A DNA stretch of 45,052 nucleotides from a virus (taxonomy: Duplodnaviria; Caudoviricetes), in IMG/VR virus record IMGVR_UViG_3300024187_000011, positions 1 through 45,052 of that record, one strand, 5' to 3'. Positions 1 through 45,052 of this stretch are shown piece after piece. The translations under genes and the position numbers were made by a program. Position 1 is the stretch's first letter. Each line of letters opens with the position of its first letter. The notes under the pieces were generated by a model. The model saw nothing but the letters and a program-made list of their open reading frames with translations. It was not told the DNA's origin and did not search any database.

Positions 1-13
1 TTCGATTCGTCTC
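1..13. repeat. Terminal direct repeat (copy 1), circularisation overlap
   Basis: TTCGATTCGTCTC at 1-13 is identical to 45040-45052. Confidence 0.9.
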
Positions 14-554
14 GAAAGCGTTTCCAGTACTCCGCGGGCTTCCCGTACTTGCCGGTCGTGTCAGCTTTGTTGATAGCGAACTGCGGTTCGAACTGCCGAC
101 CTCCCCTGGACGGAAGCCGGTCGAAGTCTGGCCGGCGTTGCGCGTCTTCCGCGGATATCCAGCGGTAGCGATACTTCGACTCCCGGCTGTTGCAGCTCCC
201 CGACGCTTCGCCCATCAGCCGATCTCCGCGCCACAGTTGGCAGGTGTACCGATAGAAGAACAGCGCTTCGGTCTGGTCGGTTCCCCAGTCTTCGATGATC
301 TTCTCAGCCACGTATCGCGGCGCGAGTCCGAACAGCGAGCAGAGCTTTTCGGCGCCCGGCTTCAGCAGTTCCGGCTTCCCATAGCCCGGTAAGCTGCCAT
401 AGTCCAGCCCGTCGACCATCACCTTGGCGATGAAGGCGTTGAGTTGTTCCTTGCGCTCGATCGCCTGCTGTACGTTCAGGATCGGCTGGAAGTCTTGCGC
501 CGCGACTTCGCGGGCCTGCACAGTTAAGATTGCTTGCGATGCATCGGACATCAT
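1..554 (-). CDS. N-terminal part of putative single-strand annealing/recombination protein; runs off the left end and continues at the right end
   Basis: Own translation MMSDASQAIL...DYGSLPGYGKPELLKPGAEKLCSLFGL...FFYRYTCQL...GSCNSRESKYRYRW...; open to position 1; ATGA overlap with upstream gene; C-terminal half motif lies at 44476-45052. Confidence 0.7.
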   Translation of the reverse strand, partial: MMSDASQAILTVQAREVAAQDFQPILNVQQAIERKEQLNAFIAKVMVDGLDYGSLPGYGKPELLKPGAEKLCSLFGLAPRYVAEKIIEDWGTDQTEALFFYRYTCQLWRGDRLMGEASGSCNSRESKYRYRWISAEDAQRRPDFDRLPSRGGRQFEPQFAINKADTTGKYGKPAEYWKRFRDES

Positions 555-817
555 GCCGCTCCGTATGCTTCGGTCGCTGTTGTGACATCGGCGATCGAGT
601 TGCTGTCAGTGACCTGGCGCCACACTTCAAATCCATTTCCACCGGGATAGATTTGCACGATGATTCGCGGGCAACCGGGATTTTCGCGCCGCTGCAACAT
701 CTCGAACCTGTGCCCACCGTCTTCCCAGGATTGCAGCGAACGCCAGCCACGACAATGCAGGTCAGAGATAAACGCGCGAGCTTGCGCATCGCGATCAACT
801 TTCTTGGTTGCTGCCAT
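551..817 (-). CDS. Hypothetical protein
   Basis: 88 aa ORF with GAGGA RBS, stop overlaps next start. Confidence 0.7.
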   Translation of the reverse strand: MAATKKVDRDAQARAFISDLHCRGWRSLQSWEDGGHRFEMLQRRENPGCPRIIVQIYPGGNGFEVWRQVTDSNSIADVTTATEAYGAA

Positions 818-920
818 GTTATCCTCGTTTCGTTATTTGATTCGGACACCCCGGGCCTGCGGGGTTAGGCTCCCACAAGCCCGGTCACTCTCGGCCGCTC
901 CCCTACAAATGGGCCGATAC

Positions 921-1103
921 TCAGCGATGCGGTATTACGTCGGTCAGCTTGTCGCATGACTCGCAACGCGCTACCCGCATCAAACCACTTTCGCGAAGCG
1001 CTGGCATTGCAGCCGCGCACGCGGAACACAACATCCGCGGTTCATCCAACGGCTCCAGCAGCCAATCGTAGTCGGTCAAGCTGTCGCCGAAATAATCGCT
1101 CAC
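921..1103 (-). CDS. Small Zn-ribbon-like protein
   Basis: CSAC...CESC; overlaps stop of upstream gene. Confidence 0.55.
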   Translation of the reverse strand: MSDYFGDSLTDYDWLLEPLDEPRMLCSACAAAMPALRESGLMRVARCESCDKLTDVIPHR

Positions 1104-1582
1104 GCTTCACGCTCCACAATCTGCTGAATCATCCGACCGTAGGCCGCTGCCGTGCTCGATCCGGTTCCGCCGTAGCCCCAGCCGCCGCGCACGAACATGC
1201 AGGTAACTTCGCCTTCGACTTCGCCGCCGTGATAGAGCGCTATGTGGTCCGCACTGAACGCGCATTCATCGATGGTCGGAAGCGTTGCCGCGAACTCGCG
1301 GAAGTTTTCGCGCTCTTCGGTCGTCAGCGATCCATCCGGAAGCAAGCGCGGCATGATGTCTTGCCCGTCTGAGAAGACTCCCGCGTTGATCAACTCCAGA
1401 GCGATGTGGCGGTTTTCGGTGCAGGACATCGCGCCCCACCGAAGATCGCGCCGCGAAGAGATGTAGCGCGCGCCGGTCGCTTTCTTGTCGGCTTCGGTCG
1501 TGCGCTCCCACCACAGACGCGCCGCAGTGTCTTCCTCGGGGGTTACGCTCCAGATATCCGTTCGTTCTGCTGTCGTTTCCAT
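1100..1582 (-). CDS. Hypothetical early protein, leaderless
   Basis: 160 aa ORF whose ATG lies 6 nt after the -10 box of the repeated promoter. Confidence 0.75.
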   Translation of the reverse strand: METTAERTDIWSVTPEEDTAARLWWERTTEADKKATGARYISSRRDLRWGAMSCTENRHIALELINAGVFSDGQDIMPRLLPDGSLTTEERENFREFAATLPTIDECAFSADHIALYHGGEVEGEVTCMFVRGGWGYGGTGSSTAAAYGRMIQQIVEREA

Positions 1583-1634
1583 GTAGCAAGTATGCTCCTG
1601 GATATCCGTGGGTTCAATAGTACTTTGACCTTAG
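1583..1634 (-). promoter_or_regulatory. Sigma70-type leaderless promoter with GGATATCC in spacer (copy 1)
   Basis: CTAAGG-N11-TTGAAC-17 nt-CATACT-6 nt-ATG on minus strand. Confidence 0.8.
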
Positions 1635-1649
1635 AAACATACCCAGGTA

Positions 1650-1883
1650 CTAGCTAAGGCGTTTTGCTGGGGGATTGGCTTCGTTGAACTTGGCTTTTGC
1701 GTTCTCAATCGCGAGATATCCAGGGCAACAGTCGCTCAGATCCGCCGTGCACTTGTCGGCATAGCTGTCCAGTTTGGTCTCGCAACGCGCGCAGATCGAT
1801 TGCAACTCGCCCAATTCCTGAACGACAAATGCTAGCTCAGCCTCCAGCCGAGGAGACAGCCGCAAGCCCTTCACCTTCGCCAT
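1650..1883 (-). CDS. Hypothetical Cys-containing protein
   Basis: 77 aa, coupled to upstream gene. Confidence 0.6.
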   Translation of the reverse strand: MAKVKGLRLSPRLEAELAFVVQELGELQSICARCETKLDSYADKCTADLSDCCPGYLAIENAKAKFNEANPPAKRLS

Positions 1884-2164
1884 TACTTGCCCACTCTCGC
1901 GCTGTTCTTCACAATCAAATTCCTCACCAGCGCGGATTTGGATATCCCATGCTTTGAGGCATTCCGGTCAAGCTGGCGATTCAGGGTTACCGGCAGAGAG
2001 ATCAGCACCTTGATCGTCTCGGCCTTCGTCTCCGGAACGTGCATCCGGGTCGGTTTGACGATGTGCTTGCGCGCTTTCTTAATCGCGCCGGCCAGCAGCT
2101 TCACACTCAGCGCCGGCTTCATCTTGCCTTCGCGCATTTTCTTGAGTACTTCGGATCGTTTCAT
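1883..2164 (-). CDS. Ribbon-helix-helix (CopG-like) DNA-binding protein
   Basis: C-terminal KVLISLPVTLNRQLDRNASKHGISKSALVRNLI matches the RHH pattern; GAAGGGG RBS. Confidence 0.7.
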   Translation of the reverse strand: MKRSEVLKKMREGKMKPALSVKLLAGAIKKARKHIVKPTRMHVPETKAETIKVLISLPVTLNRQLDRNASKHGISKSALVRNLIVKNSARVGK

Positions 2165-2263
2165 TTTCCCCTTCCAGTGATGCGGCTAGGTTCGCCGCGA
2201 AGATTCGACAGCTTCTGCATAAGTGGTGCCCCGGATCGGCGTGTGCGTTGCAGGCTGTGCACT

Positions 2264-2680
2264 TCATCGGATGTTGATCTGCTTTCGCATCAGCCCGCTG
2301 GATTTGTACCACTCGACAAAGCCTTCGATGGTTGCCGGGAAGTCGACGCCCGCGATGAGTGTCAGCGCGCCGCGTGCGCGCTCGGCCTGGTGCCAGATTT
2401 GCTGGTGCGATTTTACAGAGGTCGCTTTCTTGAACCGCACGCGTTTCCATTCGATCCACATCACCTGATCAAGCAGTATCACGCGCGAAGTTAAGATGCT
2501 CACCGGGTCGTGCCGCTCGCCTTGGCGATAACGGATGTACAGGTGATCTGCCATTCCCTTTTCCCCGAATCCCTTACCCCACTCACGACGCGATACCGGA
2601 TCGGTGCGCAGCGCCCGCCAACCATCCAACTCCAGCATCTGCGTGCAGGTCTGCTGAATCTGCGCCTCGGTCGGTTTCAT
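2264..2680 (-). CDS. VRR-NUC-like PD-(D/E)xK nuclease / putative Holliday junction resolvase
   Basis: TEAQIQ...GEKGMADHL...WIEWKR...SHQQIW...RGALTLI pattern. Confidence 0.65.
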   Translation of the reverse strand: MKPTEAQIQQTCTQMLELDGWRALRTDPVSRREWGKGFGEKGMADHLYIRYRQGERHDPVSILTSRVILLDQVMWIEWKRVRFKKATSVKSHQQIWHQAERARGALTLIAGVDFPATIEGFVEWYKSSGLMRKQINIR

Positions 2681-2859
2681 GACACCAGCACCACAAATAC
2701 AGGATTGTTGCTGTCCGGATATCTGATCTTGGTATCGCGGATTGAGACGGGTTGATAATCCAGTTGGTTGTGCATGTCTGTCGTCTCCAGCACAAGAGGG
2801 AGGTTGCCCCGCATGGCGCGGATGCGCTGCAACTCTTCGATTGCATCATCAATTTTCAT
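2677..2859 (-). CDS. Hypothetical protein
   Basis: MKIDDAIEELQR..., 60 aa, coupled to downstream gene. Confidence 0.55.
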   Translation of the reverse strand: MKIDDAIEELQRIRAMRGNLPLVLETTDMHNQLDYQPVSIRDTKIRYPDSNNPVFVVLVS

Positions 2860-2962
2860 AGCTTGCCCTTGATGCCGAATAAAACGGCCAACTTCACCGC
2901 TATGGCGATCACCATCAGCACCTGCACGGCACGCCTCAAGATGCGATTTATGCACGGCTCCG

Positions 2963-3127
2963 TCATAGCTTCGCGTCAAACTCCACAGTACACTTCAGAG
3001 GAGGCGTTGTTGCAGGCTGCGCAGTCGTCCAGTTCACACGTATCGTGCTCACCTGCATGCCCTGCTTGTACAGGTCCATCAACGCATCTTGAACCGCTGT
3101 TTTGGCTTGCGCCGGGGTCATTGCCAT
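2963..3127 (-). CDS. Hypothetical protein, leaderless
   Basis: MAMTPAQAKT...; preceded by TTGCAA-16-TAGGAT promoter-like sequence containing two RGATATCY copies. Confidence 0.5.
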   Translation of the reverse strand: MAMTPAQAKTAVQDALMDLYKQGMQVSTIRVNWTTAQPATTPPLKCTVEFDAKL

Positions 3128-3174
3128 GCTGGATATCCTATCATGGATATCTACGTTTGCAAGAGCCGGGAGTA

Positions 3175-3582
3175 CTAAACCACGATGAGTTGGTGATCCT
3201 GCGACTGCCACATGATTTCACGTGTGGCCCGGTTTGTGATAACGCATCCCTCGCTCGCGTCGTTCGCAGCGTTGTTTCCATGTACGAGGAACGAATTGGG
3301 ATCGCGCTTCAGCGAGAGGATGTGCGCCCGCGTTGCATCGTCCGGCTTCAGGCGAATCGAATACGGCCCGGTCTTGAGATGCATCAGAACCAATTCCGTT
3401 AAGGTGTAGGTCCCCGCAGGCAGCGGTCCCCCGGCTGTGATCTTGCCGTTGGTCATCGCGCCGTGCTCGCCTTCCTTCGCGGGATTGTTGCGAGCTGCGC
3501 CGTGTCCCGCGTAAGCCATGCCGGTCACGTGGCCCTGCGGTGCGATGATCTTACCAGCGGCGCGTTCAAATTTCCAGGGCAT
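3175..3582 (-). CDS. Tlde1/DUF2778-type L,D-transpeptidase-fold peptidoglycan enzyme (candidate endolysin)
   Basis: YAGHG...NNP...GPLPAGTY...FLVHG...ASEGCV with the His-x-SxGC catalytic motif; start chosen at MPWKF. Confidence 0.75.
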   Translation of the reverse strand: MPWKFERAAGKIIAPQGHVTGMAYAGHGAARNNPAKEGEHGAMTNGKITAGGPLPAGTYTLTELVLMHLKTGPYSIRLKPDDATRAHILSLKRDPNSFLVHGNNAANDASEGCVITNRATREIMWQSQDHQLIVV

Positions 3583-3626
3583 AAAAAAAGGGGGCGAGTC
3601 GAAAGTATTCTGAACCCGCTCGCCCC
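3583..3626 (-). terminator. Terminator-like hairpin plus T7 directly before the Tlde1 start codon
   Basis: GGGGCGAG...CTCGCCCC followed by TTTTTTT then ATG on minus strand. Confidence 0.55.
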
Positions 3627-3678
3627 ACAAGGAGCAATTGACCCGAATAGCGTATCACGAATCGTGTAGAATTGCGCC

Positions 3679-4164
3679 ATGAGATATCCAGGAATCAGGC
3701 TAGTACTTTGGATTGGTGCTCTGTGGCTCTGCTGCGCGATCGCACGTTGCCAGGTTATCAGCATCGACTGCGGATCACCCACGGATACCGCGTTCGTTGG
3801 CGGTACCGCGTACACAGACGCGACCATTGGGAGCCCGCCACTCAACGCCCTGCGTTACGGCGTGCGCTTCTCATACCGCGTCCCGGCGCCACCCGGCGTG
3901 TACCTGGTTAAGTTGTCCTTTGTCGAACCGAACGCGACAGCGGCTGGCCGGCGACTCTTCACTGTGACCATCAACGGCCAAACCTCGGACGCAATCGATC
4001 TTTTCAAAGAAGTGGGGCTGAAGGTCGAGCACGTGATTCAGACGACGGCGATATCGTACTGGGGATTCGTGAAGATCGACTTCGCCGGCGTCATCGGCAA
4101 TGCGGTTGTGACGCAGATCCAACTTGCCAAGTACCCGGTGGATGCGTTCAGAATTGGCTGGTGA
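3679..4164 (+). CDS. Secreted malectin-like carbohydrate-binding protein
   Basis: Hydrophobic signal peptide, then IDCGS...LRYG...FSYRVPAPPGVYLVKLSFVE...GRRLFTVTING...DLFKEVG...NAVVTQI malectin pattern. Confidence 0.75.
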   Translation: MRYPGIRLVLWIGALWLCCAIARCQVISIDCGSPTDTAFVGGTAYTDATIGSPPLNALRYGVRFSYRVPAPPGVYLVKLSFVEPNATAAGRRLFTVTINGQTSDAIDLFKEVGLKVEHVIQTTAISYWGFVKIDFAGVIGNAVVTQIQLAKYPVDAFRIGW

Positions 4165-4373
4165 GGCGCTTTTCTATAACTTTGCAGGCTCGCGCCATCG
4201 CTGCGAAAATGCGCCGCCCGCGAAGACTTCGCCGCTACCGGTGGAAGCCGCGTCCAGAGATCACAACCTGCTGGTGTAAGCGATGCTTCAAATGCCGCAG
4301 GCGCTATTACATGCGCCGCTGGCGTGCTCGCAAGCGATTCGACATCACGCCACTACTGAGTAAGTCAGCCTGA
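4161..4373 (+). CDS. Small Arg-rich protein with CxCxxC motif
   Basis: GTGA overlap with malectin gene, ends just before a hairpin terminator. Confidence 0.45.
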   Translation: MRRFSITLQARAIAAKMRRPRRLRRYRWKPRPEITTCWCKRCFKCRRRYYMRRWRARKRFDITPLLSKSA

Positions 4374-4377
4374 ACGC

Positions 4378-4413
4378 AAAACGACCCCGGATGTTGCGGA
4401 ACATCCGAGGTCG
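4378..4413. terminator. Intrinsic terminator between convergent genes
   Basis: CGACCCCGGATGTT-gcgg-AACATCCGAGGTCG hairpin with a T-run on the minus strand. Confidence 0.7.
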
Positions 4414-4444
4414 ATTGCTGCACGGGGACTGCCCCACAGATTGA

Positions 4445-4951
4445 TTACGGTACGTTCGGATCGATCGGCACGTCCGGTTGTTCAGTTACCGGCCCGGGCG
4501 TCAGAACAACGCTGGCCGCTTGACCGGCTGTTACATTTACCGCCAAGGTTCCGACCAACGGCACAACCCCAGCACCCAAATCCGCATCAGCAGAAAGAGT
4601 GATGGATGCCGAGCCGATCGCACCTACGGCTGCGACAGTTGCCGACATGCCATCCGGAGCCGCCGTCACCTTCAGAACATCGGTGTTGTCTGTCGACCAT
4701 TGAGGCGTCCCGTCTACGGGAGCCGGGTTCCCCTTCTTGTCGACAAAGGCCACTGAAACGCTGAATTGCTGCGTAATCGAGATATCCACTTTTGTTTTCC
4801 TTTCTCCATCCACGTAAAAGATTACTGCGCTCGCTTCGCCCGGCTTCAGCAGACCCAGGATCTCATCGCAGGTATCCTGAAGCGTTTTCAATCGCCTTAT
4901 CGTTTCGATTGAATTTCTAAAGATCGTATAGAGATATCCAAAGAAGTTCAC
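4445..4951 (-). CDS. Ig-like domain protein
   Basis: VAFVDKKGNPAPVDGTPQWSTDNTDVLKVT...DGMSATV...GSASIT bacterial Ig-like pattern. Confidence 0.6.
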   Translation of the reverse strand: MNFFGYLYTIFRNSIETIRRLKTLQDTCDEILGLLKPGEASAVIFYVDGERKTKVDISITQQFSVSVAFVDKKGNPAPVDGTPQWSTDNTDVLKVTAAPDGMSATVAAVGAIGSASITLSADADLGAGVVPLVGTLAVNVTAGQAASVVLTPGPVTEQPDVPIDPNVP

Positions 4952-4955
4952 GGGA

Positions 4956-5138
4956 TCAGAATATCACACGCAGCCCTTTGGGGAAAATGAAAAGCCGCTG
5001 CATCTCTGCAACGGCCCTCTCAACGTCGCGCTGGATCGTAGCCCGATCCGGCGCCCATGTCCCGATGGCCTGCGTGCCCCATGAGCCAGTGGCCCACAGA
5101 CCGCCATGCTTCTCGGAAACGTGGAAGCGAATCGTCAT
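4956..5138 (-). CDS. Hypothetical protein
   Basis: 60 aa ORF in a tightly packed minus-strand run. Confidence 0.5.
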   Translation of the reverse strand: MTIRFHVSEKHGGLWATGSWGTQAIGTWAPDRATIQRDVERAVAEMQRLFIFPKGLRVIF

Positions 5139-5804
5139 CTAATCAACCTTGTCGGCTCGCTCGAATTGCCCGTGCTGCATCAGTTGGAACCGAGCTTCAC
5201 CCGGTGCAGTTTTGCCGACCGGAATCCGGAAGCCGTAGGCGTCGACGCGCACGAGCGCACCGTTGAAGCCCGACGTATCCGATTCGTACTCCGTCTGCTG
5301 GTTCCAGTTCTGCCGTGGGTTGCCGGTCGGCGTCATGCCGGCTGTGATCATCAGCGGATAGGCCGTGGCGTCGATACCGAGGCTGAACCGCGGCCCGCTC
5401 TGCGTCGGATCTTCCACCCACAACTGACGCGGTGGAGCGCCGCCGCCCGCTATATACGCGTCCAGGTCGAATACCGGGAAGTCATCCGGATTCGTAGACT
5501 GCGGCGTGATGCGGTTTTTCTCGACGTCCGGGAGTTTGTAGCCGACGACGTACTTGACGCCCTGCCGCACGCGCTGCGCCATCACAGCATCGACGCCCTC
5601 ATGCCGACCGAGCACCAGCACTTCATCGACCGGGATTCCGTCCAGTGCGCACTGCTCGACCAATTTCAAAACGCGATTGTTCGCGTCGGCTGTGCTCTGA
5701 ATGAGCATGATTTCGGCAACGCGCGGGTGAAGGTATTGCGCCCAGGCGTTGTAAAGGTTACTGCGTTGTGCGCTGTAGAGCGACGGATACGGCTTATAAG
5801 ACAT
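5139..5804 (-). CDS. Hypothetical protein
   Basis: 221 aa, AAGGA RBS, typical codon usage. Confidence 0.75.
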   Translation of the reverse strand: MSYKPYPSLYSAQRSNLYNAWAQYLHPRVAEIMLIQSTADANNRVLKLVEQCALDGIPVDEVLVLGRHEGVDAVMAQRVRQGVKYVVGYKLPDVEKNRITPQSTNPDDFPVFDLDAYIAGGGAPPRQLWVEDPTQSGPRFSLGIDATAYPLMITAGMTPTGNPRQNWNQQTEYESDTSGFNGALVRVDAYGFRIPVGKTAPGEARFQLMQHGQFERADKVD

Positions 5805-5983
5805 TGGTGATCCTTTCCAGTACTGACTTTGCGTTTCAGGATATCCCGGATCTTTTGCGGCGTCAACCTAGCGCCACGATCCACTCGGTATCTTAGAGAA
5901 GATCCTAGCCAGCCGGATACGTGCTGCGGCTTCGCGAATCAGACGAGCGAGTACGGCGTTGCGTTCGTTCACAAGTGCGCTAT

Positions 5984-6295
5984 TCATTTTTTCTCCACTG
6001 GAATGTGAACCAGTTCCAGCGTGTCTCCTTCGTTCATCGTAACCGGCTTGTCGAACAGGACATCGTTGATGCCGGTTATTTGCATCGGCGTGACGATCTG
6101 CAAACGCTGAGTCATTTCCCCGGCCTGCCTGAATGTGATCTGCTGCATGGTCGATAGCTTGGCTCCTCCGTGACGCGGGCATGGTCCGCCGCCGATACGC
6201 TTCGTGTTCCAGAGGCAATTTGGCGTTGGGCAATAATCCTCCGGGTGCTTCGCCTTGTTCGCTGCGACCTTCGCCGCTACTTGTCCGCGATTCAT
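5984..6295 (-). CDS. Hypothetical protein
   Basis: 103 aa, GGAGGGAG RBS. Confidence 0.65.
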   Translation of the reverse strand: MNRGQVAAKVAANKAKHPEDYCPTPNCLWNTKRIGGGPCPRHGGAKLSTMQQITFRQAGEMTQRLQIVTPMQITGINDVLFDKPVTMNEGDTLELVHIPVEKK

Positions 6296-6567
6296 CGTTG
6301 CTCCCTCCGAAAGCGGATCACCGCTTCAATCCACGCGTTATAACATGCGATGCGCCAGAGGCTCCCGGCCTTGGCGAAGCCGCACTTGTAAACCTGCTCA
6401 TCGGCTTGAATGAACTGAGTGCGCGCGATGCGTAACTGCTCACGTGCGGTCATCGTCAAGGTCCTCCATTCTGCGCTCGAACCAGTCAGCGCGTCGGTGA
6501 TCGGTAGACTTTGGGATTGCGCGGATGCCGAACCACAGCGCGATTGCCGCTACCAGAATGAAGAGGA

Positions 6568-6753
6568 TCATATCGTGAACACGTCCACCCGGAAGTGTCC
6601 CTCGTTAACGAACTCGACGCAGTTTGCCGCGAAGATATTGCGTTCGCGAGTAGCGTAGCGCACCAGAACAGTGGCCCGCGAAATACCATCACTGAAAGAG
6701 AATGATCCGGCTACCGGCATCGTTTTTGCTTCGGCGTATGTGATCGGTTGCAT
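6568..6753 (-). CDS. Hypothetical early protein, leaderless
   Basis: ATG 6 nt after the -10 box of the repeated promoter. Confidence 0.65.
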   Translation of the reverse strand: MQPITYAEAKTMPVAGSFSFSDGISRATVLVRYATRERNIFAANCVEFVNEGHFRVDVFTI

Positions 6754-6805
6754 GAACCAATAATGCGCTGGATATCCGCACAGTGCAATCGGTAAATCGC
6801 CTTAG
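6754..6805 (-). promoter_or_regulatory. Sigma70-type leaderless promoter with GGATATCC in spacer (copy 2)
   Basis: CTAAGG-N11-TTGCAC-17 nt-CATTAT-6 nt-ATG. Confidence 0.75.
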
Positions 6806-6815
6806 TGTCCTAGTA

Positions 6816-7145
6816 CTATCGTTTGGATTTGGTGTTGTCTGCGATGCGCCCGCCGATTTCGGCGATCTTCTGATTTACTTCGTTCGCTTCTTTGTAGGCG
6901 TCGTCGGCTTTGGCTGCTGCGATCACAGAGACGGCGGTATTTTCGTCCAGCTTTTCCGTCTGCCGGTCGAGTTTTCCTGCCATCAAATTGCGATGGTCAG
7001 CCGTGAGCTTCGCGGCAAGTTCCCGGTCTGCGCGGTCCTGCTCGCGATCGAGACGCCGCCGCCGTTCATCGAAGTGACTCTTGACGATGTTGCCGAGTAG
7101 CGCGGCTACCGTCGTAATCAAGAGCGCGGTCGTCGTGGCATCCAT
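6816..7145 (-). CDS. Membrane-anchored coiled-coil protein (possibly lysis-associated)
   Basis: N-terminal TM (TALLITTVAALLGNIV) then charged helix; start MDATTT after GATAAT -10-like box. Confidence 0.6.
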   Translation of the reverse strand: MDATTTALLITTVAALLGNIVKSHFDERRRRLDREQDRADRELAAKLTADHRNLMAGKLDRQTEKLDENTAVSVIAAAKADDAYKEANEVNQKIAEIGGRIADNTKSKR

Positions 7146-7164
7146 TCGCGCGATTATCGCACGA

Positions 7165-7317
7165 TCAGGCTGTGACCATCGTGGACAGCACCCACGCTGC
7201 AAGGCCCGCGTTTGTCAGGCTCCATCGGTACGGATTGGGATCGGCACGCTAGGCAGCAGCCACGATGAAGCAAACCAGCGCAAGGCATCTGAGAATGAGG
7301 GACCAAGGTGCGTTCAT
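7165..7317 (-). pseudogene. Small two-TM membrane protein interrupted by an in-frame TAG
   Basis: MNAPWSLILRCLALVCFIVAAA*RADPNPYRWSLTNAGLAAWVLSTMVTA; TAG at 7249-7251. Confidence 0.55.
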
Positions 7318-7388
7318 GCCCCAAGCGTCGCACATTGAAACACCCAGCGCTAGCGGGGTATCCCCCAAATGCTATGCTGTTGGATTCC

Positions 7389-8036
7389 ATGCCCGAGCTG
7401 CTTTACACAGCCTTTGCACTCGCCGCGGGCTCTCTATTCTGGCGATGGTGCCACGTCGGACTGAATCGCGATCACGGATATTGGGCCGGATACCTCGCGC
7501 ACCTTCCCCTCGCAGCTTTCGCATGGGCCTTGCAGCTCTGGGACACCTCCCGCTGGATATCCGTGCTCGGCAACTTTGGCCTGATCTGCTGCGCCTTTGA
7601 AGCTGCGCGAGCCTGCGGGTGGTGGATCATCCCCCAGCTTGAACGCAGATGGGTGCTGGTTTCTGCCGGTGGGGTCGGTCTGTGGATGTCCGCAGCAATC
7701 GCGTCAGTGATCGAAATCCCGAACGATCAGAACTGGACGCACTACCTCATCAAGGCGTGTGCGCCGGCGTGCGCGATCGGCATCATCGTCTCGGCGTGGG
7801 CGTATCAGCGAATCGCAATGGATCGCGGCGCGAACAATTCCCGGAACGCATGGCACGCTTGGTTGCTTGCCGGATACTGCGCACTCAATGTCTTCAATGC
7901 CGTGTTTTATTGGCATCCCAGCGAGCCGGCATGGGCCTTGCAAACCGGAGTGACCGTGACGCTCAAGATCGGTCTGTTTATCTGCTGGTGGTTCAAGGTC
8001 TGCCCGCTCCATCATCGCCGCGCCCTACCAGTTTGA
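7389..8036 (+). CDS. Polytopic (about 7 TM) membrane protein
   Basis: Multiple hydrophobic segments; start MPELL after TGC-TATGCT -10-like box. Confidence 0.75.
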   Translation: MPELLYTAFALAAGSLFWRWCHVGLNRDHGYWAGYLAHLPLAAFAWALQLWDTSRWISVLGNFGLICCAFEAARACGWWIIPQLERRWVLVSAGGVGLWMSAAIASVIEIPNDQNWTHYLIKACAPACAIGIIVSAWAYQRIAMDRGANNSRNAWHAWLLAGYCALNVFNAVFYWHPSEPAWALQTGVTVTLKIGLFICWWFKVCPLHHRRALPV

Positions 8037-8220
8037 GCAGACATCGCTTGAACCGGGTTTTCTTCCTGCGAAGATGAAGTCGCTTTTCGCGTTTCTCGCC
8101 CTCGGTCTTGGCCTTCAATAACCCGAGCGCGGCCGTCGCGAGCCCGATAAGCGAAGTTATCGCGCTGACCGTTTGGCCCCAGACATCCCACCAATTTTTA
8201 TGATCCTGGGGCGCGTCCAT
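7993..8220 (-). CDS. Single-TM protein with basic C-terminus
   Basis: MDAPQDHKNWWDVWG...TM...KREKRLHLRRKK; GGGGAG RBS. Confidence 0.6.
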   Translation of the reverse strand: MDAPQDHKNWWDVWGQTVSAITSLIGLATAALGLLKAKTEGEKREKRLHLRRKKTRFKRCLLKLVGRGDDGAGRP

Positions 8221-8230
8221 GCTCCCCGCG

Positions 8231-8389
8231 TTACGGATTCGTGCCGGGTCCACCCGGAGGGGGCGGTCCTCCGGATCCACCTTCGTTCGGCGGATCGTCT
8301 TCGGTTCCGGTGTACGGTTTCTTTGGGGGCTTCGACGGGGGTTGCTTCGGCTGTTTCGGATCGAGCGGAGGTTTTGGTTTGTCCGACAT
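8231..8389 (-). CDS. Proline/glycine-rich 52-aa peptide
   Basis: MSDKPKPPLDPKQPKQPPSKPPKKPYTGTEDDPPNEGGSGGPPPPGGPGTNP; TAGAAT-N7-ATG leaderless signal. Confidence 0.6.
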   Translation of the reverse strand: MSDKPKPPLDPKQPKQPPSKPPKKPYTGTEDDPPNEGGSGGPPPPGGPGTNP

Positions 8390-8411
8390 GCGGACTATTC
8401 TAGCGGAATTA

Positions 8412-8702
8412 TCAGCACCACAAACGCGAGTACCACGGGAGACGCTTAAAATCTCGCGCACCCGCCGCGCATCCCGCAGAATAGCCTTCCCAGTAGGCTT
8501 TGGTGGCGGCTGAGAGGCGATCCTTACAGACTGGGCACAACAGGGTCAGCCGTCCGAGACTTCCAACCGGGTGACACTCCAAGCCCTCGGTCGCGTCGCA
8601 ATACTTGCACGGTTCTCCCTTGTGTTGCTCGGTCCAGATCCTAATCGCCTCTTCGTTCTCCGCAGAAAGTCGTGCGATTAAATCGTGATCGGCCTCAGTC
8701 AT
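8412..8702 (-). CDS. Hypothetical Zn-finger-like protein
   Basis: CKYC...CPVC; coupled to upstream gene. Confidence 0.6.
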   Translation of the reverse strand: MTEADHDLIARLSAENEEAIRIWTEQHKGEPCKYCDATEGLECHPVGSLGRLTLLCPVCKDRLSAATKAYWEGYSAGCAAGARDFKRLPWYSRLWC

Positions 8703-8941
8703 CGCACCCTCCGCAAACGATTCTTGAACTCCACTGCCGCCAGAAAATACAGCGCGTGCAGCCGGGTTGCTTCGCTCAACTCACCTTTAGGATATCCCGC
8801 TTTCTTAACCACTGCGGACCAGAACGGCCCTTGACCGAGCGCGACTTTCTGAGCATCCACGAACCGCACGCCTTCTTCATGCATCACACGCGCCATCGCG
8901 AGCGCTTTCACGATTCGATTGCTGGCTTCTTGGTTTGTCAT
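8699..8941 (-). CDS. Hypothetical protein
   Basis: 80 aa in early operon. Confidence 0.6.
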   Translation of the reverse strand: MTNQEASNRIVKALAMARVMHEEGVRFVDAQKVALGQGPFWSAVVKKAGYPKGELSEATRLHALYFLAAVEFKNRLRRVR

Positions 8942-8947
8942 CGGAAT

Positions 8948-9175
8948 TTACCGGTGAATCCGCAAGATATCCTCGGCATCCATGTGACCGCCGATAACAG
9001 CGAGCAGTTCCTGCGCCAGCTCAAGACGACCTTTTGCGTACCACCTATCATCCGAACGGCCCGCCCTTGTGTAATCGGCACACTGCTTGCCAGCCTGTTG
9101 CTTGACCTCTTCGATCAAGAGACGCAGCCCGTCGTATGCGCTCGGCCCGTTCACTTCTTTGTTGATATTTTCCAT
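8948..9175 (-). CDS. Hypothetical early protein, leaderless
   Basis: ATG 6 nt after the -10 box of the repeated promoter. Confidence 0.7.
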   Translation of the reverse strand: MENINKEVNGPSAYDGLRLLIEEVKQQAGKQCADYTRAGRSDDRWYAKGRLELAQELLAVIGGHMDAEDILRIHR

Positions 9176-9227
9176 GCATCAAGTATGCTCCTGGATATCC
9201 TGCGGTGCAATCGGTTGAACACCTTAG
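9176..9227 (-). promoter_or_regulatory. Sigma70-type leaderless promoter with GGATATCC in spacer (copy 3)
   Basis: CTAAGG-N11-TTGCAC-17 nt-CATACT-6 nt-ATG; 21-nt core CAAGTATGCTCCTGGATATCC identical to copy 1. Confidence 0.8.
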
Positions 9228-9233
9228 AAAGTA

Positions 9234-10400
9234 CTAGAACCCGTAAGGTGTGTTACCGCCGCAATCGTAGGATAAGTTCGCCATCGTGCTCACCCGCTGC
9301 ACAAATATTTGCGAAACGTGCACGTCGGCGCTATCCGATTCGACGCCCCATCGCGCTTCGCTAATCCCGCCGTCCGTCCAGAACGTGCTCGTAGCCGGGT
9401 CCGTCTCTGAGATTCCCAGGTAGGTGAAATAATCGTCCAGCCAGGTCAGGCCAGGAAGCTGAACCGCTCGCGTCCCAAGCGTCGGCTGTGCGAGCTGCGT
9501 TACCACGCTGCCCTGCGACACTATGAGCTGAACCGTCGGGCTACCGGTCACGGGTTTCGCGACGACCGACAGCGCCAGGCCCAGCACACGCCCGACACAG
9601 GGGCTTTCGGTGAGTTGAAACAAGGCCCGCTGGCCGGCTCCGGTCGGCTGAAGGTACCCTTTGTCCCCGTCTGGGTAGCCGAATAAACCCGGTGGAGGGT
9701 TCCCCAGGCGGTCATAGACGCATTTCAAGGCGTCGGTTTGCAGGTTGACCGTCCATGCGTTCGACTGCGTGGCGGTAGGATACACGCTATCCACGCGCCA
9801 GGGATACGGCAGGAAATCGTTGTTCAGGCTGCCTTGACCGTCGCAGATGACGTAATTGTCGAGATTCAGCCCCGGATTGCCCGTCTGCCAGCGGTGCATG
9901 AACCGATCCGGATCCCGCCAGACGTTTGGCACTCCAGTTGCAACTTCAACGCCATCGACCCGGATGGTGTAGGCTCCCGACGTAATCTTGATCTGCAGCG
10001 CCGCCCAGACTCCCACCGGGAACGGCCCGATGGTCGCCAGCACCGTAGCTGCGGATCCGCGAAACTCAACGTATCCGGTCGTGCGCTGCCGAAGATCGAA
10101 CAACACTCCGGTTCCGTCGCTGATCCGGTAAAATACCGAGTCGGCCCAAATCTGCGGTTGCGGGTCACTGCCCTGTCTCAGCGGCCGGAACCAGAAATTG
10201 ATGATCCAAGTCGGCTGCGCGTCGATCAGCTTTTCGTAATCCGCCTCACCCCCTGCCGTGTTGAAGATCCACCAGGACTGGCCGGATTGTTGCTGGCCGG
10301 TAAGCATCGAGCCTTGCGAAAAAATGCCGCTGTTGATGGTGTACGGCACACCTGAAGCCGTGAACGCGAATAGGTCGAAGCCCTCAATGTGGCGGATCAT
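9234..10400 (-). CDS. Minor tail protein, concanavalin A/LamG-like beta-sandwich
   Basis: IEGFD N-terminus, W...LQIKI...IRVDGVEV...LDNYVICDGQG pattern; last gene of tail module. Confidence 0.6.
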   Translation of the reverse strand: MIRHIEGFDLFAFTASGVPYTINSGIFSQGSMLTGQQQSGQSWWIFNTAGGEADYEKLIDAQPTWIINFWFRPLRQGSDPQPQIWADSVFYRISDGTGVLFDLRQRTTGYVEFRGSAATVLATIGPFPVGVWAALQIKITSGAYTIRVDGVEVATGVPNVWRDPDRFMHRWQTGNPGLNLDNYVICDGQGSLNNDFLPYPWRVDSVYPTATQSNAWTVNLQTDALKCVYDRLGNPPPGLFGYPDGDKGYLQPTGAGQRALFQLTESPCVGRVLGLALSVVAKPVTGSPTVQLIVSQGSVVTQLAQPTLGTRAVQLPGLTWLDDYFTYLGISETDPATSTFWTDGGISEARWGVESDSADVHVSQIFVQRVSTMANLSYDCGGNTPYGF

Positions 10401-12580
10401 ATCGCGTGCGAAATTGTCGCGGTCACATGACGCGCGGCTACCGGGTTCGCCCCAATGTTGATGTACAGCGCCGTCGCGGTCAGCGATTGATTCGTGTCCA
10501 CGTAAAGCGGCGTTGCGGTGTCGAACAGTTCAATGATGAAGATGTTGGCCGCGTCGGTGCTGGCGAGTACGATATCTCCGACCGGAACGTTGTCGACGTA
10601 GAAAGTGATTTGCAGGTCCTGATCTTCCGGAGGAAAACCTGCTGCGATCCGCATCGCGTACAATTTTCCGGGCCGCTCGATCGGTACCGGGTTTTCTATC
10701 GGCGTCGCCCCGATAATGTTCGCGCCGCTCTGGATGATGAAGGCGTGCGTTTCAAGCTGGATGATCGGTTTTGGCTGTTCGGTTCTGCGAATGACGCGCT
10801 CGAACCACTTCACCCAATTGCCGGGGTCCTGATTGCTCCGTGCAGTGACCATCCACCGATAGGTGCAACTCTGCCCCAAAGTCGAGCCTACCGAGTGGCC
10901 GGCCACCGAAGTAATCAGAAACTGTCTCGACGTCAGACCGATCAGCGGGATATTCACGTCAAGCAGTTGACCAGGCTGCAGACCGTGGCGCAGCACTTCA
11001 AATTGAATTTCTGTTGGAACGCCCCCGGCTTTCGTCAGGATTGACGCCGCGAGCGCGGTCAAGTCTTCGGCGAACTCGATATCCTGAACTTGTTCCACGG
11101 CTTCATAGAGTCCAGACCCGCACTGTCCAAGCGTCGGATCTACAGGTACAAGCGCTTCGCCTTCGTCGCTCACAACGTTCGTTGTGGTGGAAATGTAGAT
11201 AATCTCGATTACGTCTCCGTTTGACAGAACTCCCGAAATGCTGGGGAAGACAAATTGTTCGAGCCGGTAAAAATACCAGTCTGTCGCGTTGGTTCCGTAG
11301 GGCGGGCTCGATGGTTCGTTGATGTCGTAGTGATTCTTCGAAACCCCGTTCACCTTCACCGAAACGATTGCAGAGATTGGGAAGTTGAGCAGAATGTACC
11401 CGAACGGGAACCCGGCATTGAACGCAGCCTCTTGTCCATTCGGGCCGAGCGTGTACGATTCGGTCGTCTGTGGGCCCCCCGCCCCCTCCGGTCGGATGTT
11501 GCGATTCGAAACCACGTACTGCTTATTGCGATAGTCCTGAAGCGTCGTGAACACCTGCAGGCCCTGCGGTGAGCCTTGCCCGCCGCTCCAATTCTGCGAC
11601 GTTTCCGTGAGTGAGAAGGGCGCGGCCGGCAGATCGAGCAAGGCTGAAAAGTGCAAGTCTCCGTTGATGTCTACCCACCACACCGTTGCTGTGCGGGTTG
11701 CGATTTCATCGAACGCAGAGCGGACGGTCTGATAGTTCAACGGAAGCTCGGTTACGAGCGCGCCGAGCGTGAGCGGAACGTTTACAGACGTGATCCCCTC
11801 ACCGTCCAGGTAGTTCGTCACGATATGCCGAATGACGTCTGCACCGTCTGAGTCTGCCGTGTAGAGCGCTTTTTTAACAACTCTGCGGTCACAGATGCCG
11901 CTCTTGTCGGTTGCCGTGATTTCGAATGTGAACGCGCCGACCGTTCCAAGATATCTCTGCGCTCTCACGGATTGAATGCAGCCCGCAAAGAGCTTGTACC
12001 CGTACTCCTGAATCGTGATCGACAGCCCCACGCCGCCGTTGGCTCCCGAGAAAAGCGCAAGGATTGTCCCGCTCGAATCGAAGAGCGTTACGTTGGCCGT
12101 CCACCGGCCAATGGTCTGCGATTGAATGCTGGCGCGTTCTTCCAGATGGTAGGAGCTGAGATTCACGCCGCCGATGTACAGCTGCGTCGATTGATCTCCG
12201 CCTACGATCGTGGGCGCCGCGCTCTGCGGTGGAGGGTCGCTCGGAGGTAAGGTGATCTGCCGGTACCCTCCCGCAACGAATGCCGCGGCTGCGTCTGCTG
12301 CTGCTGTGACCGTGCCGGCGATAACGGCGTGCCCGACAAATGCTGCCGCGCCTTCTGCTGCCGCAGTAAAGGAATCGGGTATCGTTGCCGTCGATGAGAA
12401 TGAAGCCGCGCCTGTAGCGGCTGCTGTGATCGATTCGGCTACGGTGAGCTGAGCAACGAATGCCGCCGCCGCGCTCGCCGCGACTGTAATCGAATCGCCG
12501 CCCGTATCACCAAAGAACGGGAGTCTGCCGCTGCGCTTGCCGCCCGGCTCGGATTCGAGCCTGATTTCGGCGATGCGCAC
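10397..12580 (-). CDS. Minor tail / hub-like protein with N-terminal Ala-rich repeats
   Basis: 727 aa; LFAGCIQSV, WWVDINGDLHF, GLQPGQLLDVN motifs typical of tail-associated proteins. Confidence 0.65.
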   Translation of the reverse strand: MRIAEIRLESEPGGKRSGRLPFFGDTGGDSITVAASAAAAFVAQLTVAESITAAATGAASFSSTATIPDSFTAAAEGAAAFVGHAVIAGTVTAAADAAAAFVAGGYRQITLPPSDPPPQSAAPTIVGGDQSTQLYIGGVNLSSYHLEERASIQSQTIGRWTANVTLFDSSGTILALFSGANGGVGLSITIQEYGYKLFAGCIQSVRAQRYLGTVGAFTFEITATDKSGICDRRVVKKALYTADSDGADVIRHIVTNYLDGEGITSVNVPLTLGALVTELPLNYQTVRSAFDEIATRTATVWWVDINGDLHFSALLDLPAAPFSLTETSQNWSGGQGSPQGLQVFTTLQDYRNKQYVVSNRNIRPEGAGGPQTTESYTLGPNGQEAAFNAGFPFGYILLNFPISAIVSVKVNGVSKNHYDINEPSSPPYGTNATDWYFYRLEQFVFPSISGVLSNGDVIEIIYISTTTNVVSDEGEALVPVDPTLGQCGSGLYEAVEQVQDIEFAEDLTALAASILTKAGGVPTEIQFEVLRHGLQPGQLLDVNIPLIGLTSRQFLITSVAGHSVGSTLGQSCTYRWMVTARSNQDPGNWVKWFERVIRRTEQPKPIIQLETHAFIIQSGANIIGATPIENPVPIERPGKLYAMRIAAGFPPEDQDLQITFYVDNVPVGDIVLASTDAANIFIIELFDTATPLYVDTNQSLTATALYINIGANPVAARHVTATISHAI

Positions 12581-12583
12581 CGA

Positions 12584-13060
12584 TTATCCTCCAAGCTCTT
12601 CGACTGTGACCGTCCCGCTCAGTACCCAGTTTGCTGATGGTGCGGTGATCAACTCAAACACGAAAGATTCGCTCGGCCCGACGATCGGGGGTTTCGCGAA
12701 CGAATAGCTGTAGCCGGCGTACAGGTGCGCTCCGTCTTCGCGGATCTTTACCGCCGTTCCGCTTGTCGTGGCCGGCGTTGTGCTGTTCGCCAGAGCCGTG
12801 AAGCTGGCCGCGGCATCGCCGGGATCAGTCTTCTGTGGAGTCGGGGTCGATCCACCTGAACCATCGGTTACTGTGGCCGGAAGGAATCGCATACGCAGCG
12901 CCATCATCTGCGCTGTGGGAAGCGTCGAGTCAGCCGAAGACACGCTGCATTCCTTGATCAGCAGAATCTTCCCCGCCGCGCCTTTGATCTGGAAGAGATC
13001 CTGAACCGCCGAGACGGTCACCTTCTCGAAAACGACGGTGTAAACGCGTCCGATGGCCAT
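12584..13060 (-). CDS. Putative virion (tail) protein
   Basis: 158 aa beta-rich protein ending VTVEELGG, within tail module. Confidence 0.65.
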   Translation of the reverse strand: MAIGRVYTVVFEKVTVSAVQDLFQIKGAAGKILLIKECSVSSADSTLPTAQMMALRMRFLPATVTDGSGGSTPTPQKTDPGDAAASFTALANSTTPATTSGTAVKIREDGAHLYAGYSYSFAKPPIVGPSESFVFELITAPSANWVLSGTVTVEELGG

Positions 13061-14470
13061 TTAATAAATCTCCTCTGTGATTATACGGTTGATCGTGGGT
13101 GCAACGATTACCGTTGTGGTGCTGGGCGTGTCCTGATGCTGCAAGGGTCCGAGATCGGCATATCCTGTCCCGCCAACGGTCAGCACTCCAGGGAATCCCG
13201 CCGCGCGACACGCCGCGCCCGCACCCGCAGTGTTGTTCAGCGCGAAATTGTTGGAACCGCCCGCGACTGTCGGATCACCCGTCAAAGTGACATCGTGCGC
13301 GCCACTCGGATAAAGCGTGTTAGTGACCAGCGCGTTGTAATCCGCGAAGACGCTTCCGGCAACTGGTTGATTGGTCACGAACAGGATATCTTTACCGGAG
13401 TTTCCCCATGCGATGTTATTCACAAACACGACAGGCTTGACAATCGAACTTCCAAACCGGAATCCGTCGCGGCCGTTCGCATAGGCCAGGCACTGATAAA
13501 CAACCAGGTCCCCGGCGTTTCCATTCATCGGGCTCGCGCCGCCGAATCCGTCGCTCGAACCTCCCGAATTATTCGCCGAGATGCATCGGATCAAGATGCT
13601 GGCTTGTACAGTGAAGCCGACGCCGGTATTCGAGTATGCGATGCATTCGATGAACGTGTTGTGTCCATTTCCACCGTCGCAGTTGAAGCCGTTCACTGAA
13701 GCCGTGACGATGCAGCGCACGCATTTCGAATCGCGACTGGTGAACGTGATTCCGGTTCCAAGGCAGTTGATTGCTTTGCAGTTTTCCATCTGCAAGCCGC
13801 CTGAGTTGCAGGTTGATCCGCTCACTCCAGTACGGGAGTTTCCATCGAAAATGAAGTTCTTGACGACTAGCGAATTGGGCGAGCACGTAAAAATGGTATA
13901 GGAGCTTCCCGACGTCGCCTGGATGGTGACGTAGCCGTTATCCGTGCGGGAGCTGGTGTATCCGATGAGCTGGGACGCGTAGCCGCTCGCGGTTCCGTTC
14001 GGAGAAAACGTGAGCGTAGCGCCTACGGTGATCGTGGCCTCGGCTTTGACGTAGACGATTTGCCCGATCGCGCTTTGGTTCGCCGTCGTCAAGATCGTGT
14101 GCATCGCACCGATGGTCTGCTTTGCGCCGCCGATATTCGCCGTTCCAGACGCGACCGCACCAGTGCACCAGTTACGATCAACCGTGATCGAGACTCCCAC
14201 GACGACCGAAATGATCTGATAATGCCCCGTTGTAGCGTTCGTCCCACCGGTGACGTTGATTATGTTGTCTTTCATGTCGGCCGCAGCCGACGCTGTAAGA
14301 ATGACGGCGTTAGCCGCCGAGCTGGTGAGGCCGCTCAGCGCGTACTGAGCCGCGTTCTGCTGGCTCCAGTCAGTGCCAGGTGAAGCTTGGCCGGGCACGA
14401 AGCCGCCGCTGTTGGTGTCGACTCCGTTGGTCGGTCGAACTTCCCAGACGCATGTTGCGGCAATGGCCAT
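13061..14470 (-). CDS. Right-handed beta-helix (pectin-lyase-like) tail protein
   Basis: Repeated xxCxAxxNxGxGF units (NCKAINCLGTGI, ECIAYSNTGVGF, RCISANNSG, QCLAYANGRDGF). Confidence 0.7.
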   Translation of the reverse strand: MAIAATCVWEVRPTNGVDTNSGGFVPGQASPGTDWSQQNAAQYALSGLTSSAANAVILTASAAADMKDNIINVTGGTNATTGHYQIISVVVGVSITVDRNWCTGAVASGTANIGGAKQTIGAMHTILTTANQSAIGQIVYVKAEATITVGATLTFSPNGTASGYASQLIGYTSSRTDNGYVTIQATSGSSYTIFTCSPNSLVVKNFIFDGNSRTGVSGSTCNSGGLQMENCKAINCLGTGITFTSRDSKCVRCIVTASVNGFNCDGGNGHNTFIECIAYSNTGVGFTVQASILIRCISANNSGGSSDGFGGASPMNGNAGDLVVYQCLAYANGRDGFRFGSSIVKPVVFVNNIAWGNSGKDILFVTNQPVAGSVFADYNALVTNTLYPSGAHDVTLTGDPTVAGGSNNFALNNTAGAGAACRAAGFPGVLTVGGTGYADLGPLQHQDTPSTTTVIVAPTINRIITEEIY

Positions 14471-14472
14471 CG

Positions 14473-15045
14473 TTACGCGCTCGCGAGAGTCAGCGTTACC
14501 TGAACGGTGAGTGTATCGCCACTGACGAAGCTGCGCGGCGATCCAAAAGAGCCTTCGCCGTAGATTTTCCCTGACGTGCCGGCCTTGGTGGAGTTGGTCA
14601 CCACGAAACCACCGTTGATCGTCTTGGTAGCGTTGATGCTGAACGTTGCCAGAGACGCGACGTTATCGATTGACCCGGCTGATGCAGTGCCGAGCGTGAG
14701 CGCCGGCCGCGTGGCTTGCGAATACGCCGTGCATTCAATCCACTGGTTTGTCCCGTTGATCTGCGCCGCCGTGTCCCCGACTGCCAGAGCCGTGAAGCTC
14801 GCGTTGTCGACCAGCCCGACGAAGAATGCCGCGGTATAGCTCGACCCCTTCAGATACTGCGTCAGCGCATCGTTGCGGCCTTCCGTCGTCGTCAGGTTTT
14901 CGAAGCCGTCGACCCATTTCAACTTACCGTTGCGGTCGTAGCACCGAAAGACGAATGTGTTGCGAGTGACGGCGCCCACTCTCATTCCGCGGTCGCTCTT
15001 TCGCCGAGCTTCGAAGCGTTCCGTACTACGCGCTTTGATCTGCAA
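14473..15045 (-). CDS. Putative virion (tail) protein
   Basis: DRNGKLKWVDGFENLTTTEGRN...SGDTLTVQVTL; TTG start with GAGGA RBS chosen (alternative 14985). Confidence 0.65.
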   Translation of the reverse strand: MQIKARSTERFEARRKSDRGMRVGAVTRNTFVFRCYDRNGKLKWVDGFENLTTTEGRNDALTQYLKGSSYTAAFFVGLVDNASFTALAVGDTAAQINGTNQWIECTAYSQATRPALTLGTASAGSIDNVASLATFSINATKTINGGFVVTNSTKAGTSGKIYGEGSFGSPRSFVSGDTLTVQVTLTLASA

Positions 15046-15238
15046 CGGGTTCCTCTTTCTCGGCCAGCTTCGCCTCGATCGCTTTGTGGAAGTCACGCGC
15101 CGCCGCTGCGTTCGTCACAGCGAGTTGAATCAGGTCAGCTTCGTGCTCTTCGTGAAAGATTCCCACGCGGGCCCCTGCGACCTTCGCGGCCTCGGCGGTC
15201 TGCTCGGCCAATTGTCGGAGCTGGTGAACGTTCAGCAT
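15026..15238 (-). CDS. Hypothetical protein
   Basis: 70 aa helical ORF in tail module. Confidence 0.6.
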   Translation of the reverse strand: MLNVHQLRQLAEQTAEAAKVAGARVGIFHEEHEADLIQLAVTNAAAARDFHKAIEAKLAEKEEPVADQSA

Positions 15239-15245
15239 CGCCCTA

Positions 15246-15638
15246 TCATACTTGGAAATACCCCGTTGTTGGGTCGGGTTGCACGGTCACGTCAAGCCCG
15301 TTAGGAATCGTTGGAAGATTCGACGCCGTGTCGATGAAGTACAACAGCCGCGAAGTTGCGTCGTTGCCGGTGTCCTGCACGATATACAACTTCGCCACGG
15401 TCGATCCCGTGAGTAGCGCGAAGAGCGCCGCATCACCCTTCAGGATTCCGCCCGTGTCAGATTTTCCGCTGATGGCCGCAGATCGCGCGACGATTCCAGT
15501 GAGCGATGAAACGAACACGTGCGCCGCGTTGTAGCTGTACGCAGAAGTGAGCGCGATGATTTTGATTGTGTCGGATTTCCAATCGATCAGCGCTTCGGCG
15601 AAAGCTTCGCGTGCATTTGGGTTGAGCCGATTCGCCAT
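15246..15638 (-). CDS. Putative virion (tail) protein
   Basis: IDWKSDTIKI...DTGNDATSRLLYFID...PNGLDVTV pattern seen in phage tail modules. Confidence 0.65.
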   Translation of the reverse strand: MANRLNPNAREAFAEALIDWKSDTIKIIALTSAYSYNAAHVFVSSLTGIVARSAAISGKSDTGGILKGDAALFALLTGSTVAKLYIVQDTGNDATSRLLYFIDTASNLPTIPNGLDVTVQPDPTTGYFQV

Positions 15639-15639
15639 G

Positions 15640-18600
15640 CTAAACCTTCAGCCCCGCGTTAGTACGAAGGATCGTCGTAAACTGCGTTGCGATGCGGTTC
15701 GTCAAGCTGTTCACGGTGTTCTGATCCATGATATTGTTCCCGCTCACGTTGATCGTGACTCCACCACCTGCCGGCTGCATCATCACGGCTGGGCTCGCGC
15801 CGCCCGTCCAGTTCTGAAAACCGCCGATGCGATTTGTTCCGTTAATCCCAAAACCGTAATTGGGTTGTGGGAATAAATCGGAAAACTGTGGATCGTTCAA
15901 AGGATTGTTGGCATTCCGTGCCTGCTGCTGAGCGAAGGTAAGTAAGCTGTATGCCTCATAGGTCATGATCTCGGAGTTGTGCCCGAACGAATAAACCGCA
16001 TCCGTGTAGGCGTTAGACAATTCCTGAAGTCTTTTCTGCTCGGCTGCGGACGCTGCATTTCGGGCGAGCCGCTCTTGCTCCATCTGCTCTTCGTATTTCC
16101 TCTGAGCTTCGGCCAGTTGCTCCGTAGTCTGACGAAGCGATACCCACTGAGTGTTGAATCCCCCGAGTCCGTTCGGCGTCAGCTTCGCGACCATTCCGTT
16201 GACTTGCTGGTTGAAATCGTAGAGCGTTCCGTAAACATCCCGGACCACACCAGACAAGCCCGAAGTTTGTCCACTGGCCAGCGCCGCCGAAACTCTCTGC
16301 GCTTCTGCTGAGCGATCCATCATGGCTTGGTACTCGGCGTTGATCTTGGCCTGGTATTCATCGAAGGCTTTCTGCGCTGCTTCGTTGCTGAAAGACGTCC
16401 CAGGTTCTACCGTTGAAACAAACTGCTGCGCTCCTACTCCGACAGATCCACCGATCTTCACAACGGCGCTTGTGATTACGTCCGCTGCCGATCCCATGCC
16501 ATACGCCAGACTCTGCGCCGCCTGGGTTGCATCGTAGAAGTTCTGGCCGAGTCGCAGAAGGTTGTTTGTGATTTGCGATCGAACCGTAGACTGTACGTCC
16601 TCCGTGGAGTTGCGCATCATCTCGGCGAACTTGGCGTTTTCTTCTGCAACCGTGCCGGTGGTTTTCGAGAAAGTGCTCGTGGTTCCATACACCTTGTCGA
16701 GCGCAGTATTCAGATCATCTGCGGTGCTGGAAGCTGCGGTCGCCAGCCCGCCCAGTGCATCGCTGGCTTGCTTGCTCCCAATTGTCATAGCACCTACTGC
16801 GTCGCTGTACGGGATCGCGCTATGGCTTAAAAAATCCTTCCACCAGTTTTGAGATTCTTTCACGGTCATCCACAAGCCGTTCACCTGAATCATCACGTCA
16901 TCGTACTTTCCGGTTGCGGTTTCGACGGCTTTGGTGTGGTCTGCCAGCGCATCGGCGTCGGCTTTCATCTTGGCTTTCAGGATCTCCGCAGCATCGCCGA
17001 ACGACGCCGCCAAGTCACCGAACAAATCCTCAAAGTTTGATTTTTCTTTTTCATCGAATGCTTTCTTATATTCGGGTGAAATGAAATTGTTGTTTCCAAT
17101 TTCGATATAGCCGAGAGCGCGCGCCGCCAGGGATATCTGACTGGAGAGCGCACCCATCTGCGCCAACATCGCGATGAAAGTTTCACCCGAAACGGTCATG
17201 CCGTTCATGCCTTCCATGAACGAGCCCTTCATCTTGTCGGTCGCCATCGAGACGACGTGACCGGTTTCGGTCGCCTGCGAAGCGACCCGTTTGAGTGAAG
17301 TCGCGTGATCGTTCAGCTTACCGGTGGTCAGATCGACCTGTGCTTGCTGTGTCGCCTGCACCTTTCCGAGAGACTCCGTAGAATCGGCCGCTTTTTTGGC
17401 AGCTCCGCTCAATCCTTCAAGCACTTCGGTTGCAGTTTTCCATACTCCCTCGGTGTAGATCATCGCTTCGCCGGATTTTCCGACCGAGCCGGTCATGGAG
17501 TCGAGCGCTTCTTTCGCTCCCCTGGTTACCAGGACGCCGTTTTCCATTGTGGTCGTGAAGCCGGTCGCTTCCTTGGAAGCCTCACGCCACACAATCACAC
17601 CGTTTTCAAGCGTCTGGTGCCAGCCAGTCGTTACAGTATTAGCCGCTTCTATGGCTCGCTTTAATCCCTCCAGTTGATTGATATTTCCGATAATTTCATC
17701 CTGCTGCGCCTTCAGCGCAGCGCTGGTGCTGGCCGGGCCTTCGAGCGCGTCGGCCATTTTCTTCAGCGCTGCAACGGTTTTGTCGATCGAGATTCCTTTT
17801 TCTTTGATCGCCGCGGCTGCTTCCTGAACACTTCCAGTCCACACTTCCCAGGGAATCGTGCCCCACAACTTGATATACTTCTCGATCGCGATTCCGGTGG
17901 TCTGCATAGACAAAGCCTGTGCATCGAAAGCCTTCGTGGTGGTTCCAATCTCCGGGTGTGCATCTTTCAAGGCTTTCTGCAGAGCGATATACGCGCGATT
18001 GACTTCATCCTGCGTCGCGATTCCATCGGCCATTTCCTTGACCAGTCGCTTGTAGGTTGCCTGCGCGATATCCAGAACAGCGTTGGCGTCAGCCTGCGCT
18101 TCTTTGATCGCGTCGATCTTCTGCTTGACGACATCGAATGCAGCGCCGCCTGACGTGAACTCCCCGAGCGCTTTCGGGAGTTTTGCAAAGTCCGTCGTTA
18201 CTCCATCGATCGCCCCGCTGAGATCCTTGAACTGCGTCTTGTAGCCGGGGATCTTGTTCACCAATCGATCAAGCGCCGAAACGTATCGCTCGATGCCGTC
18301 CGACGCCTTCGGGTCAAAAGTTGGCAGCTCCAGCTTTTCCTTCGCGGTTTGGTTGTACTTTTCGATGGTCGAAACCAGCACCTTAATCCGTGCGGCCTGA
18401 TCGTCCATCCCCTTTCCCATCGCTGCCGCCGCCGCTTCCATTCCCTGCGTGCTTCGAACGAAGTCCGCCTGCAGCGCTTCAATCTTGGCCATGCCCTCGG
18501 CCCAGCCGATCGCTGCGCCGGTCGCTGCAGCCGCTACGACCAATGCGAGGGGCGCCAGAGACATCAGCGCGGCCTTCATCGTGATCGCCGCTGTGCTCGT

Positions 18601-19845
18601 GGCTGTCGCCATTCCCTCAACCGCTGTCGTAGCTGTCACCGCCGCCGCTGGAAGTTCCACGCCCATGAAGGCTAGGAGCGCGGGCGCGGTAGTCAGGATC
18701 TGCCCGACGACGTAGGTGATTCCTCCCAGAGCCAGCACCAGCGGACCCGTCACGGTCGCTACAGCACCGAACGCGAGCGCGATATTTTGAATTGGTGCCG
18801 GGAGTTTCCCAAACCATTCCGCCATCGCCTGAATAGAATCGAGAATCGGGTTCAGCGAATTGATGATGGTCTTAGCTACAGGTATTAGTGCGTCACCGAT
18901 CGCGATGAACGTTTTGCTGATTGAGTCCTGGAAGTTCGACCAGATTCCCTTCCAGGTTGCGGCCTGCAATTCCATCGCGCCGCCGAACTTCGCATTCATG
19001 GCGTCGATCAGGATCGGCATTGCGTCAACGCTCTTGACCAAGTTCTGTTCGATCATCTGACGCATTTTTGCAGTTGATACCTGGTATGCATCAGCGAGCG
19101 CTTGAATCGCCGGAACACCCTGATTCGCCAGAATGTTGATCTCTCGGAGATGAACGACTCCGAGGTTAATCATTTTCCCGAAGTCCTGAACCAGCGAATT
19201 GAGCCCGGCGAATCCGTGACCGCTACCGCTCGCGACGTCGCCCAGCGTTCGCAGCAACGGGATTACCTTTTCGGTTTCGACTCCGAAGCCGACCAGTTTC
19301 TGAGCCATTGCGACGACTCCGGGAATTTCAAACGGAGTGCGAAGCGCGAAATCGACCAGCCCCTTAATCAGCGTGTCGGTCTTTTCCACCGAACCGCTCA
19401 TCAGCGTCATGGCGGTTCTGGCTTCTTCCATGTTGCCGGCCAGTTTCAGGGCGTGAGTGCCGATCTCAATTAGCCCCGCCGAGACTCCAGAGAGTGCTCC
19501 GCCGATGTATACCATCGCGGTTCCGGCGTCGGTCAGGCTCTGCCCCAATTGCTGGAACGATTGCGCGGCGGTTCCGGCGTCGGTTTGCTTCCGCTGAAGT
19601 TCCTTGTCCAGCTCGACTGCGGCGCCCGTAGTAGTCGCCATCGCGTCAGCGAGCGCGCGTGAAGCATACGCTGCGCGGGTGAAGGCTTCGCTGCCGGCGT
19701 CTCCACCAGCCCCGGCTGTTTTCATCGCTGTCGCCGCAGCATCGCCAGCCGTGCGCGCTAGCGTGACCATTTCGGAAAGAGCTTGCCGGTACGGTCCTAG
19801 TTCCCCACCGACTGTAATCGTGAGATCGCTGCCGCCCGGTGTCAT
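15640..19845 (-). CDS. Tail tape measure protein
   Basis: 1401 aa Ala-rich helical; FALRTPFE...LRTLGDVASG tape-measure domain; position after tail chaperones. Confidence 0.9.
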   Translation of the reverse strand: MTPGGSDLTITVGGELGPYRQALSEMVTLARTAGDAAATAMKTAGAGGDAGSEAFTRAAYASRALADAMATTTGAAVELDKELQRKQTDAGTAAQSFQQLGQSLTDAGTAMVYIGGALSGVSAGLIEIGTHALKLAGNMEEARTAMTLMSGSVEKTDTLIKGLVDFALRTPFEIPGVVAMAQKLVGFGVETEKVIPLLRTLGDVASGSGHGFAGLNSLVQDFGKMINLGVVHLREINILANQGVPAIQALADAYQVSTAKMRQMIEQNLVKSVDAMPILIDAMNAKFGGAMELQAATWKGIWSNFQDSISKTFIAIGDALIPVAKTIINSLNPILDSIQAMAEWFGKLPAPIQNIALAFGAVATVTGPLVLALGGITYVVGQILTTAPALLAFMGVELPAAAVTATTAVEGMATATSTAAITMKAALMSLAPLALVVAAAATGAAIGWAEGMAKIEALQADFVRSTQGMEAAAAAMGKGMDDQAARIKVLVSTIEKYNQTAKEKLELPTFDPKASDGIERYVSALDRLVNKIPGYKTQFKDLSGAIDGVTTDFAKLPKALGEFTSGGAAFDVVKQKIDAIKEAQADANAVLDIAQATYKRLVKEMADGIATQDEVNRAYIALQKALKDAHPEIGTTTKAFDAQALSMQTTGIAIEKYIKLWGTIPWEVWTGSVQEAAAAIKEKGISIDKTVAALKKMADALEGPASTSAALKAQQDEIIGNINQLEGLKRAIEAANTVTTGWHQTLENGVIVWREASKEATGFTTTMENGVLVTRGAKEALDSMTGSVGKSGEAMIYTEGVWKTATEVLEGLSGAAKKAADSTESLGKVQATQQAQVDLTTGKLNDHATSLKRVASQATETGHVVSMATDKMKGSFMEGMNGMTVSGETFIAMLAQMGALSSQISLAARALGYIEIGNNNFISPEYKKAFDEKEKSNFEDLFGDLAASFGDAAEILKAKMKADADALADHTKAVETATGKYDDVMIQVNGLWMTVKESQNWWKDFLSHSAIPYSDAVGAMTIGSKQASDALGGLATAASSTADDLNTALDKVYGTTSTFSKTTGTVAEENAKFAEMMRNSTEDVQSTVRSQITNNLLRLGQNFYDATQAAQSLAYGMGSAADVITSAVVKIGGSVGVGAQQFVSTVEPGTSFSNEAAQKAFDEYQAKINAEYQAMMDRSAEAQRVSAALASGQTSGLSGVVRDVYGTLYDFNQQVNGMVAKLTPNGLGGFNTQWVSLRQTTEQLAEAQRKYEEQMEQERLARNAASAAEQKRLQELSNAYTDAVYSFGHNSEIMTYEAYSLLTFAQQQARNANNPLNDPQFSDLFPQPNYGFGINGTNRIGGFQNWTGGASPAVMMQPAGGGVTINVSGNNIMDQNTVNSLTNRIATQFTTILRTNAGLKV

Positions 19846-19864
19846 TTCCTGTAAGTGTACAGGG

Positions 19865-20290
19865 TCACTGAGTTATTTTGGAGAGCCGGTCGCGTTCTGC
19901 CTGTTGAATCGCGCCCCACTCTTCCGCTGAGAGCGTTCCGGTCTGCATTCCTGCAGCCTTGGCGAGCTTTTCAAGGTCGGCTTGTTGTGGGCGCCCCGGT
20001 CCCATATCGACCGCGGAAACGTCGCCGTTGACGACGTGCTGGACGTAGCGCAGTTCGTGAACGAAATCGATGTGGCGCCACGGTCGCCCGTCTGTTCGCT
20101 TGCCGGTCGAGCAAGCCTGCAGATACAGGAGTGCGACAAAACGCGAATCCATGCGCAGCTCGCGTTCTTCCGCACGTTCGATACATTCGGTGATCTCCCA
20201 TAGCGTGAGATCCCAAAAGTCAGGTAGGCCCAGGTCGCGCGCCTTCGACCAGAGACGAATCCAGAACTGATCTAGTTCGGCTTCTGATCG
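19865..20290 (-). CDS. Tail assembly chaperone, downstream (gpT-like) frame
   Basis: LGLPDFWDLTLWEI motif; open -1 frame overlapping end of 20272-20718 with no good start of its own; 5' boundary approximate. Confidence 0.55.
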   Translation of the reverse strand, partial: RSEAELDQFWIRLWSKARDLGLPDFWDLTLWEITECIERAEERELRMDSRFVALLYLQACSTGKRTDGRPWRHIDFVHELRYVQHVVNGDVSAVDMGPGRPQQADLEKLAKAAGMQTGTLSAEEWGAIQQAERDRLSKITQ

Positions 20291-20718
20291 GACAATTCCC
20301 GAGCTTTGTTTGCGGCGTCGATCATCTCCTGCGGAATGCTCTTCATGATCTGATCGCTGTACACCTTCAGCCGCTTCAAGGCCGGGCCGTTGTTTTCGCT
20401 CGCCTGGGCCGCAGCTTTTAACTGGGCCTCCTGACAGGCCATCTGAATGGTCTGCAGGTCTGTCAGTTCGAGCTGATCTTCCAGCTTTTCGATATCGACG
20501 TCTACCTGGTGAGCGACGCCGTGCTTGAACTGCAGCAGAATCGCGTTGACGGCCGCGGTTCCGGTCAGAGTGCGCTTGTCGCCTAGGATATCTACGCCGG
20601 CTTCCGCAAGACGCCGAACGTCTCCCGCGCGGTATTTGATAGTGTACTCGGTGCCGAGCAAAGTCAGTTTCGGATGACTTACCGGCGATACAGCTTTGTC
20701 TTCGTCCATGCGGCGCAT
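20272..20718 (-). CDS. Tail assembly chaperone (gpG-like)
   Basis: Between major tail and tape measure genes; true start may be the MDEDK Met. Confidence 0.7.
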   Translation of the reverse strand: MRRMDEDKAVSPVSHPKLTLLGTEYTIKYRAGDVRRLAEAGVDILGDKRTLTGTAAVNAILLQFKHGVAHQVDVDIEKLEDQLELTDLQTIQMACQEAQLKAAAQASENNGPALKRLKVYSDQIMKSIPQEMIDAANKARELSDQKPN

Positions 20719-20795
20719 GATAGCACGATAAACACAACGGGCGCGAGATGGCTTGCACCACCACGCGCCCGCGCGTTCCTTGGACGAAGGAAGTT

Positions 20796-21224
20796 TTAGA
20801 AGTAAATCTTGCCGGTGATCTTCAGCGTCACCTGCGCTTCGAGCACACCGCCGACTTTCGCGCTAGCCTTCCAGTCCTGAATAAATGCCGTGAAGCTGTA
20901 CGTCTTCGCTCCCGCTCCAGCAGGGAACACGATACGCCAGTCGCCCACGGTGCGCGAGTCCCAGATGCCGAGCAAGGTTTCGTGCGCAGGATCGTTCGGA
21001 ACCCAAAACAGCGGAAACGGGATGTCGCCAGGGTTGTGCAGCGTCGGAAAGAATTGACGCCACGGCTCCCCGGTCGAATGGCTCGTTACGTCCGCCGATT
21101 CGGTGGTCATCGAAGGCCCGCCCATGTCGCCCACATTCGCGACGGTTACGAACGTAGCCGGGCTTTGGCCGTCGCCATACTGCAACAGCGTATTGATCGC
21201 AGAGACTGCTTGCGGGATCGGCAT
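20796..21224 (-). CDS. Major tail tube protein (lambda gpV-like)
   Basis: GPSMTTESADVTSH...WRQFFPTLHNPGDI...WRIVFP...SFTAFI...LKITG. Confidence 0.85.
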   Translation of the reverse strand: MPIPQAVSAINTLLQYGDGQSPATFVTVANVGDMGGPSMTTESADVTSHSTGEPWRQFFPTLHNPGDIPFPLFWVPNDPAHETLLGIWDSRTVGDWRIVFPAGAGAKTYSFTAFIQDWKASAKVGGVLEAQVTLKITGKIYF

Positions 21225-21227
21225 TTT

Positions 21228-21665
21228 CTAATTCTCCTCTCGAATAAACATCTTGATATCCACAAATCGCAGGAAAATGGGGGGCGTTGTTTGCGGCTGA
21301 TCCATTTCCCATTCAGATAAAACGAAATTGGGCGCAGGCCCACCGGTCACAACCGGGTTATGCGACAAATCAAAACCGAGCACGGCAACCTTCAACGCCT
21401 GCGCGACGGTTCGAGCCTGCTCGGATCCACTCGCGCCGCCGCCTGCTACGGTGAACTGATACCGCGCCCATGCGAGCTTTCCCCATTCGGAATTTCCGAC
21501 CTGGTTCATCGCATACGGCCGCATCTGGCCGGGCATGAGCTGATAGGCGATCGCCGGCGTCGTGAATCCCTGCGCGAACTGCACCGGATAGAGGCGCGTT
21601 CCGATCAGACCGGCAAGCGTGGTGTTCGCCAGGAGAGCAGAACGCATTCGAGCTTCGACGCTCAT
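21228..21665 (-). CDS. Tail terminator / tail completion protein (DUF3168-like)
   Basis: LAGLIGTRLYPV...PAIAYQ...ARYQF; position before tail tube gene. Confidence 0.75.
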   Translation of the reverse strand: MSVEARMRSALLANTTLAGLIGTRLYPVQFAQGFTTPAIAYQLMPGQMRPYAMNQVGNSEWGKLAWARYQFTVAGGGASGSEQARTVAQALKVAVLGFDLSHNPVVTGGPAPNFVLSEWEMDQPQTTPPIFLRFVDIKMFIREEN

Positions 21666-22096
21666 CGGCGCACCCCCTGAAGAGTTTCAATCACACCGTG
21701 GCGGATCGTCTCTTCGGCTTCCACCTTCGTTTCGTCAAACGTGCTGCGCACGTAGCTTTGCGCCGGCTGGTGATAATTTCGCCCAAGAGCGTCGGGCCCA
21801 ACGAATCCGTATTCGATGCGTCGAGCGTATGCCGGATCGATTCCCCAGGGGTTCGCGGCTTCAACGACGGGCGAAACCGCCTTTACCTGACGCTCTGCTT
21901 CGTCCTGAACCGTCATGGTGTGGATCGAATCCCGCAGATGCCCGGTATCCACCGGGACGCGCTGCTTCATTCCGGTTTCCATCATGAACGCAGCTTCAGA
22001 GACACCGAACCGCAAGCCTTCGCGCGCAGCGGAGATCCACTTCTGAGCTTTTAGCTCGATTGCGCTGGTTCCCGAAACTGTGACGATCAGATTCAT
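21662..22096 (-). CDS. HK97 gp10-like neck protein
   Basis: PVDTGHLRDSI...YARRIEYG...PAQSYVR. Confidence 0.85.
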   Translation of the reverse strand: MNLIVTVSGTSAIELKAQKWISAAREGLRFGVSEAAFMMETGMKQRVPVDTGHLRDSIHTMTVQDEAERQVKAVSPVVEAANPWGIDPAYARRIEYGFVGPDALGRNYHQPAQSYVRSTFDETKVEAEETIRHGVIETLQGVRR

Positions 22097-22497
22097 TGCG
22101 TCTTGATCTGCACTGCTAACCGCGTCGTGATGTGCTGGCTGTCATGTTCAACCGAGAGCACATCGAACCCCGCCCCGTCGATCACCGCGAAATCACTCTG
22201 CAAAATCTCCGGATAATAGCCGTTAAGCAAAACGTGCCGCTGCTGCCGCTGCAAAGTCATCGTGACTAACTTCGTTTCGTCGGTCAGGTCCGGCCGCTGC
22301 AAAACTTCGGGCGCCGCCATGCACGGAATATCTACCATCCCTGAAACTTCTGACGCCCCGGCTAAGGTTCGATCCGGCTGGCCGCTTGCGTCCTGGGTTC
22401 CGGATGGACGCTTGATCGTGCACAGCGAACTGAACAGCCCGGCATCCTCTACGGCTTGCCGCGCTTCATCCAGCGTTGTGGTGATCGTCTCTAGCAT
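22093..22497 (-). CDS. Head closure / head-tail joining protein
   Basis: CTIKRP...DASGQ...VIDGAGFDVLSVE; synteny. Confidence 0.7.
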   Translation of the reverse strand: MLETITTTLDEARQAVEDAGLFSSLCTIKRPSGTQDASGQPDRTLAGASEVSGMVDIPCMAAPEVLQRPDLTDETKLVTMTLQRQQRHVLLNGYYPEILQSDFAVIDGAGFDVLSVEHDSQHITTRLAVQIKTQ

Positions 22498-22859
22498 CCG
22501 AGCCCCTGAATCTCCAACTCTTTGCGCCGTCGCTCTTGTCTCGCCAGACCGCTATCGACCATTGCCGCCACTGAGAAGCCGCCATTCTCGGCAACTTGAT
22601 CTCTGAACTGCTTCGCCTGCGCCTGCAGCGCCTTCGCTGCCTGCGTGAAATCTACCTGGATATCGAGCACCGTCAGCCGGTTTGACTTTCTTGCATATAG
22701 CGAAGCCAGGCTGTCGCTACCGTAGGCCGCGGCCAGAATAACATCCTGACTCGCCAAATCCAGAAACGCCGTGATCTCGGCATCCGTGAACACCGACGCT
22801 GCGGTATCGGCGATCAGGAGCCGAACCTTGCCGGCGTCAGTGCTGGGATCATACGGCAT
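22491..22859 (-). CDS. Head-tail adaptor
   Basis: KVRLLIADT...FTDAEITAFL; immediately after capsid gene. Confidence 0.75.
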   Translation of the reverse strand: MPYDPSTDAGKVRLLIADTAASVFTDAEITAFLDLASQDVILAAAYGSDSLASLYARKSNRLTVLDIQVDFTQAAKALQAQAKQFRDQVAENGGFSVAAMVDSGLARQERRRKELEIQGLGC

Positions 22860-22895
22860 GGGTTATTGGGGCCGAGCGAACCCGGCCCCTGCTTC

Positions 22896-24080
22896 TTACG
22901 AACCGGTGCCGTTCGAATACGCGGCCATCTTCGGATCGACCAGGCCAACGCCGAACTCGTGGCGTCCCTTGTATTCGATGGTGTCGTTGTCGAACGAACC
23001 CTCCATCACATCGGCCATTCCGCCGCCGACGCGCATCTGATCCGGAGCGCGCTGGAACAGTTCAGGAACTTCGTGGCCGCGCAGTAGCGCGACTTGAACT
23101 GCGGGCCGTCCGAGGTTTGGATCCGCGAACAGATACCATGCGGTTGCACCGTGGCTCGAAGCGTTGATGACATCTAGCCAGGGGGCGACGACCAGCTTCA
23201 CCTTGGCCGGCAGCGTGTTCTTCACCAGCAGCCGCTGGTTCGACGTTCCGCCCGCATCGTTCCACCAGATCGAATCGGCGTTCAGAATGCGGTTGGCCGT
23301 CTCTTCGAGCGCTTGCGGCACAACCAGGATCGCGCCCTGGATGAAGATCGGGCTACCGTCCGAGTTGAGTTGCTTCCGCATCACCGTAAGCCCGTCAGCG
23401 ATTCCGCCCGGGCTGAGGGCCGGGTTGTTCGTCAACGCGCCGTAGGTCTGCGTGATCAGGTTACGGTTTCCGGCAGCGAAGAACGTCGCGTTGCCGGCGT
23501 ACAGGTTCGTGAAGTTGTACTCTTCCATCGTTCGCGCGCCGATGCCCAGGAGCGAAGGCACACGCTGCAGAGCGTTCAGGTCGTCGTTGATGGTCGACTC
23601 CCAAGAGAAGCCCGCCTTTTCCCCGAACTTGTACACCTGGATGGTGTACTGTCCATCGGCGAACAAGACTTGCTTGTATGGCGCTTGCTCCGCGACTGGA
23701 CGCCAGGCTGCTGTTCCGCCGTCGATGGTGATGCTCTTGTTGGTACGGAAGTCGTTCACGACGTTCCGGTAGGCGATCATGGGCCAGCTCGCCGGAGCCA
23801 TTGTGTACTGATCGAGCAACGTGCGATACAGCGTGTCGCCCATCAGATACGGGAAATCGCTGGTGGTCTGCGCTTCGCGCAGTTTCAGCTTGATGCTCAG
23901 CGGATCCATGCGGCCGGTCTTGATGGCTTCCATCAAATTGCGCATGGCAAGCACGCTGCCACGGTCGAGAGCGCGGCCACCCATACGCAGATATCCGCGA
24001 TAGTCGCCGTCGCCAGAGCCAAGGCTTTGCAGCCCGGCTAGAGCCTGATCGGTTCGCTTCATTGCTTCGAGGAATTTCAT
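22896..24080 (-). CDS. Major capsid protein (Mu gpT-like, HK97 fold)
   Basis: TTSDFPYL...VNDFR...KFG...FSWESTINDDL...LVVPQALE...AWYLFADP...GVGLVD; start at MKFLEAM. Confidence 0.9.
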   Translation of the reverse strand: MKFLEAMKRTDQALAGLQSLGSGDGDYRGYLRMGGRALDRGSVLAMRNLMEAIKTGRMDPLSIKLKLREAQTTSDFPYLMGDTLYRTLLDQYTMAPASWPMIAYRNVVNDFRTNKSITIDGGTAAWRPVAEQAPYKQVLFADGQYTIQVYKFGEKAGFSWESTINDDLNALQRVPSLLGIGARTMEEYNFTNLYAGNATFFAAGNRNLITQTYGALTNNPALSPGGIADGLTVMRKQLNSDGSPIFIQGAILVVPQALEETANRILNADSIWWNDAGGTSNQRLLVKNTLPAKVKLVVAPWLDVINASSHGATAWYLFADPNLGRPAVQVALLRGHEVPELFQRAPDQMRVGGGMADVMEGSFDNDTIEYKGRHEFGVGLVDPKMAAYSNGTGS

Positions 24081-24099
24081 GGTGTCTGGTTCCCTTTCC

Positions 24100-24519
24100 T
24101 TAGCTGCCGATCGGCACAAACAGAATGTCGATGGTTGCCGTCGATCCGGACGCGATCTGCGTTCCGGAAGCGTAAGCCCCACCGCCCGCAGCGGCCGTGT
24201 CCGGCACGCCCAAGGCGTAGCCGATAAAATAGCCGCTCGAATCCTTGCTGATCACCTGAGACGCCGTGTCGCGGTACAGCTTGTCGCCGAGCGCAACCGC
24301 GGAGCCCGAGCCCGCGCTACCAACGGTCGAGAGCGCCTGAACCGACTTGCGCAGAACGAAAGTGCGGTTGATCTTGATCACCGTGTACGCGCTGTCGTAT
24401 CGGTCCAACAGCGCGACGCCGACGATAAATCCGTTGCGAACAACGTCGCCTTCGACGGTCCCCGAGGGGCACGCGATGGCGATTGTTTCGGTGGTTTCGA
24501 TTTGAATGACGGATGCCAT
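24100..24519 (-). CDS. Head decoration / cement protein (DUF2190-like)
   Basis: EGDVV...VGVAL...GDKLY...IGYAL; between protease and capsid genes. Confidence 0.7.
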   Translation of the reverse strand: MASVIQIETTETIAIACPSGTVEGDVVRNGFIVGVALLDRYDSAYTVIKINRTFVLRKSVQALSTVGSAGSGSAVALGDKLYRDTASQVISKDSSGYFIGYALGVPDTAAAGGGAYASGTQIASGSTATIDILFVPIGS

Positions 24520-24522
24520 TGG

Positions 24523-26163
24523 TTACGCCGCCTTTCCGATGCGCGCCAGTCTTTCGGCTTGCTCTTTGGTCTTTCCTTCGCGCATGTAGGATTCGACCAT
24601 CTGCTTTTCGAAATCGGCTTCGCTCAACTCGTCGCCGGTTTTGTCGGTCGAGCCGAGCCCGACGACCTTCACGCCCGAGCCTTCGACCAGCTTCGCGACG
24701 TACTCGCTCTCGCTCTTCGTCTCGGCTTCGACCAAGGCTTTGAGCTTCACCAGGTCCAAGTCGCCGGCTTCGGTGAACGGCAACACGCCGGCCAGGATGC
24801 GACCCTTGACGCGTGCGCGAATCCCTTCGAGCACGTCGACGCCTTGAAGCAGCGAGTCAACTTGCGTTGCAGCTTCGGCAACCGCCACGCGCTCACGGAG
24901 CTTGCGGTTTTCACCCTCCAGTCCCTTGATCTTGGTATCGGTTTCGGCTTTCGATGCTGTGATCGCCGCCTCGATAAGTTTCTTGATTTCGGCTTCGTTC
25001 ATGTTTTCCTCTCCCTGCTTGTCGGATTGGTGAACCCTCGCGGATTCGAAAAGACTCACAACTTGCCCACCGGCTCCCGGCGTCGTCACGTAATCAACGC
25101 TGATCGCGCGGGTCAATTCTTCAATCACTCGACCGGTTGAACCGTCCGGGAGCTTGCCTTCGCGGGCTTTCCCCTGCGCGCGGATCGACACGCCGATATC
25201 CTTCGCCATGTCGTCAATCGGCCTGCGATAGTGTTCGTACACTTTCGCCTTGGCGTACAAGCCCGGCCCCTTCGGGCCATCGGCGTAGTAGGCGTCTTCG
25301 GTGAGCACGCTTGCCAGGTCGTCAAGGTTGCCTTCCGGCCGCGCCGCCTCTTCCGCGTCGGTCTGGTGGTTCCAAAAGTTCTTGGTGCCGGCTCGGAATA
25401 CCTTCGGCCCGTCGCGCTTCAGCACGGCTTCCGAATAGAATCCGCTCGAACCAGGCCCGGGAGCGATGAGTTTGAGCAGCGTCGATCCGTCCTGCGCGAC
25501 TGCGCTTTCTCTCAGAGCAACGAACTCGTCAACGGTCGCTTCAACAATCGCGGCTTCCTGCGCGTGCGCCGGTAGGTGCGACGCCCAGCCCTTACGGGTC
25601 GCGATCTTGATGATGTTCGCTCGAATTGTCGCCGCGCTGTAGTTGTCTTTCCCGGCCCGACCAAGCGAACGAAACGCAGCGTCGATGTCTTCCGGCTTCA
25701 GGATCGGGAACGATTTACCCTTGCCAGCGAAGTCCGAAGACGACGCCTTGTCTCGCTCCGACCGCGGCACGAAGCGTTCGTACAGCATCCGCAGCACGCC
25801 AGGGATTTTCGCCAGCGGCTTTTCGAGAGGATCAAGCGATTCCATCGCGGCGACCCAATCGGCGTCGTTCGGCTCTGGTTCGTAGATTGTGCGGGGTTGG
25901 ACTGGCGAGCCCGCTCCGATACTGGCTTTGGTCGAACCGCCTGCGCTGGATATCTCATACGGAGCCAGCGCGTACTCACCCTGAAGGCAGTAAACGCAGC
26001 TGCCAGACTCGGCGTCCCCGAAATAATCGACCAGCCAGGGGTACCGGTCGGGGTACTGTTCGCTCAGCGCGTCCTGCAGCCGGCAGCGCACGTCCGACGA
26101 CGACAGCGCGTCCATCGCTTCCTGCAATCGGTGCGCCAGAGCGCTAATTCCCTCGCGAAGCAT
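24523..26163 (-). CDS. Capsid maturation protease / scaffold fusion
   Basis: LIAPGPGSSGFYSEAVL...NH...IGVSIRA...SVDYVTTPGAGG protease region plus C-terminal coiled coil. Confidence 0.8.
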   Translation of the reverse strand: MLREGISALAHRLQEAMDALSSSDVRCRLQDALSEQYPDRYPWLVDYFGDAESGSCVYCLQGEYALAPYEISSAGGSTKASIGAGSPVQPRTIYEPEPNDADWVAAMESLDPLEKPLAKIPGVLRMLYERFVPRSERDKASSSDFAGKGKSFPILKPEDIDAAFRSLGRAGKDNYSAATIRANIIKIATRKGWASHLPAHAQEAAIVEATVDEFVALRESAVAQDGSTLLKLIAPGPGSSGFYSEAVLKRDGPKVFRAGTKNFWNHQTDAEEAARPEGNLDDLASVLTEDAYYADGPKGPGLYAKAKVYEHYRRPIDDMAKDIGVSIRAQGKAREGKLPDGSTGRVIEELTRAISVDYVTTPGAGGQVVSLFESARVHQSDKQGEENMNEAEIKKLIEAAITASKAETDTKIKGLEGENRKLRERVAVAEAATQVDSLLQGVDVLEGIRARVKGRILAGVLPFTEAGDLDLVKLKALVEAETKSESEYVAKLVEGSGVKVVGLGSTDKTGDELSEADFEKQMVESYMREGKTKEQAERLARIGKAA

Positions 26164-26212
26164 GTAAACGGCATCCTGACATGGCTAAGGCGTTTCCCCA
26201 TAGCGTTTACAC

Positions 26213-26563
26213 GTGAATTACAATTGGGACTTGCCCGAACAAGCGAAACAGTCTGCCGACGTTCCACGTGGAACACCTGCGCTCGGAATGACCGCGCTGT
26301 GCACCAAATGCGGGCTTAACCCCAAGACACGCACGCATTTATGGTGCGCTGAGTGCCGCTCGGAGTATGGAAAGCGCCAGCGAGTTGACCGTTTGACGCG
26401 CGCCGAACGCCGCGGCTTCCTCATCGGCGCCCGGTTGATGCGTGACGAAGTGGTCGCGCTGTTTATGCGGCTTGGGGATTCGGGGATGAACGGGACGGCC
26501 GCGGCCCAGCTGGTACAGGCACGCCTCCAGCCGGATCAATTGGGGGTTCCTCGATTGGATTAG
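26213..26563 (+). CDS. Antisense hypothetical Zn-finger protein
   Basis: CTKC...WCAEC; lies in the gap between portal and protease and overlaps portal 3' end; start uncertain. Confidence 0.5.
   Translation: MNYNWDLPEQAKQSADVPRGTPALGMTALCTKCGLNPKTRTHLWCAECRSEYGKRQRVDRLTRAERRGFLIGARLMRDEVVALFMRLGDSGMNGTAAAQLVQARLQPDQLGVPRLD
26260..26275. promoter_or_regulatory. parS: parS-like centromere site
   Basis: CGTTCCACGTGGAACA, 15/16 to TGTTCCACGTGGAACA with a perfect 14-bp palindromic core. Confidence 0.7.
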
Positions 26564-28064
26564 CCGCGAACTCCGCAGGATCGTAGCTTGCCGCGGGGTA
26601 CATTTTCTCGATAGTCGCCTGCGCGTCTTCAACTCCCAGCACGTTCGCGATCATTCCCGCAGCCGTCTTCGGGTCGAGCGTGCCTGCGCACTTTCCATCC
26701 GAGGATCCCATCGTGAAGCCGGTCTTGATCGCAGCGATGGCTTTGTCTGGGTCCTGCGTGATGATCGCCGGGAAGCTCACCATCACCTGAACCGTGCGGC
26801 TGTCAATCTTGGCCTCGCGCAACTCTTTCCCGGTTTGGCCGGGCGCGCGGCTCTTCACCGAAATAACATAGCGCCCTACGGTCGTGAGCACGTCTTCCCA
26901 GCCCTCTTGCTGGGATCGGCACGCCAGTTCCGTGGGTCGGTCCATCGATGTTCCGGTTGCCAGGCTGCCGACGTCGACGTCACCGAAGAACCGCTCATCG
27001 AAATCGAAGCACATGTACGCCATGTGCGCGACTCTGCGGCCTTCCTCCGGGTCGGTGTTGGCGCCCGCCGTCTTGATGGCGTCCATCGTAATTCCAGCCC
27101 CGAATACCGCTGCAGCTCCGGTCTGTGGCGCCGGGTTTCTTTCGCGAGGGTTCACGCGGTCAACGGCGTAGGTCGATTCAAGCGTGTTCTGGATCGCGTC
27201 AACCGATTTCTGCCCGCCCTTGGTCGTGATCTTGTGGCCGAACCTGGCCAGGTTTTCGGCTTTCTTGCAGTAGTCCGCCAGGAGCTTTCGGTATGCCGTC
27301 GCCCAGTCGATCGCGGGGTAAACCCTGGAGAGTCCGAAGCGCCACTTTTTCGGTGCACCTGTCTTGTAGTGAACGATCGGGATACCCCACTCGACTTTTT
27401 CGCCGCCGATGGTGTCGGGCCGGGCTTTCGGATAGAAGTCGACCGCTGGATACCAGGACGTCTTTTGAACCGGCGTCAGTATTCCCAGTTTCGTGTCGAA
27501 GGAGTCCTGATACCAGACGCGCTTGTAGTACCAGGGCACGCTCGAATCATCCGGGTCGGTGATGATCTCCGCGATTTCGAGTGCGTCGATTGACCGGATC
27601 AGCACTTCACCCGACAGCCGGTTAGTCGGGAGCGCATAGAACACGTTGCCATCGGTCTGCGCTGCGATGTGGCTTTCATACAAGGCGACCGGTGAAAGCT
27701 CGCTTGAGTTGCGCGGGTTCATCCAGAAATCTTCGAGGATTTTATGTGCCTGCGGGTTATCGCTCTTCACGTCGACGCCGCGACCAAAGACGTAATACGC
27801 TGAGATGCGACAGCCCCTACCGATGATCGGATTCTTGATTGCGAAGAGCCGGGATATCTCGATAATGAGCCTGCGCCCTGCCGGACTGAACTCTCTTCGT
27901 CCAGCAGCAACCATGCGCTGCCAGCCCTGATCGTTCATGTCCAGTTCCAAATCGCTGTACGATTCTTTCAGTTCCCGGAATGCGGCCAGGTCGCGGCTCG
28001 CGGTTTCGAGCAGGTTCACCAGAGGCTTGTTCAGAGCAAGGGTCGCGCGCTGCAACCAGTTCAT
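26463..28064 (-). CDS. Portal protein
   Basis: 533 aa; KNPIIGR...VFGRG...DGNVF...IITDPDD...RFGLS...LATGTSM; between terL and protease. Confidence 0.85.
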   Translation of the reverse strand: MNWLQRATLALNKPLVNLLETASRDLAAFRELKESYSDLELDMNDQGWQRMVAAGRREFSPAGRRLIIEISRLFAIKNPIIGRGCRISAYYVFGRGVDVKSDNPQAHKILEDFWMNPRNSSELSPVALYESHIAAQTDGNVFYALPTNRLSGEVLIRSIDALEIAEIITDPDDSSVPWYYKRVWYQDSFDTKLGILTPVQKTSWYPAVDFYPKARPDTIGGEKVEWGIPIVHYKTGAPKKWRFGLSRVYPAIDWATAYRKLLADYCKKAENLARFGHKITTKGGQKSVDAIQNTLESTYAVDRVNPRERNPAPQTGAAAVFGAGITMDAIKTAGANTDPEEGRRVAHMAYMCFDFDERFFGDVDVGSLATGTSMDRPTELACRSQQEGWEDVLTTVGRYVISVKSRAPGQTGKELREAKIDSRTVQVMVSFPAIITQDPDKAIAAIKTGFTMGSSDGKCAGTLDPKTAAGMIANVLGVEDAQATIEKMYPAASYDPAEFAANPIEEPPIDPAGGVPVPAGPRPSRSSPNPQAA

Positions 28065-28079
28065 GCGGGCAATTGTACC

Positions 28080-28340
28080 CTAACGGGCTAGTTTGCGCTT
28101 CAGCTCCGCGCCGGGGTTGATGTTGTGCTCAACCGAGCGCACGATCTGCGGACGCTTGTACATCGCCTGACACCAGACGTTATCGTGCGGATAATAAAGC
28201 GGTGCGCCGATGGGTTCGTAGCCGTCCGCAATTTCGATATTCACAAGCGCCGGCAGTTCCTTCAGGTTGACGCAGCCGACGATTCCGTAGGGCGGTTTGT
28301 TGATCAGTGGTTTGTTTTCGTAGCTGTCCGGTTTGTCCAT
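28080..28340 (-). CDS. DUF1737-like small protein
   Basis: LVNIEIADGYEPIGAP...WCQAMYK. Confidence 0.6.
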   Translation of the reverse strand: MDKPDSYENKPLINKPPYGIVGCVNLKELPALVNIEIADGYEPIGAPLYYPHDNVWCQAMYKRPQIVRSVEHNINPGAELKRKLAR

Positions 28341-28350
28341 CTCGGATATC

Positions 28351-28545
28351 TTACGTCAACTGTCGCGTGATCCGCACGACGACCTTACGGCAGCGCGGGC
28401 CGGCTTTCGTGTCCAGCTTGCCTTCCAGTTCGCGGGTCATGGTTCCACACCGATACACTGCGACACCGCCCCACATGACGCCGGCTCGTTTTTGGTCGCA
28501 GTTCGGGCACGTTTCCGGAAGAGTGACAACGGCTGTCTTTTCCAT
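28351..28545 (-). CDS. Small Cys-containing protein
   Basis: CPNC...YRCG...C; downstream of a -10-like TATCCT with tandem RGATATCY. Confidence 0.5.
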   Translation of the reverse strand: MEKTAVVTLPETCPNCDQKRAGVMWGGVAVYRCGTMTRELEGKLDTKAGPRCRKVVVRITRQLT

Positions 28546-28599
28546 AACGGCTCCACACCGTCAAGGATAGCAGATATCTGGATATCTGCGTGTAGGACG

Positions 28600-29475
28600 T
28601 TATGCGACGCCGAAAAGGTCCAAGCCGGCGAACTTGTCGCGGCCGTGCTCGGCGATTGCGTCTCGCACCGCGCGTTCTTGCCAAGGCTCGGCGTGCACGT
28701 CCAGCCGGTGCATGAGCGATTCATACGGCTCCCACCACTCTGCAGGAACTTCAGCCGTGGGTGTGGTGAGAGGATCGGATTCGTACACCGCGAGATTGTA
28801 CTTCGCGTTGATCTGCTCATCGGTGAACTTGTGGCGCCAGCGCAGTACTTCGGTGATCTTGTATAGAGCCTGCTTCGCTCTCAGTCTTCGCCGAGAGCTG
28901 AACTGCAAGTGCATCAGCCCGCCCGCGCCTTGCGAGCCGCGCCGCTCTACATTCAACGTGCTGTTCGAGCCAACCGGATGCCGGTGGTGGAAGTCGTATC
29001 CGTCCCGCGCTGCCCATCCGTAATTCGGATGATCCGCGAAGGCCATCGTTACCCAGTTCGTGCCCCACACGCCAGAGCTGAAATACCGCCCGGTCCCCTG
29101 CGATAAGCACGTCCACGGAAGTTGCATCAGTTTCCCGTCACGCAGCCGCTCGATCGCGGGCCGGATGCTGTTCAGTAGATTCCCGCTCAGCACTTCGTCA
29201 GCGTCCACGATCGCGATGTGCGTTGCGTTCTGCTGCCGCGCGATGTCGAGCAGATACTGCCGGTGCGCCATCTCGCGCCAGGTCGGATCTGACTGCGCCA
29301 CGGTGAAGACGCGGCCACGGTATTCGTAGAACAATTCCCGCAGGATATCCGGAGTGCGGTCGGTCGACGCGTGGTCCAGGATGATCAACTCATCGACCCA
29401 CATCAGCGCCGCGCGCGCGGACAGACCGATAACCCAGTCTTCATTTCGACACGGAAGCAGGCCGATCAGCTTCAC
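28600..29475 (-). CDS. Glycosyltransferase family 2
   Basis: LLPCRNEDWVI...DELIILDHASTDRT...IVDADE GT-A motifs. Confidence 0.85.
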   Translation of the reverse strand: MKLIGLLPCRNEDWVIGLSARAALMWVDELIILDHASTDRTPDILRELFYEYRGRVFTVAQSDPTWREMAHRQYLLDIARQQNATHIAIVDADEVLSGNLLNSIRPAIERLRDGKLMQLPWTCLSQGTGRYFSSGVWGTNWVTMAFADHPNYGWAARDGYDFHHRHPVGSNSTLNVERRGSQGAGGLMHLQFSSRRRLRAKQALYKITEVLRWRHKFTDEQINAKYNLAVYESDPLTTPTAEVPAEWWEPYESLMHRLDVHAEPWQERAVRDAIAEHGRDKFAGLDLFGVA

Positions 29476-29747
29476 AGCAGCTCCACCGGAACGCGGTCGA
29501 CGCCGAGCAATCGCGTTTCGTTCAAGTCAACGGGCTTGCAATCTTCTACGTCCATGGGCCTGCTTCCAAGTCCGCTGTATGCTGTTGCGCCGGGCCACCA
29601 GCAGCTATTGGGCTTCTTGGCCACAACTTCACAGCACCGCACGCACCGCTGTTCTGTTGCTGTAGGAATCCCTGCGATATGGCGAACTAGCATGATGGCC
29701 TCCACAGTTGAGTAAAGTATTTCGTCGTTCCTGCCGAGAATGCGCAC
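29472..29747 (-). CDS. Hypothetical Cys-containing protein
   Basis: RHIAG...QRCVRC; start uncertain. Confidence 0.45.
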   Translation of the reverse strand: MRILGRNDEILYSTVEAIMLVRHIAGIPTATEQRCVRCCEVVAKKPNSCWWPGATAYSGLGSRPMDVEDCKPVDLNETRLLGVDRVPVELL

Positions 29748-30253
29748 AGCGTTTCTGCGTCCAGCTCAAACGGATGCAGCGCAAGGTTGACCGTGCGCGT
29801 GTGTCCGGTCGGGATATCCTGGTTCACTTTGCCGGCCACAGCCGAAGTATGCAGCACCGCGGGGAAGGCCCACAGTTTTTTGATCACTGCGTGAATCATC
29901 TCGTTCGATAAGTGCTGCGTGACTTCCTTGATCAGAACCAGGTCAGCAGTGGGCAGTTCGTCAGTCGTCACGTCCAGCAGCCGCGCGTCAACGCGCTGCG
30001 CCTTGCGATCTTCCACGACTGACGCTACGCAATCGACGCCGATGTAGCGCGCGTCACCCCACCGAACCGCCGCGGCGATTCTTCCGTCACCGCAGCCGAT
30101 GTCCAGAACGACGCGCGGTTTTAGTTGCACGATCGCCGTCTCAACCAGGTCGATATACTTCGTCATCGCGTGCGCATCAGATCCTCCGCCCGATCCGTAG
30201 CCCCAGGCTCGCGTTTCATAGATCCGAGTGAACTCTCTTCCGCACTCGGTCAT
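29687..30253 (-). CDS. Class I SAM-dependent methyltransferase
   Basis: WGYGSGGGS...VLDIGCGDG...YIGVD...DLVLIKEVTQHL. Confidence 0.85.
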   Translation of the reverse strand: MTECGREFTRIYETRAWGYGSGGGSDAHAMTKYIDLVETAIVQLKPRVVLDIGCGDGRIAAAVRWGDARYIGVDCVASVVEDRKAQRVDARLLDVTTDELPTADLVLIKEVTQHLSNEMIHAVIKKLWAFPAVLHTSAVAGKVNQDIPTGHTRTVNLALHPFELDAETLCAFSAGTTKYFTQLWRPSC

Positions 30254-30981
30254 AATCCTCTATTCACTAAAACTGTAGTGTGATCTTCAGAGCCTTCGTA
30301 GGTCGTGAACAACGGGCGACCGCAGAGCTGGTCCATTTTCAGCCGGTGCGCGATGATGCTGAGCGCGGTCTGGTCGTGCCGGTGTCCCTTGCAGCGTTCG
30401 TCCGCTGATATCCAGCCGGCATTGCGAACGCCCGGCGTCGTTGGGCTTGTGTTCGTATGACTCCCCGGAAAGATGTGCGGACTCTTCGCCGCGAACATCC
30501 ACTCTTCCAACAGCGTGCGGCACGTCGGCACACGCATATCCAGACCCACGCAATAGCTCGAAATCTCCGTGATTTTCATGGCGTCATCACGCAGCAGCAG
30601 CATTTCCAGCAAGCAGGCATCGCTTGCCCAGTTGCCGACGCGCGCCCCGTTGTCGCAGAAGTAGTAACCGCGCGTTGCGATGTGATCCACGAGCGGCTGG
30701 ATATCTCGAATAGGGTAGAACGCAGCGTCCAGCAGGATCACGATATCGGCAGTCTTCGCCGCTGCTGCCATTGCGAACGGCTTCGCGCAGTAAGCCGTGT
30801 AGTCGAACCCGTCAGCACCGATCACGGTCACAGCTCCAGGGGGAAGCGTGTTCACCCATGCCGTGATTCGGTAGTCCCGGTCCAGCAGTTCCGGCATCGT
30901 CTCATGAAACGCTGCGATCATCCGCGAGACGCCTCGCGGGTACCAGTGACCCAGCGCAACACAGCAGATTGCGACTTTCAA
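30250..30981 (-). CDS. Putative nucleotide-diphosphosugar transferase (GT-A fold)
   Basis: YCAKPFAM...ILLDAA...GHRHDQTALSI motifs. Confidence 0.7.
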   Translation of the reverse strand: MKVAICCVALGHWYPRGVSRMIAAFHETMPELLDRDYRITAWVNTLPPGAVTVIGADGFDYTAYCAKPFAMAAAAKTADIVILLDAAFYPIRDIQPLVDHIATRGYYFCDNGARVGNWASDACLLEMLLLRDDAMKITEISSYCVGLDMRVPTCRTLLEEWMFAAKSPHIFPGSHTNTSPTTPGVRNAGWISADERCKGHRHDQTALSIIAHRLKMDQLCGRPLFTTYEGSEDHTTVLVNRGL

Positions 30982-31688
30982 ATTGTCCTCCCAAAGTCGA
31001 ACAGCGGCGCCCGACCTTTGCGGATCTCCGACCAGTTCACATCAGGATCTGGCACATGGTCCGGTGGTGTGAACTCACCGCGCCAGCACACGGCCATTCC
31101 TGCAGGTGTGTTGTAGACTCTGCACTTCAAGCCTTGCTGGATCAGGTATTCCACGCCTTCCTGAATCGGTCGCCCCCAAAAGTCATGGAAGACGATTGCG
31201 CCGCGAGGTTCGAGGTGCGCGAGTGAACAGCACGCGTCGTTCAGCGGTTGCGGCCTATCGTGATCGCCGTCTATCATCACGCCGGCGAACTTGCCTTGTT
31301 CATAGGCGAAAAACTTCAGCGCCTTGTGGCCGTGATATTCGTCCAGGTGCTGCCAAAACCGTTCCATGTTCGTCTCGAATCGATGCGCGAACGCCGCGAG
31401 CCTGAGCGCGTGATCGACGGCGTGAACCGACAGACTCGCGAGCGCGATATGCGCTGTGGACCAGCCGAACCGCGCGCCGATGTCGAGCCATCGCCCGCCG
31501 ACAGCCTGCACGATGTTGTGCAGGATTGCTGCTTCGTCATCGGAAAGGAACCCGCATTCCGGCTCGAACTCTTTATCGGATGGGATATCGTGACCCATTG
31601 ACCAATCGCGCACTCGCCATTCTGTCGTAGCTGCGAACTGTGGCCGCAAGTCGGGGGCTCTCAGGTTGCTCTGGTATCTCATGCTCAA
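30978..31688 (-). CDS. Class I SAM-dependent methyltransferase (Methyltransf_24-like)
   Basis: WLDIGARFGWST...AVD...MIDGDH...LEPRGAIVFHD. Confidence 0.85.
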   Translation of the reverse strand: MSMRYQSNLRAPDLRPQFAATTEWRVRDWSMGHDIPSDKEFEPECGFLSDDEAAILHNIVQAVGGRWLDIGARFGWSTAHIALASLSVHAVDHALRLAAFAHRFETNMERFWQHLDEYHGHKALKFFAYEQGKFAGVMIDGDHDRPQPLNDACCSLAHLEPRGAIVFHDFWGRPIQEGVEYLIQQGLKCRVYNTPAGMAVCWRGEFTPPDHVPDPDVNWSEIRKGRAPLFDFGRTI

Positions 31689-31936
31689 TTCTCGCGTTTC
31701 TTCGGTGGAAGAGCGCCGATCTTTTCGGTGTCGTCAGTGATAGGTATCATGACTTCCGTGAAGCTCTTGGGTTGGCAGTTTGGCGAACGCTGCCGGTGAT
31801 CTTCAACCAGCGCAGGGATGCAGAGCTTGTCCATCCACGTCGTTACGTCTTCTTCCTGACGCGCTGCGACCGTCACGATCTGACGCTTGATGCCGCACAG
31901 GTCACAGGAATACTTGCACTGAATCGCGGCCTTCAC
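31685..31936 (-). CDS. Hypothetical protein
   Basis: 83 aa, overlaps neighbours by 4 nt on both sides. Confidence 0.6.
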   Translation of the reverse strand: MKAAIQCKYSCDLCGIKRQIVTVAARQEEDVTTWMDKLCIPALVEDHRQRSPNCQPKSFTEVMIPITDDTEKIGALPPKKREN

Positions 31937-32781
31937 ACGCGCACCTCATGACCGGGGAACCCGGCAGCTTTCCGGCTCTCGAACAGCCGTTTGTATGTGT
32001 CCCAGTGTTCCGGGGAATTTGCTTCCGTGAGAAACGCCGGCATGTGCTCGGCTCGCGTTCGATTGTCGCCGCGCGCCCAGTGTTGATGAATCTGCGTCAG
32101 GTCCGGTCGCTGCCAGAATACGCCGAGCTTTTCCGCAACGCATTGCAGCTCTTCGTCCGGGAACATGTGGAAGTATTCCGGCCACAGGGGGCCGTTTCCG
32201 CCGTTTATGCGAAGTGCGAACTCGCGACCGATCCAAGCTGAACCTGCGATGCGGTCGATGTAGGCTCCGCGATTCTCGCCGTACTGATCGCGTGATTGTT
32301 CGGAGTCTCCCCAGCGATCTCCGGTCGGCTGCATCACGCCGAAGGTTCCGAGCCGTTCCGCTTCATCGCGAGCACGATACTTTCCGTGCTGCACTAGGTC
32401 GCGCCCGGCATGCAAGCCGACGAAATACTGCTCGCACTCCTGCGCGATTTCATCGGCTCGCTTGGTGGTGTCCGGGAAAACATCGTCCCCGCCGATCACG
32501 AACCAGCGCGCATTCGGAACCTCAAGACGGTCACGGATCAGCGCATTAGTCGCTTTCGCGTATCCGGGATATCCTTGGTCACTGATGACAAGCGTGTTGT
32601 GCGGCTGCGCACCTTCCTTGCTCACGATGTTCCAGAGCCAATCCGAATAGCGCTGGTGCTCGTCGCGAGTTTGCACGTCGATCCAGACCGCGATGTGATA
32701 ACCCTGCCGCGTCCACGCCTGCGCCCACTTCTCTACTTCAGCCGGTGGACGCTTTGAAGGAACGCACACCCACACACTCAT
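31933..32781 (-). CDS. Glycosyltransferase-like (GT-A fold) protein
   Basis: VCVPSKRP...GYAKATN...IGGDDVFP...YFHMFPDEEL...HQHW. Confidence 0.7.
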   Translation of the reverse strand: MSVWVCVPSKRPPAEVEKWAQAWTRQGYHIAVWIDVQTRDEHQRYSDWLWNIVSKEGAQPHNTLVISDQGYPGYAKATNALIRDRLEVPNARWFVIGGDDVFPDTTKRADEIAQECEQYFVGLHAGRDLVQHGKYRARDEAERLGTFGVMQPTGDRWGDSEQSRDQYGENRGAYIDRIAGSAWIGREFALRINGGNGPLWPEYFHMFPDEELQCVAEKLGVFWQRPDLTQIHQHWARGDNRTRAEHMPAFLTEANSPEHWDTYKRLFESRKAAGFPGHEVRV

Positions 32782-32974
32782 GGTCTGGTGCCTTTCTGCC
32801 CGAGTCCACGGATGCGGTTCCAGTGCCGCTTTTCCAGCAGCCGGTCAAGATCGTAGTCGGCTCTCCGAACCGCTTCGTAGATGCTGCGCTCAAAAGAGTC
32901 GGCGGCGAAGAAGGCCCAATCTGACGGGATGAACCACCACGCTAGCCTAACACCGCAACGAAACAGCCACTCGG

Positions 32975-33202
32975 TCACAGTTCGATACCTTCTTTCTTCA
33001 GCGCATCCGCGCATCGCTGGGCGATCTCCAGCTTGCGCCGCAGGTTGTCTTTATGCAGGCCGATTCCAGCACTCATTGCCCACACCTTCCCCAATAGATT
33101 GACGATCAGTCGCCAGCCGTTCGATTCAATCCATAGTGCGCTCGCGACCGCGCTCAGCGCTGCCAACAGCGCGTAAACCCACCACGGAAAGAACGCCTTC
33201 AC
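32975..33202 (-). CDS. Small membrane protein
   Basis: GTG start with GGAGG RBS; two hydrophobic segments. Confidence 0.5.
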   Translation of the reverse strand: MKAFFPWWVYALLAALSAVASALWIESNGWRLIVNLLGKVWAMSAGIGLHKDNLRRKLEIAQRCADALKKEGIEL

Positions 33203-33930
33203 GCTACCTCCAGAGATTGCCCGCAGAAATAATCCCACTCCGGTGCTCTTTTCCAAGCAGTCGGTGCGTGCTCGCACTGATATTCCAGATCGATCCTTGA
33301 ACTGTTGCCGGCGTGCCGGTCGACAATCATCCTGGGTCGTGGGTCCGGTGCCGATGTAATCGCTGCGACATTCAAACGCTTCGCGAACGCGCTTTCCTCG
33401 GCGTACATCTCGCCAGGGATATCTCCGGACTCCGGATACTCGTTACCCATCCAAGAGCTGCGCCAGTAAACCATCGAACCGCCCAGTATTCCAGGAGCTG
33501 TTACCGGGTGGTCCTTCGGCACGTTGTCTCTGAGGTTCGACCGCCAGAGGTAAGCGCGCCGATTCTGCGAATCGAAGAAAAGAGAATCGCTGTACCCAAC
33601 GACTTCGGCGCCCGAGCGTTGCAGCTCGGCCACAAGTTCAGCCAGGCTCAGCGGGTCGCGCCAGTCGTCCGAATCCCAGACCGCGATGATGTCAGCGTGG
33701 CTCGCCATGTTGTTTCCGGTGTTGCGCAAGGCTCCGATGCTGGCGCGTTCGGTGTACGCCGCCGAAACTAGCGGGTGCTCGCGTGAAATCGGGTAACGCT
33801 GCGTGCCGTTATCAACCAGCAGCATCTGCTTATTTGGGTAGGTCTGCGCTTCGAAACACTTCACGGCTCGCGACGTGTGACGCCATCTATCCGCCGTAAG
33901 GCACACTGCAACGACCAGGGGGCTATCCAT
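33199..33930 (-). CDS. Glycosyltransferase family 2
   Basis: PLVVAVCLTADR...FEAQTYPNK...VDNG...IGALRN...WDSDD. Confidence 0.85.
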   Translation of the reverse strand: MDSPLVVAVCLTADRWRHTSRAVKCFEAQTYPNKQMLLVDNGTQRYPISREHPLVSAAYTERASIGALRNTGNNMASHADIIAVWDSDDWRDPLSLAELVAELQRSGAEVVGYSDSLFFDSQNRRAYLWRSNLRDNVPKDHPVTAPGILGGSMVYWRSSWMGNEYPESGDIPGEMYAEESAFAKRLNVAAITSAPDPRPRMIVDRHAGNSSRIDLEYQCEHAPTAWKRAPEWDYFCGQSLEVA

Positions 33931-34210
33931 GCCAGTTTTCTCGCGGCTCGCCCTTCCACTCGCGCTTCGGTCGCTCTTCTTTCGGCCGCGCTTCATTGAC
34001 TATGATCCTGCGACCAAGGATATCCGTGTTGTTCATGTGCTCGCACACCCGATGATCGTCGCATTCCGCGAACGCGAAGCCCCGCGGCTGTCCGGTCTGC
34101 CGGTCGGTCATGATATGCAGGTCGGTCAGCTCGAACTCGGATTCGTTGAATACGTCCAAGACTTCCTGAGTTGTGGCTTTGTAGGAAAGATTTCCGATGA
34201 AGATTCGCAC
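33923..34210 (-). CDS. RNA-binding protein, RRM domain
   Basis: RNP2 IFIGNL and RNP1 RGFAFAE, TDRQTGQ, GRRIIVNEARP; GTG start with GGAGG RBS. Confidence 0.9.
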   Translation of the reverse strand: MRIFIGNLSYKATTQEVLDVFNESEFELTDLHIMTDRQTGQPRGFAFAECDDHRVCEHMNNTDILGRRIIVNEARPKEERPKREWKGEPRENWHG

Positions 34211-34343
34211 GCGCCTCCAATGTCTCTCCGATCGCTGAGGCCGAGCCGTCGGAGGACTCGCATTCTCTGAACAGCTCGGCTGCGTTCGCATCGGAAGAAA
34301 ACAAACGCACTGGCATCATACACAGATATCCTTTACGTAGCAA
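34211..34343 (-). promoter_or_regulatory. Promoter and structured 5' leader of RRM gene
   Basis: TTGCTA-17-TATGAT with GGATATCT in spacer; leader stem GCCGAGCTGT/ACGGCTCGGC inside outer TCCGAT/ATCGGA stem. Confidence 0.6.
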
Positions 34344-34356
34344 GTACCAGACGGTC

Positions 34357-35805
34357 CTAGTACCGGCTGATTTCGTACTGTGGCCGCTCAGGTTCATCAA
34401 GCATGATGTGCCGCGGAATGATGCGCGTGAACGCGAGCACGTCAGCTTCCGCCCGGTCAGGTGATTTGACGCCGCGCTTTCGGGCGTCTTCTTTGCTTTC
34501 GATATACGTCCGGCCGCGGGAGTTTATGTCATAGAGGATCGTGCAGAGTTGGGCTTCAGTCTCTTCGTCCACCGCTTCCGGCATCGTGCGAACGAAGCCG
34601 CCGCGGTACCAGTCGCGCGTCGTGAAATACGCTTCGGCCTTCGCTGAGTCGAACTGCTCGCGATCAATCGGCGCGTGGCCGGCGTTGAACCCGAAGACGT
34701 TGAAGGATTGATCCGCCAGGTGCAGCGCGAAGTTGTAGCCGATGCCCGCGGTATCAACCAAACAGTCGGCCCCGGCATAGTCCGAGTGATGGTGCCACTT
34801 CGCGATGACCTTAACGACTTGGCCGCGCGGATCCGAATCGGGGAAGGCTGCGCGCTCCAGGATGATTCCGTCAACGCGCACGGTTACCGCCGTTTCATCG
34901 TCGCCCGGCCCGGCGACGTCGACGCCGATCTGAAGGCGTTGACCTTTTGCGCGCCGCAGCTCTTCTTCGCTCGGCTCGCGTTTTGCAGCTTCAATCCAGG
35001 ACAGATGAAACACCGCGTTTTCGGCTTGCTCCGGAAACTCAGCGAGCACACGGCTTTTGTACTTTGGATGCTGCGGGCCCCACTGCTTGTATCGGTCCCG
35101 AACCCACCGACGCGTGACCAGGCCCTTGACCAGAATCGTGTCGATAAAGTCTTCGTCTGCCGACATCAGTTGGTCGATGGTCACGCCGGCAAGGTTCGGC
35201 GTATCGAAAGCGCTGATAGAGTGCAGCACCCAGTCGGCGCGGTGCCTGGTGAAGGCGTCGTAGTATCCGCCTGATGGGATTGTGGGGTTGCCGGCCATGA
35301 CAAGCTGCACGTCGCCGCCCGCTCGCACGCCTTCGATAGCGTCCCAAACGGCTTCGCTGATACCGGGAGCTTCGTCTGCGATGATCAGGACGTTTTCACC
35401 GTGGAAGCCCTGCGCGTTGATTCCGTGCGACGCGCTGAACCCGATTCCGTAGCGATCTTCCGAGATTCGCAGGCTTGTCGTCGTTCCGACCGGATATCTG
35501 ATCTTGCTGGCGCGAGCTGCAAGCGTGATCTCTTCCCACATCAGCTTGACTTGTCGAAGTGTGGGCGCGATCGTGACGACTTTCGCGCGCTTGTGGCGCG
35601 TCATGTGCCACAAAGCCAGGCCCGCCAGATCGAAGGTTTTTCCGGAAGCGTGACAGCCCTTCACAGCGACAGGCTTGCGGCCGGCGACCGCGTGACACAA
35701 GCGCTGCTGTTCACTCCAGAGCTTCCGCCGTAGGATGCGGTGCTGAAACTCTACCGGGTCAACAAAGCGAGCCTTGCGTTTCGATACTGGTGCTGCTGCG
35801 ATCAA
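34357..35805 (-). CDS. terL: Terminase large subunit
   Basis: Walker A GCHASGKT, Walker B IIADEA, GNP, nuclease IGVDVAGPGDD and SPDRAEA. Confidence 0.95.
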   Translation of the reverse strand: MIAAAPVSKRKARFVDPVEFQHRILRRKLWSEQQRLCHAVAGRKPVAVKGCHASGKTFDLAGLALWHMTRHKRAKVVTIAPTLRQVKLMWEEITLAARASKIRYPVGTTTSLRISEDRYGIGFSASHGINAQGFHGENVLIIADEAPGISEAVWDAIEGVRAGGDVQLVMAGNPTIPSGGYYDAFTRHRADWVLHSISAFDTPNLAGVTIDQLMSADEDFIDTILVKGLVTRRWVRDRYKQWGPQHPKYKSRVLAEFPEQAENAVFHLSWIEAAKREPSEEELRRAKGQRLQIGVDVAGPGDDETAVTVRVDGIILERAAFPDSDPRGQVVKVIAKWHHHSDYAGADCLVDTAGIGYNFALHLADQSFNVFGFNAGHAPIDREQFDSAKAEAYFTTRDWYRGGFVRTMPEAVDEETEAQLCTILYDINSRGRTYIESKEDARKRGVKSPDRAEADVLAFTRIIPRHIMLDEPERPQYEISRY

Positions 35806-36170
35806 TCCCCGTCCAGGATGGCGTCAACGACTGCGATCGGTAGGAGATCCTTTCCGTCTGCGCCGGTCAGTTCTGTTTTATCACGCTGCCCCAAGTATTG
35901 CTTGCCGAGCCAGATTGCCATCGTCGCGTTGCCCTTCGTGAGCATCTTGAATTGCTCGCGCCGGATGCTGGCCTTTCCTTTTTCTCGGCCCCGCATCAGA
36001 CACCGCTGTAGCTTGCTGTTCGCCGAAGCGTGCCGGTGGATCGTGCGTTCGGATATCCCCAACACCTGCGCGATTTCGGTCTGCGTGCATTGAATCGCGG
36101 CCAGCTCTTCAACCAGGTTCCAATCGATCTGCGCTTTTGGGCGCCCGGCTTTGCCTTTTTTATTTGACAT
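35802..36170 (-). CDS. terS: Terminase small subunit (HTH type)
   Basis: GRPK...CTQTEIAQVLGISERTI...GNATMAIWLGKQYLGQRDKTELTG. Confidence 0.85.
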   Translation of the reverse strand: MSNKKGKAGRPKAQIDWNLVEELAAIQCTQTEIAQVLGISERTIHRHASANSKLQRCLMRGREKGKASIRREQFKMLTKGNATMAIWLGKQYLGQRDKTELTGADGKDLLPIAVVDAILDGD

Positions 36171-37659
36171 GCTTGATCAGCTCCATGCCGTAGTTGTTCG
36201 GATCTTCTGAGACTTCCAGGCCGGGCTTCGGAATGAACTTGTTCGCCTTGAACGGTCGGTAATCAACTTGGTGCTGCCAGCGTCCCCACTTCCGAGTGAT
36301 CGTCACAACGTCGGGGTGCTGGTCGCGAAGTGACTCGGCCATCTTCGTGCGGCCGTCGCCTTTGTACAACTCATCGGTATTCCCGCCTTTCATTTTCATG
36401 GTTTCCATTTTCCAGGACAGGAACGCGTTGAACTGCACCGTACACCAGCCATCTTTCAGCGCTCTCAGTGACAGGTCGGTGTCTTCGTTGTAGCGCCCGC
36501 GCCAGCGGTAAGGAATGTCGTTTTTGATCAGGATGCACGAATAGATCCGCGTGTTAGCGACAAACGGCGGCAGCTTCTGTTTGCGCTTCGCCAGGAATCG
36601 ATAGTTGAAGCCAGCCAGCGCGACGTTCGTATAGCGCTCGGCGAAGTCTTCCGCAGCGAGAAAAGCAGCGCCGGTTTTCATCTGGATTCGCAGGTTATTG
36701 TGGAGCCGCAGGAACTGGCTGATATTGTCGTCCAGAATCCAGTGGCGAGCGTGCCCTTCGCTTACCGAGTGCTCCCAAACCCAATTACGCGCCGGTATCG
36801 AGCCTTGCCCCAGGTTGCTGAACGGAAGCACCAGGATCTTAGCCGGATCGAGTACGGCGGCGTACTCTTCGCGCTCTTGCGGCTCGATCACGATCCGATA
36901 GGGCACGTGCATGGCTTCCAGAGCTTTGCTGGTGAGTCTGGTTTGCCACCGGCCTTTCGAGATGATGTAGACCGGATATCTCGGGTCGGTCGGCTTCGGC
37001 GTCGAATAGGCTTTGTCGGCTACCTTGGCTTCTTTCGCCTTGGGGTGCCATACGAATTTCGTTGAATCGGTGATTGTCTGGCCGATGAGCTTTCCGAACG
37101 CGATGCGGTCGGCTTTCTTTTCAAAGTGCACCTTGACGGTCTGCCACGGCATCAGGTCGTCTTGCTTGAAATCCGGCATCCCCTTCCATTCGGGCTTGAT
37201 GCCGTTCAACAGCCCGTCGATCTGCATCGACTCGAACCCCGTTAGGCTCAGATCGAGATTCAGCCCCTGCAGCTCTGTGAACTCGCCGGCGAGAATACCT
37301 AGGTCCCAGGTCGCTTCTTCATGCGACCGGTTATCCATCAGCCGGTAGGCTTTGCGCTGCGCCGCGGTCAAGCCGTGCGCAACGTGCACCGGAACAAGTG
37401 CCAGGTCGAGGGACTGTGCCGCGAGTAACCGGGTGTGCCCTACCAGAATCGTGTCATCCGGCTCGCAGACAATCGGTTGCCGCCATCCGAACTCTTTTAA
37501 GCTGGCTGCGACTTTCGAAACCGCCCGGTCGGATATCTTCCGTGCGTTCTTAGCGTAAGGCTTCGGTCGGTCGATGGGCCACCATTCGATTGCGAAGACG
37601 TTCGTTTTTTCTTGTTCGGACAGAATCGGAGGGTTTGGGGTTGAAGTTTTGCGCGGCAT
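36160..37659 (-). CDS. ParB/Srx N-terminal domain fused to GREB1-like / TET-associated glycosyltransferase
   Basis: N-terminal PYAKNAR...SLKEFGWRQPI...LVGHTRLLAA...YRLMDNR; C-terminal YPVYIISKGR...IEPQE...ARNWVW...HWILDDNI...WRGRYNEDTDLSLR...GGNTD. Confidence 0.85.
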   Translation of the reverse strand: MPRKTSTPNPPILSEQEKTNVFAIEWWPIDRPKPYAKNARKISDRAVSKVAASLKEFGWRQPIVCEPDDTILVGHTRLLAAQSLDLALVPVHVAHGLTAAQRKAYRLMDNRSHEEATWDLGILAGEFTELQGLNLDLSLTGFESMQIDGLLNGIKPEWKGMPDFKQDDLMPWQTVKVHFEKKADRIAFGKLIGQTITDSTKFVWHPKAKEAKVADKAYSTPKPTDPRYPVYIISKGRWQTRLTSKALEAMHVPYRIVIEPQEREEYAAVLDPAKILVLPFSNLGQGSIPARNWVWEHSVSEGHARHWILDDNISQFLRLHNNLRIQMKTGAAFLAAEDFAERYTNVALAGFNYRFLAKRKQKLPPFVANTRIYSCILIKNDIPYRWRGRYNEDTDLSLRALKDGWCTVQFNAFLSWKMETMKMKGGNTDELYKGDGRTKMAESLRDQHPDVVTITRKWGRWQHQVDYRPFKANKFIPKPGLEVSEDPNNYGMELIKHVK

Positions 37660-37728
37660 CTGGTTGAGGCTGTAGCGGCTTACAGCTTACCAGATATCTA
37701 AATTGGTGGGGTACGTTTTGTCGCAGTT

Positions 37729-38046
37729 TCAGTCCGAGATGATCACCCAGGCGTTGCGACCGCTGCGCGTTTGCCGGCGTTCTGCCGTCTTAATTGCCAG
37801 TTTCATCTGCACCAACTCTCGCAATCGAGCGCTTACAGTCTGATGGCGCATTTCGAGCGCTACTTCGATTTCGTCGGACGTGCCCCCGGTCGCGCCGCGA
37901 TCCTTCAACCATTGCAGGATCTGGTTGCGTAGCCGTGACTTATCAGGATGAATCGATTCGTTCGCTTCCTCGCTGCATTCGTCCCCGCCGTGAAACGCCC
38001 GGCATACGTCGGGCGTTGGCTCATCGAAAAGGCTCGGCTGCTTCAC
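37729..38046 (-). CDS. Winged-helix DNA-binding protein
   Basis: GGTSDEIEVALEMRHQTVSARLRELV...RRQTRSGRNAWV. Confidence 0.8.
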   Translation of the reverse strand: MKQPSLFDEPTPDVCRAFHGGDECSEEANESIHPDKSRLRNQILQWLKDRGATGGTSDEIEVALEMRHQTVSARLRELVQMKLAIKTAERRQTRSGRNAWVIISD

Positions 38047-38522
38047 TGGTACCGGTTGATCGTGTGCGTCGGCTCGCGCCGTTGCGGTTGCTGAACTCTT
38101 CGCAGGATATCCGCTAAGTCAATGACGTGCATAGCGTGATCACACTTTCGGAACACTTCAAGCATCGCTTCGCCGTTCGTGACGACGCACGCCGCCCGCT
38201 GCGTGCTGCCAGGTGTCGGGTCTACGACGAGCCACAGTTCGTCGCTAAAGTTCATGAGCCTGTCGAAATCCATGTGCTTCCAGCACTGGCGCTGCATCTG
38301 CCGCAGTGGGCGCCGGATGGCCTGCAGGCTCAGCCCGCGCTTTCGCAGCTCGGCGATGACTGCGATGTCGACAGCTTCCTGGTTCGAGTAGATCCGTCTG
38401 TGGCCGTGATGATGCGGTTGCACGACGCGCTTTTCGTCCCACCATTGAAGCTGCCTGAGTGAAACGCCCGCAATGCTGGCTACCTGGTTCGTTGAAAGTG
38501 TTTGGTGTGTCATGTGAAACAT
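38043..38522 (-). CDS. MerR-family HTH transcriptional regulator
   Basis: STNQVASIAGVSLRQLQWWDEK...HRRIYS...ELRKRGLSLQAIR. Confidence 0.85.
   Translation of the reverse strand: MFHMTHQTLSTNQVASIAGVSLRQLQWWDEKRVVQPHHHGHRRIYSNQEAVDIAVIAELRKRGLSLQAIRRPLRQMQRQCWKHMDFDRLMNFSDELWLVVDPTPGSTQRAACVVTNGEAMLEVFRKCDHAMHVIDLADILRRVQQPQRREPTHTINRYQ
38506..38521. promoter_or_regulatory. Second parS-like site (degenerate)
   Basis: TGTTTCACATGACACA on minus strand, 14/16 to TGTTTCACGTGAAACA, overlapping the MerR start. Confidence 0.45.
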
Positions 38523-38569
38523 CTTGCCTTCGTTCTGTCGATTTGTCCATAGCCCTACAGTCCTAGGAC

Positions 38570-38941
38570 TTACGCGCTTTTCCGAACAATCGAGAGTTTC
38601 TTTGTCGGCCTTGTGGCGCACGGCTTGATCTGCTCGCCGATTGCCGGCCAGCGGACGTATTCCTGCGCGAGCACCGATGAACTGGGTACCTGATCGATTC
38701 GGTACATTCCGATAGCGACCGCCGCGGCTTGCCGGTCGGTCAGCAAGTAGAGCTTCCCACCGTTTCGGATATCTCCGATCTCCCATTGTGCGCCGTGCCG
38801 GTTCACTGAAAGATGCCGCTTGAAGTCATCGAAGCCGAACTCGCCGGCTTGACTGCGCTTGATCAGCATCAGCAGGATTGCAGTCTCTTCGTCGGAACCG
38901 CGTGCGACGTTTCGCGAAGTCGGTCTGTGCTGCCGTGGCAT
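38570..38941 (-). CDS. Hypothetical protein
   Basis: MPRQHRPT..., coupled to upstream stop. Confidence 0.6.
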   Translation of the reverse strand: MPRQHRPTSRNVARGSDEETAILLMLIKRSQAGEFGFDDFKRHLSVNRHGAQWEIGDIRNGGKLYLLTDRQAAAVAIGMYRIDQVPSSSVLAQEYVRWPAIGEQIKPCATRPTKKLSIVRKSA

Positions 38942-39156
38942 TATTTTCCTTCCCACTGGCGAAGGTACTCTCCAACTTTGCAACGCGTTCCACCCGGTAA
39001 GCAGACGCAGGGGTACGTGCCGTGGTGGATCCGCAGCAACTCCACCAGCTGCCGATGGTCGGCGATCAGGCGAGGACACATCGAACATCTTGCGGTTGCG
39101 TTTTGCAACTCCAGGTCCAGCGCGTCCAGTTCGGCCTTGGTGATTGGCTTGTTCAT
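38941..39156 (-). CDS. Hypothetical protein
   Basis: MNKPITK..., TAATG coupling. Confidence 0.55.
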   Translation of the reverse strand: MNKPITKAELDALDLELQNATARCSMCPRLIADHRQLVELLRIHHGTYPCVCLPGGTRCKVGEYLRQWEGK

Positions 39157-39398
39157 TACTTCCCTTCGTTGACGACGCCGGTTTCTTTCGCGCACTTCAG
39201 GCATCGACGGCGGATTGCGTTTGTGTGGCCGATGTAGTCAGACCGTTTGTGCTGTTGGTGGCCGCATTCGAGCACTTCCATCCAAGAGCCAGCCGCGTTC
39301 TGAAGTTCGCGAATGACCTTGCGGAGCGGGGCGCGGCGGCGATCCGGCGGAATCTGCTGATCCTCGCACCACTTCATCACTTTTTCGGTTGCGCTCAT
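39156..39398 (-). CDS. Hypothetical protein with LECGH...CxxC motif
   Basis: MSATEKV..., ATGA coupling. Confidence 0.55.
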   Translation of the reverse strand: MSATEKVMKWCEDQQIPPDRRRAPLRKVIRELQNAAGSWMEVLECGHQQHKRSDYIGHTNAIRRRCLKCAKETGVVNEGK

Positions 39399-40270
39399 GC
39401 TTTCCTCTCCACGCCAGTTCCTTTGCAGGTGGGGCATACCCTAACATCATCGGTGTACTTCTTGACTCTGAATGGACGGCCCCCACACTCAGGGCAAAGT
39501 ACGCTTTTAGTAACGCCTTTTTCTTCTACGACACGACCACTGGTCTGCGCGTCGGCTTTCTCTGGTCGTTCCCCGGATAGAACGGTGTCCGCATCAACCA
39601 GTTGAGGCTCCTTGTCGTACTTTGGTCCGAAGATATTCCGCACGAATGCGAGAAGGTTGCGGAGTGCTGTTCGGAGCGCCTCCGCTTCGCGCTGGGCGGA
39701 TTCTCGCCACGTTTTCTCCGTGCGAAAGCCTTCACGATAAGTGGTCAGGTTGTCGCGTTCCTGCGTCAATGTATCCCGATCGCGCTCCAATCGCACCAAG
39801 TTTTCCCCGCTACACGATGCGAGCCATTCGCAGACCATGCAGCCGACCGTGCCGGGTAATCGCTCTTTGTGCGTTTCGCAAATTCCGCGCTCCAGTTGCT
39901 CCACGCGGGCCTCATATGCTTCCAGTGCTGCATTCTTCAGGTCGATGGTAGCGAGCGCATCATCGGGGCACAGATGGCAGCCCAGCGCTTGCACAAATGC
40001 GTCCACGCGGGCCTGGAGCCGCGCGGTTTCGTTGAGTGCCGCTGCCAATTCTTCGGCGTCGGTAATGCTCTGGACATACTTGCCATCGCAGAAAAGTTGC
40101 TCACCTTGGGCCGTGTAACCTCCGGCCTGCCTCCTGGATTTATTCAGCACGTCACAAACTTCGTTACGCAATGCCTCCGAACACCACGCGTTGAAGTGAG
40201 CTAGAGTTGCGCCGTCTCTCTGCAGCTTGAAATTATCGAGGGTGTACCGCGCGTTCTCCTGGGGAGTCAT
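39395..40270 (-). CDS. Coiled-coil protein with C-terminal CxxCxG Zn-finger
   Basis: Start at MTPQE; CPECGG...CPTCKGTG. Confidence 0.6.
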   Translation of the reverse strand: MTPQENARYTLDNFKLQRDGATLAHFNAWCSEALRNEVCDVLNKSRRQAGGYTAQGEQLFCDGKYVQSITDAEELAAALNETARLQARVDAFVQALGCHLCPDDALATIDLKNAALEAYEARVEQLERGICETHKERLPGTVGCMVCEWLASCSGENLVRLERDRDTLTQERDNLTTYREGFRTEKTWRESAQREAEALRTALRNLLAFVRNIFGPKYDKEPQLVDADTVLSGERPEKADAQTSGRVVEEKGVTKSVLCPECGGRPFRVKKYTDDVRVCPTCKGTGVERKA

Positions 40271-40545
40271 GCCCATACGTCGTAATCTCCACATCCAGCG
40301 ACAAGCGCACGGCATACTTCGATCAGCAGGCTTTCGTCTTGAATTGAGGCAATCGAGTCGCTGATCCGAATGATCTGCCACTCGTGAAGATCCTCCGCAA
40401 GGCTGTGACCGTCCTGGTATTCCAGGAAGTCGCAATGGTCCGGGAATCTCTTTTTCAGATAGTCCACTACGAGCACCGCCGTGCGCTGCTTTCGCGCGCA
40501 TCCGATGATGTGATTAATTTGTTTCGGCTCCTGGGGCTCAGCCAT
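40267..40545 (-). CDS. Hypothetical protein
   Basis: 92 aa, coupled on both sides. Confidence 0.6.
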   Translation of the reverse strand: MAEPQEPKQINHIIGCARKQRTAVLVVDYLKKRFPDHCDFLEYQDGHSLAEDLHEWQIIRISDSIASIQDESLLIEVCRALVAGCGDYDVWA

Positions 40546-41339
40546 TAGATTTTCCCTTCTGTGATTCCCAGCGGGTACTGACGCACTCGGAGCTGTGGCG
40601 GGATATCTTCAAGCTGCGCTTTAGTGCGACCCGACATCTGCTTGAAGTGAAACGCTACGCCGGCTTCTCTGCATTGATCCTTCAGCCGGATCGCCGCGGC
40701 GACATCTATCGGCGTTGCACGGCTCCCGCTTTCGCCGCCCACGATTACCCAGGCTCTGCTACCGAGCGCGAGAAAGTCTTCCGGCAGTGTGAGCGCGCCG
40801 AACATCGGCTCGATCGATAGCCAGTACACTGCGGCTTGAACTTCGCGCAGATGCCGCCAGCGAAGTTCAAGCCAGTCCTGACGCTCCGCTGTGATGCCTT
40901 GCCAGACTCGCGGGTGATTCTTCACCGGCATCAGTTTGTTGATCAACTGGGGCCGCTTCGTGAGCATCAGCCAATAGAGCGCAAGTGTTGCGTTGATCGT
41001 GTAGCCGAGCCGTTCAAGATGTGGCTTTTGATCCGGTCGCCCTTCGGCCCAGTCACCCATCGACATGCAGAACGCTCGCGCCATGATGCCGGACAGTTCG
41101 GCGTCACGGCTCCACTTCAGCGGTTCATTCCAGTGCTTCGCGCCAAATGTGCGCCGCCCGGTGTCTGCTCCCCATATCGGGAACTTGTTCACGTCGGTCG
41201 GGTTCGGCCCGTAGCCGACGCGATTCGCGAAGGTTTCTGCATAACAGGTATCGCAAGCCGGGGAACCTTCGATCTTCGTGCAGCCCCACCACGGATTGAA
41301 CGTGTGGTGCGCCCAGGAAATCGCTGTATCTTTACCCAT
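40545..41339 (-). CDS. DUF5131 / Gp37Gp68 family (radical-SAM-like three-Cys) protein
   Basis: TAISWAHHTFNPWWGCTK...CDTCYAE...LTKRP...LSIEP...WVIVGGESG...FHFKQ. Confidence 0.9.
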   Translation of the reverse strand: MGKDTAISWAHHTFNPWWGCTKIEGSPACDTCYAETFANRVGYGPNPTDVNKFPIWGADTGRRTFGAKHWNEPLKWSRDAELSGIMARAFCMSMGDWAEGRPDQKPHLERLGYTINATLALYWLMLTKRPQLINKLMPVKNHPRVWQGITAERQDWLELRWRHLREVQAAVYWLSIEPMFGALTLPEDFLALGSRAWVIVGGESGSRATPIDVAAAIRLKDQCREAGVAFHFKQMSGRTKAQLEDIPPQLRVRQYPLGITEGKI

Positions 41340-41653
41340 TACGCACGCTCCCGAACTGCTTCACGCAATTCTTCCTCGATCGACCCGCTGATTGTCCGGT
41401 GCCATCGCGCTACAGCGCGGCTGCGCGCGTCGACGCCATCGGCGTATCCTAACAGGCTCCCCGCCGCCCGGCGTGCAATCGTGCCGCGTTTCTGCCAGCT
41501 CAGCGCCAAACCTAAGAGCGCACCCGCAGCCAGCATCGCCAGCACCGGATATCGGTACGCGTCGACCGAGTACGCGACTCCGCCCAAGAAAGCAACGATA
41601 ACCAGCATCACGCGGCCGGCGAAACTCTCGACACGGTTCTTTGAGTTATTCAT
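41339..41653 (-). CDS. Two-TM membrane protein
   Basis: Two hydrophobic segments; coupled to DUF5131 gene. Confidence 0.6.
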   Translation of the reverse strand: MNNSKNRVESFAGRVMLVIVAFLGGVAYSVDAYRYPVLAMLAAGALLGLALSWQKRGTIARRAAGSLLGYADGVDARSRAVARWHRTISGSIEEELREAVRERA

Positions 41654-41659
41654 ACTCTG

Positions 41660-41891
41660 AAATCAATCCTGTAAGAATAGAAGATTATAAAGCACTGTTG
41701 AAATGTTGAAAACCGGCATAGCTCCTGGAAACTACAAGACTTGCTGAAATGAAATCCTGTTGATTTCGCTGTGCATGACGGTTGAAAACTTCGGCGTCCT
41801 AGAAAATACTCACAGAGCAGGCGAATTTTCAACAGATTATGCACGTGGTTTACTTCCTTTTTGCACTGCCTTTTCAACAGCCTGTTGAAGC
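41660..41891. other. Putative oriC-like replication origin (DnaA-box cluster plus AT-rich unwinding tract)
   Basis: AT-rich stretch; TGTTGAAAT 41696, TGTTGAAAA 41704, TGCTGAAAT 41742, TGTTGATTT 41758, TGTGCATGA 41770, GGTTGAAAA 41780, TTTTCAACA 41826 and 41871, TTATGCACG 41837, TTTTGCACT 41859, TGTTGAAGC 41883. Confidence 0.7.
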
Positions 41892-42310
41892 ATGTTATGG
41901 ATGGAATCCGGCAGCGTCCAGACACGTTGACCACCTGAACAGTAGATCGGTGGAACGCAGAGCAGTACCGGCTTCAGCTTCCAGGCGAAACGCCCGGGCG
42001 AGTAGTCCCCGAAGAAATGCTCTGCGAGTCGTGGGGCTTTCCCAGTCGTCGCGAGCACTTCAACGATGTCGAACACGCCGAGAATGCAGCCGGTCGGTAT
42101 GATGTGATTCTGCAAGGCGTCTCGAAAGCGTTTGACTTTCTGGACTTCATGAACAGGTCGCTTCGCAGCGTGTAGCGCGATCCTGGTAACGCCGGAAGGT
42201 GGACGCCATGAGCGAGTTTCGAACCGCTTCGCTTCGATCGCTACCAGCGTAGCCCACGGTTGCCAGAGAGTCAGGCCGCGAATGATTGGTGACCCAAAGG
42301 AAGTTTGCAC
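41837..42310 (-). CDS. ASCH domain protein
   Basis: GLTLWQPWATLVAIEAKRFETRSW...IALHAAK...GCILG...FGDYSPGRFAW...GGQRVW. Confidence 0.85.
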   Translation of the reverse strand: MQTSFGSPIIRGLTLWQPWATLVAIEAKRFETRSWRPPSGVTRIALHAAKRPVHEVQKVKRFRDALQNHIIPTGCILGVFDIVEVLATTGKAPRLAEHFFGDYSPGRFAWKLKPVLLCVPPIYCSGGQRVWTLPDSIHNMLQQAVEKAVQKGSKPRA

Positions 42311-42399
42311 GTCATCCCCCCAAGGATGCGGGCCGAGCGTTGGGGCGCCCGGCCCTATGGTTCATCTCTCGCCAGGTGTCCGGCGATTCAAGCAGTCTA

Positions 42400-42885
42400 T
42401 CAGTTCGCCGGCAGCTTGCCTTGCTTGTCGTCTTCCGGCGTCTCTGTGAGCGTCCCCTGCTTCGGCTGGGGCTCGTGGCTGATCGTCACCGACGATTTAC
42501 CCTTGCCGCAGTGAATCTTGAACTCTTCCAGATACCGGCATCCGGTCGGATCGTTGAAGTCGACCGTGAAATGCAACTCCCACCGGTGACCCTTGCCGCG
42601 CTTGCCTTCGACTTCGTACTTCACCAACTCGAAGCCGTACACAGTCGTGATGTCGATTTCGATGGTGAACTTTTCCAGCGGGCCGTCGCTGGGTTTGATC
42701 GTCATCTTGCGGCCGGTCAGTTCGCCTTCGAGCTTGCTGCTTTTCTGATAGTCAACTACTTCGCCCCACTCCATCGCTTCTTTGATGGCGTTGGTGTAGC
42801 TCGCGCTGAACTTCGCCGAGCCTGAAGAATCGCCGCGGCTGAACGATTTCAGCACAGCACTGGTAAACGTAACGGTCTTAGTCAA
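42400..42885 (-). CDS. Hypothetical protein
   Basis: 161 aa, TTG start with AAAGGA RBS, strong codon bias. Confidence 0.7.
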   Translation of the reverse strand: MTKTVTFTSAVLKSFSRGDSSGSAKFSASYTNAIKEAMEWGEVVDYQKSSKLEGELTGRKMTIKPSDGPLEKFTIEIDITTVYGFELVKYEVEGKRGKGHRWELHFTVDFNDPTGCRYLEEFKIHCGKGKSSVTISHEPQPKQGTLTETPEDDKQGKLPAN

Positions 42886-42920
42886 TGGGATATCCTTTCG
42901 TCCAAGTTGAAAACGCCTGA

Positions 42921-43139
42921 CTACTTTATCCGAAGTGGTTTCGATTGTCCAGTGGCTTTGTGCTCAAACGGGCATGGCGTGCCGTGCTGCGCAAACCATG
43001 TGCAATCCAACAGCGGCTTGTTATGCACGCTGATCAGCACGTGTGCTGCGCAGTCGCGACACCACGGCTCATTAGGTGAGCAGCACTGACGCCCGCAGCA
43101 TCCACAAAAATCATTCTTGCCTCGAACGAAATCGTTCAT
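42921..43139 (-). CDS. Small Cys-rich protein
   Basis: CGCCG...WCRDC...CPF; ATGA coupling. Confidence 0.55.
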   Translation of the reverse strand: MNDFVRGKNDFCGCCGRQCCSPNEPWCRDCAAHVLISVHNKPLLDCTWFAQHGTPCPFEHKATGQSKPLRIK

Positions 43140-43870
43140 TTGATTCTGAGATGTTCTCCGCGGTCAAGCAGTACCGCGCCTGGTACCGATCCAACGTAAA
43201 CGCGGCATGTGTCTTTGCATAGTGCGCACGGCCCCGGCTGCGGATCTTCGGCATACGCTGTGCAATTGGGGCACGGTCCCTCTACCATCAGATCCTTGCG
43301 GATTAGTTCAGTGTCCGGTTCGATCGGCTTAGCTTTTTCCTTCACAAGCCGATCAGTCCACGCGCACGTGATTTCCAACTCTTCTTTTTCGATTCCCGTT
43401 ATCGTCAGTGTGTAGCGCTGGTACTTCGCCGGAAGTAGCTCAGGTTGCCTCACTTCTACCGGCTGCGCTCCGCCGTTGCCCCACCGCCGCAGTTCGCTGA
43501 CGTCGCCCTTGACGAACTTGACGCCGAGCTGCTGTAGAACTTCAAGCGCAATTGCCTTGACGCGATCGGCGCGGGCTTCGCGAGCTTTCGCCAGGTCGTA
43601 GCACCGATCAGCTTCCGCCTTCGCGGTTGCGGCGCCGCCCTCTTCGGATCGGATGAACGCCGCGACCCCATCGGCTTTCTTGACCAGTTCCGTGACACAG
43701 AGACGCAGCGCGGTTTCGCACTGGTCCACAACATCCTTGGCCTGCGCGAACTCAAGCGCGGTCCCGTGAAGCAACGCGGCATCGCGCAACTCAATCAAAA
43801 CTTCGCGCTGCGAAACAAGATCCGCGAGCAGAGAGGGGAACTCTCTGAATGTTAAGCTATGCTCGCTCAT
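43136..43870 (-). CDS. Siphovirus Gp157-like protein with Zn-finger insertion
   Basis: KADGVAAFIR...AKAEADR...PELLPAKYQ...PDTELIRKDL...VPGAVLLDRGEHLRIK. Confidence 0.75.
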   Translation of the reverse strand: MSEHSLTFREFPSLLADLVSQREVLIELRDAALLHGTALEFAQAKDVVDQCETALRLCVTELVKKADGVAAFIRSEEGGAATAKAEADRCYDLAKAREARADRVKAIALEVLQQLGVKFVKGDVSELRRWGNGGAQPVEVRQPELLPAKYQRYTLTITGIEKEELEITCAWTDRLVKEKAKPIEPDTELIRKDLMVEGPCPNCTAYAEDPQPGPCALCKDTCRVYVGSVPGAVLLDRGEHLRIK

Positions 43871-44082
43871 GTGATCAGCGCTCCCTGTTTGTCGTCGCCG
43901 CGTGGCTTTCCGGCGTCGGCGCGTTCGCTCCGCAGCTTGATACCGCTCTTCAGTTTTGCGATGGGCTCGCGCAGGTGCGCCGCGAGTGAATCACCGTCTA
44001 CAGTTTCCAGTTCCCGCAATAGGAACCGAGCATTTTCAAGGCGCGCCAGGTCCATCACGCGCGAATACTCTTCGTTGGTCAT
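43867..44082 (-). CDS. Hypothetical protein
   Basis: MTNEEY...RSERADAGKPRG; ATGA coupling. Confidence 0.55.
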   Translation of the reverse strand: MTNEEYSRVMDLARLENARFLLRELETVDGDSLAAHLREPIAKLKSGIKLRSERADAGKPRGDDKQGALIT

Positions 44083-44498
44083 TTGCCCCTTTCGGCTGCG
44101 TACTGAGCACGCAGCGCCGCGATGATTTTCAAACGGTTCAATCCGTACTTCTTCCAGAATGCTTTGCCGATCTGGTGATCCAGTTCGTGATGATGCGCCC
44201 GGCATCCGGGTAGCGCTGTGTGGTCCGATGCCTTCTGAGATATCCCGTGCGGCCCGGTGTGCATCGCCTCGGAGTATATCTGCGGGAGCCTTCGCATTAT
44301 GAAAATGCCCTTGTTGCCTTCGCGCGCCCACAGCATGAACGCACTGCGCCAACACGCGATGCACGGCCACAGCCTGATCCATGCGAGATACTTCGGATCG
44401 CGCGCCGGTCCCGTTCGCAACACCGACGCGCGTTTCCGCTGCGGCTTGCCCCTGTTCGGCCGCAGAGCCGTAGGCTTACGCTTTGGTTTTTTCTGCAC
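44079..44498 (-). CDS. HNH-like Zn-binding nuclease (DUF968-like)
   Basis: RDPKYLAWIRLWPCIAC...EAMH...GISQKASDHTALPGCRAHHHE...FWKKYGL. Confidence 0.75.
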   Translation of the reverse strand: MQKKPKRKPTALRPNRGKPQRKRASVLRTGPARDPKYLAWIRLWPCIACWRSAFMLWAREGNKGIFIMRRLPQIYSEAMHTGPHGISQKASDHTALPGCRAHHHELDHQIGKAFWKKYGLNRLKIIAALRAQYAAERGK

Positions 44499-45052
44499 GT
44501 GCCTGCATTTCCTTCAAGGCTGAATAAAGCGCTCGAACTGCCAGAATCCAGTAAATAGTTTTGTCCTTCGCCTTGCCGGGTTCGCCGTGCTGTCGCACGA
44601 AGCTGGTCCAGGTGCGTTCGGACATCTCGGAGCCCATCAGTTCCTTGATCGCCATCATGAGATCGCCTGCGGTCGGCTCAGCTTCATTTGAGTCAGCAGC
44701 TATTTTCTTCAACAGTGCAGTTAGCTTTTCGTCGTCAGGCTCGGCTTGCCGCTGGTCAGCCTTGCTGCTCTCTTGCGCCATGCGCTGCTGCTGCACTTCT
44801 GCTTGCGCGACCGTCGGGCCGTCGTGCAAGTCTTCCAGGTCTTGCGTGAACGCGTCGCTGGCATTCGTCACGACCAGCACTGCGGCAACCAGTGCGCGCT
44901 TCTGCGAGATTTTCAGAACGGTGTTGACTTGATCGGCTACGTCTGGATTTGCAACGCGGTAGACCGTCGTGTCAATCTCCCAGCCGTCGTACTTTTTCGC
45001 GCCCATCTGACGATCGGTAATCTTAGTCGCTGTGCCGTCTTCGATTCGTCTC
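44476..45052 (-). CDS. C-terminal part of putative single-strand annealing protein (continuation of 1-554)
   Basis: NPDVADQVNTVLKISQKRALVAAVL...ASDAFTQDLED; frame is open to the window end. Confidence 0.7.
   Translation of the reverse strand, partial: RRIEDGTATKITDRQMGAKKYDGWEIDTTVYRVANPDVADQVNTVLKISQKRALVAAVLVVTNASDAFTQDLEDLHDGPTVAQAEVQQQRMAQESSKADQRQAEPDDEKLTALLKKIAADSNEAEPTAGDLMMAIKELMGSEMSERTWTSFVRQHGEPGKAKDKTIYWILAVRALYSALKEMQARAEKTKA
45040..45052. repeat. Terminal direct repeat (copy 2)
   Basis: Identical to positions 1-13. Confidence 0.9.

Follow-up and report, generated by a model that had tools for sequence, protein, structure and literature searches.

A probable host-DnaA-driven origin in the replication slot of a soil phage genome with no recognisable initiator gene

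The module and its surroundings

The window, i.e. the whole stretch of 45,052 nt that was analysed, holds the genome of a ~45 kb soil phage whose recognised genes all lie on one strand. An oriC-like module extends over an intergenic gap together with the last codons of an ASCH gene. The module, its parts and the genes referred to below are as follows:

41654..41891, minus strand: oriC-like module with eight DnaA-type boxes, trio-register triplets and an AT-rich end
41672-41683, plus strand: four more triplets in a shifted register
41680..41691, plus strand: four NAN triplets in the DnaA-trio register, separated from the proximal box by 3 bp and from the distal one by 12 bp
41684..41712, minus strand: sigma-70-like promoter, 10/12 matches, overlapping the tandem boxes and the trios
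41696..41712, minus strand: tandem box pair with a one-base overlap, as in the host dnaA-dnaN module
41770..41788, minus strand: two further boxes facing the trios, by box pattern
41826..41879, plus strand: four oppositely oriented boxes, of which two are exact TTTTCAACA and three fall inside the ASCH gene at its 3′ end
42400..42885, minus strand: family marker gene (161 aa), upstream of the replication slot
43136..43870, minus strand: Siphovirus Gp157 / Mu Gam-like gene, by profile matches
44476..45051 and 3..554, minus strand: the two halves (second, then first) of a gene that the contig break interrupts, likely coding for a single-strand annealing protein of Rad52/Sak type
2264..2680, minus strand: endonuclease, of a family labelled endonuclease / Holliday junction resolvase by PHROGs in relatives
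37729..38046, minus strand: winged-helix protein (105 aa)

The IMG/VR record is labelled linear and 60% complete (CheckV). The initial annotation had called the genome apparently complete, and rightly so. A single 45,070-nt contig from the source run spans the junction and closes a circle of 45,040 bp, and the two halves of the one gene cut by the contig ends line up end to end along a single protein of relative G006; the reading as an incomplete contig is thereby ruled out. Because the junction-spanning run may be the window's own source, this contig represents a re-assembly rather than a second sample. Runs X2 and X3 gave short low-depth pieces only, none of which covered the origin region. 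GC skew drifts in one direction, which is uninformative because all genes are on one strand, and no tRNA, Rfam family or iteron array was found in the window.

From sequence comparison, the host is likely a member of Acidobacteria (Bryobacteraceae-type): within named genomes the best relatives of the portal are Acidobacteriota, and homologs 37-42% identical to the MerR-like protein were found in four of five of those genomes. DciA is present in 5/5 host-family genomes. Used as a single-protein query for close relatives, the portal gave no useful match.

The earlier remark that replication and integration genes are missing holds at the sensitivity of the searches: Pfam and PHROGs (83 ORFs), NCBIfam (59 ORFs), home-made initiator profiles and four integrase queries revealed no initiator, helicase, primase, polymerase, integrase, CI or ParA in the window, and dnaA and dnaN are absent from the circle (Pfam, PHROGs). 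The initiator profiles were built on initiator-like proteins of 13 relatives and recovered 12/13 of them in leave-one-out (E at most 2e-5); no match was obtained in the window (best E 1.3), in the related genome G100 (0.07) or in the related locus L484 (0.03, in an antisense frame). A Rep or helicase hidden among the hypothetical proteins had been envisaged, and the checks made for an initiator there gave none: the 123-aa and 368-aa ORFs gave nothing in atlas searches, the latter leaning weakly to Ea22-like, and the 160-aa ORF has just 7 unnamed homologs. The only free-standing DNA-binding candidate for such a role is the 105-aa winged-helix protein, for which no homolog was found in G100 or L484; longer homologs were also not found, which is weak evidence. 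Thus no initiator gene was found in the early region, and the window does not appear to be an initiator-encoding replicon of the lambdoid type, unless by a very divergent initiator.

The eight boxes at 41.67-41.89 kb are of the variant TTTTCAACA type, and no canonical TTATCCACA box occurs in this cluster, so the DnaA-box cluster of the initial annotation stands with its box type corrected. Four distal boxes face away from the trios and four proximal boxes face them. With a TTTTCAACA-type pattern that was picked after seeing the window, the density of 8 boxes per 250 bp compares with a maximum of 4 in 300 simulated genomes. Moreover, the tandem pair reached 27.8 bits on a matrix which is independent of the window and was derived from 32 host sites (dnaA-dnaN tandem boxes, Bryobacteraceae-type), the host sites themselves scoring 12.0-29.5 bits in leave-one-out. 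The next best site of the window has 10.4 bits and the best of 100 simulated genomes 21.2 bits, and no locus in 2.5 Mb of portal-family DNA reaches 18 bits. The tandem pair therefore matches the motif of the presumed host, whose reference module is an origin by position and analogy only.

The DnaA-trios noted before are present, but imperfect. Four NAN triplets start 3 bp from the proximal box, and the same register was found in G100 (seven triplets) and L484 (six), whereas the trios of locus L498 are decayed; just one trio in the first run was seen at 26/32 host sites. For the basal unwinding system (BUS) of bacterial oriC, 10-13 bp is given as the peak distance from distal box to trios in PMC8287927. 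Like the BUS described there, the window module has tandem boxes, three or more NAN trios no farther than 16 bp from the box, which is a loose criterion in AT-rich DNA, and 12 bp between distal box and trios. Unlike it, the module lies in a closed phage circle and not at a chromosomal location beside dnaA/dnaN, its boxes are variant, its trios imperfect, and its binding and unwinding by DnaA predicted. The region's best promoter coincides exactly with the boxes; at this strength it is absent in four related modules (best 8/12 or none).

The replication slot in related phages

Across this phage family the slot is occupied in one of two ways, by an initiator-like or helicase gene or by a box cluster without initiator. 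Three lineages (the window, the complete G100, and L484) are of the module type, with 7-8 boxes and no initiator, and 14 lineages (15 records) are of the gene type, carrying such a gene together with no more than 3 boxes; this exclusivity gives Fisher p = 0.0015 with kinship uncorrected. The count left out eight further loci and was made without the closest relatives (portal 57-81% identical), and the initiators of relatives were labelled from profile matches, some of them weak. One locus of 16.5 kb, L477, has neither a cluster nor a match to the initiator profiles. G100, which is complete with terminal repeats, shows the whole pattern again, and diverged modules occupy the same slot at four other loci. 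Since L484 (module) and L497 (initiator) are sisters with 99/91 support and differ in the slot, at least two switches are forced. The 161-aa marker occurs with both slot types, and the module-bearing phages have no early protein in common that is confined to them, those that they share being found also in initiator-bearing relatives. Two scans of viral contigs for the tandem boxes found no close relative, and a scan of genomes for the inverted-box pattern returned scattered taxa with no clear origin signal.

Lambdoid phages require their own O-type initiator, with DnaA assisting at the origin. The window resembles lambdoid origins in that the slot follows recombination genes and DnaA sites and a promoter lie near the origin; it differs in that the slot holds a cis element only, with no initiator found. 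DnaA-assisted origins of the lambdoid kind are the subject of PMC3985674 and PMC7466680.

Origin function and its alternatives

A phage in which no initiator was found and which carries a host-origin layout in the replication slot suggests that host DnaA probably starts replication. We thus regard the 41.65-41.89 kb module as probably a replication origin driven by host DnaA, with no phage initiator, a reading which comes from sequence comparison. By analogy with the known BUS, DnaA would bind the boxes, form a filament on the trios and open the AT-rich stretch, after which host DnaB would be loaded, probably by host DciA, and the circle would be copied by the host replisome. Later amplification driven by recombination, through the annealing protein and the nuclease, may follow, as a more tentative step. 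DnaA on the boxes would also cover the promoter in the window, and could couple downstream expression to origin firing.

The motif alone is no proof of use as the sole origin, because it also occurs beside phage replication genes. An unrelated gut phage, G096, carries a textbook module and two parS sites, yet encodes primase, polymerase, helicase, SSB, integrase and repressor, and in two gut microviruses that were checked a Rep-like ORF, identified by eye, accompanies such a module. Literature searches gave no published example of such modules on phage DNA. The phages with replication genes of their own lend some weight to an alternative that we consider unlikely, in which the boxes are a control device: DnaA would repress or time the promoter, or be titrated to slow host replication, while phage DNA is replicated through recombination-dependent restart or from a different origin that was not seen. 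The overlap of the 10/12 promoter with the tandem boxes, the annealing-protein candidate and nuclease of the window, and the two or three boxes held in or before the initiator genes of L475 and L497 would all suit such a device. However, the four related modules have no promoter of this strength, whereas the trio register persists in two, and a regulator or sink has no reason to exclude an initiator gene.

It is improbable that the 9-mers serve as iterons for an undetected, divergent phage initiator, perhaps one assisted by DnaA. Many ORFs are unexplained, including the 105-aa winged-helix protein and the 123-aa orphan, but the 9-mers fit the host motif, no iteron array was seen in the window, the module-bearing phages share no early protein of their own, and the 161-aa marker is modelled as a small beta-barrel with no clear fold match. 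That the module is captured host origin DNA with no selected role is the least credible reading and is largely refuted by module conservation: the tandem pair differs very little from host sequence, but the conserved promoter motif that precedes the pair in the host is missing, diverged modules occupy the same slot in four other loci, and the phage would be left without a known means of initiating replication.

In many complete phage genomes no replication gene can be recognised, for which undetected homology is the usual explanation. Here the gene appears to be replaced by a cis element that copies the host origin, and near relatives that carry or lack this element offer a natural comparison. 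If the DnaA-driven origin works as proposed, the phage would be a replicon needing no phage protein to start; it would show a path of origins from Rep-driven through DnaA-assisted to DnaA-only, and would provide a signal for host prediction and, for Acidobacteria vectors, a candidate origin of 240 bp.

parS, persistence and the split annealing gene

Two parS-like sites had been reported in the window:

26260..26275, no strand: intergenic parS palindrome of host type, with the head protease gene 98 bp downstream
38506..38521, no strand: parS-like site with two mismatches, overlapping what is likely the start of the MerR-like gene, at chance level

The first holds up: its 14-bp core (26261-26274) matches host sites in G047 and G077 base for base, as expected of a chromosomal parS, and an exact site occurred in 0/300 simulated genomes. 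The second was rejected, since such a site was found in 33/300 simulated genomes. The position of the first before the head protease gene is kept in G100, G007, G009 and G019. Conservation of both boxes and parS among relatives, proposed as a check in the initial annotation, was seen in part: parS is kept with or without an initiator, and the box cluster, in the lineages counted, only in initiator-less phages. The single good parS, which likely docks host ParB, is a separate family trait outside the origin, from which it lies 15 kb away beside head genes.

According to PMC2731898, Bacillus phage phi29 has five parS sites, used for prespore entry; the window likewise has a parS of host type and encodes no partition genes, but has only one good site, before the head protease gene. 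The only ParB-like part in the window is an N-terminal domain fused to a glycosyltransferase, and partition genes as in phage-plasmids (ParA plus a parS-binding ParB) were not found. Extrachromosomal mycobacterial prophages have their own parABS and RepA or RNA-based origins (PMC7157519), and DnaA and oriC are unmentioned in the accessible portion of that paper. The window shares with them the lack of an integrase, some of them also having no RepA initiator, and differs in having no ParA and a parS of host type.

Mimicry of host signals had been proposed for both replication and persistence. The replication half is borne out by the host-type boxes and by the alternation of cluster and initiator, but the mini-chromosome or episome half is unsupported: parS is common to initiator-bearing relatives, and the window yielded no clear repressor switch, no ParA and no credible dif-like site. 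A dif-like pattern gave one weak match, at a gene position, and zero in G100. There is no CI match, and small RHH-like, MerR-like and winged-helix regulators are present. The absence of an integrase does not set this phage apart, because none was detected in many initiator-bearing relatives either; no att repeats were found around a relative residing in the G001 chromosome. Episomal persistence of the phage is hence doubtful. We are similarly sceptical of the broader scenario, in which the family repeatedly traded its initiator for a DnaA-only origin and persists with no integrase, ParA or Rep as a host-run mini-chromosome, fired with the cell cycle and segregated by host ParB/ParA/SMC.

The contig break runs through the gene of a likely annealing protein of Rad52/Sak type, which had been overlooked. 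For a model of the G100 homolog (mean pLDDT 52), the top match was Rad52 (Z 8.1, rmsd 3.5, 116 aligned), tied with dsRBD. The position of this gene is occupied by RecT-like and Erf-like genes in G008 and G002.

Genome completeness and gene content

Every recognised gene of the window lies on the minus strand. The set comprises genes for terminase, portal, protease, capsid, tail tube and tape measure, a block of glycosyltransferase and methyltransferase genes, and the small genes that make up an early region. The genome is complete, as the initial annotation had judged it apparently to be. The database label 'linear, 60% complete' was ruled out by 13 bases common to both ends, by one gene cut by the ends, whose halves align with residues 24-198 and 201-335 of a single protein of the relative G006, and by a 45,070-nt contig of sequencing run X1 (possibly the window's own source run), which spans 8-20000 and 40400-45047, adjoining record positions, and crosses the end junction with one extra base, giving an in-frame split gene and a 45,040-bp circle. 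Many contigs bearing portal homologs are 40-48 kb.

Searches with Pfam and PHROGs (83 ORFs) and NCBIfam (59 ORFs) gave no match to an initiator, helicase, primase, polymerase, integrase, CI or ParA, which bears out the reported lack of recognisable genes of these kinds, and four integrase queries from other phages found none in the window or in G100, a complete relative with terminal repeats. The ParB-like match in the window covers an N-terminal domain, to which a glycosyltransferase is fused. In two relatives RecT- and Erf-like genes occupy the position of the split gene, and a low-confidence model of its G100 homolog had Rad52 as top match, tied with dsRBD; the split gene likely encodes a Rad52/Sak-type annealing protein.

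The three best portal relatives among named genomes are Acidobacteriota, homologs of the MerR-like protein of the window occur in 4/5 such genomes, and we infer an Acidobacteriota host from these sequence relationships.

Further features of the window
28600-33996 and 36160-37659: glycosyltransferase/methyltransferase block between terminase and portal, common across the family and accompanied by the ParB-N/TET-associated glycosyltransferase fusion; block and fusion could serve virion or DNA decoration
33923-34291: host-like RRM RNA-binding gene
38043-38531: MerR-like regulator with Acidobacteria homologs
3175-3630: Tlde1/L,D-transpeptidase-like domain encoded in the lysis region; it may represent an unusual endolysin
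1576-1618 and 9169-9211: two copies (86% identity) of a 43-bp repeat, each immediately preceding an early gene; looser copies lie near 5840 and 6770, and the repeat may act as an early promoter or operator
Whole window: 56 copies of GATATC against ~7 expected from base composition (12-13 in three similar-sized relatives), a possible modification or regulator site

A host-matched oriC-like element

The DnaA-box/trio cluster at 41.65-41.89 kb was upheld in altered form: canonical TTATCCACA is absent from it, but it contains a host-matched tandem box pair and, 3 bp from the proximal box, four NAN triplets, which the loose trio search rule of PMC8287927 accepts. Exact TTTTCAACA occurs three times in the whole genome, each time inside the cluster. 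As host reference we used the stretch 3' of dnaA in the best-scoring 30 of 61 searched genomes from the family of a Bryobacteraceae bin, plus two more; a tandem pair ahead of dnaN is common to these stretches, and the first trio run at most host sites is just one trio. On a matrix built from these 32 host sites, anchored by our own rule, the phage pair scored 27.8 bits, within the 12.0-29.5 of left-out host sites; the second-best site of the window reached 10.4 and the best among 100 simulated genomes 21.2, and no locus reached 18 bits or more within 2.5 Mb of portal-family DNA. The strict host motif has one copy, directly 3' of dnaA, in one near-complete host genome, and no match in four other host genomes. 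A promoter (10/12 matches) overlaps the phage pair. The module is a real, conserved, host-matched oriC-like element.

Such modules also stand beside phage replication genes elsewhere, and hence the motif alone proves little. The unrelated gut phage G096 (39 kb, temperate, two exact parS) has a textbook module at L324:9850-10050 together with its own full set of replication genes, primase, polymerase and helicase among them, and with genes for an integrase and a repressor. About ten gut microvirus-sized contigs bear a textbook box-plus-trio module (L342 at 200-700, L412, L389, L415, L407, L402, L369, L425, L361 and L471); the two opened, L342 and L412, are microviruses retaining a Rep-like ORF, recognised by eye. 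We found no mention of a DnaA box among the microvirus papers searched. A 16-kb viral fragment (L343:15700-16293, from G098) ends in a very dense array of 14 boxes in ~230 bp, and a host-like tandem pair occurs in L393, whose head and tail genes are weakly related. The case for an origin in the window rests on the module's swap with an initiator gene.

Probable exchange of module and initiator-like gene among relatives

Whole relatives were fetched via the portal, and the replication slot via the adjoining 161-aa gene (25 loci, the window's own included). Fifteen records combine at most three boxes per 250 bp with an initiator-like or helicase gene; PHROGs labels seven of these genes initiator or DnaD-like, one has a DnaB label, and the remainder are assigned by our own profiles or weak Pfam matches.

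Records with an initiator-like or helicase gene
G006, G007, G008, G009, G010, G019, G020, G021, and the G001 and G002 phages
L475, L488, L491, L494, L497

Three lineages, the window, G100 and L484 (16.5 kb out of 39.4 kb, covering the early region between tail and terminase), have 7-8 boxes and no initiator-like or helicase gene, and 56 non-structural ORFs of G100 gave no replication or integration match. G100 and L484 have cleaner trios than the window, with seven and six in a row respectively, in the same register; the strong promoter of the window module is kept in none of the related modules. In L498, sister to L484, the boxes number six and the trios have decayed, and L486, too short to score, has five boxes and host-like trios. 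Duplicates (L476, L479-L481, L490, L492, L478) were counted once, and eight further loci, too short or unresolved, were excluded; L477 has neither box cluster nor match to initiator profiles within 16.5 kb. Fisher's test on 3 versus 14 lineages gave p = 0.0015, uncorrected for kinship. On the 161-aa tree, where most branches are weak, module and gene states are interspersed, and module-bearing L484 and initiator-bearing L497 are sisters at 99/91 support, which forces at least two switches. A possible intermediate state is seen in L475 and L497, where two or three boxes lie within the initiator gene or directly ahead of it. In G020 the initiator-like gene (L314:1091-1777) is on the strand opposite its neighbours.

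We therefore consider it probable, though not assured, that the module replaces an initiator in the window phage. Host DnaA would open the module, host DnaB would then be loaded, probably with DciA (present in 5/5 host-family genomes), and the host replisome would copy the phage circle; a lytic burst from a DnaA-only origin may depend on recombination-driven amplification. DnaA boxes were predicted by Ori-Finder in a Pseudomonas phage, as reported in PMC11512268; in literature whose coverage largely excludes subscription journals, we found no description of a phage with host DnaA and a basal unwinding system in place of an initiator.

parS and lifestyle

Two parS had been proposed. The core at 26260 is identical to host sites, but the parS-like site at 38506 is at chance level. 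Exact parS occurs 2-4 times per genome in 5/5 host-family genomes, in four of them <25 kb from dnaA. A site is present in 7/30 related viral records versus 1/30 for the reversed control. Among examined records 9/24 have parS; in five it lies 90-359 bp ahead of the protease gene, and 3/5 of the latter have initiator-like genes. This enrichment and position, also in initiator-bearing relatives, argue that parS is a selected family trait independent of origin type. Box cluster and parS both recur in relatives (modules in G100 and L484), but parS is not tied to the module.

The suggested mimicry of host signals agrees with the module-for-initiator swap in the slot, but its episomal part fares poorly: neither ParA nor a clear repressor switch was found in the window, integrase is also undetected in many initiator-bearing relatives, and a mini-chromosome lifestyle seems unlikely. 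One relative (L308-L310; G001:C2 about 4.537-4.579 Mb) is embedded in a chromosome contig of 5.18 Mb, where neither an integrase nor an att repeat was detected, and may be a true prophage or a mis-join.

Follow-up and report, generated by a model that had tools for sequence, protein, structure and literature searches.

RGATATCY occurs in 44 exact copies in the DNA of a soil phage (one 45,052-nt stretch, analysed whole and called the window here), and is probably an operator, spread genome-wide, for a predicted ribbon-helix-helix (RHH) repressor that the phage itself encodes. To our knowledge, the reader of an over-represented phage palindrome is usually not known. For RGATATCY there is a location, in promoter spacers, and a candidate to read it, a protein of 93 residues; in relatives, the type of reader and the word co-vary. 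If the operator reading is true, a site of just 8 bp is enough for a repressor to bring about dozens of codon changes, genome-wide control of the stoperator kind can be reached by a second route, and gene regulation comes into view for the first time in an uncultured phage family whose likely hosts are Acidobacteria.

Abundance, exactness and intragenic copies

The 44 copies (0.98 per kb over the whole window) comprise 16 GGATATCC, 25 GGATATCT/AGATATCC and 3 AGATATCT. An earlier note, made by manual counting, had reported about 43 copies against about 10 other GATATC, with about 2 expected. The first figure was nearly exact; there are 12 GATATC outside the RGATATCY context, and 100 dinucleotide shuffles gave a mean of 1.09 (maximum 4), with none reaching 44. 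The coordinates that it listed were all correct except 44239, which is properly 44238. GATATC is the top over-represented 6-bp palindrome in the window, from which several other 6-bp palindromes are absent. Single-mismatch variants of RGATATCY are not enriched in the window, and the word is all-or-none in its exactness. Its flanks carry almost no information (1 of 24 positions tested, at p 5e-4), and its asymmetric variants divide 16 to 9 on the coding strand. Most sites are single: likeness at an offset of 8 is 2.53 matches of 8 versus a background of 2.42, and 42 of the 44 have no adjoining exact copy, leaving one tandem pair. No 10.5-bp phasing was seen among the 12 shortest spacings.

Thirty-two copies, spanning 153..44245, lie inside genes:

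Intragenic sites, part 1: 153, 1552, 1714, 1940, 2717, 3682, 4780, 4932, 7555, 8790, 8965
Intragenic sites, part 2: 11949, 13384, 17131, 20586, 23989, 25948, 27852, 29343, 29812, 30699, 32567
Intragenic sites, part 3: 33417, 34018, 35492, 36051, 36974, 37531, 38105, 38767, 40601, 44238

In the corrected gene set, these 32 coding sites compare with 4.1 expected from codon usage. The first gene set held 34, versus 5.5 (maximum 13, n=300) in protein-preserving synonymous shuffles within genes and 4.3 (maximum 10, n=300) in such shuffles made genome-wide. Codon-aware nulls therefore fall far short of the observed count, which supports the earlier proposal of selection on the DNA word. That proposal had pointed to the ATA isoleucine codon; the WIS, GIS, KIS, EIS and QIS readings it gave are correct (the copy at 7555 being on a plus-strand ORF), but only 9 of the 34 coding hits use ATA, with 12 read as GGA/AGA TAT C and 13 as GAT ATC. 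All three codon phases are thus used. Location within genes is uniform (KS p 0.42), and the encoded GY[PL]/RY[PL] tripeptides are in excess (18 versus 7.1 expected, with a maximum of 17 in 300 shuffles).

The distribution along the window is uneven. Non-coding DNA, 7% of the total, holds 12 of the 44 sites (p 4e-5). As the earlier note had it, the tail module is sparse: the head-tail block at 9234-28064 has 7 sites, or 0.37 per kb versus 0.8-1.8 elsewhere (binomial p 2e-4), and 7 of its 21 possible positions are used versus 25 of 37 outside it (p 0.015). Intragenic sites showed no excess in cryptic promoters (p 0.16).

Predicted promoters and the candidate reader

Promoters were predicted with a model of 24 hexamer pairs taken from relatives. 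The promoter layout in the window was first spotted by eye. Six predicted sigma-70 promoters together carry seven RGATATCY, either within the spacer or over the -10 box, which is a new observation here:

1583..1617, minus strand: predicted leaderless sigma-70 promoter, TTGAAC-17-CATACT-6 nt-ATG(1582), score 12.4; site 1600-1607 wholly within the spacer; upstream of 1100-1582 and small genes leading to the phrog_10048 gene
3128..3162, minus strand: predicted leaderless promoter, TTGCAA-16-TAGGAT-7 nt-ATG(3127), score 13.3; the spacer holds site 3145-3152, and site 3131-3138 covers the -10 box and start region; the only predicted promoter with two sites, upstream of the RHH-containing operon
5838..5866, minus strand: predicted promoter, TTGACG-17-TATCCT, score 10.9; site 5839-5846 overlaps the -10 box; upstream of 5139-5804
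6754..6788, minus strand: predicted leaderless promoter, TTGCAC-17-CATTAT-6 nt-ATG(6753), score 12.5; site 6770-6777 in the spacer
9176..9210, minus strand: predicted leaderless promoter, TTGCAC-17-CATACT-6 nt-ATG(9175), score 12.8; the spacer holds site 9193-9200; a 43-nt match of 86% identity to the 1583..1617 promoter (family D9)
34315..34343, minus strand: best-scoring predicted promoter, TTGCTA-17-TATGAT, score 16.0; site 34324-34331 in the spacer; upstream of an RRM gene and glycosyltransferase cluster

Six of the top 10 promoter candidates bear a site, versus 0.41 expected (p 9e-7), and seven of the top 20 are hit by RGATATCY, whereas 34 control 7-mers of like abundance hit 0.41 of the top 20 on average (maximum 3). 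Five of the sites are entirely within spacers, where they cannot have raised the promoter scores. The promoters with spacer sites score 12.4-16.0, a range reached by 0.13% of 3000 random positions. Further copies stand close to gene starts:

28572..28587, no strand: tandem pair, head to tail with an exact 8-bp period, 27-35 bp upstream of 28351-28545
28344..28351, no strand: site immediately upstream of the start of 28080-28340
37692..37699, no strand: site 33 bp upstream of the ParB-TAGT/terminase genes, where promoter prediction gives no good promoter
42888..42895, no strand: site flanked by a Shine-Dalgarno-like stretch and the start of 42400-42885

The earlier note had named an RHH, a winged-helix and a MerR-like protein as possible readers, and the RHH protein is the best candidate of the three. 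The relevant features are:

1883..2164, minus strand: predicted RHH protein, 93 aa, strand IKVLISL, basic N-terminal extension; site 1940-1947 falls within its own coding sequence
1650..3127, minus strand: predicted operon of touching or overlapping frames downstream of the two-site promoter, probably co-transcribed, in the order 2963-3127, 2677-2937, nuclease-like 2264-2680, a 35-codon ORF (itself free of RGATATCY), RHH 1883-2164, 1650-1883

The protein shows a strand-helix-helix sequence pattern and is the one RHH-profile hit in the window. It matches a CopG-like PHROG (E 2.4e-4), and 5 of 5 family members match Pfam RHH_1 (E 0.003-0.06); every one of these hits is below its curated cut-off, and the Atlas neighbours of the protein (0.87-0.89) are leads only. 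P0217, a repeat protein, was removed from the RHH set. In a monomer model, both helices have pLDDT ~90 and the would-be ribbon is drawn as helix. A Foldseek search gave no significant match (best E 1.1), though RHH chains fill most rows; a PDB sequence search with the RHH alignment gave no match, and the homodimer prediction scored 0.35 versus a mark of 0.42. The two sites in the predicted promoter of its operon are suggestive of autoregulation.

Words and RHH strands in related phages

The earlier note had proposed the same test on related phages; among 20 portal-related phage records, RGATATCY is present in 0-4 copies each. One relative (G419) shares the order of RHH gene, promoter, small genes and phrog_10048 gene, as well as a matching TAGTAC-TTTCTAAG block, and carries on its promoters 13 copies of another word, TTGCGCAA. 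All six genomes whose RHH strand reads K-x-[SA]-x-[FY] have TTGCGCAA (4-13 copies), versus 1 of 16 others (p 9e-5), in a grouping that was drawn up after the data were seen, includes two weak hits (E 0.05, 0.65) and counts several fragments among the 16. This pairing needs at least three changes on the portal tree. Other RHH strands are paired with ATTGCGGCATG and GCACGTGC (G003, G407), and a third with CTTAC/GTAAG boxes (G408, G417). There are two counterexamples: G412 has five TTGCGCAA and no RHH of the K-x-[SA]-x-[FY] type was found in it, and G421 has a QINVP-type RHH with no CTTAC/GTAAG pair in its top 12 promoters. A further caution on the grouping is that TTGCGC is also a frequent -35 box here. 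The relatives' operators are few (4-13) and often tandem at an 8-bp period, with an offset-8 likeness of 3.18 of 8 versus a background of 2.0. The pairing of RGATATCY with its own RHH strand is seen in one genome, because no genome with a close RHH homolog could be read.

Several other leads were followed. Searches for DNA from close relatives found none. One relative (L229, 52% portal) has no site in 1.7 kb, which is too short to count, and contigs aligned to 1-12000 are fragments of relatives (517 differences). Enriched words of G003, G004 and G418 were dropped as tandem coding repeats, and G425 (15 sites in 18.8 kb versus 6.1 expected) as mostly local repeat. A promoter-layout scan of IMG/VR returned 32 loci, mostly AT-rich chance hits, none shown to be a close relative and none above 0.74 sites per kb; a triple-site scan (30 of 64 parts) returned 119 loci with local repeats and no genome-wide enrichment.

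Explanations and known systems

The place of the word in predicted promoters and its excess over codon-aware nulls support the earlier suggestion of dispersed operators. On our reading of the sequence, the RHH protein would bind each palindrome as a dimer, repress the six site-bearing predicted promoters, that of its own operon included, and also occupy the 32 intragenic copies; promoter activity, dimer identity, binding and repression are all inferred. The role of the intragenic copies is the part that we hold with least certainty. They may spread the same repressor along the genome, damping elongation and acting as a buffer for free repressor, and would have built up chiefly where the protein sequence is under weak constraint (25 of 37 versus 7 of 21 positions). 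A bolder version, which we consider rather doubtful, is that in a non-integrating Acidobacteria phage a small autoregulatory RHH repressor was turned into a genome-wide coat, promoters, codons and some amino acids having been rewritten after a change in the DNA-reading strand to give 44 single 8-bp landing sites through which the genome as a whole is silenced or marked, for instance against related phages that superinfect. If that were true, the family would offer a natural code that relates the strand residues of RHH proteins to their DNA words.

It is unlikely that the operator is read instead by one of two other phage proteins with predicted DNA binding, winged-helix (37729-38046) and MerR-like (38043-38516). 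Sites 38105, 38767 and 37692 lie in or beside their genes, and MerR-type regulators do bind promoter spacers. However, MerR activation typically involves a 19-bp spacer, against 16-17 bp in the site-bearing promoters here, neither gene has a predicted promoter with a site upstream of it, and the site count at phage loci encoding MerR homologs is 0 in 20 kb (38% identity), 0 in 7.9 kb (31%) and 4 in 48 kb (G417, 28%). For the winged-helix protein, a search for relatives with available DNA found none. We consider it improbable, to much the same degree, that a DNA-modifying enzyme (a host methyltransferase, or the phage's ParB-TAGT or DUF5131 protein) acts on the word and that its mark tunes promoters or labels phage DNA as self. 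All-or-none exactness is more usual for an enzyme than for a repressor, and the word is exact and palindromic, its near-matches are not enriched, and the skew among 6-bp palindromes described above fits such a target. The phage also encodes, besides the DUF5131 protein, a TET-associated glycosyltransferase domain found in none of 14 whole relatives compared. Against this, a six-frame search gave no match to N6_N4_Mtase, MethyltransfD12 or phage Dam, a PADLOC type II methyltransferase hit covered the ParB-like part alone, and the protein with a weak mad2 hit is a small methyltransferase of class I in which no DPPY/NPPY motif can be seen. With no methyltransferase in three family searches and no enrichment in sampled hosts, the methylation target put forward earlier is unsupported, and in relatives the same promoters display the pattern of a repressor with its operators.

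Two further explanations were weighed. A host transcription factor or nucleoid protein might read the word, plugging the phage promoters into a host regulon; these promoters are of the host sigma-70 type, and the host search was a sample of the class. This is very unlikely, given that 151 genomes yielded 22 promoter-geometry matches versus 23 in a shifted control, with at most one per genome (the same test in the window gave 3 versus 0), and that related phage records have so few copies. A HIP-like mutational process, writing the word genome-wide with no regulatory role, would account for the use of all phases, the even spread within genes and the GY[PL]/RY[PL] excess, but is highly improbable in view of the strong bias to promoters and non-coding DNA, the absence of a cognate methyltransferase of the three families from the phage, and the hosts: in 401 genomes of Acidobacteriota, the likely host phylum, RGATATCY is at most ~0.21 per kb (read by eye) versus 0.98 in the phage. 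In this sample, the low rates lead us to reject a host-wide HIP and answer the earlier concern that the word is a host background motif. No tRNA or Rfam match was found in the window.

Judged by defining features, the phage's proposed operator set is neither a stoperator system nor a HIP. The available text on Cluster A mycobacteriophages (L5, Bxb1, TipsytheTRex) describes temperate phages in which a monomeric HTH plus Stoperator-domain repressor reads operators and stoperators of 13 bp, asymmetric, oriented with transcription and in short intergenic spaces (PMC9283540, PMC6550527). Shared with the phage studied here are one phage word with at least 20 copies genome-wide, some in promoters, and a word that varies among related phages together with the repressor (predicted here). 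The analogy drawn in the earlier note thus holds loosely; the window word differs in being an 8-bp palindrome without orientation, intragenic in 32 of 44 cases and with a predicted RHH reader. No HTH plus Stoperator-domain repressor was found in PHROG/Pfam scans of 84 and 30 ORFs, nor a tyrosine integrase or resolvase in six frames of the window; a ParB-like domain is present, and no ParA was seen in ORF scans.

P22 Arc and Mnt are small viral RHH repressors, as are F55 (SSV1), SvtR (SIRV1) and AvtR (AFV6). The last three act at 4-8 sites at or near promoters, in tandem or imperfect repeats, according to the available text (PMC5569661). The likeness is that of a small RHH protein (predicted here) that represses a number of viral promoters, its own among them; that text describes no case with dozens of exact sites inside genes, whereas the window has 32. 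MetJ, also RHH (PMC5569661), has the met box AGACGTCT, with two to five contiguous, variable boxes per operator and a need for SAM (PMC12925634, as far as its available text goes). Shared with it are an 8-bp palindromic box of the form RGAnnTCY and the tandem 8-bp period, at 28572/28580 and in the relatives' TTGCGCAA operators; unlike the met boxes, nearly all window sites stand alone, without an evident ligand domain in the predicted reader. HIP1 and alternate HIPs of cyanobacteria are described in the available text as genome-wide in the host, GC-rich and accompanied by a cognate methyltransferase (PMC4390886). The window word resembles them as an 8-bp palindrome far above chance, intragenic and in all phases, and departs from them in being confined to one phage, AT-cored and promoter-biased, with no methyltransferase found.

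Excess and distribution of RGATATCY

The window holds 44 exact copies of RGATATCY and 12 of GATATC in other contexts, whereas shuffles of the window gave a mean of 1.09 RGATATCY and, among 100, at most 4; the hand count in the earlier note (about 43 and about 10, far over chance) was close. The excess also remains in the codon-aware check which that note had proposed, since protein-preserving synonymous shuffles predict 4.3–5.5 copies against 34 coding matches, and the corrected gene set gives 32 coding sites against 4.1 expected. All three codon phases are used by the 34 matches (12, 9, and 13). Tripeptides permitting phase 0 number 18 versus 7.1 expected, which hints at amino-acid changes, with a smaller excess for the other two phases (23 vs. 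13.6 and 18 vs. 13.8). None of the 11 single-substitution classes is clearly enriched, the best being CGATATCY (7 vs. 2.8, p 0.02).

As the earlier note had remarked of the tail module, the head–tail block (9234–28064) is site-poor, with 7 sites in 18.8 kb (p 2e-4). Intragenic sites occupy 25 of 37 possible positions outside this block versus 7 of 21 inside, as if each affordable site were favoured. The window strongly shuns 6-bp palindromes (median observed/expected 0.60), with GATATC as the exception; GAATTC, AGATCT, GAGCTC, CTCGAG, and CGTACG are absent, as restriction pressure would predict.

The density in the window is 0.98 per kb. In the phylum to which G001 belongs, the maximum over 401 genomes is about 0.21, and the compared genomes G001 and G002 have about 0.04–0.05 per kb. 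The excess is therefore not a host background, as the earlier note had considered it might be, when judged against sampled genomes of the likely phylum rather than the host's own. Among portal relatives, which are distant (33–45% portal identity), the 20 virus records counted whole have 0–4 copies each, and the other 14 of 34 portal loci, counted as loci only, have 0–3. The excess of RGATATCY is real, phage-specific, and promoter-linked.

Genome organization and likely host

This siphophage genome of 45,052 bp is probably a complete circle, because one open frame of the phrog_10048 family reads in frame through both window ends; the database record gives it as linear and 60% complete. Almost all genes lie on the minus strand, in the order terminase, glycosyltransferase/methyltransferase cluster, portal, protease, capsid, tail, and then small genes. 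Searches of the window and of 4 complete relatives yielded neither a tyrosine integrase nor a resolvase. An Acidobacterium is the likely host: the contigs of the two portal relatives found in GTDB bear the titles Ca. Sulfotelmatobacter and uncultured Acidobacteria, and the two MerR relatives for which a taxon is given belong to Terriglobales and Bryobacteraceae. Other features of the window are:

3679–4164 (+): opposite-strand gene encoding a secreted protein with a malectin domain; its start codon extends into site 3682
4382–4413: strong hairpin
7308–8036 (+): opposite-strand gene for a multi-pass membrane protein, containing site 7555
8941–9171: stretch skipped by a contig of run X3, so that a relative may have other DNA replacing gene 8948–9175 behind the same promoter
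28600–33996 (−): cluster coding for glycosyltransferases and small methyltransferases, placed between the terminase and portal genes and common to most portal relatives; likely for glycosylation of virion or DNA
33923–34207 (−): RNA-binding protein consisting of a lone RRM (Pfam RRM_1, NCBIfam Rbp_regulator), its gene flanked by terminase and the glycosyltransferase cluster and preceded by the best predicted promoter of the window; no counterpart found in 14 whole relatives
36160–37659 (−): protein in which a ParB-like domain is joined to a TET-associated glycosyltransferase domain; in four relatives the match covers the ParB part only

Predicted promoters and candidate readers

Sites 1600, 6770, and 9193, spotted by eye first, lie between TTG(A/C)AC and CAT(A/T)(C/A)T at 17-bp spacing, with an ATG 6 nt on. 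A promoter model trained solely on 24 hexamer pairs from relatives placed six minus-strand promoters with sites among its top 12 candidates, and a seventh match is site 9193 read on the opposite strand. Five sites lie entirely inside the spacers of predicted promoters whose scores 0.13% of random positions attain; the spacers of the 37 sites outside the six promoters are no better than chance (p 0.16). Non-coding DNA makes up 7% of the window, yet holds 12 of the 44 sites, counting 3131 and 3145 as non-coding with a start moved to 3127. Promoter-geometry matches number 3 in the window versus 0 in a shifted control, and 22 versus 23 in 151 genomes of the class, a tally that takes in the unpublished genomes G029, G054, G157, and G516 (the last with one match in each of two scans). 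Upstream of the −35 box, three cassette promoters have a block that is possibly an UP element or a second binding site:

1629–1650, 6800–6815, and 9222–9236 (−): TAGTAC...CTAAG, also at 4875 in the relative G419

The sole two-site promoter (predicted, 3162) precedes a run of touching ORFs that includes a candidate reader:

1883–2164 (−): predicted 93-aa ribbon-helix-helix (RHH) protein

It has a CopG-like match (E 2.4e-4), sub-threshold BrnA and RHH matches, and RHH neighbours below 0.9 in Atlas. The monomer model has two confident helices and no strand; Foldseek gave no significant match, most rows being CopG, HicB, Arc, NikR, and MazE chains. Seven homologs at 54–75%, compared as proteins, retain K-V-L-I-S in the strand. 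In RHH proteins, residues of the strand read the bases.

RGATATCY is probably an RHH operator spread through the genome. That it is instead the target of an enzyme is a less likely reading; the exactness of the word would suit it, but none of three methyltransferase families searched for in the window was found, with C5 methyltransferases covered by the ORF scans. The word could also be read by the winged-helix protein (37729–38046) or by the MerR-like protein (38043–38516), but loci of MerR homologs are without it. The intragenic copies may act as roadblocks, as a repressor sink, or as self-marking.

Relatives and known systems

Relatives also have leaderless sigma-70-like promoters and RHH-like genes. 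G419 shares the gene order around the RHH gene and the matching upstream block, with TTGCGCAA where the window has RGATATCY. A K-x-[SA]-x-[FY] strand, in a grouping drawn up after the data were seen, is common to G419, G414, G413, G410, G004, and contig G001:C17, each with 4–13 TTGCGCAA and, at the predicted promoter of its RHH gene, this word or a variant differing by one letter; of 16 other records, only G412 (64% complete) reaches 4 copies. TTGCGC doubles as a −35 box in these genomes. On the portal tree (22 rows), where the window's branch is long and its placement unsure, at least 3 of the 4 changes that the label requires are forced. Of 500 shuffles, 44 require no more changes, so these records are not one tight clade. 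Other strands are paired with other words in G003, G407, G408, and G417; no such pair was found among the top 12 promoters of G421, nor any of five tested words in the top 12 promoters of 8 further records.

In the relatives, operators are sparse and often accompanied by a degenerate neighbour at 8 bp (3.18 vs. 2.0, 41 sites), whereas those of the window are many and single (offset-8 likeness 2.53 vs. 2.42); what is unusual in the system is therefore the set of 32 intragenic copies.

Leaderless promoters lie back to back with overlapping −35 regions at G417 5922/5932, where one drives an RHH-like gene, and at G418 43517/43529; they look like switches. Long tandem repeats (units of 12, 9, and 6 bp), likely coding, occur at G003 40136–40508, G004 4144–4531, and both ends of G418. 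In two unrelated phages, L043 (about 9970–10038) and L062 (248–285), the spacer of a leaderless promoter contains a palindrome with a GATATC core; TAGGATATCCTA occurs twice within about 50 bp in L043, whose record has 15 RGATATCY in 68 kb. In the relative G410 (L203, L204) a HIP1-like word is enriched and dispersed (CGATCGCG 19 vs. 2.6; GCGATCGC 13 vs. 1.2). HIPs are associated with methyltransferases (PMC4390886).

In mostly non-subscription journals, we found nothing relevant on RGATATCY, on its over-representation, on GGATATCC as a phage operator, or on Acidobacteria phage RHH. Among viral RHH repressors, F55, SvtR, and AvtR act on several promoters, their own included (PMC5569661). Stoperators, which are asymmetric and 13 bp long, have an orientation and lie between genes (PMC9283540, PMC6550527), whereas the word of the window is an 8-bp palindrome with 32 of 44 copies intragenic; the met box, AGACGTCT, occurs as two to five contiguous copies (PMC12925634), whereas the sites of the window are mostly single.
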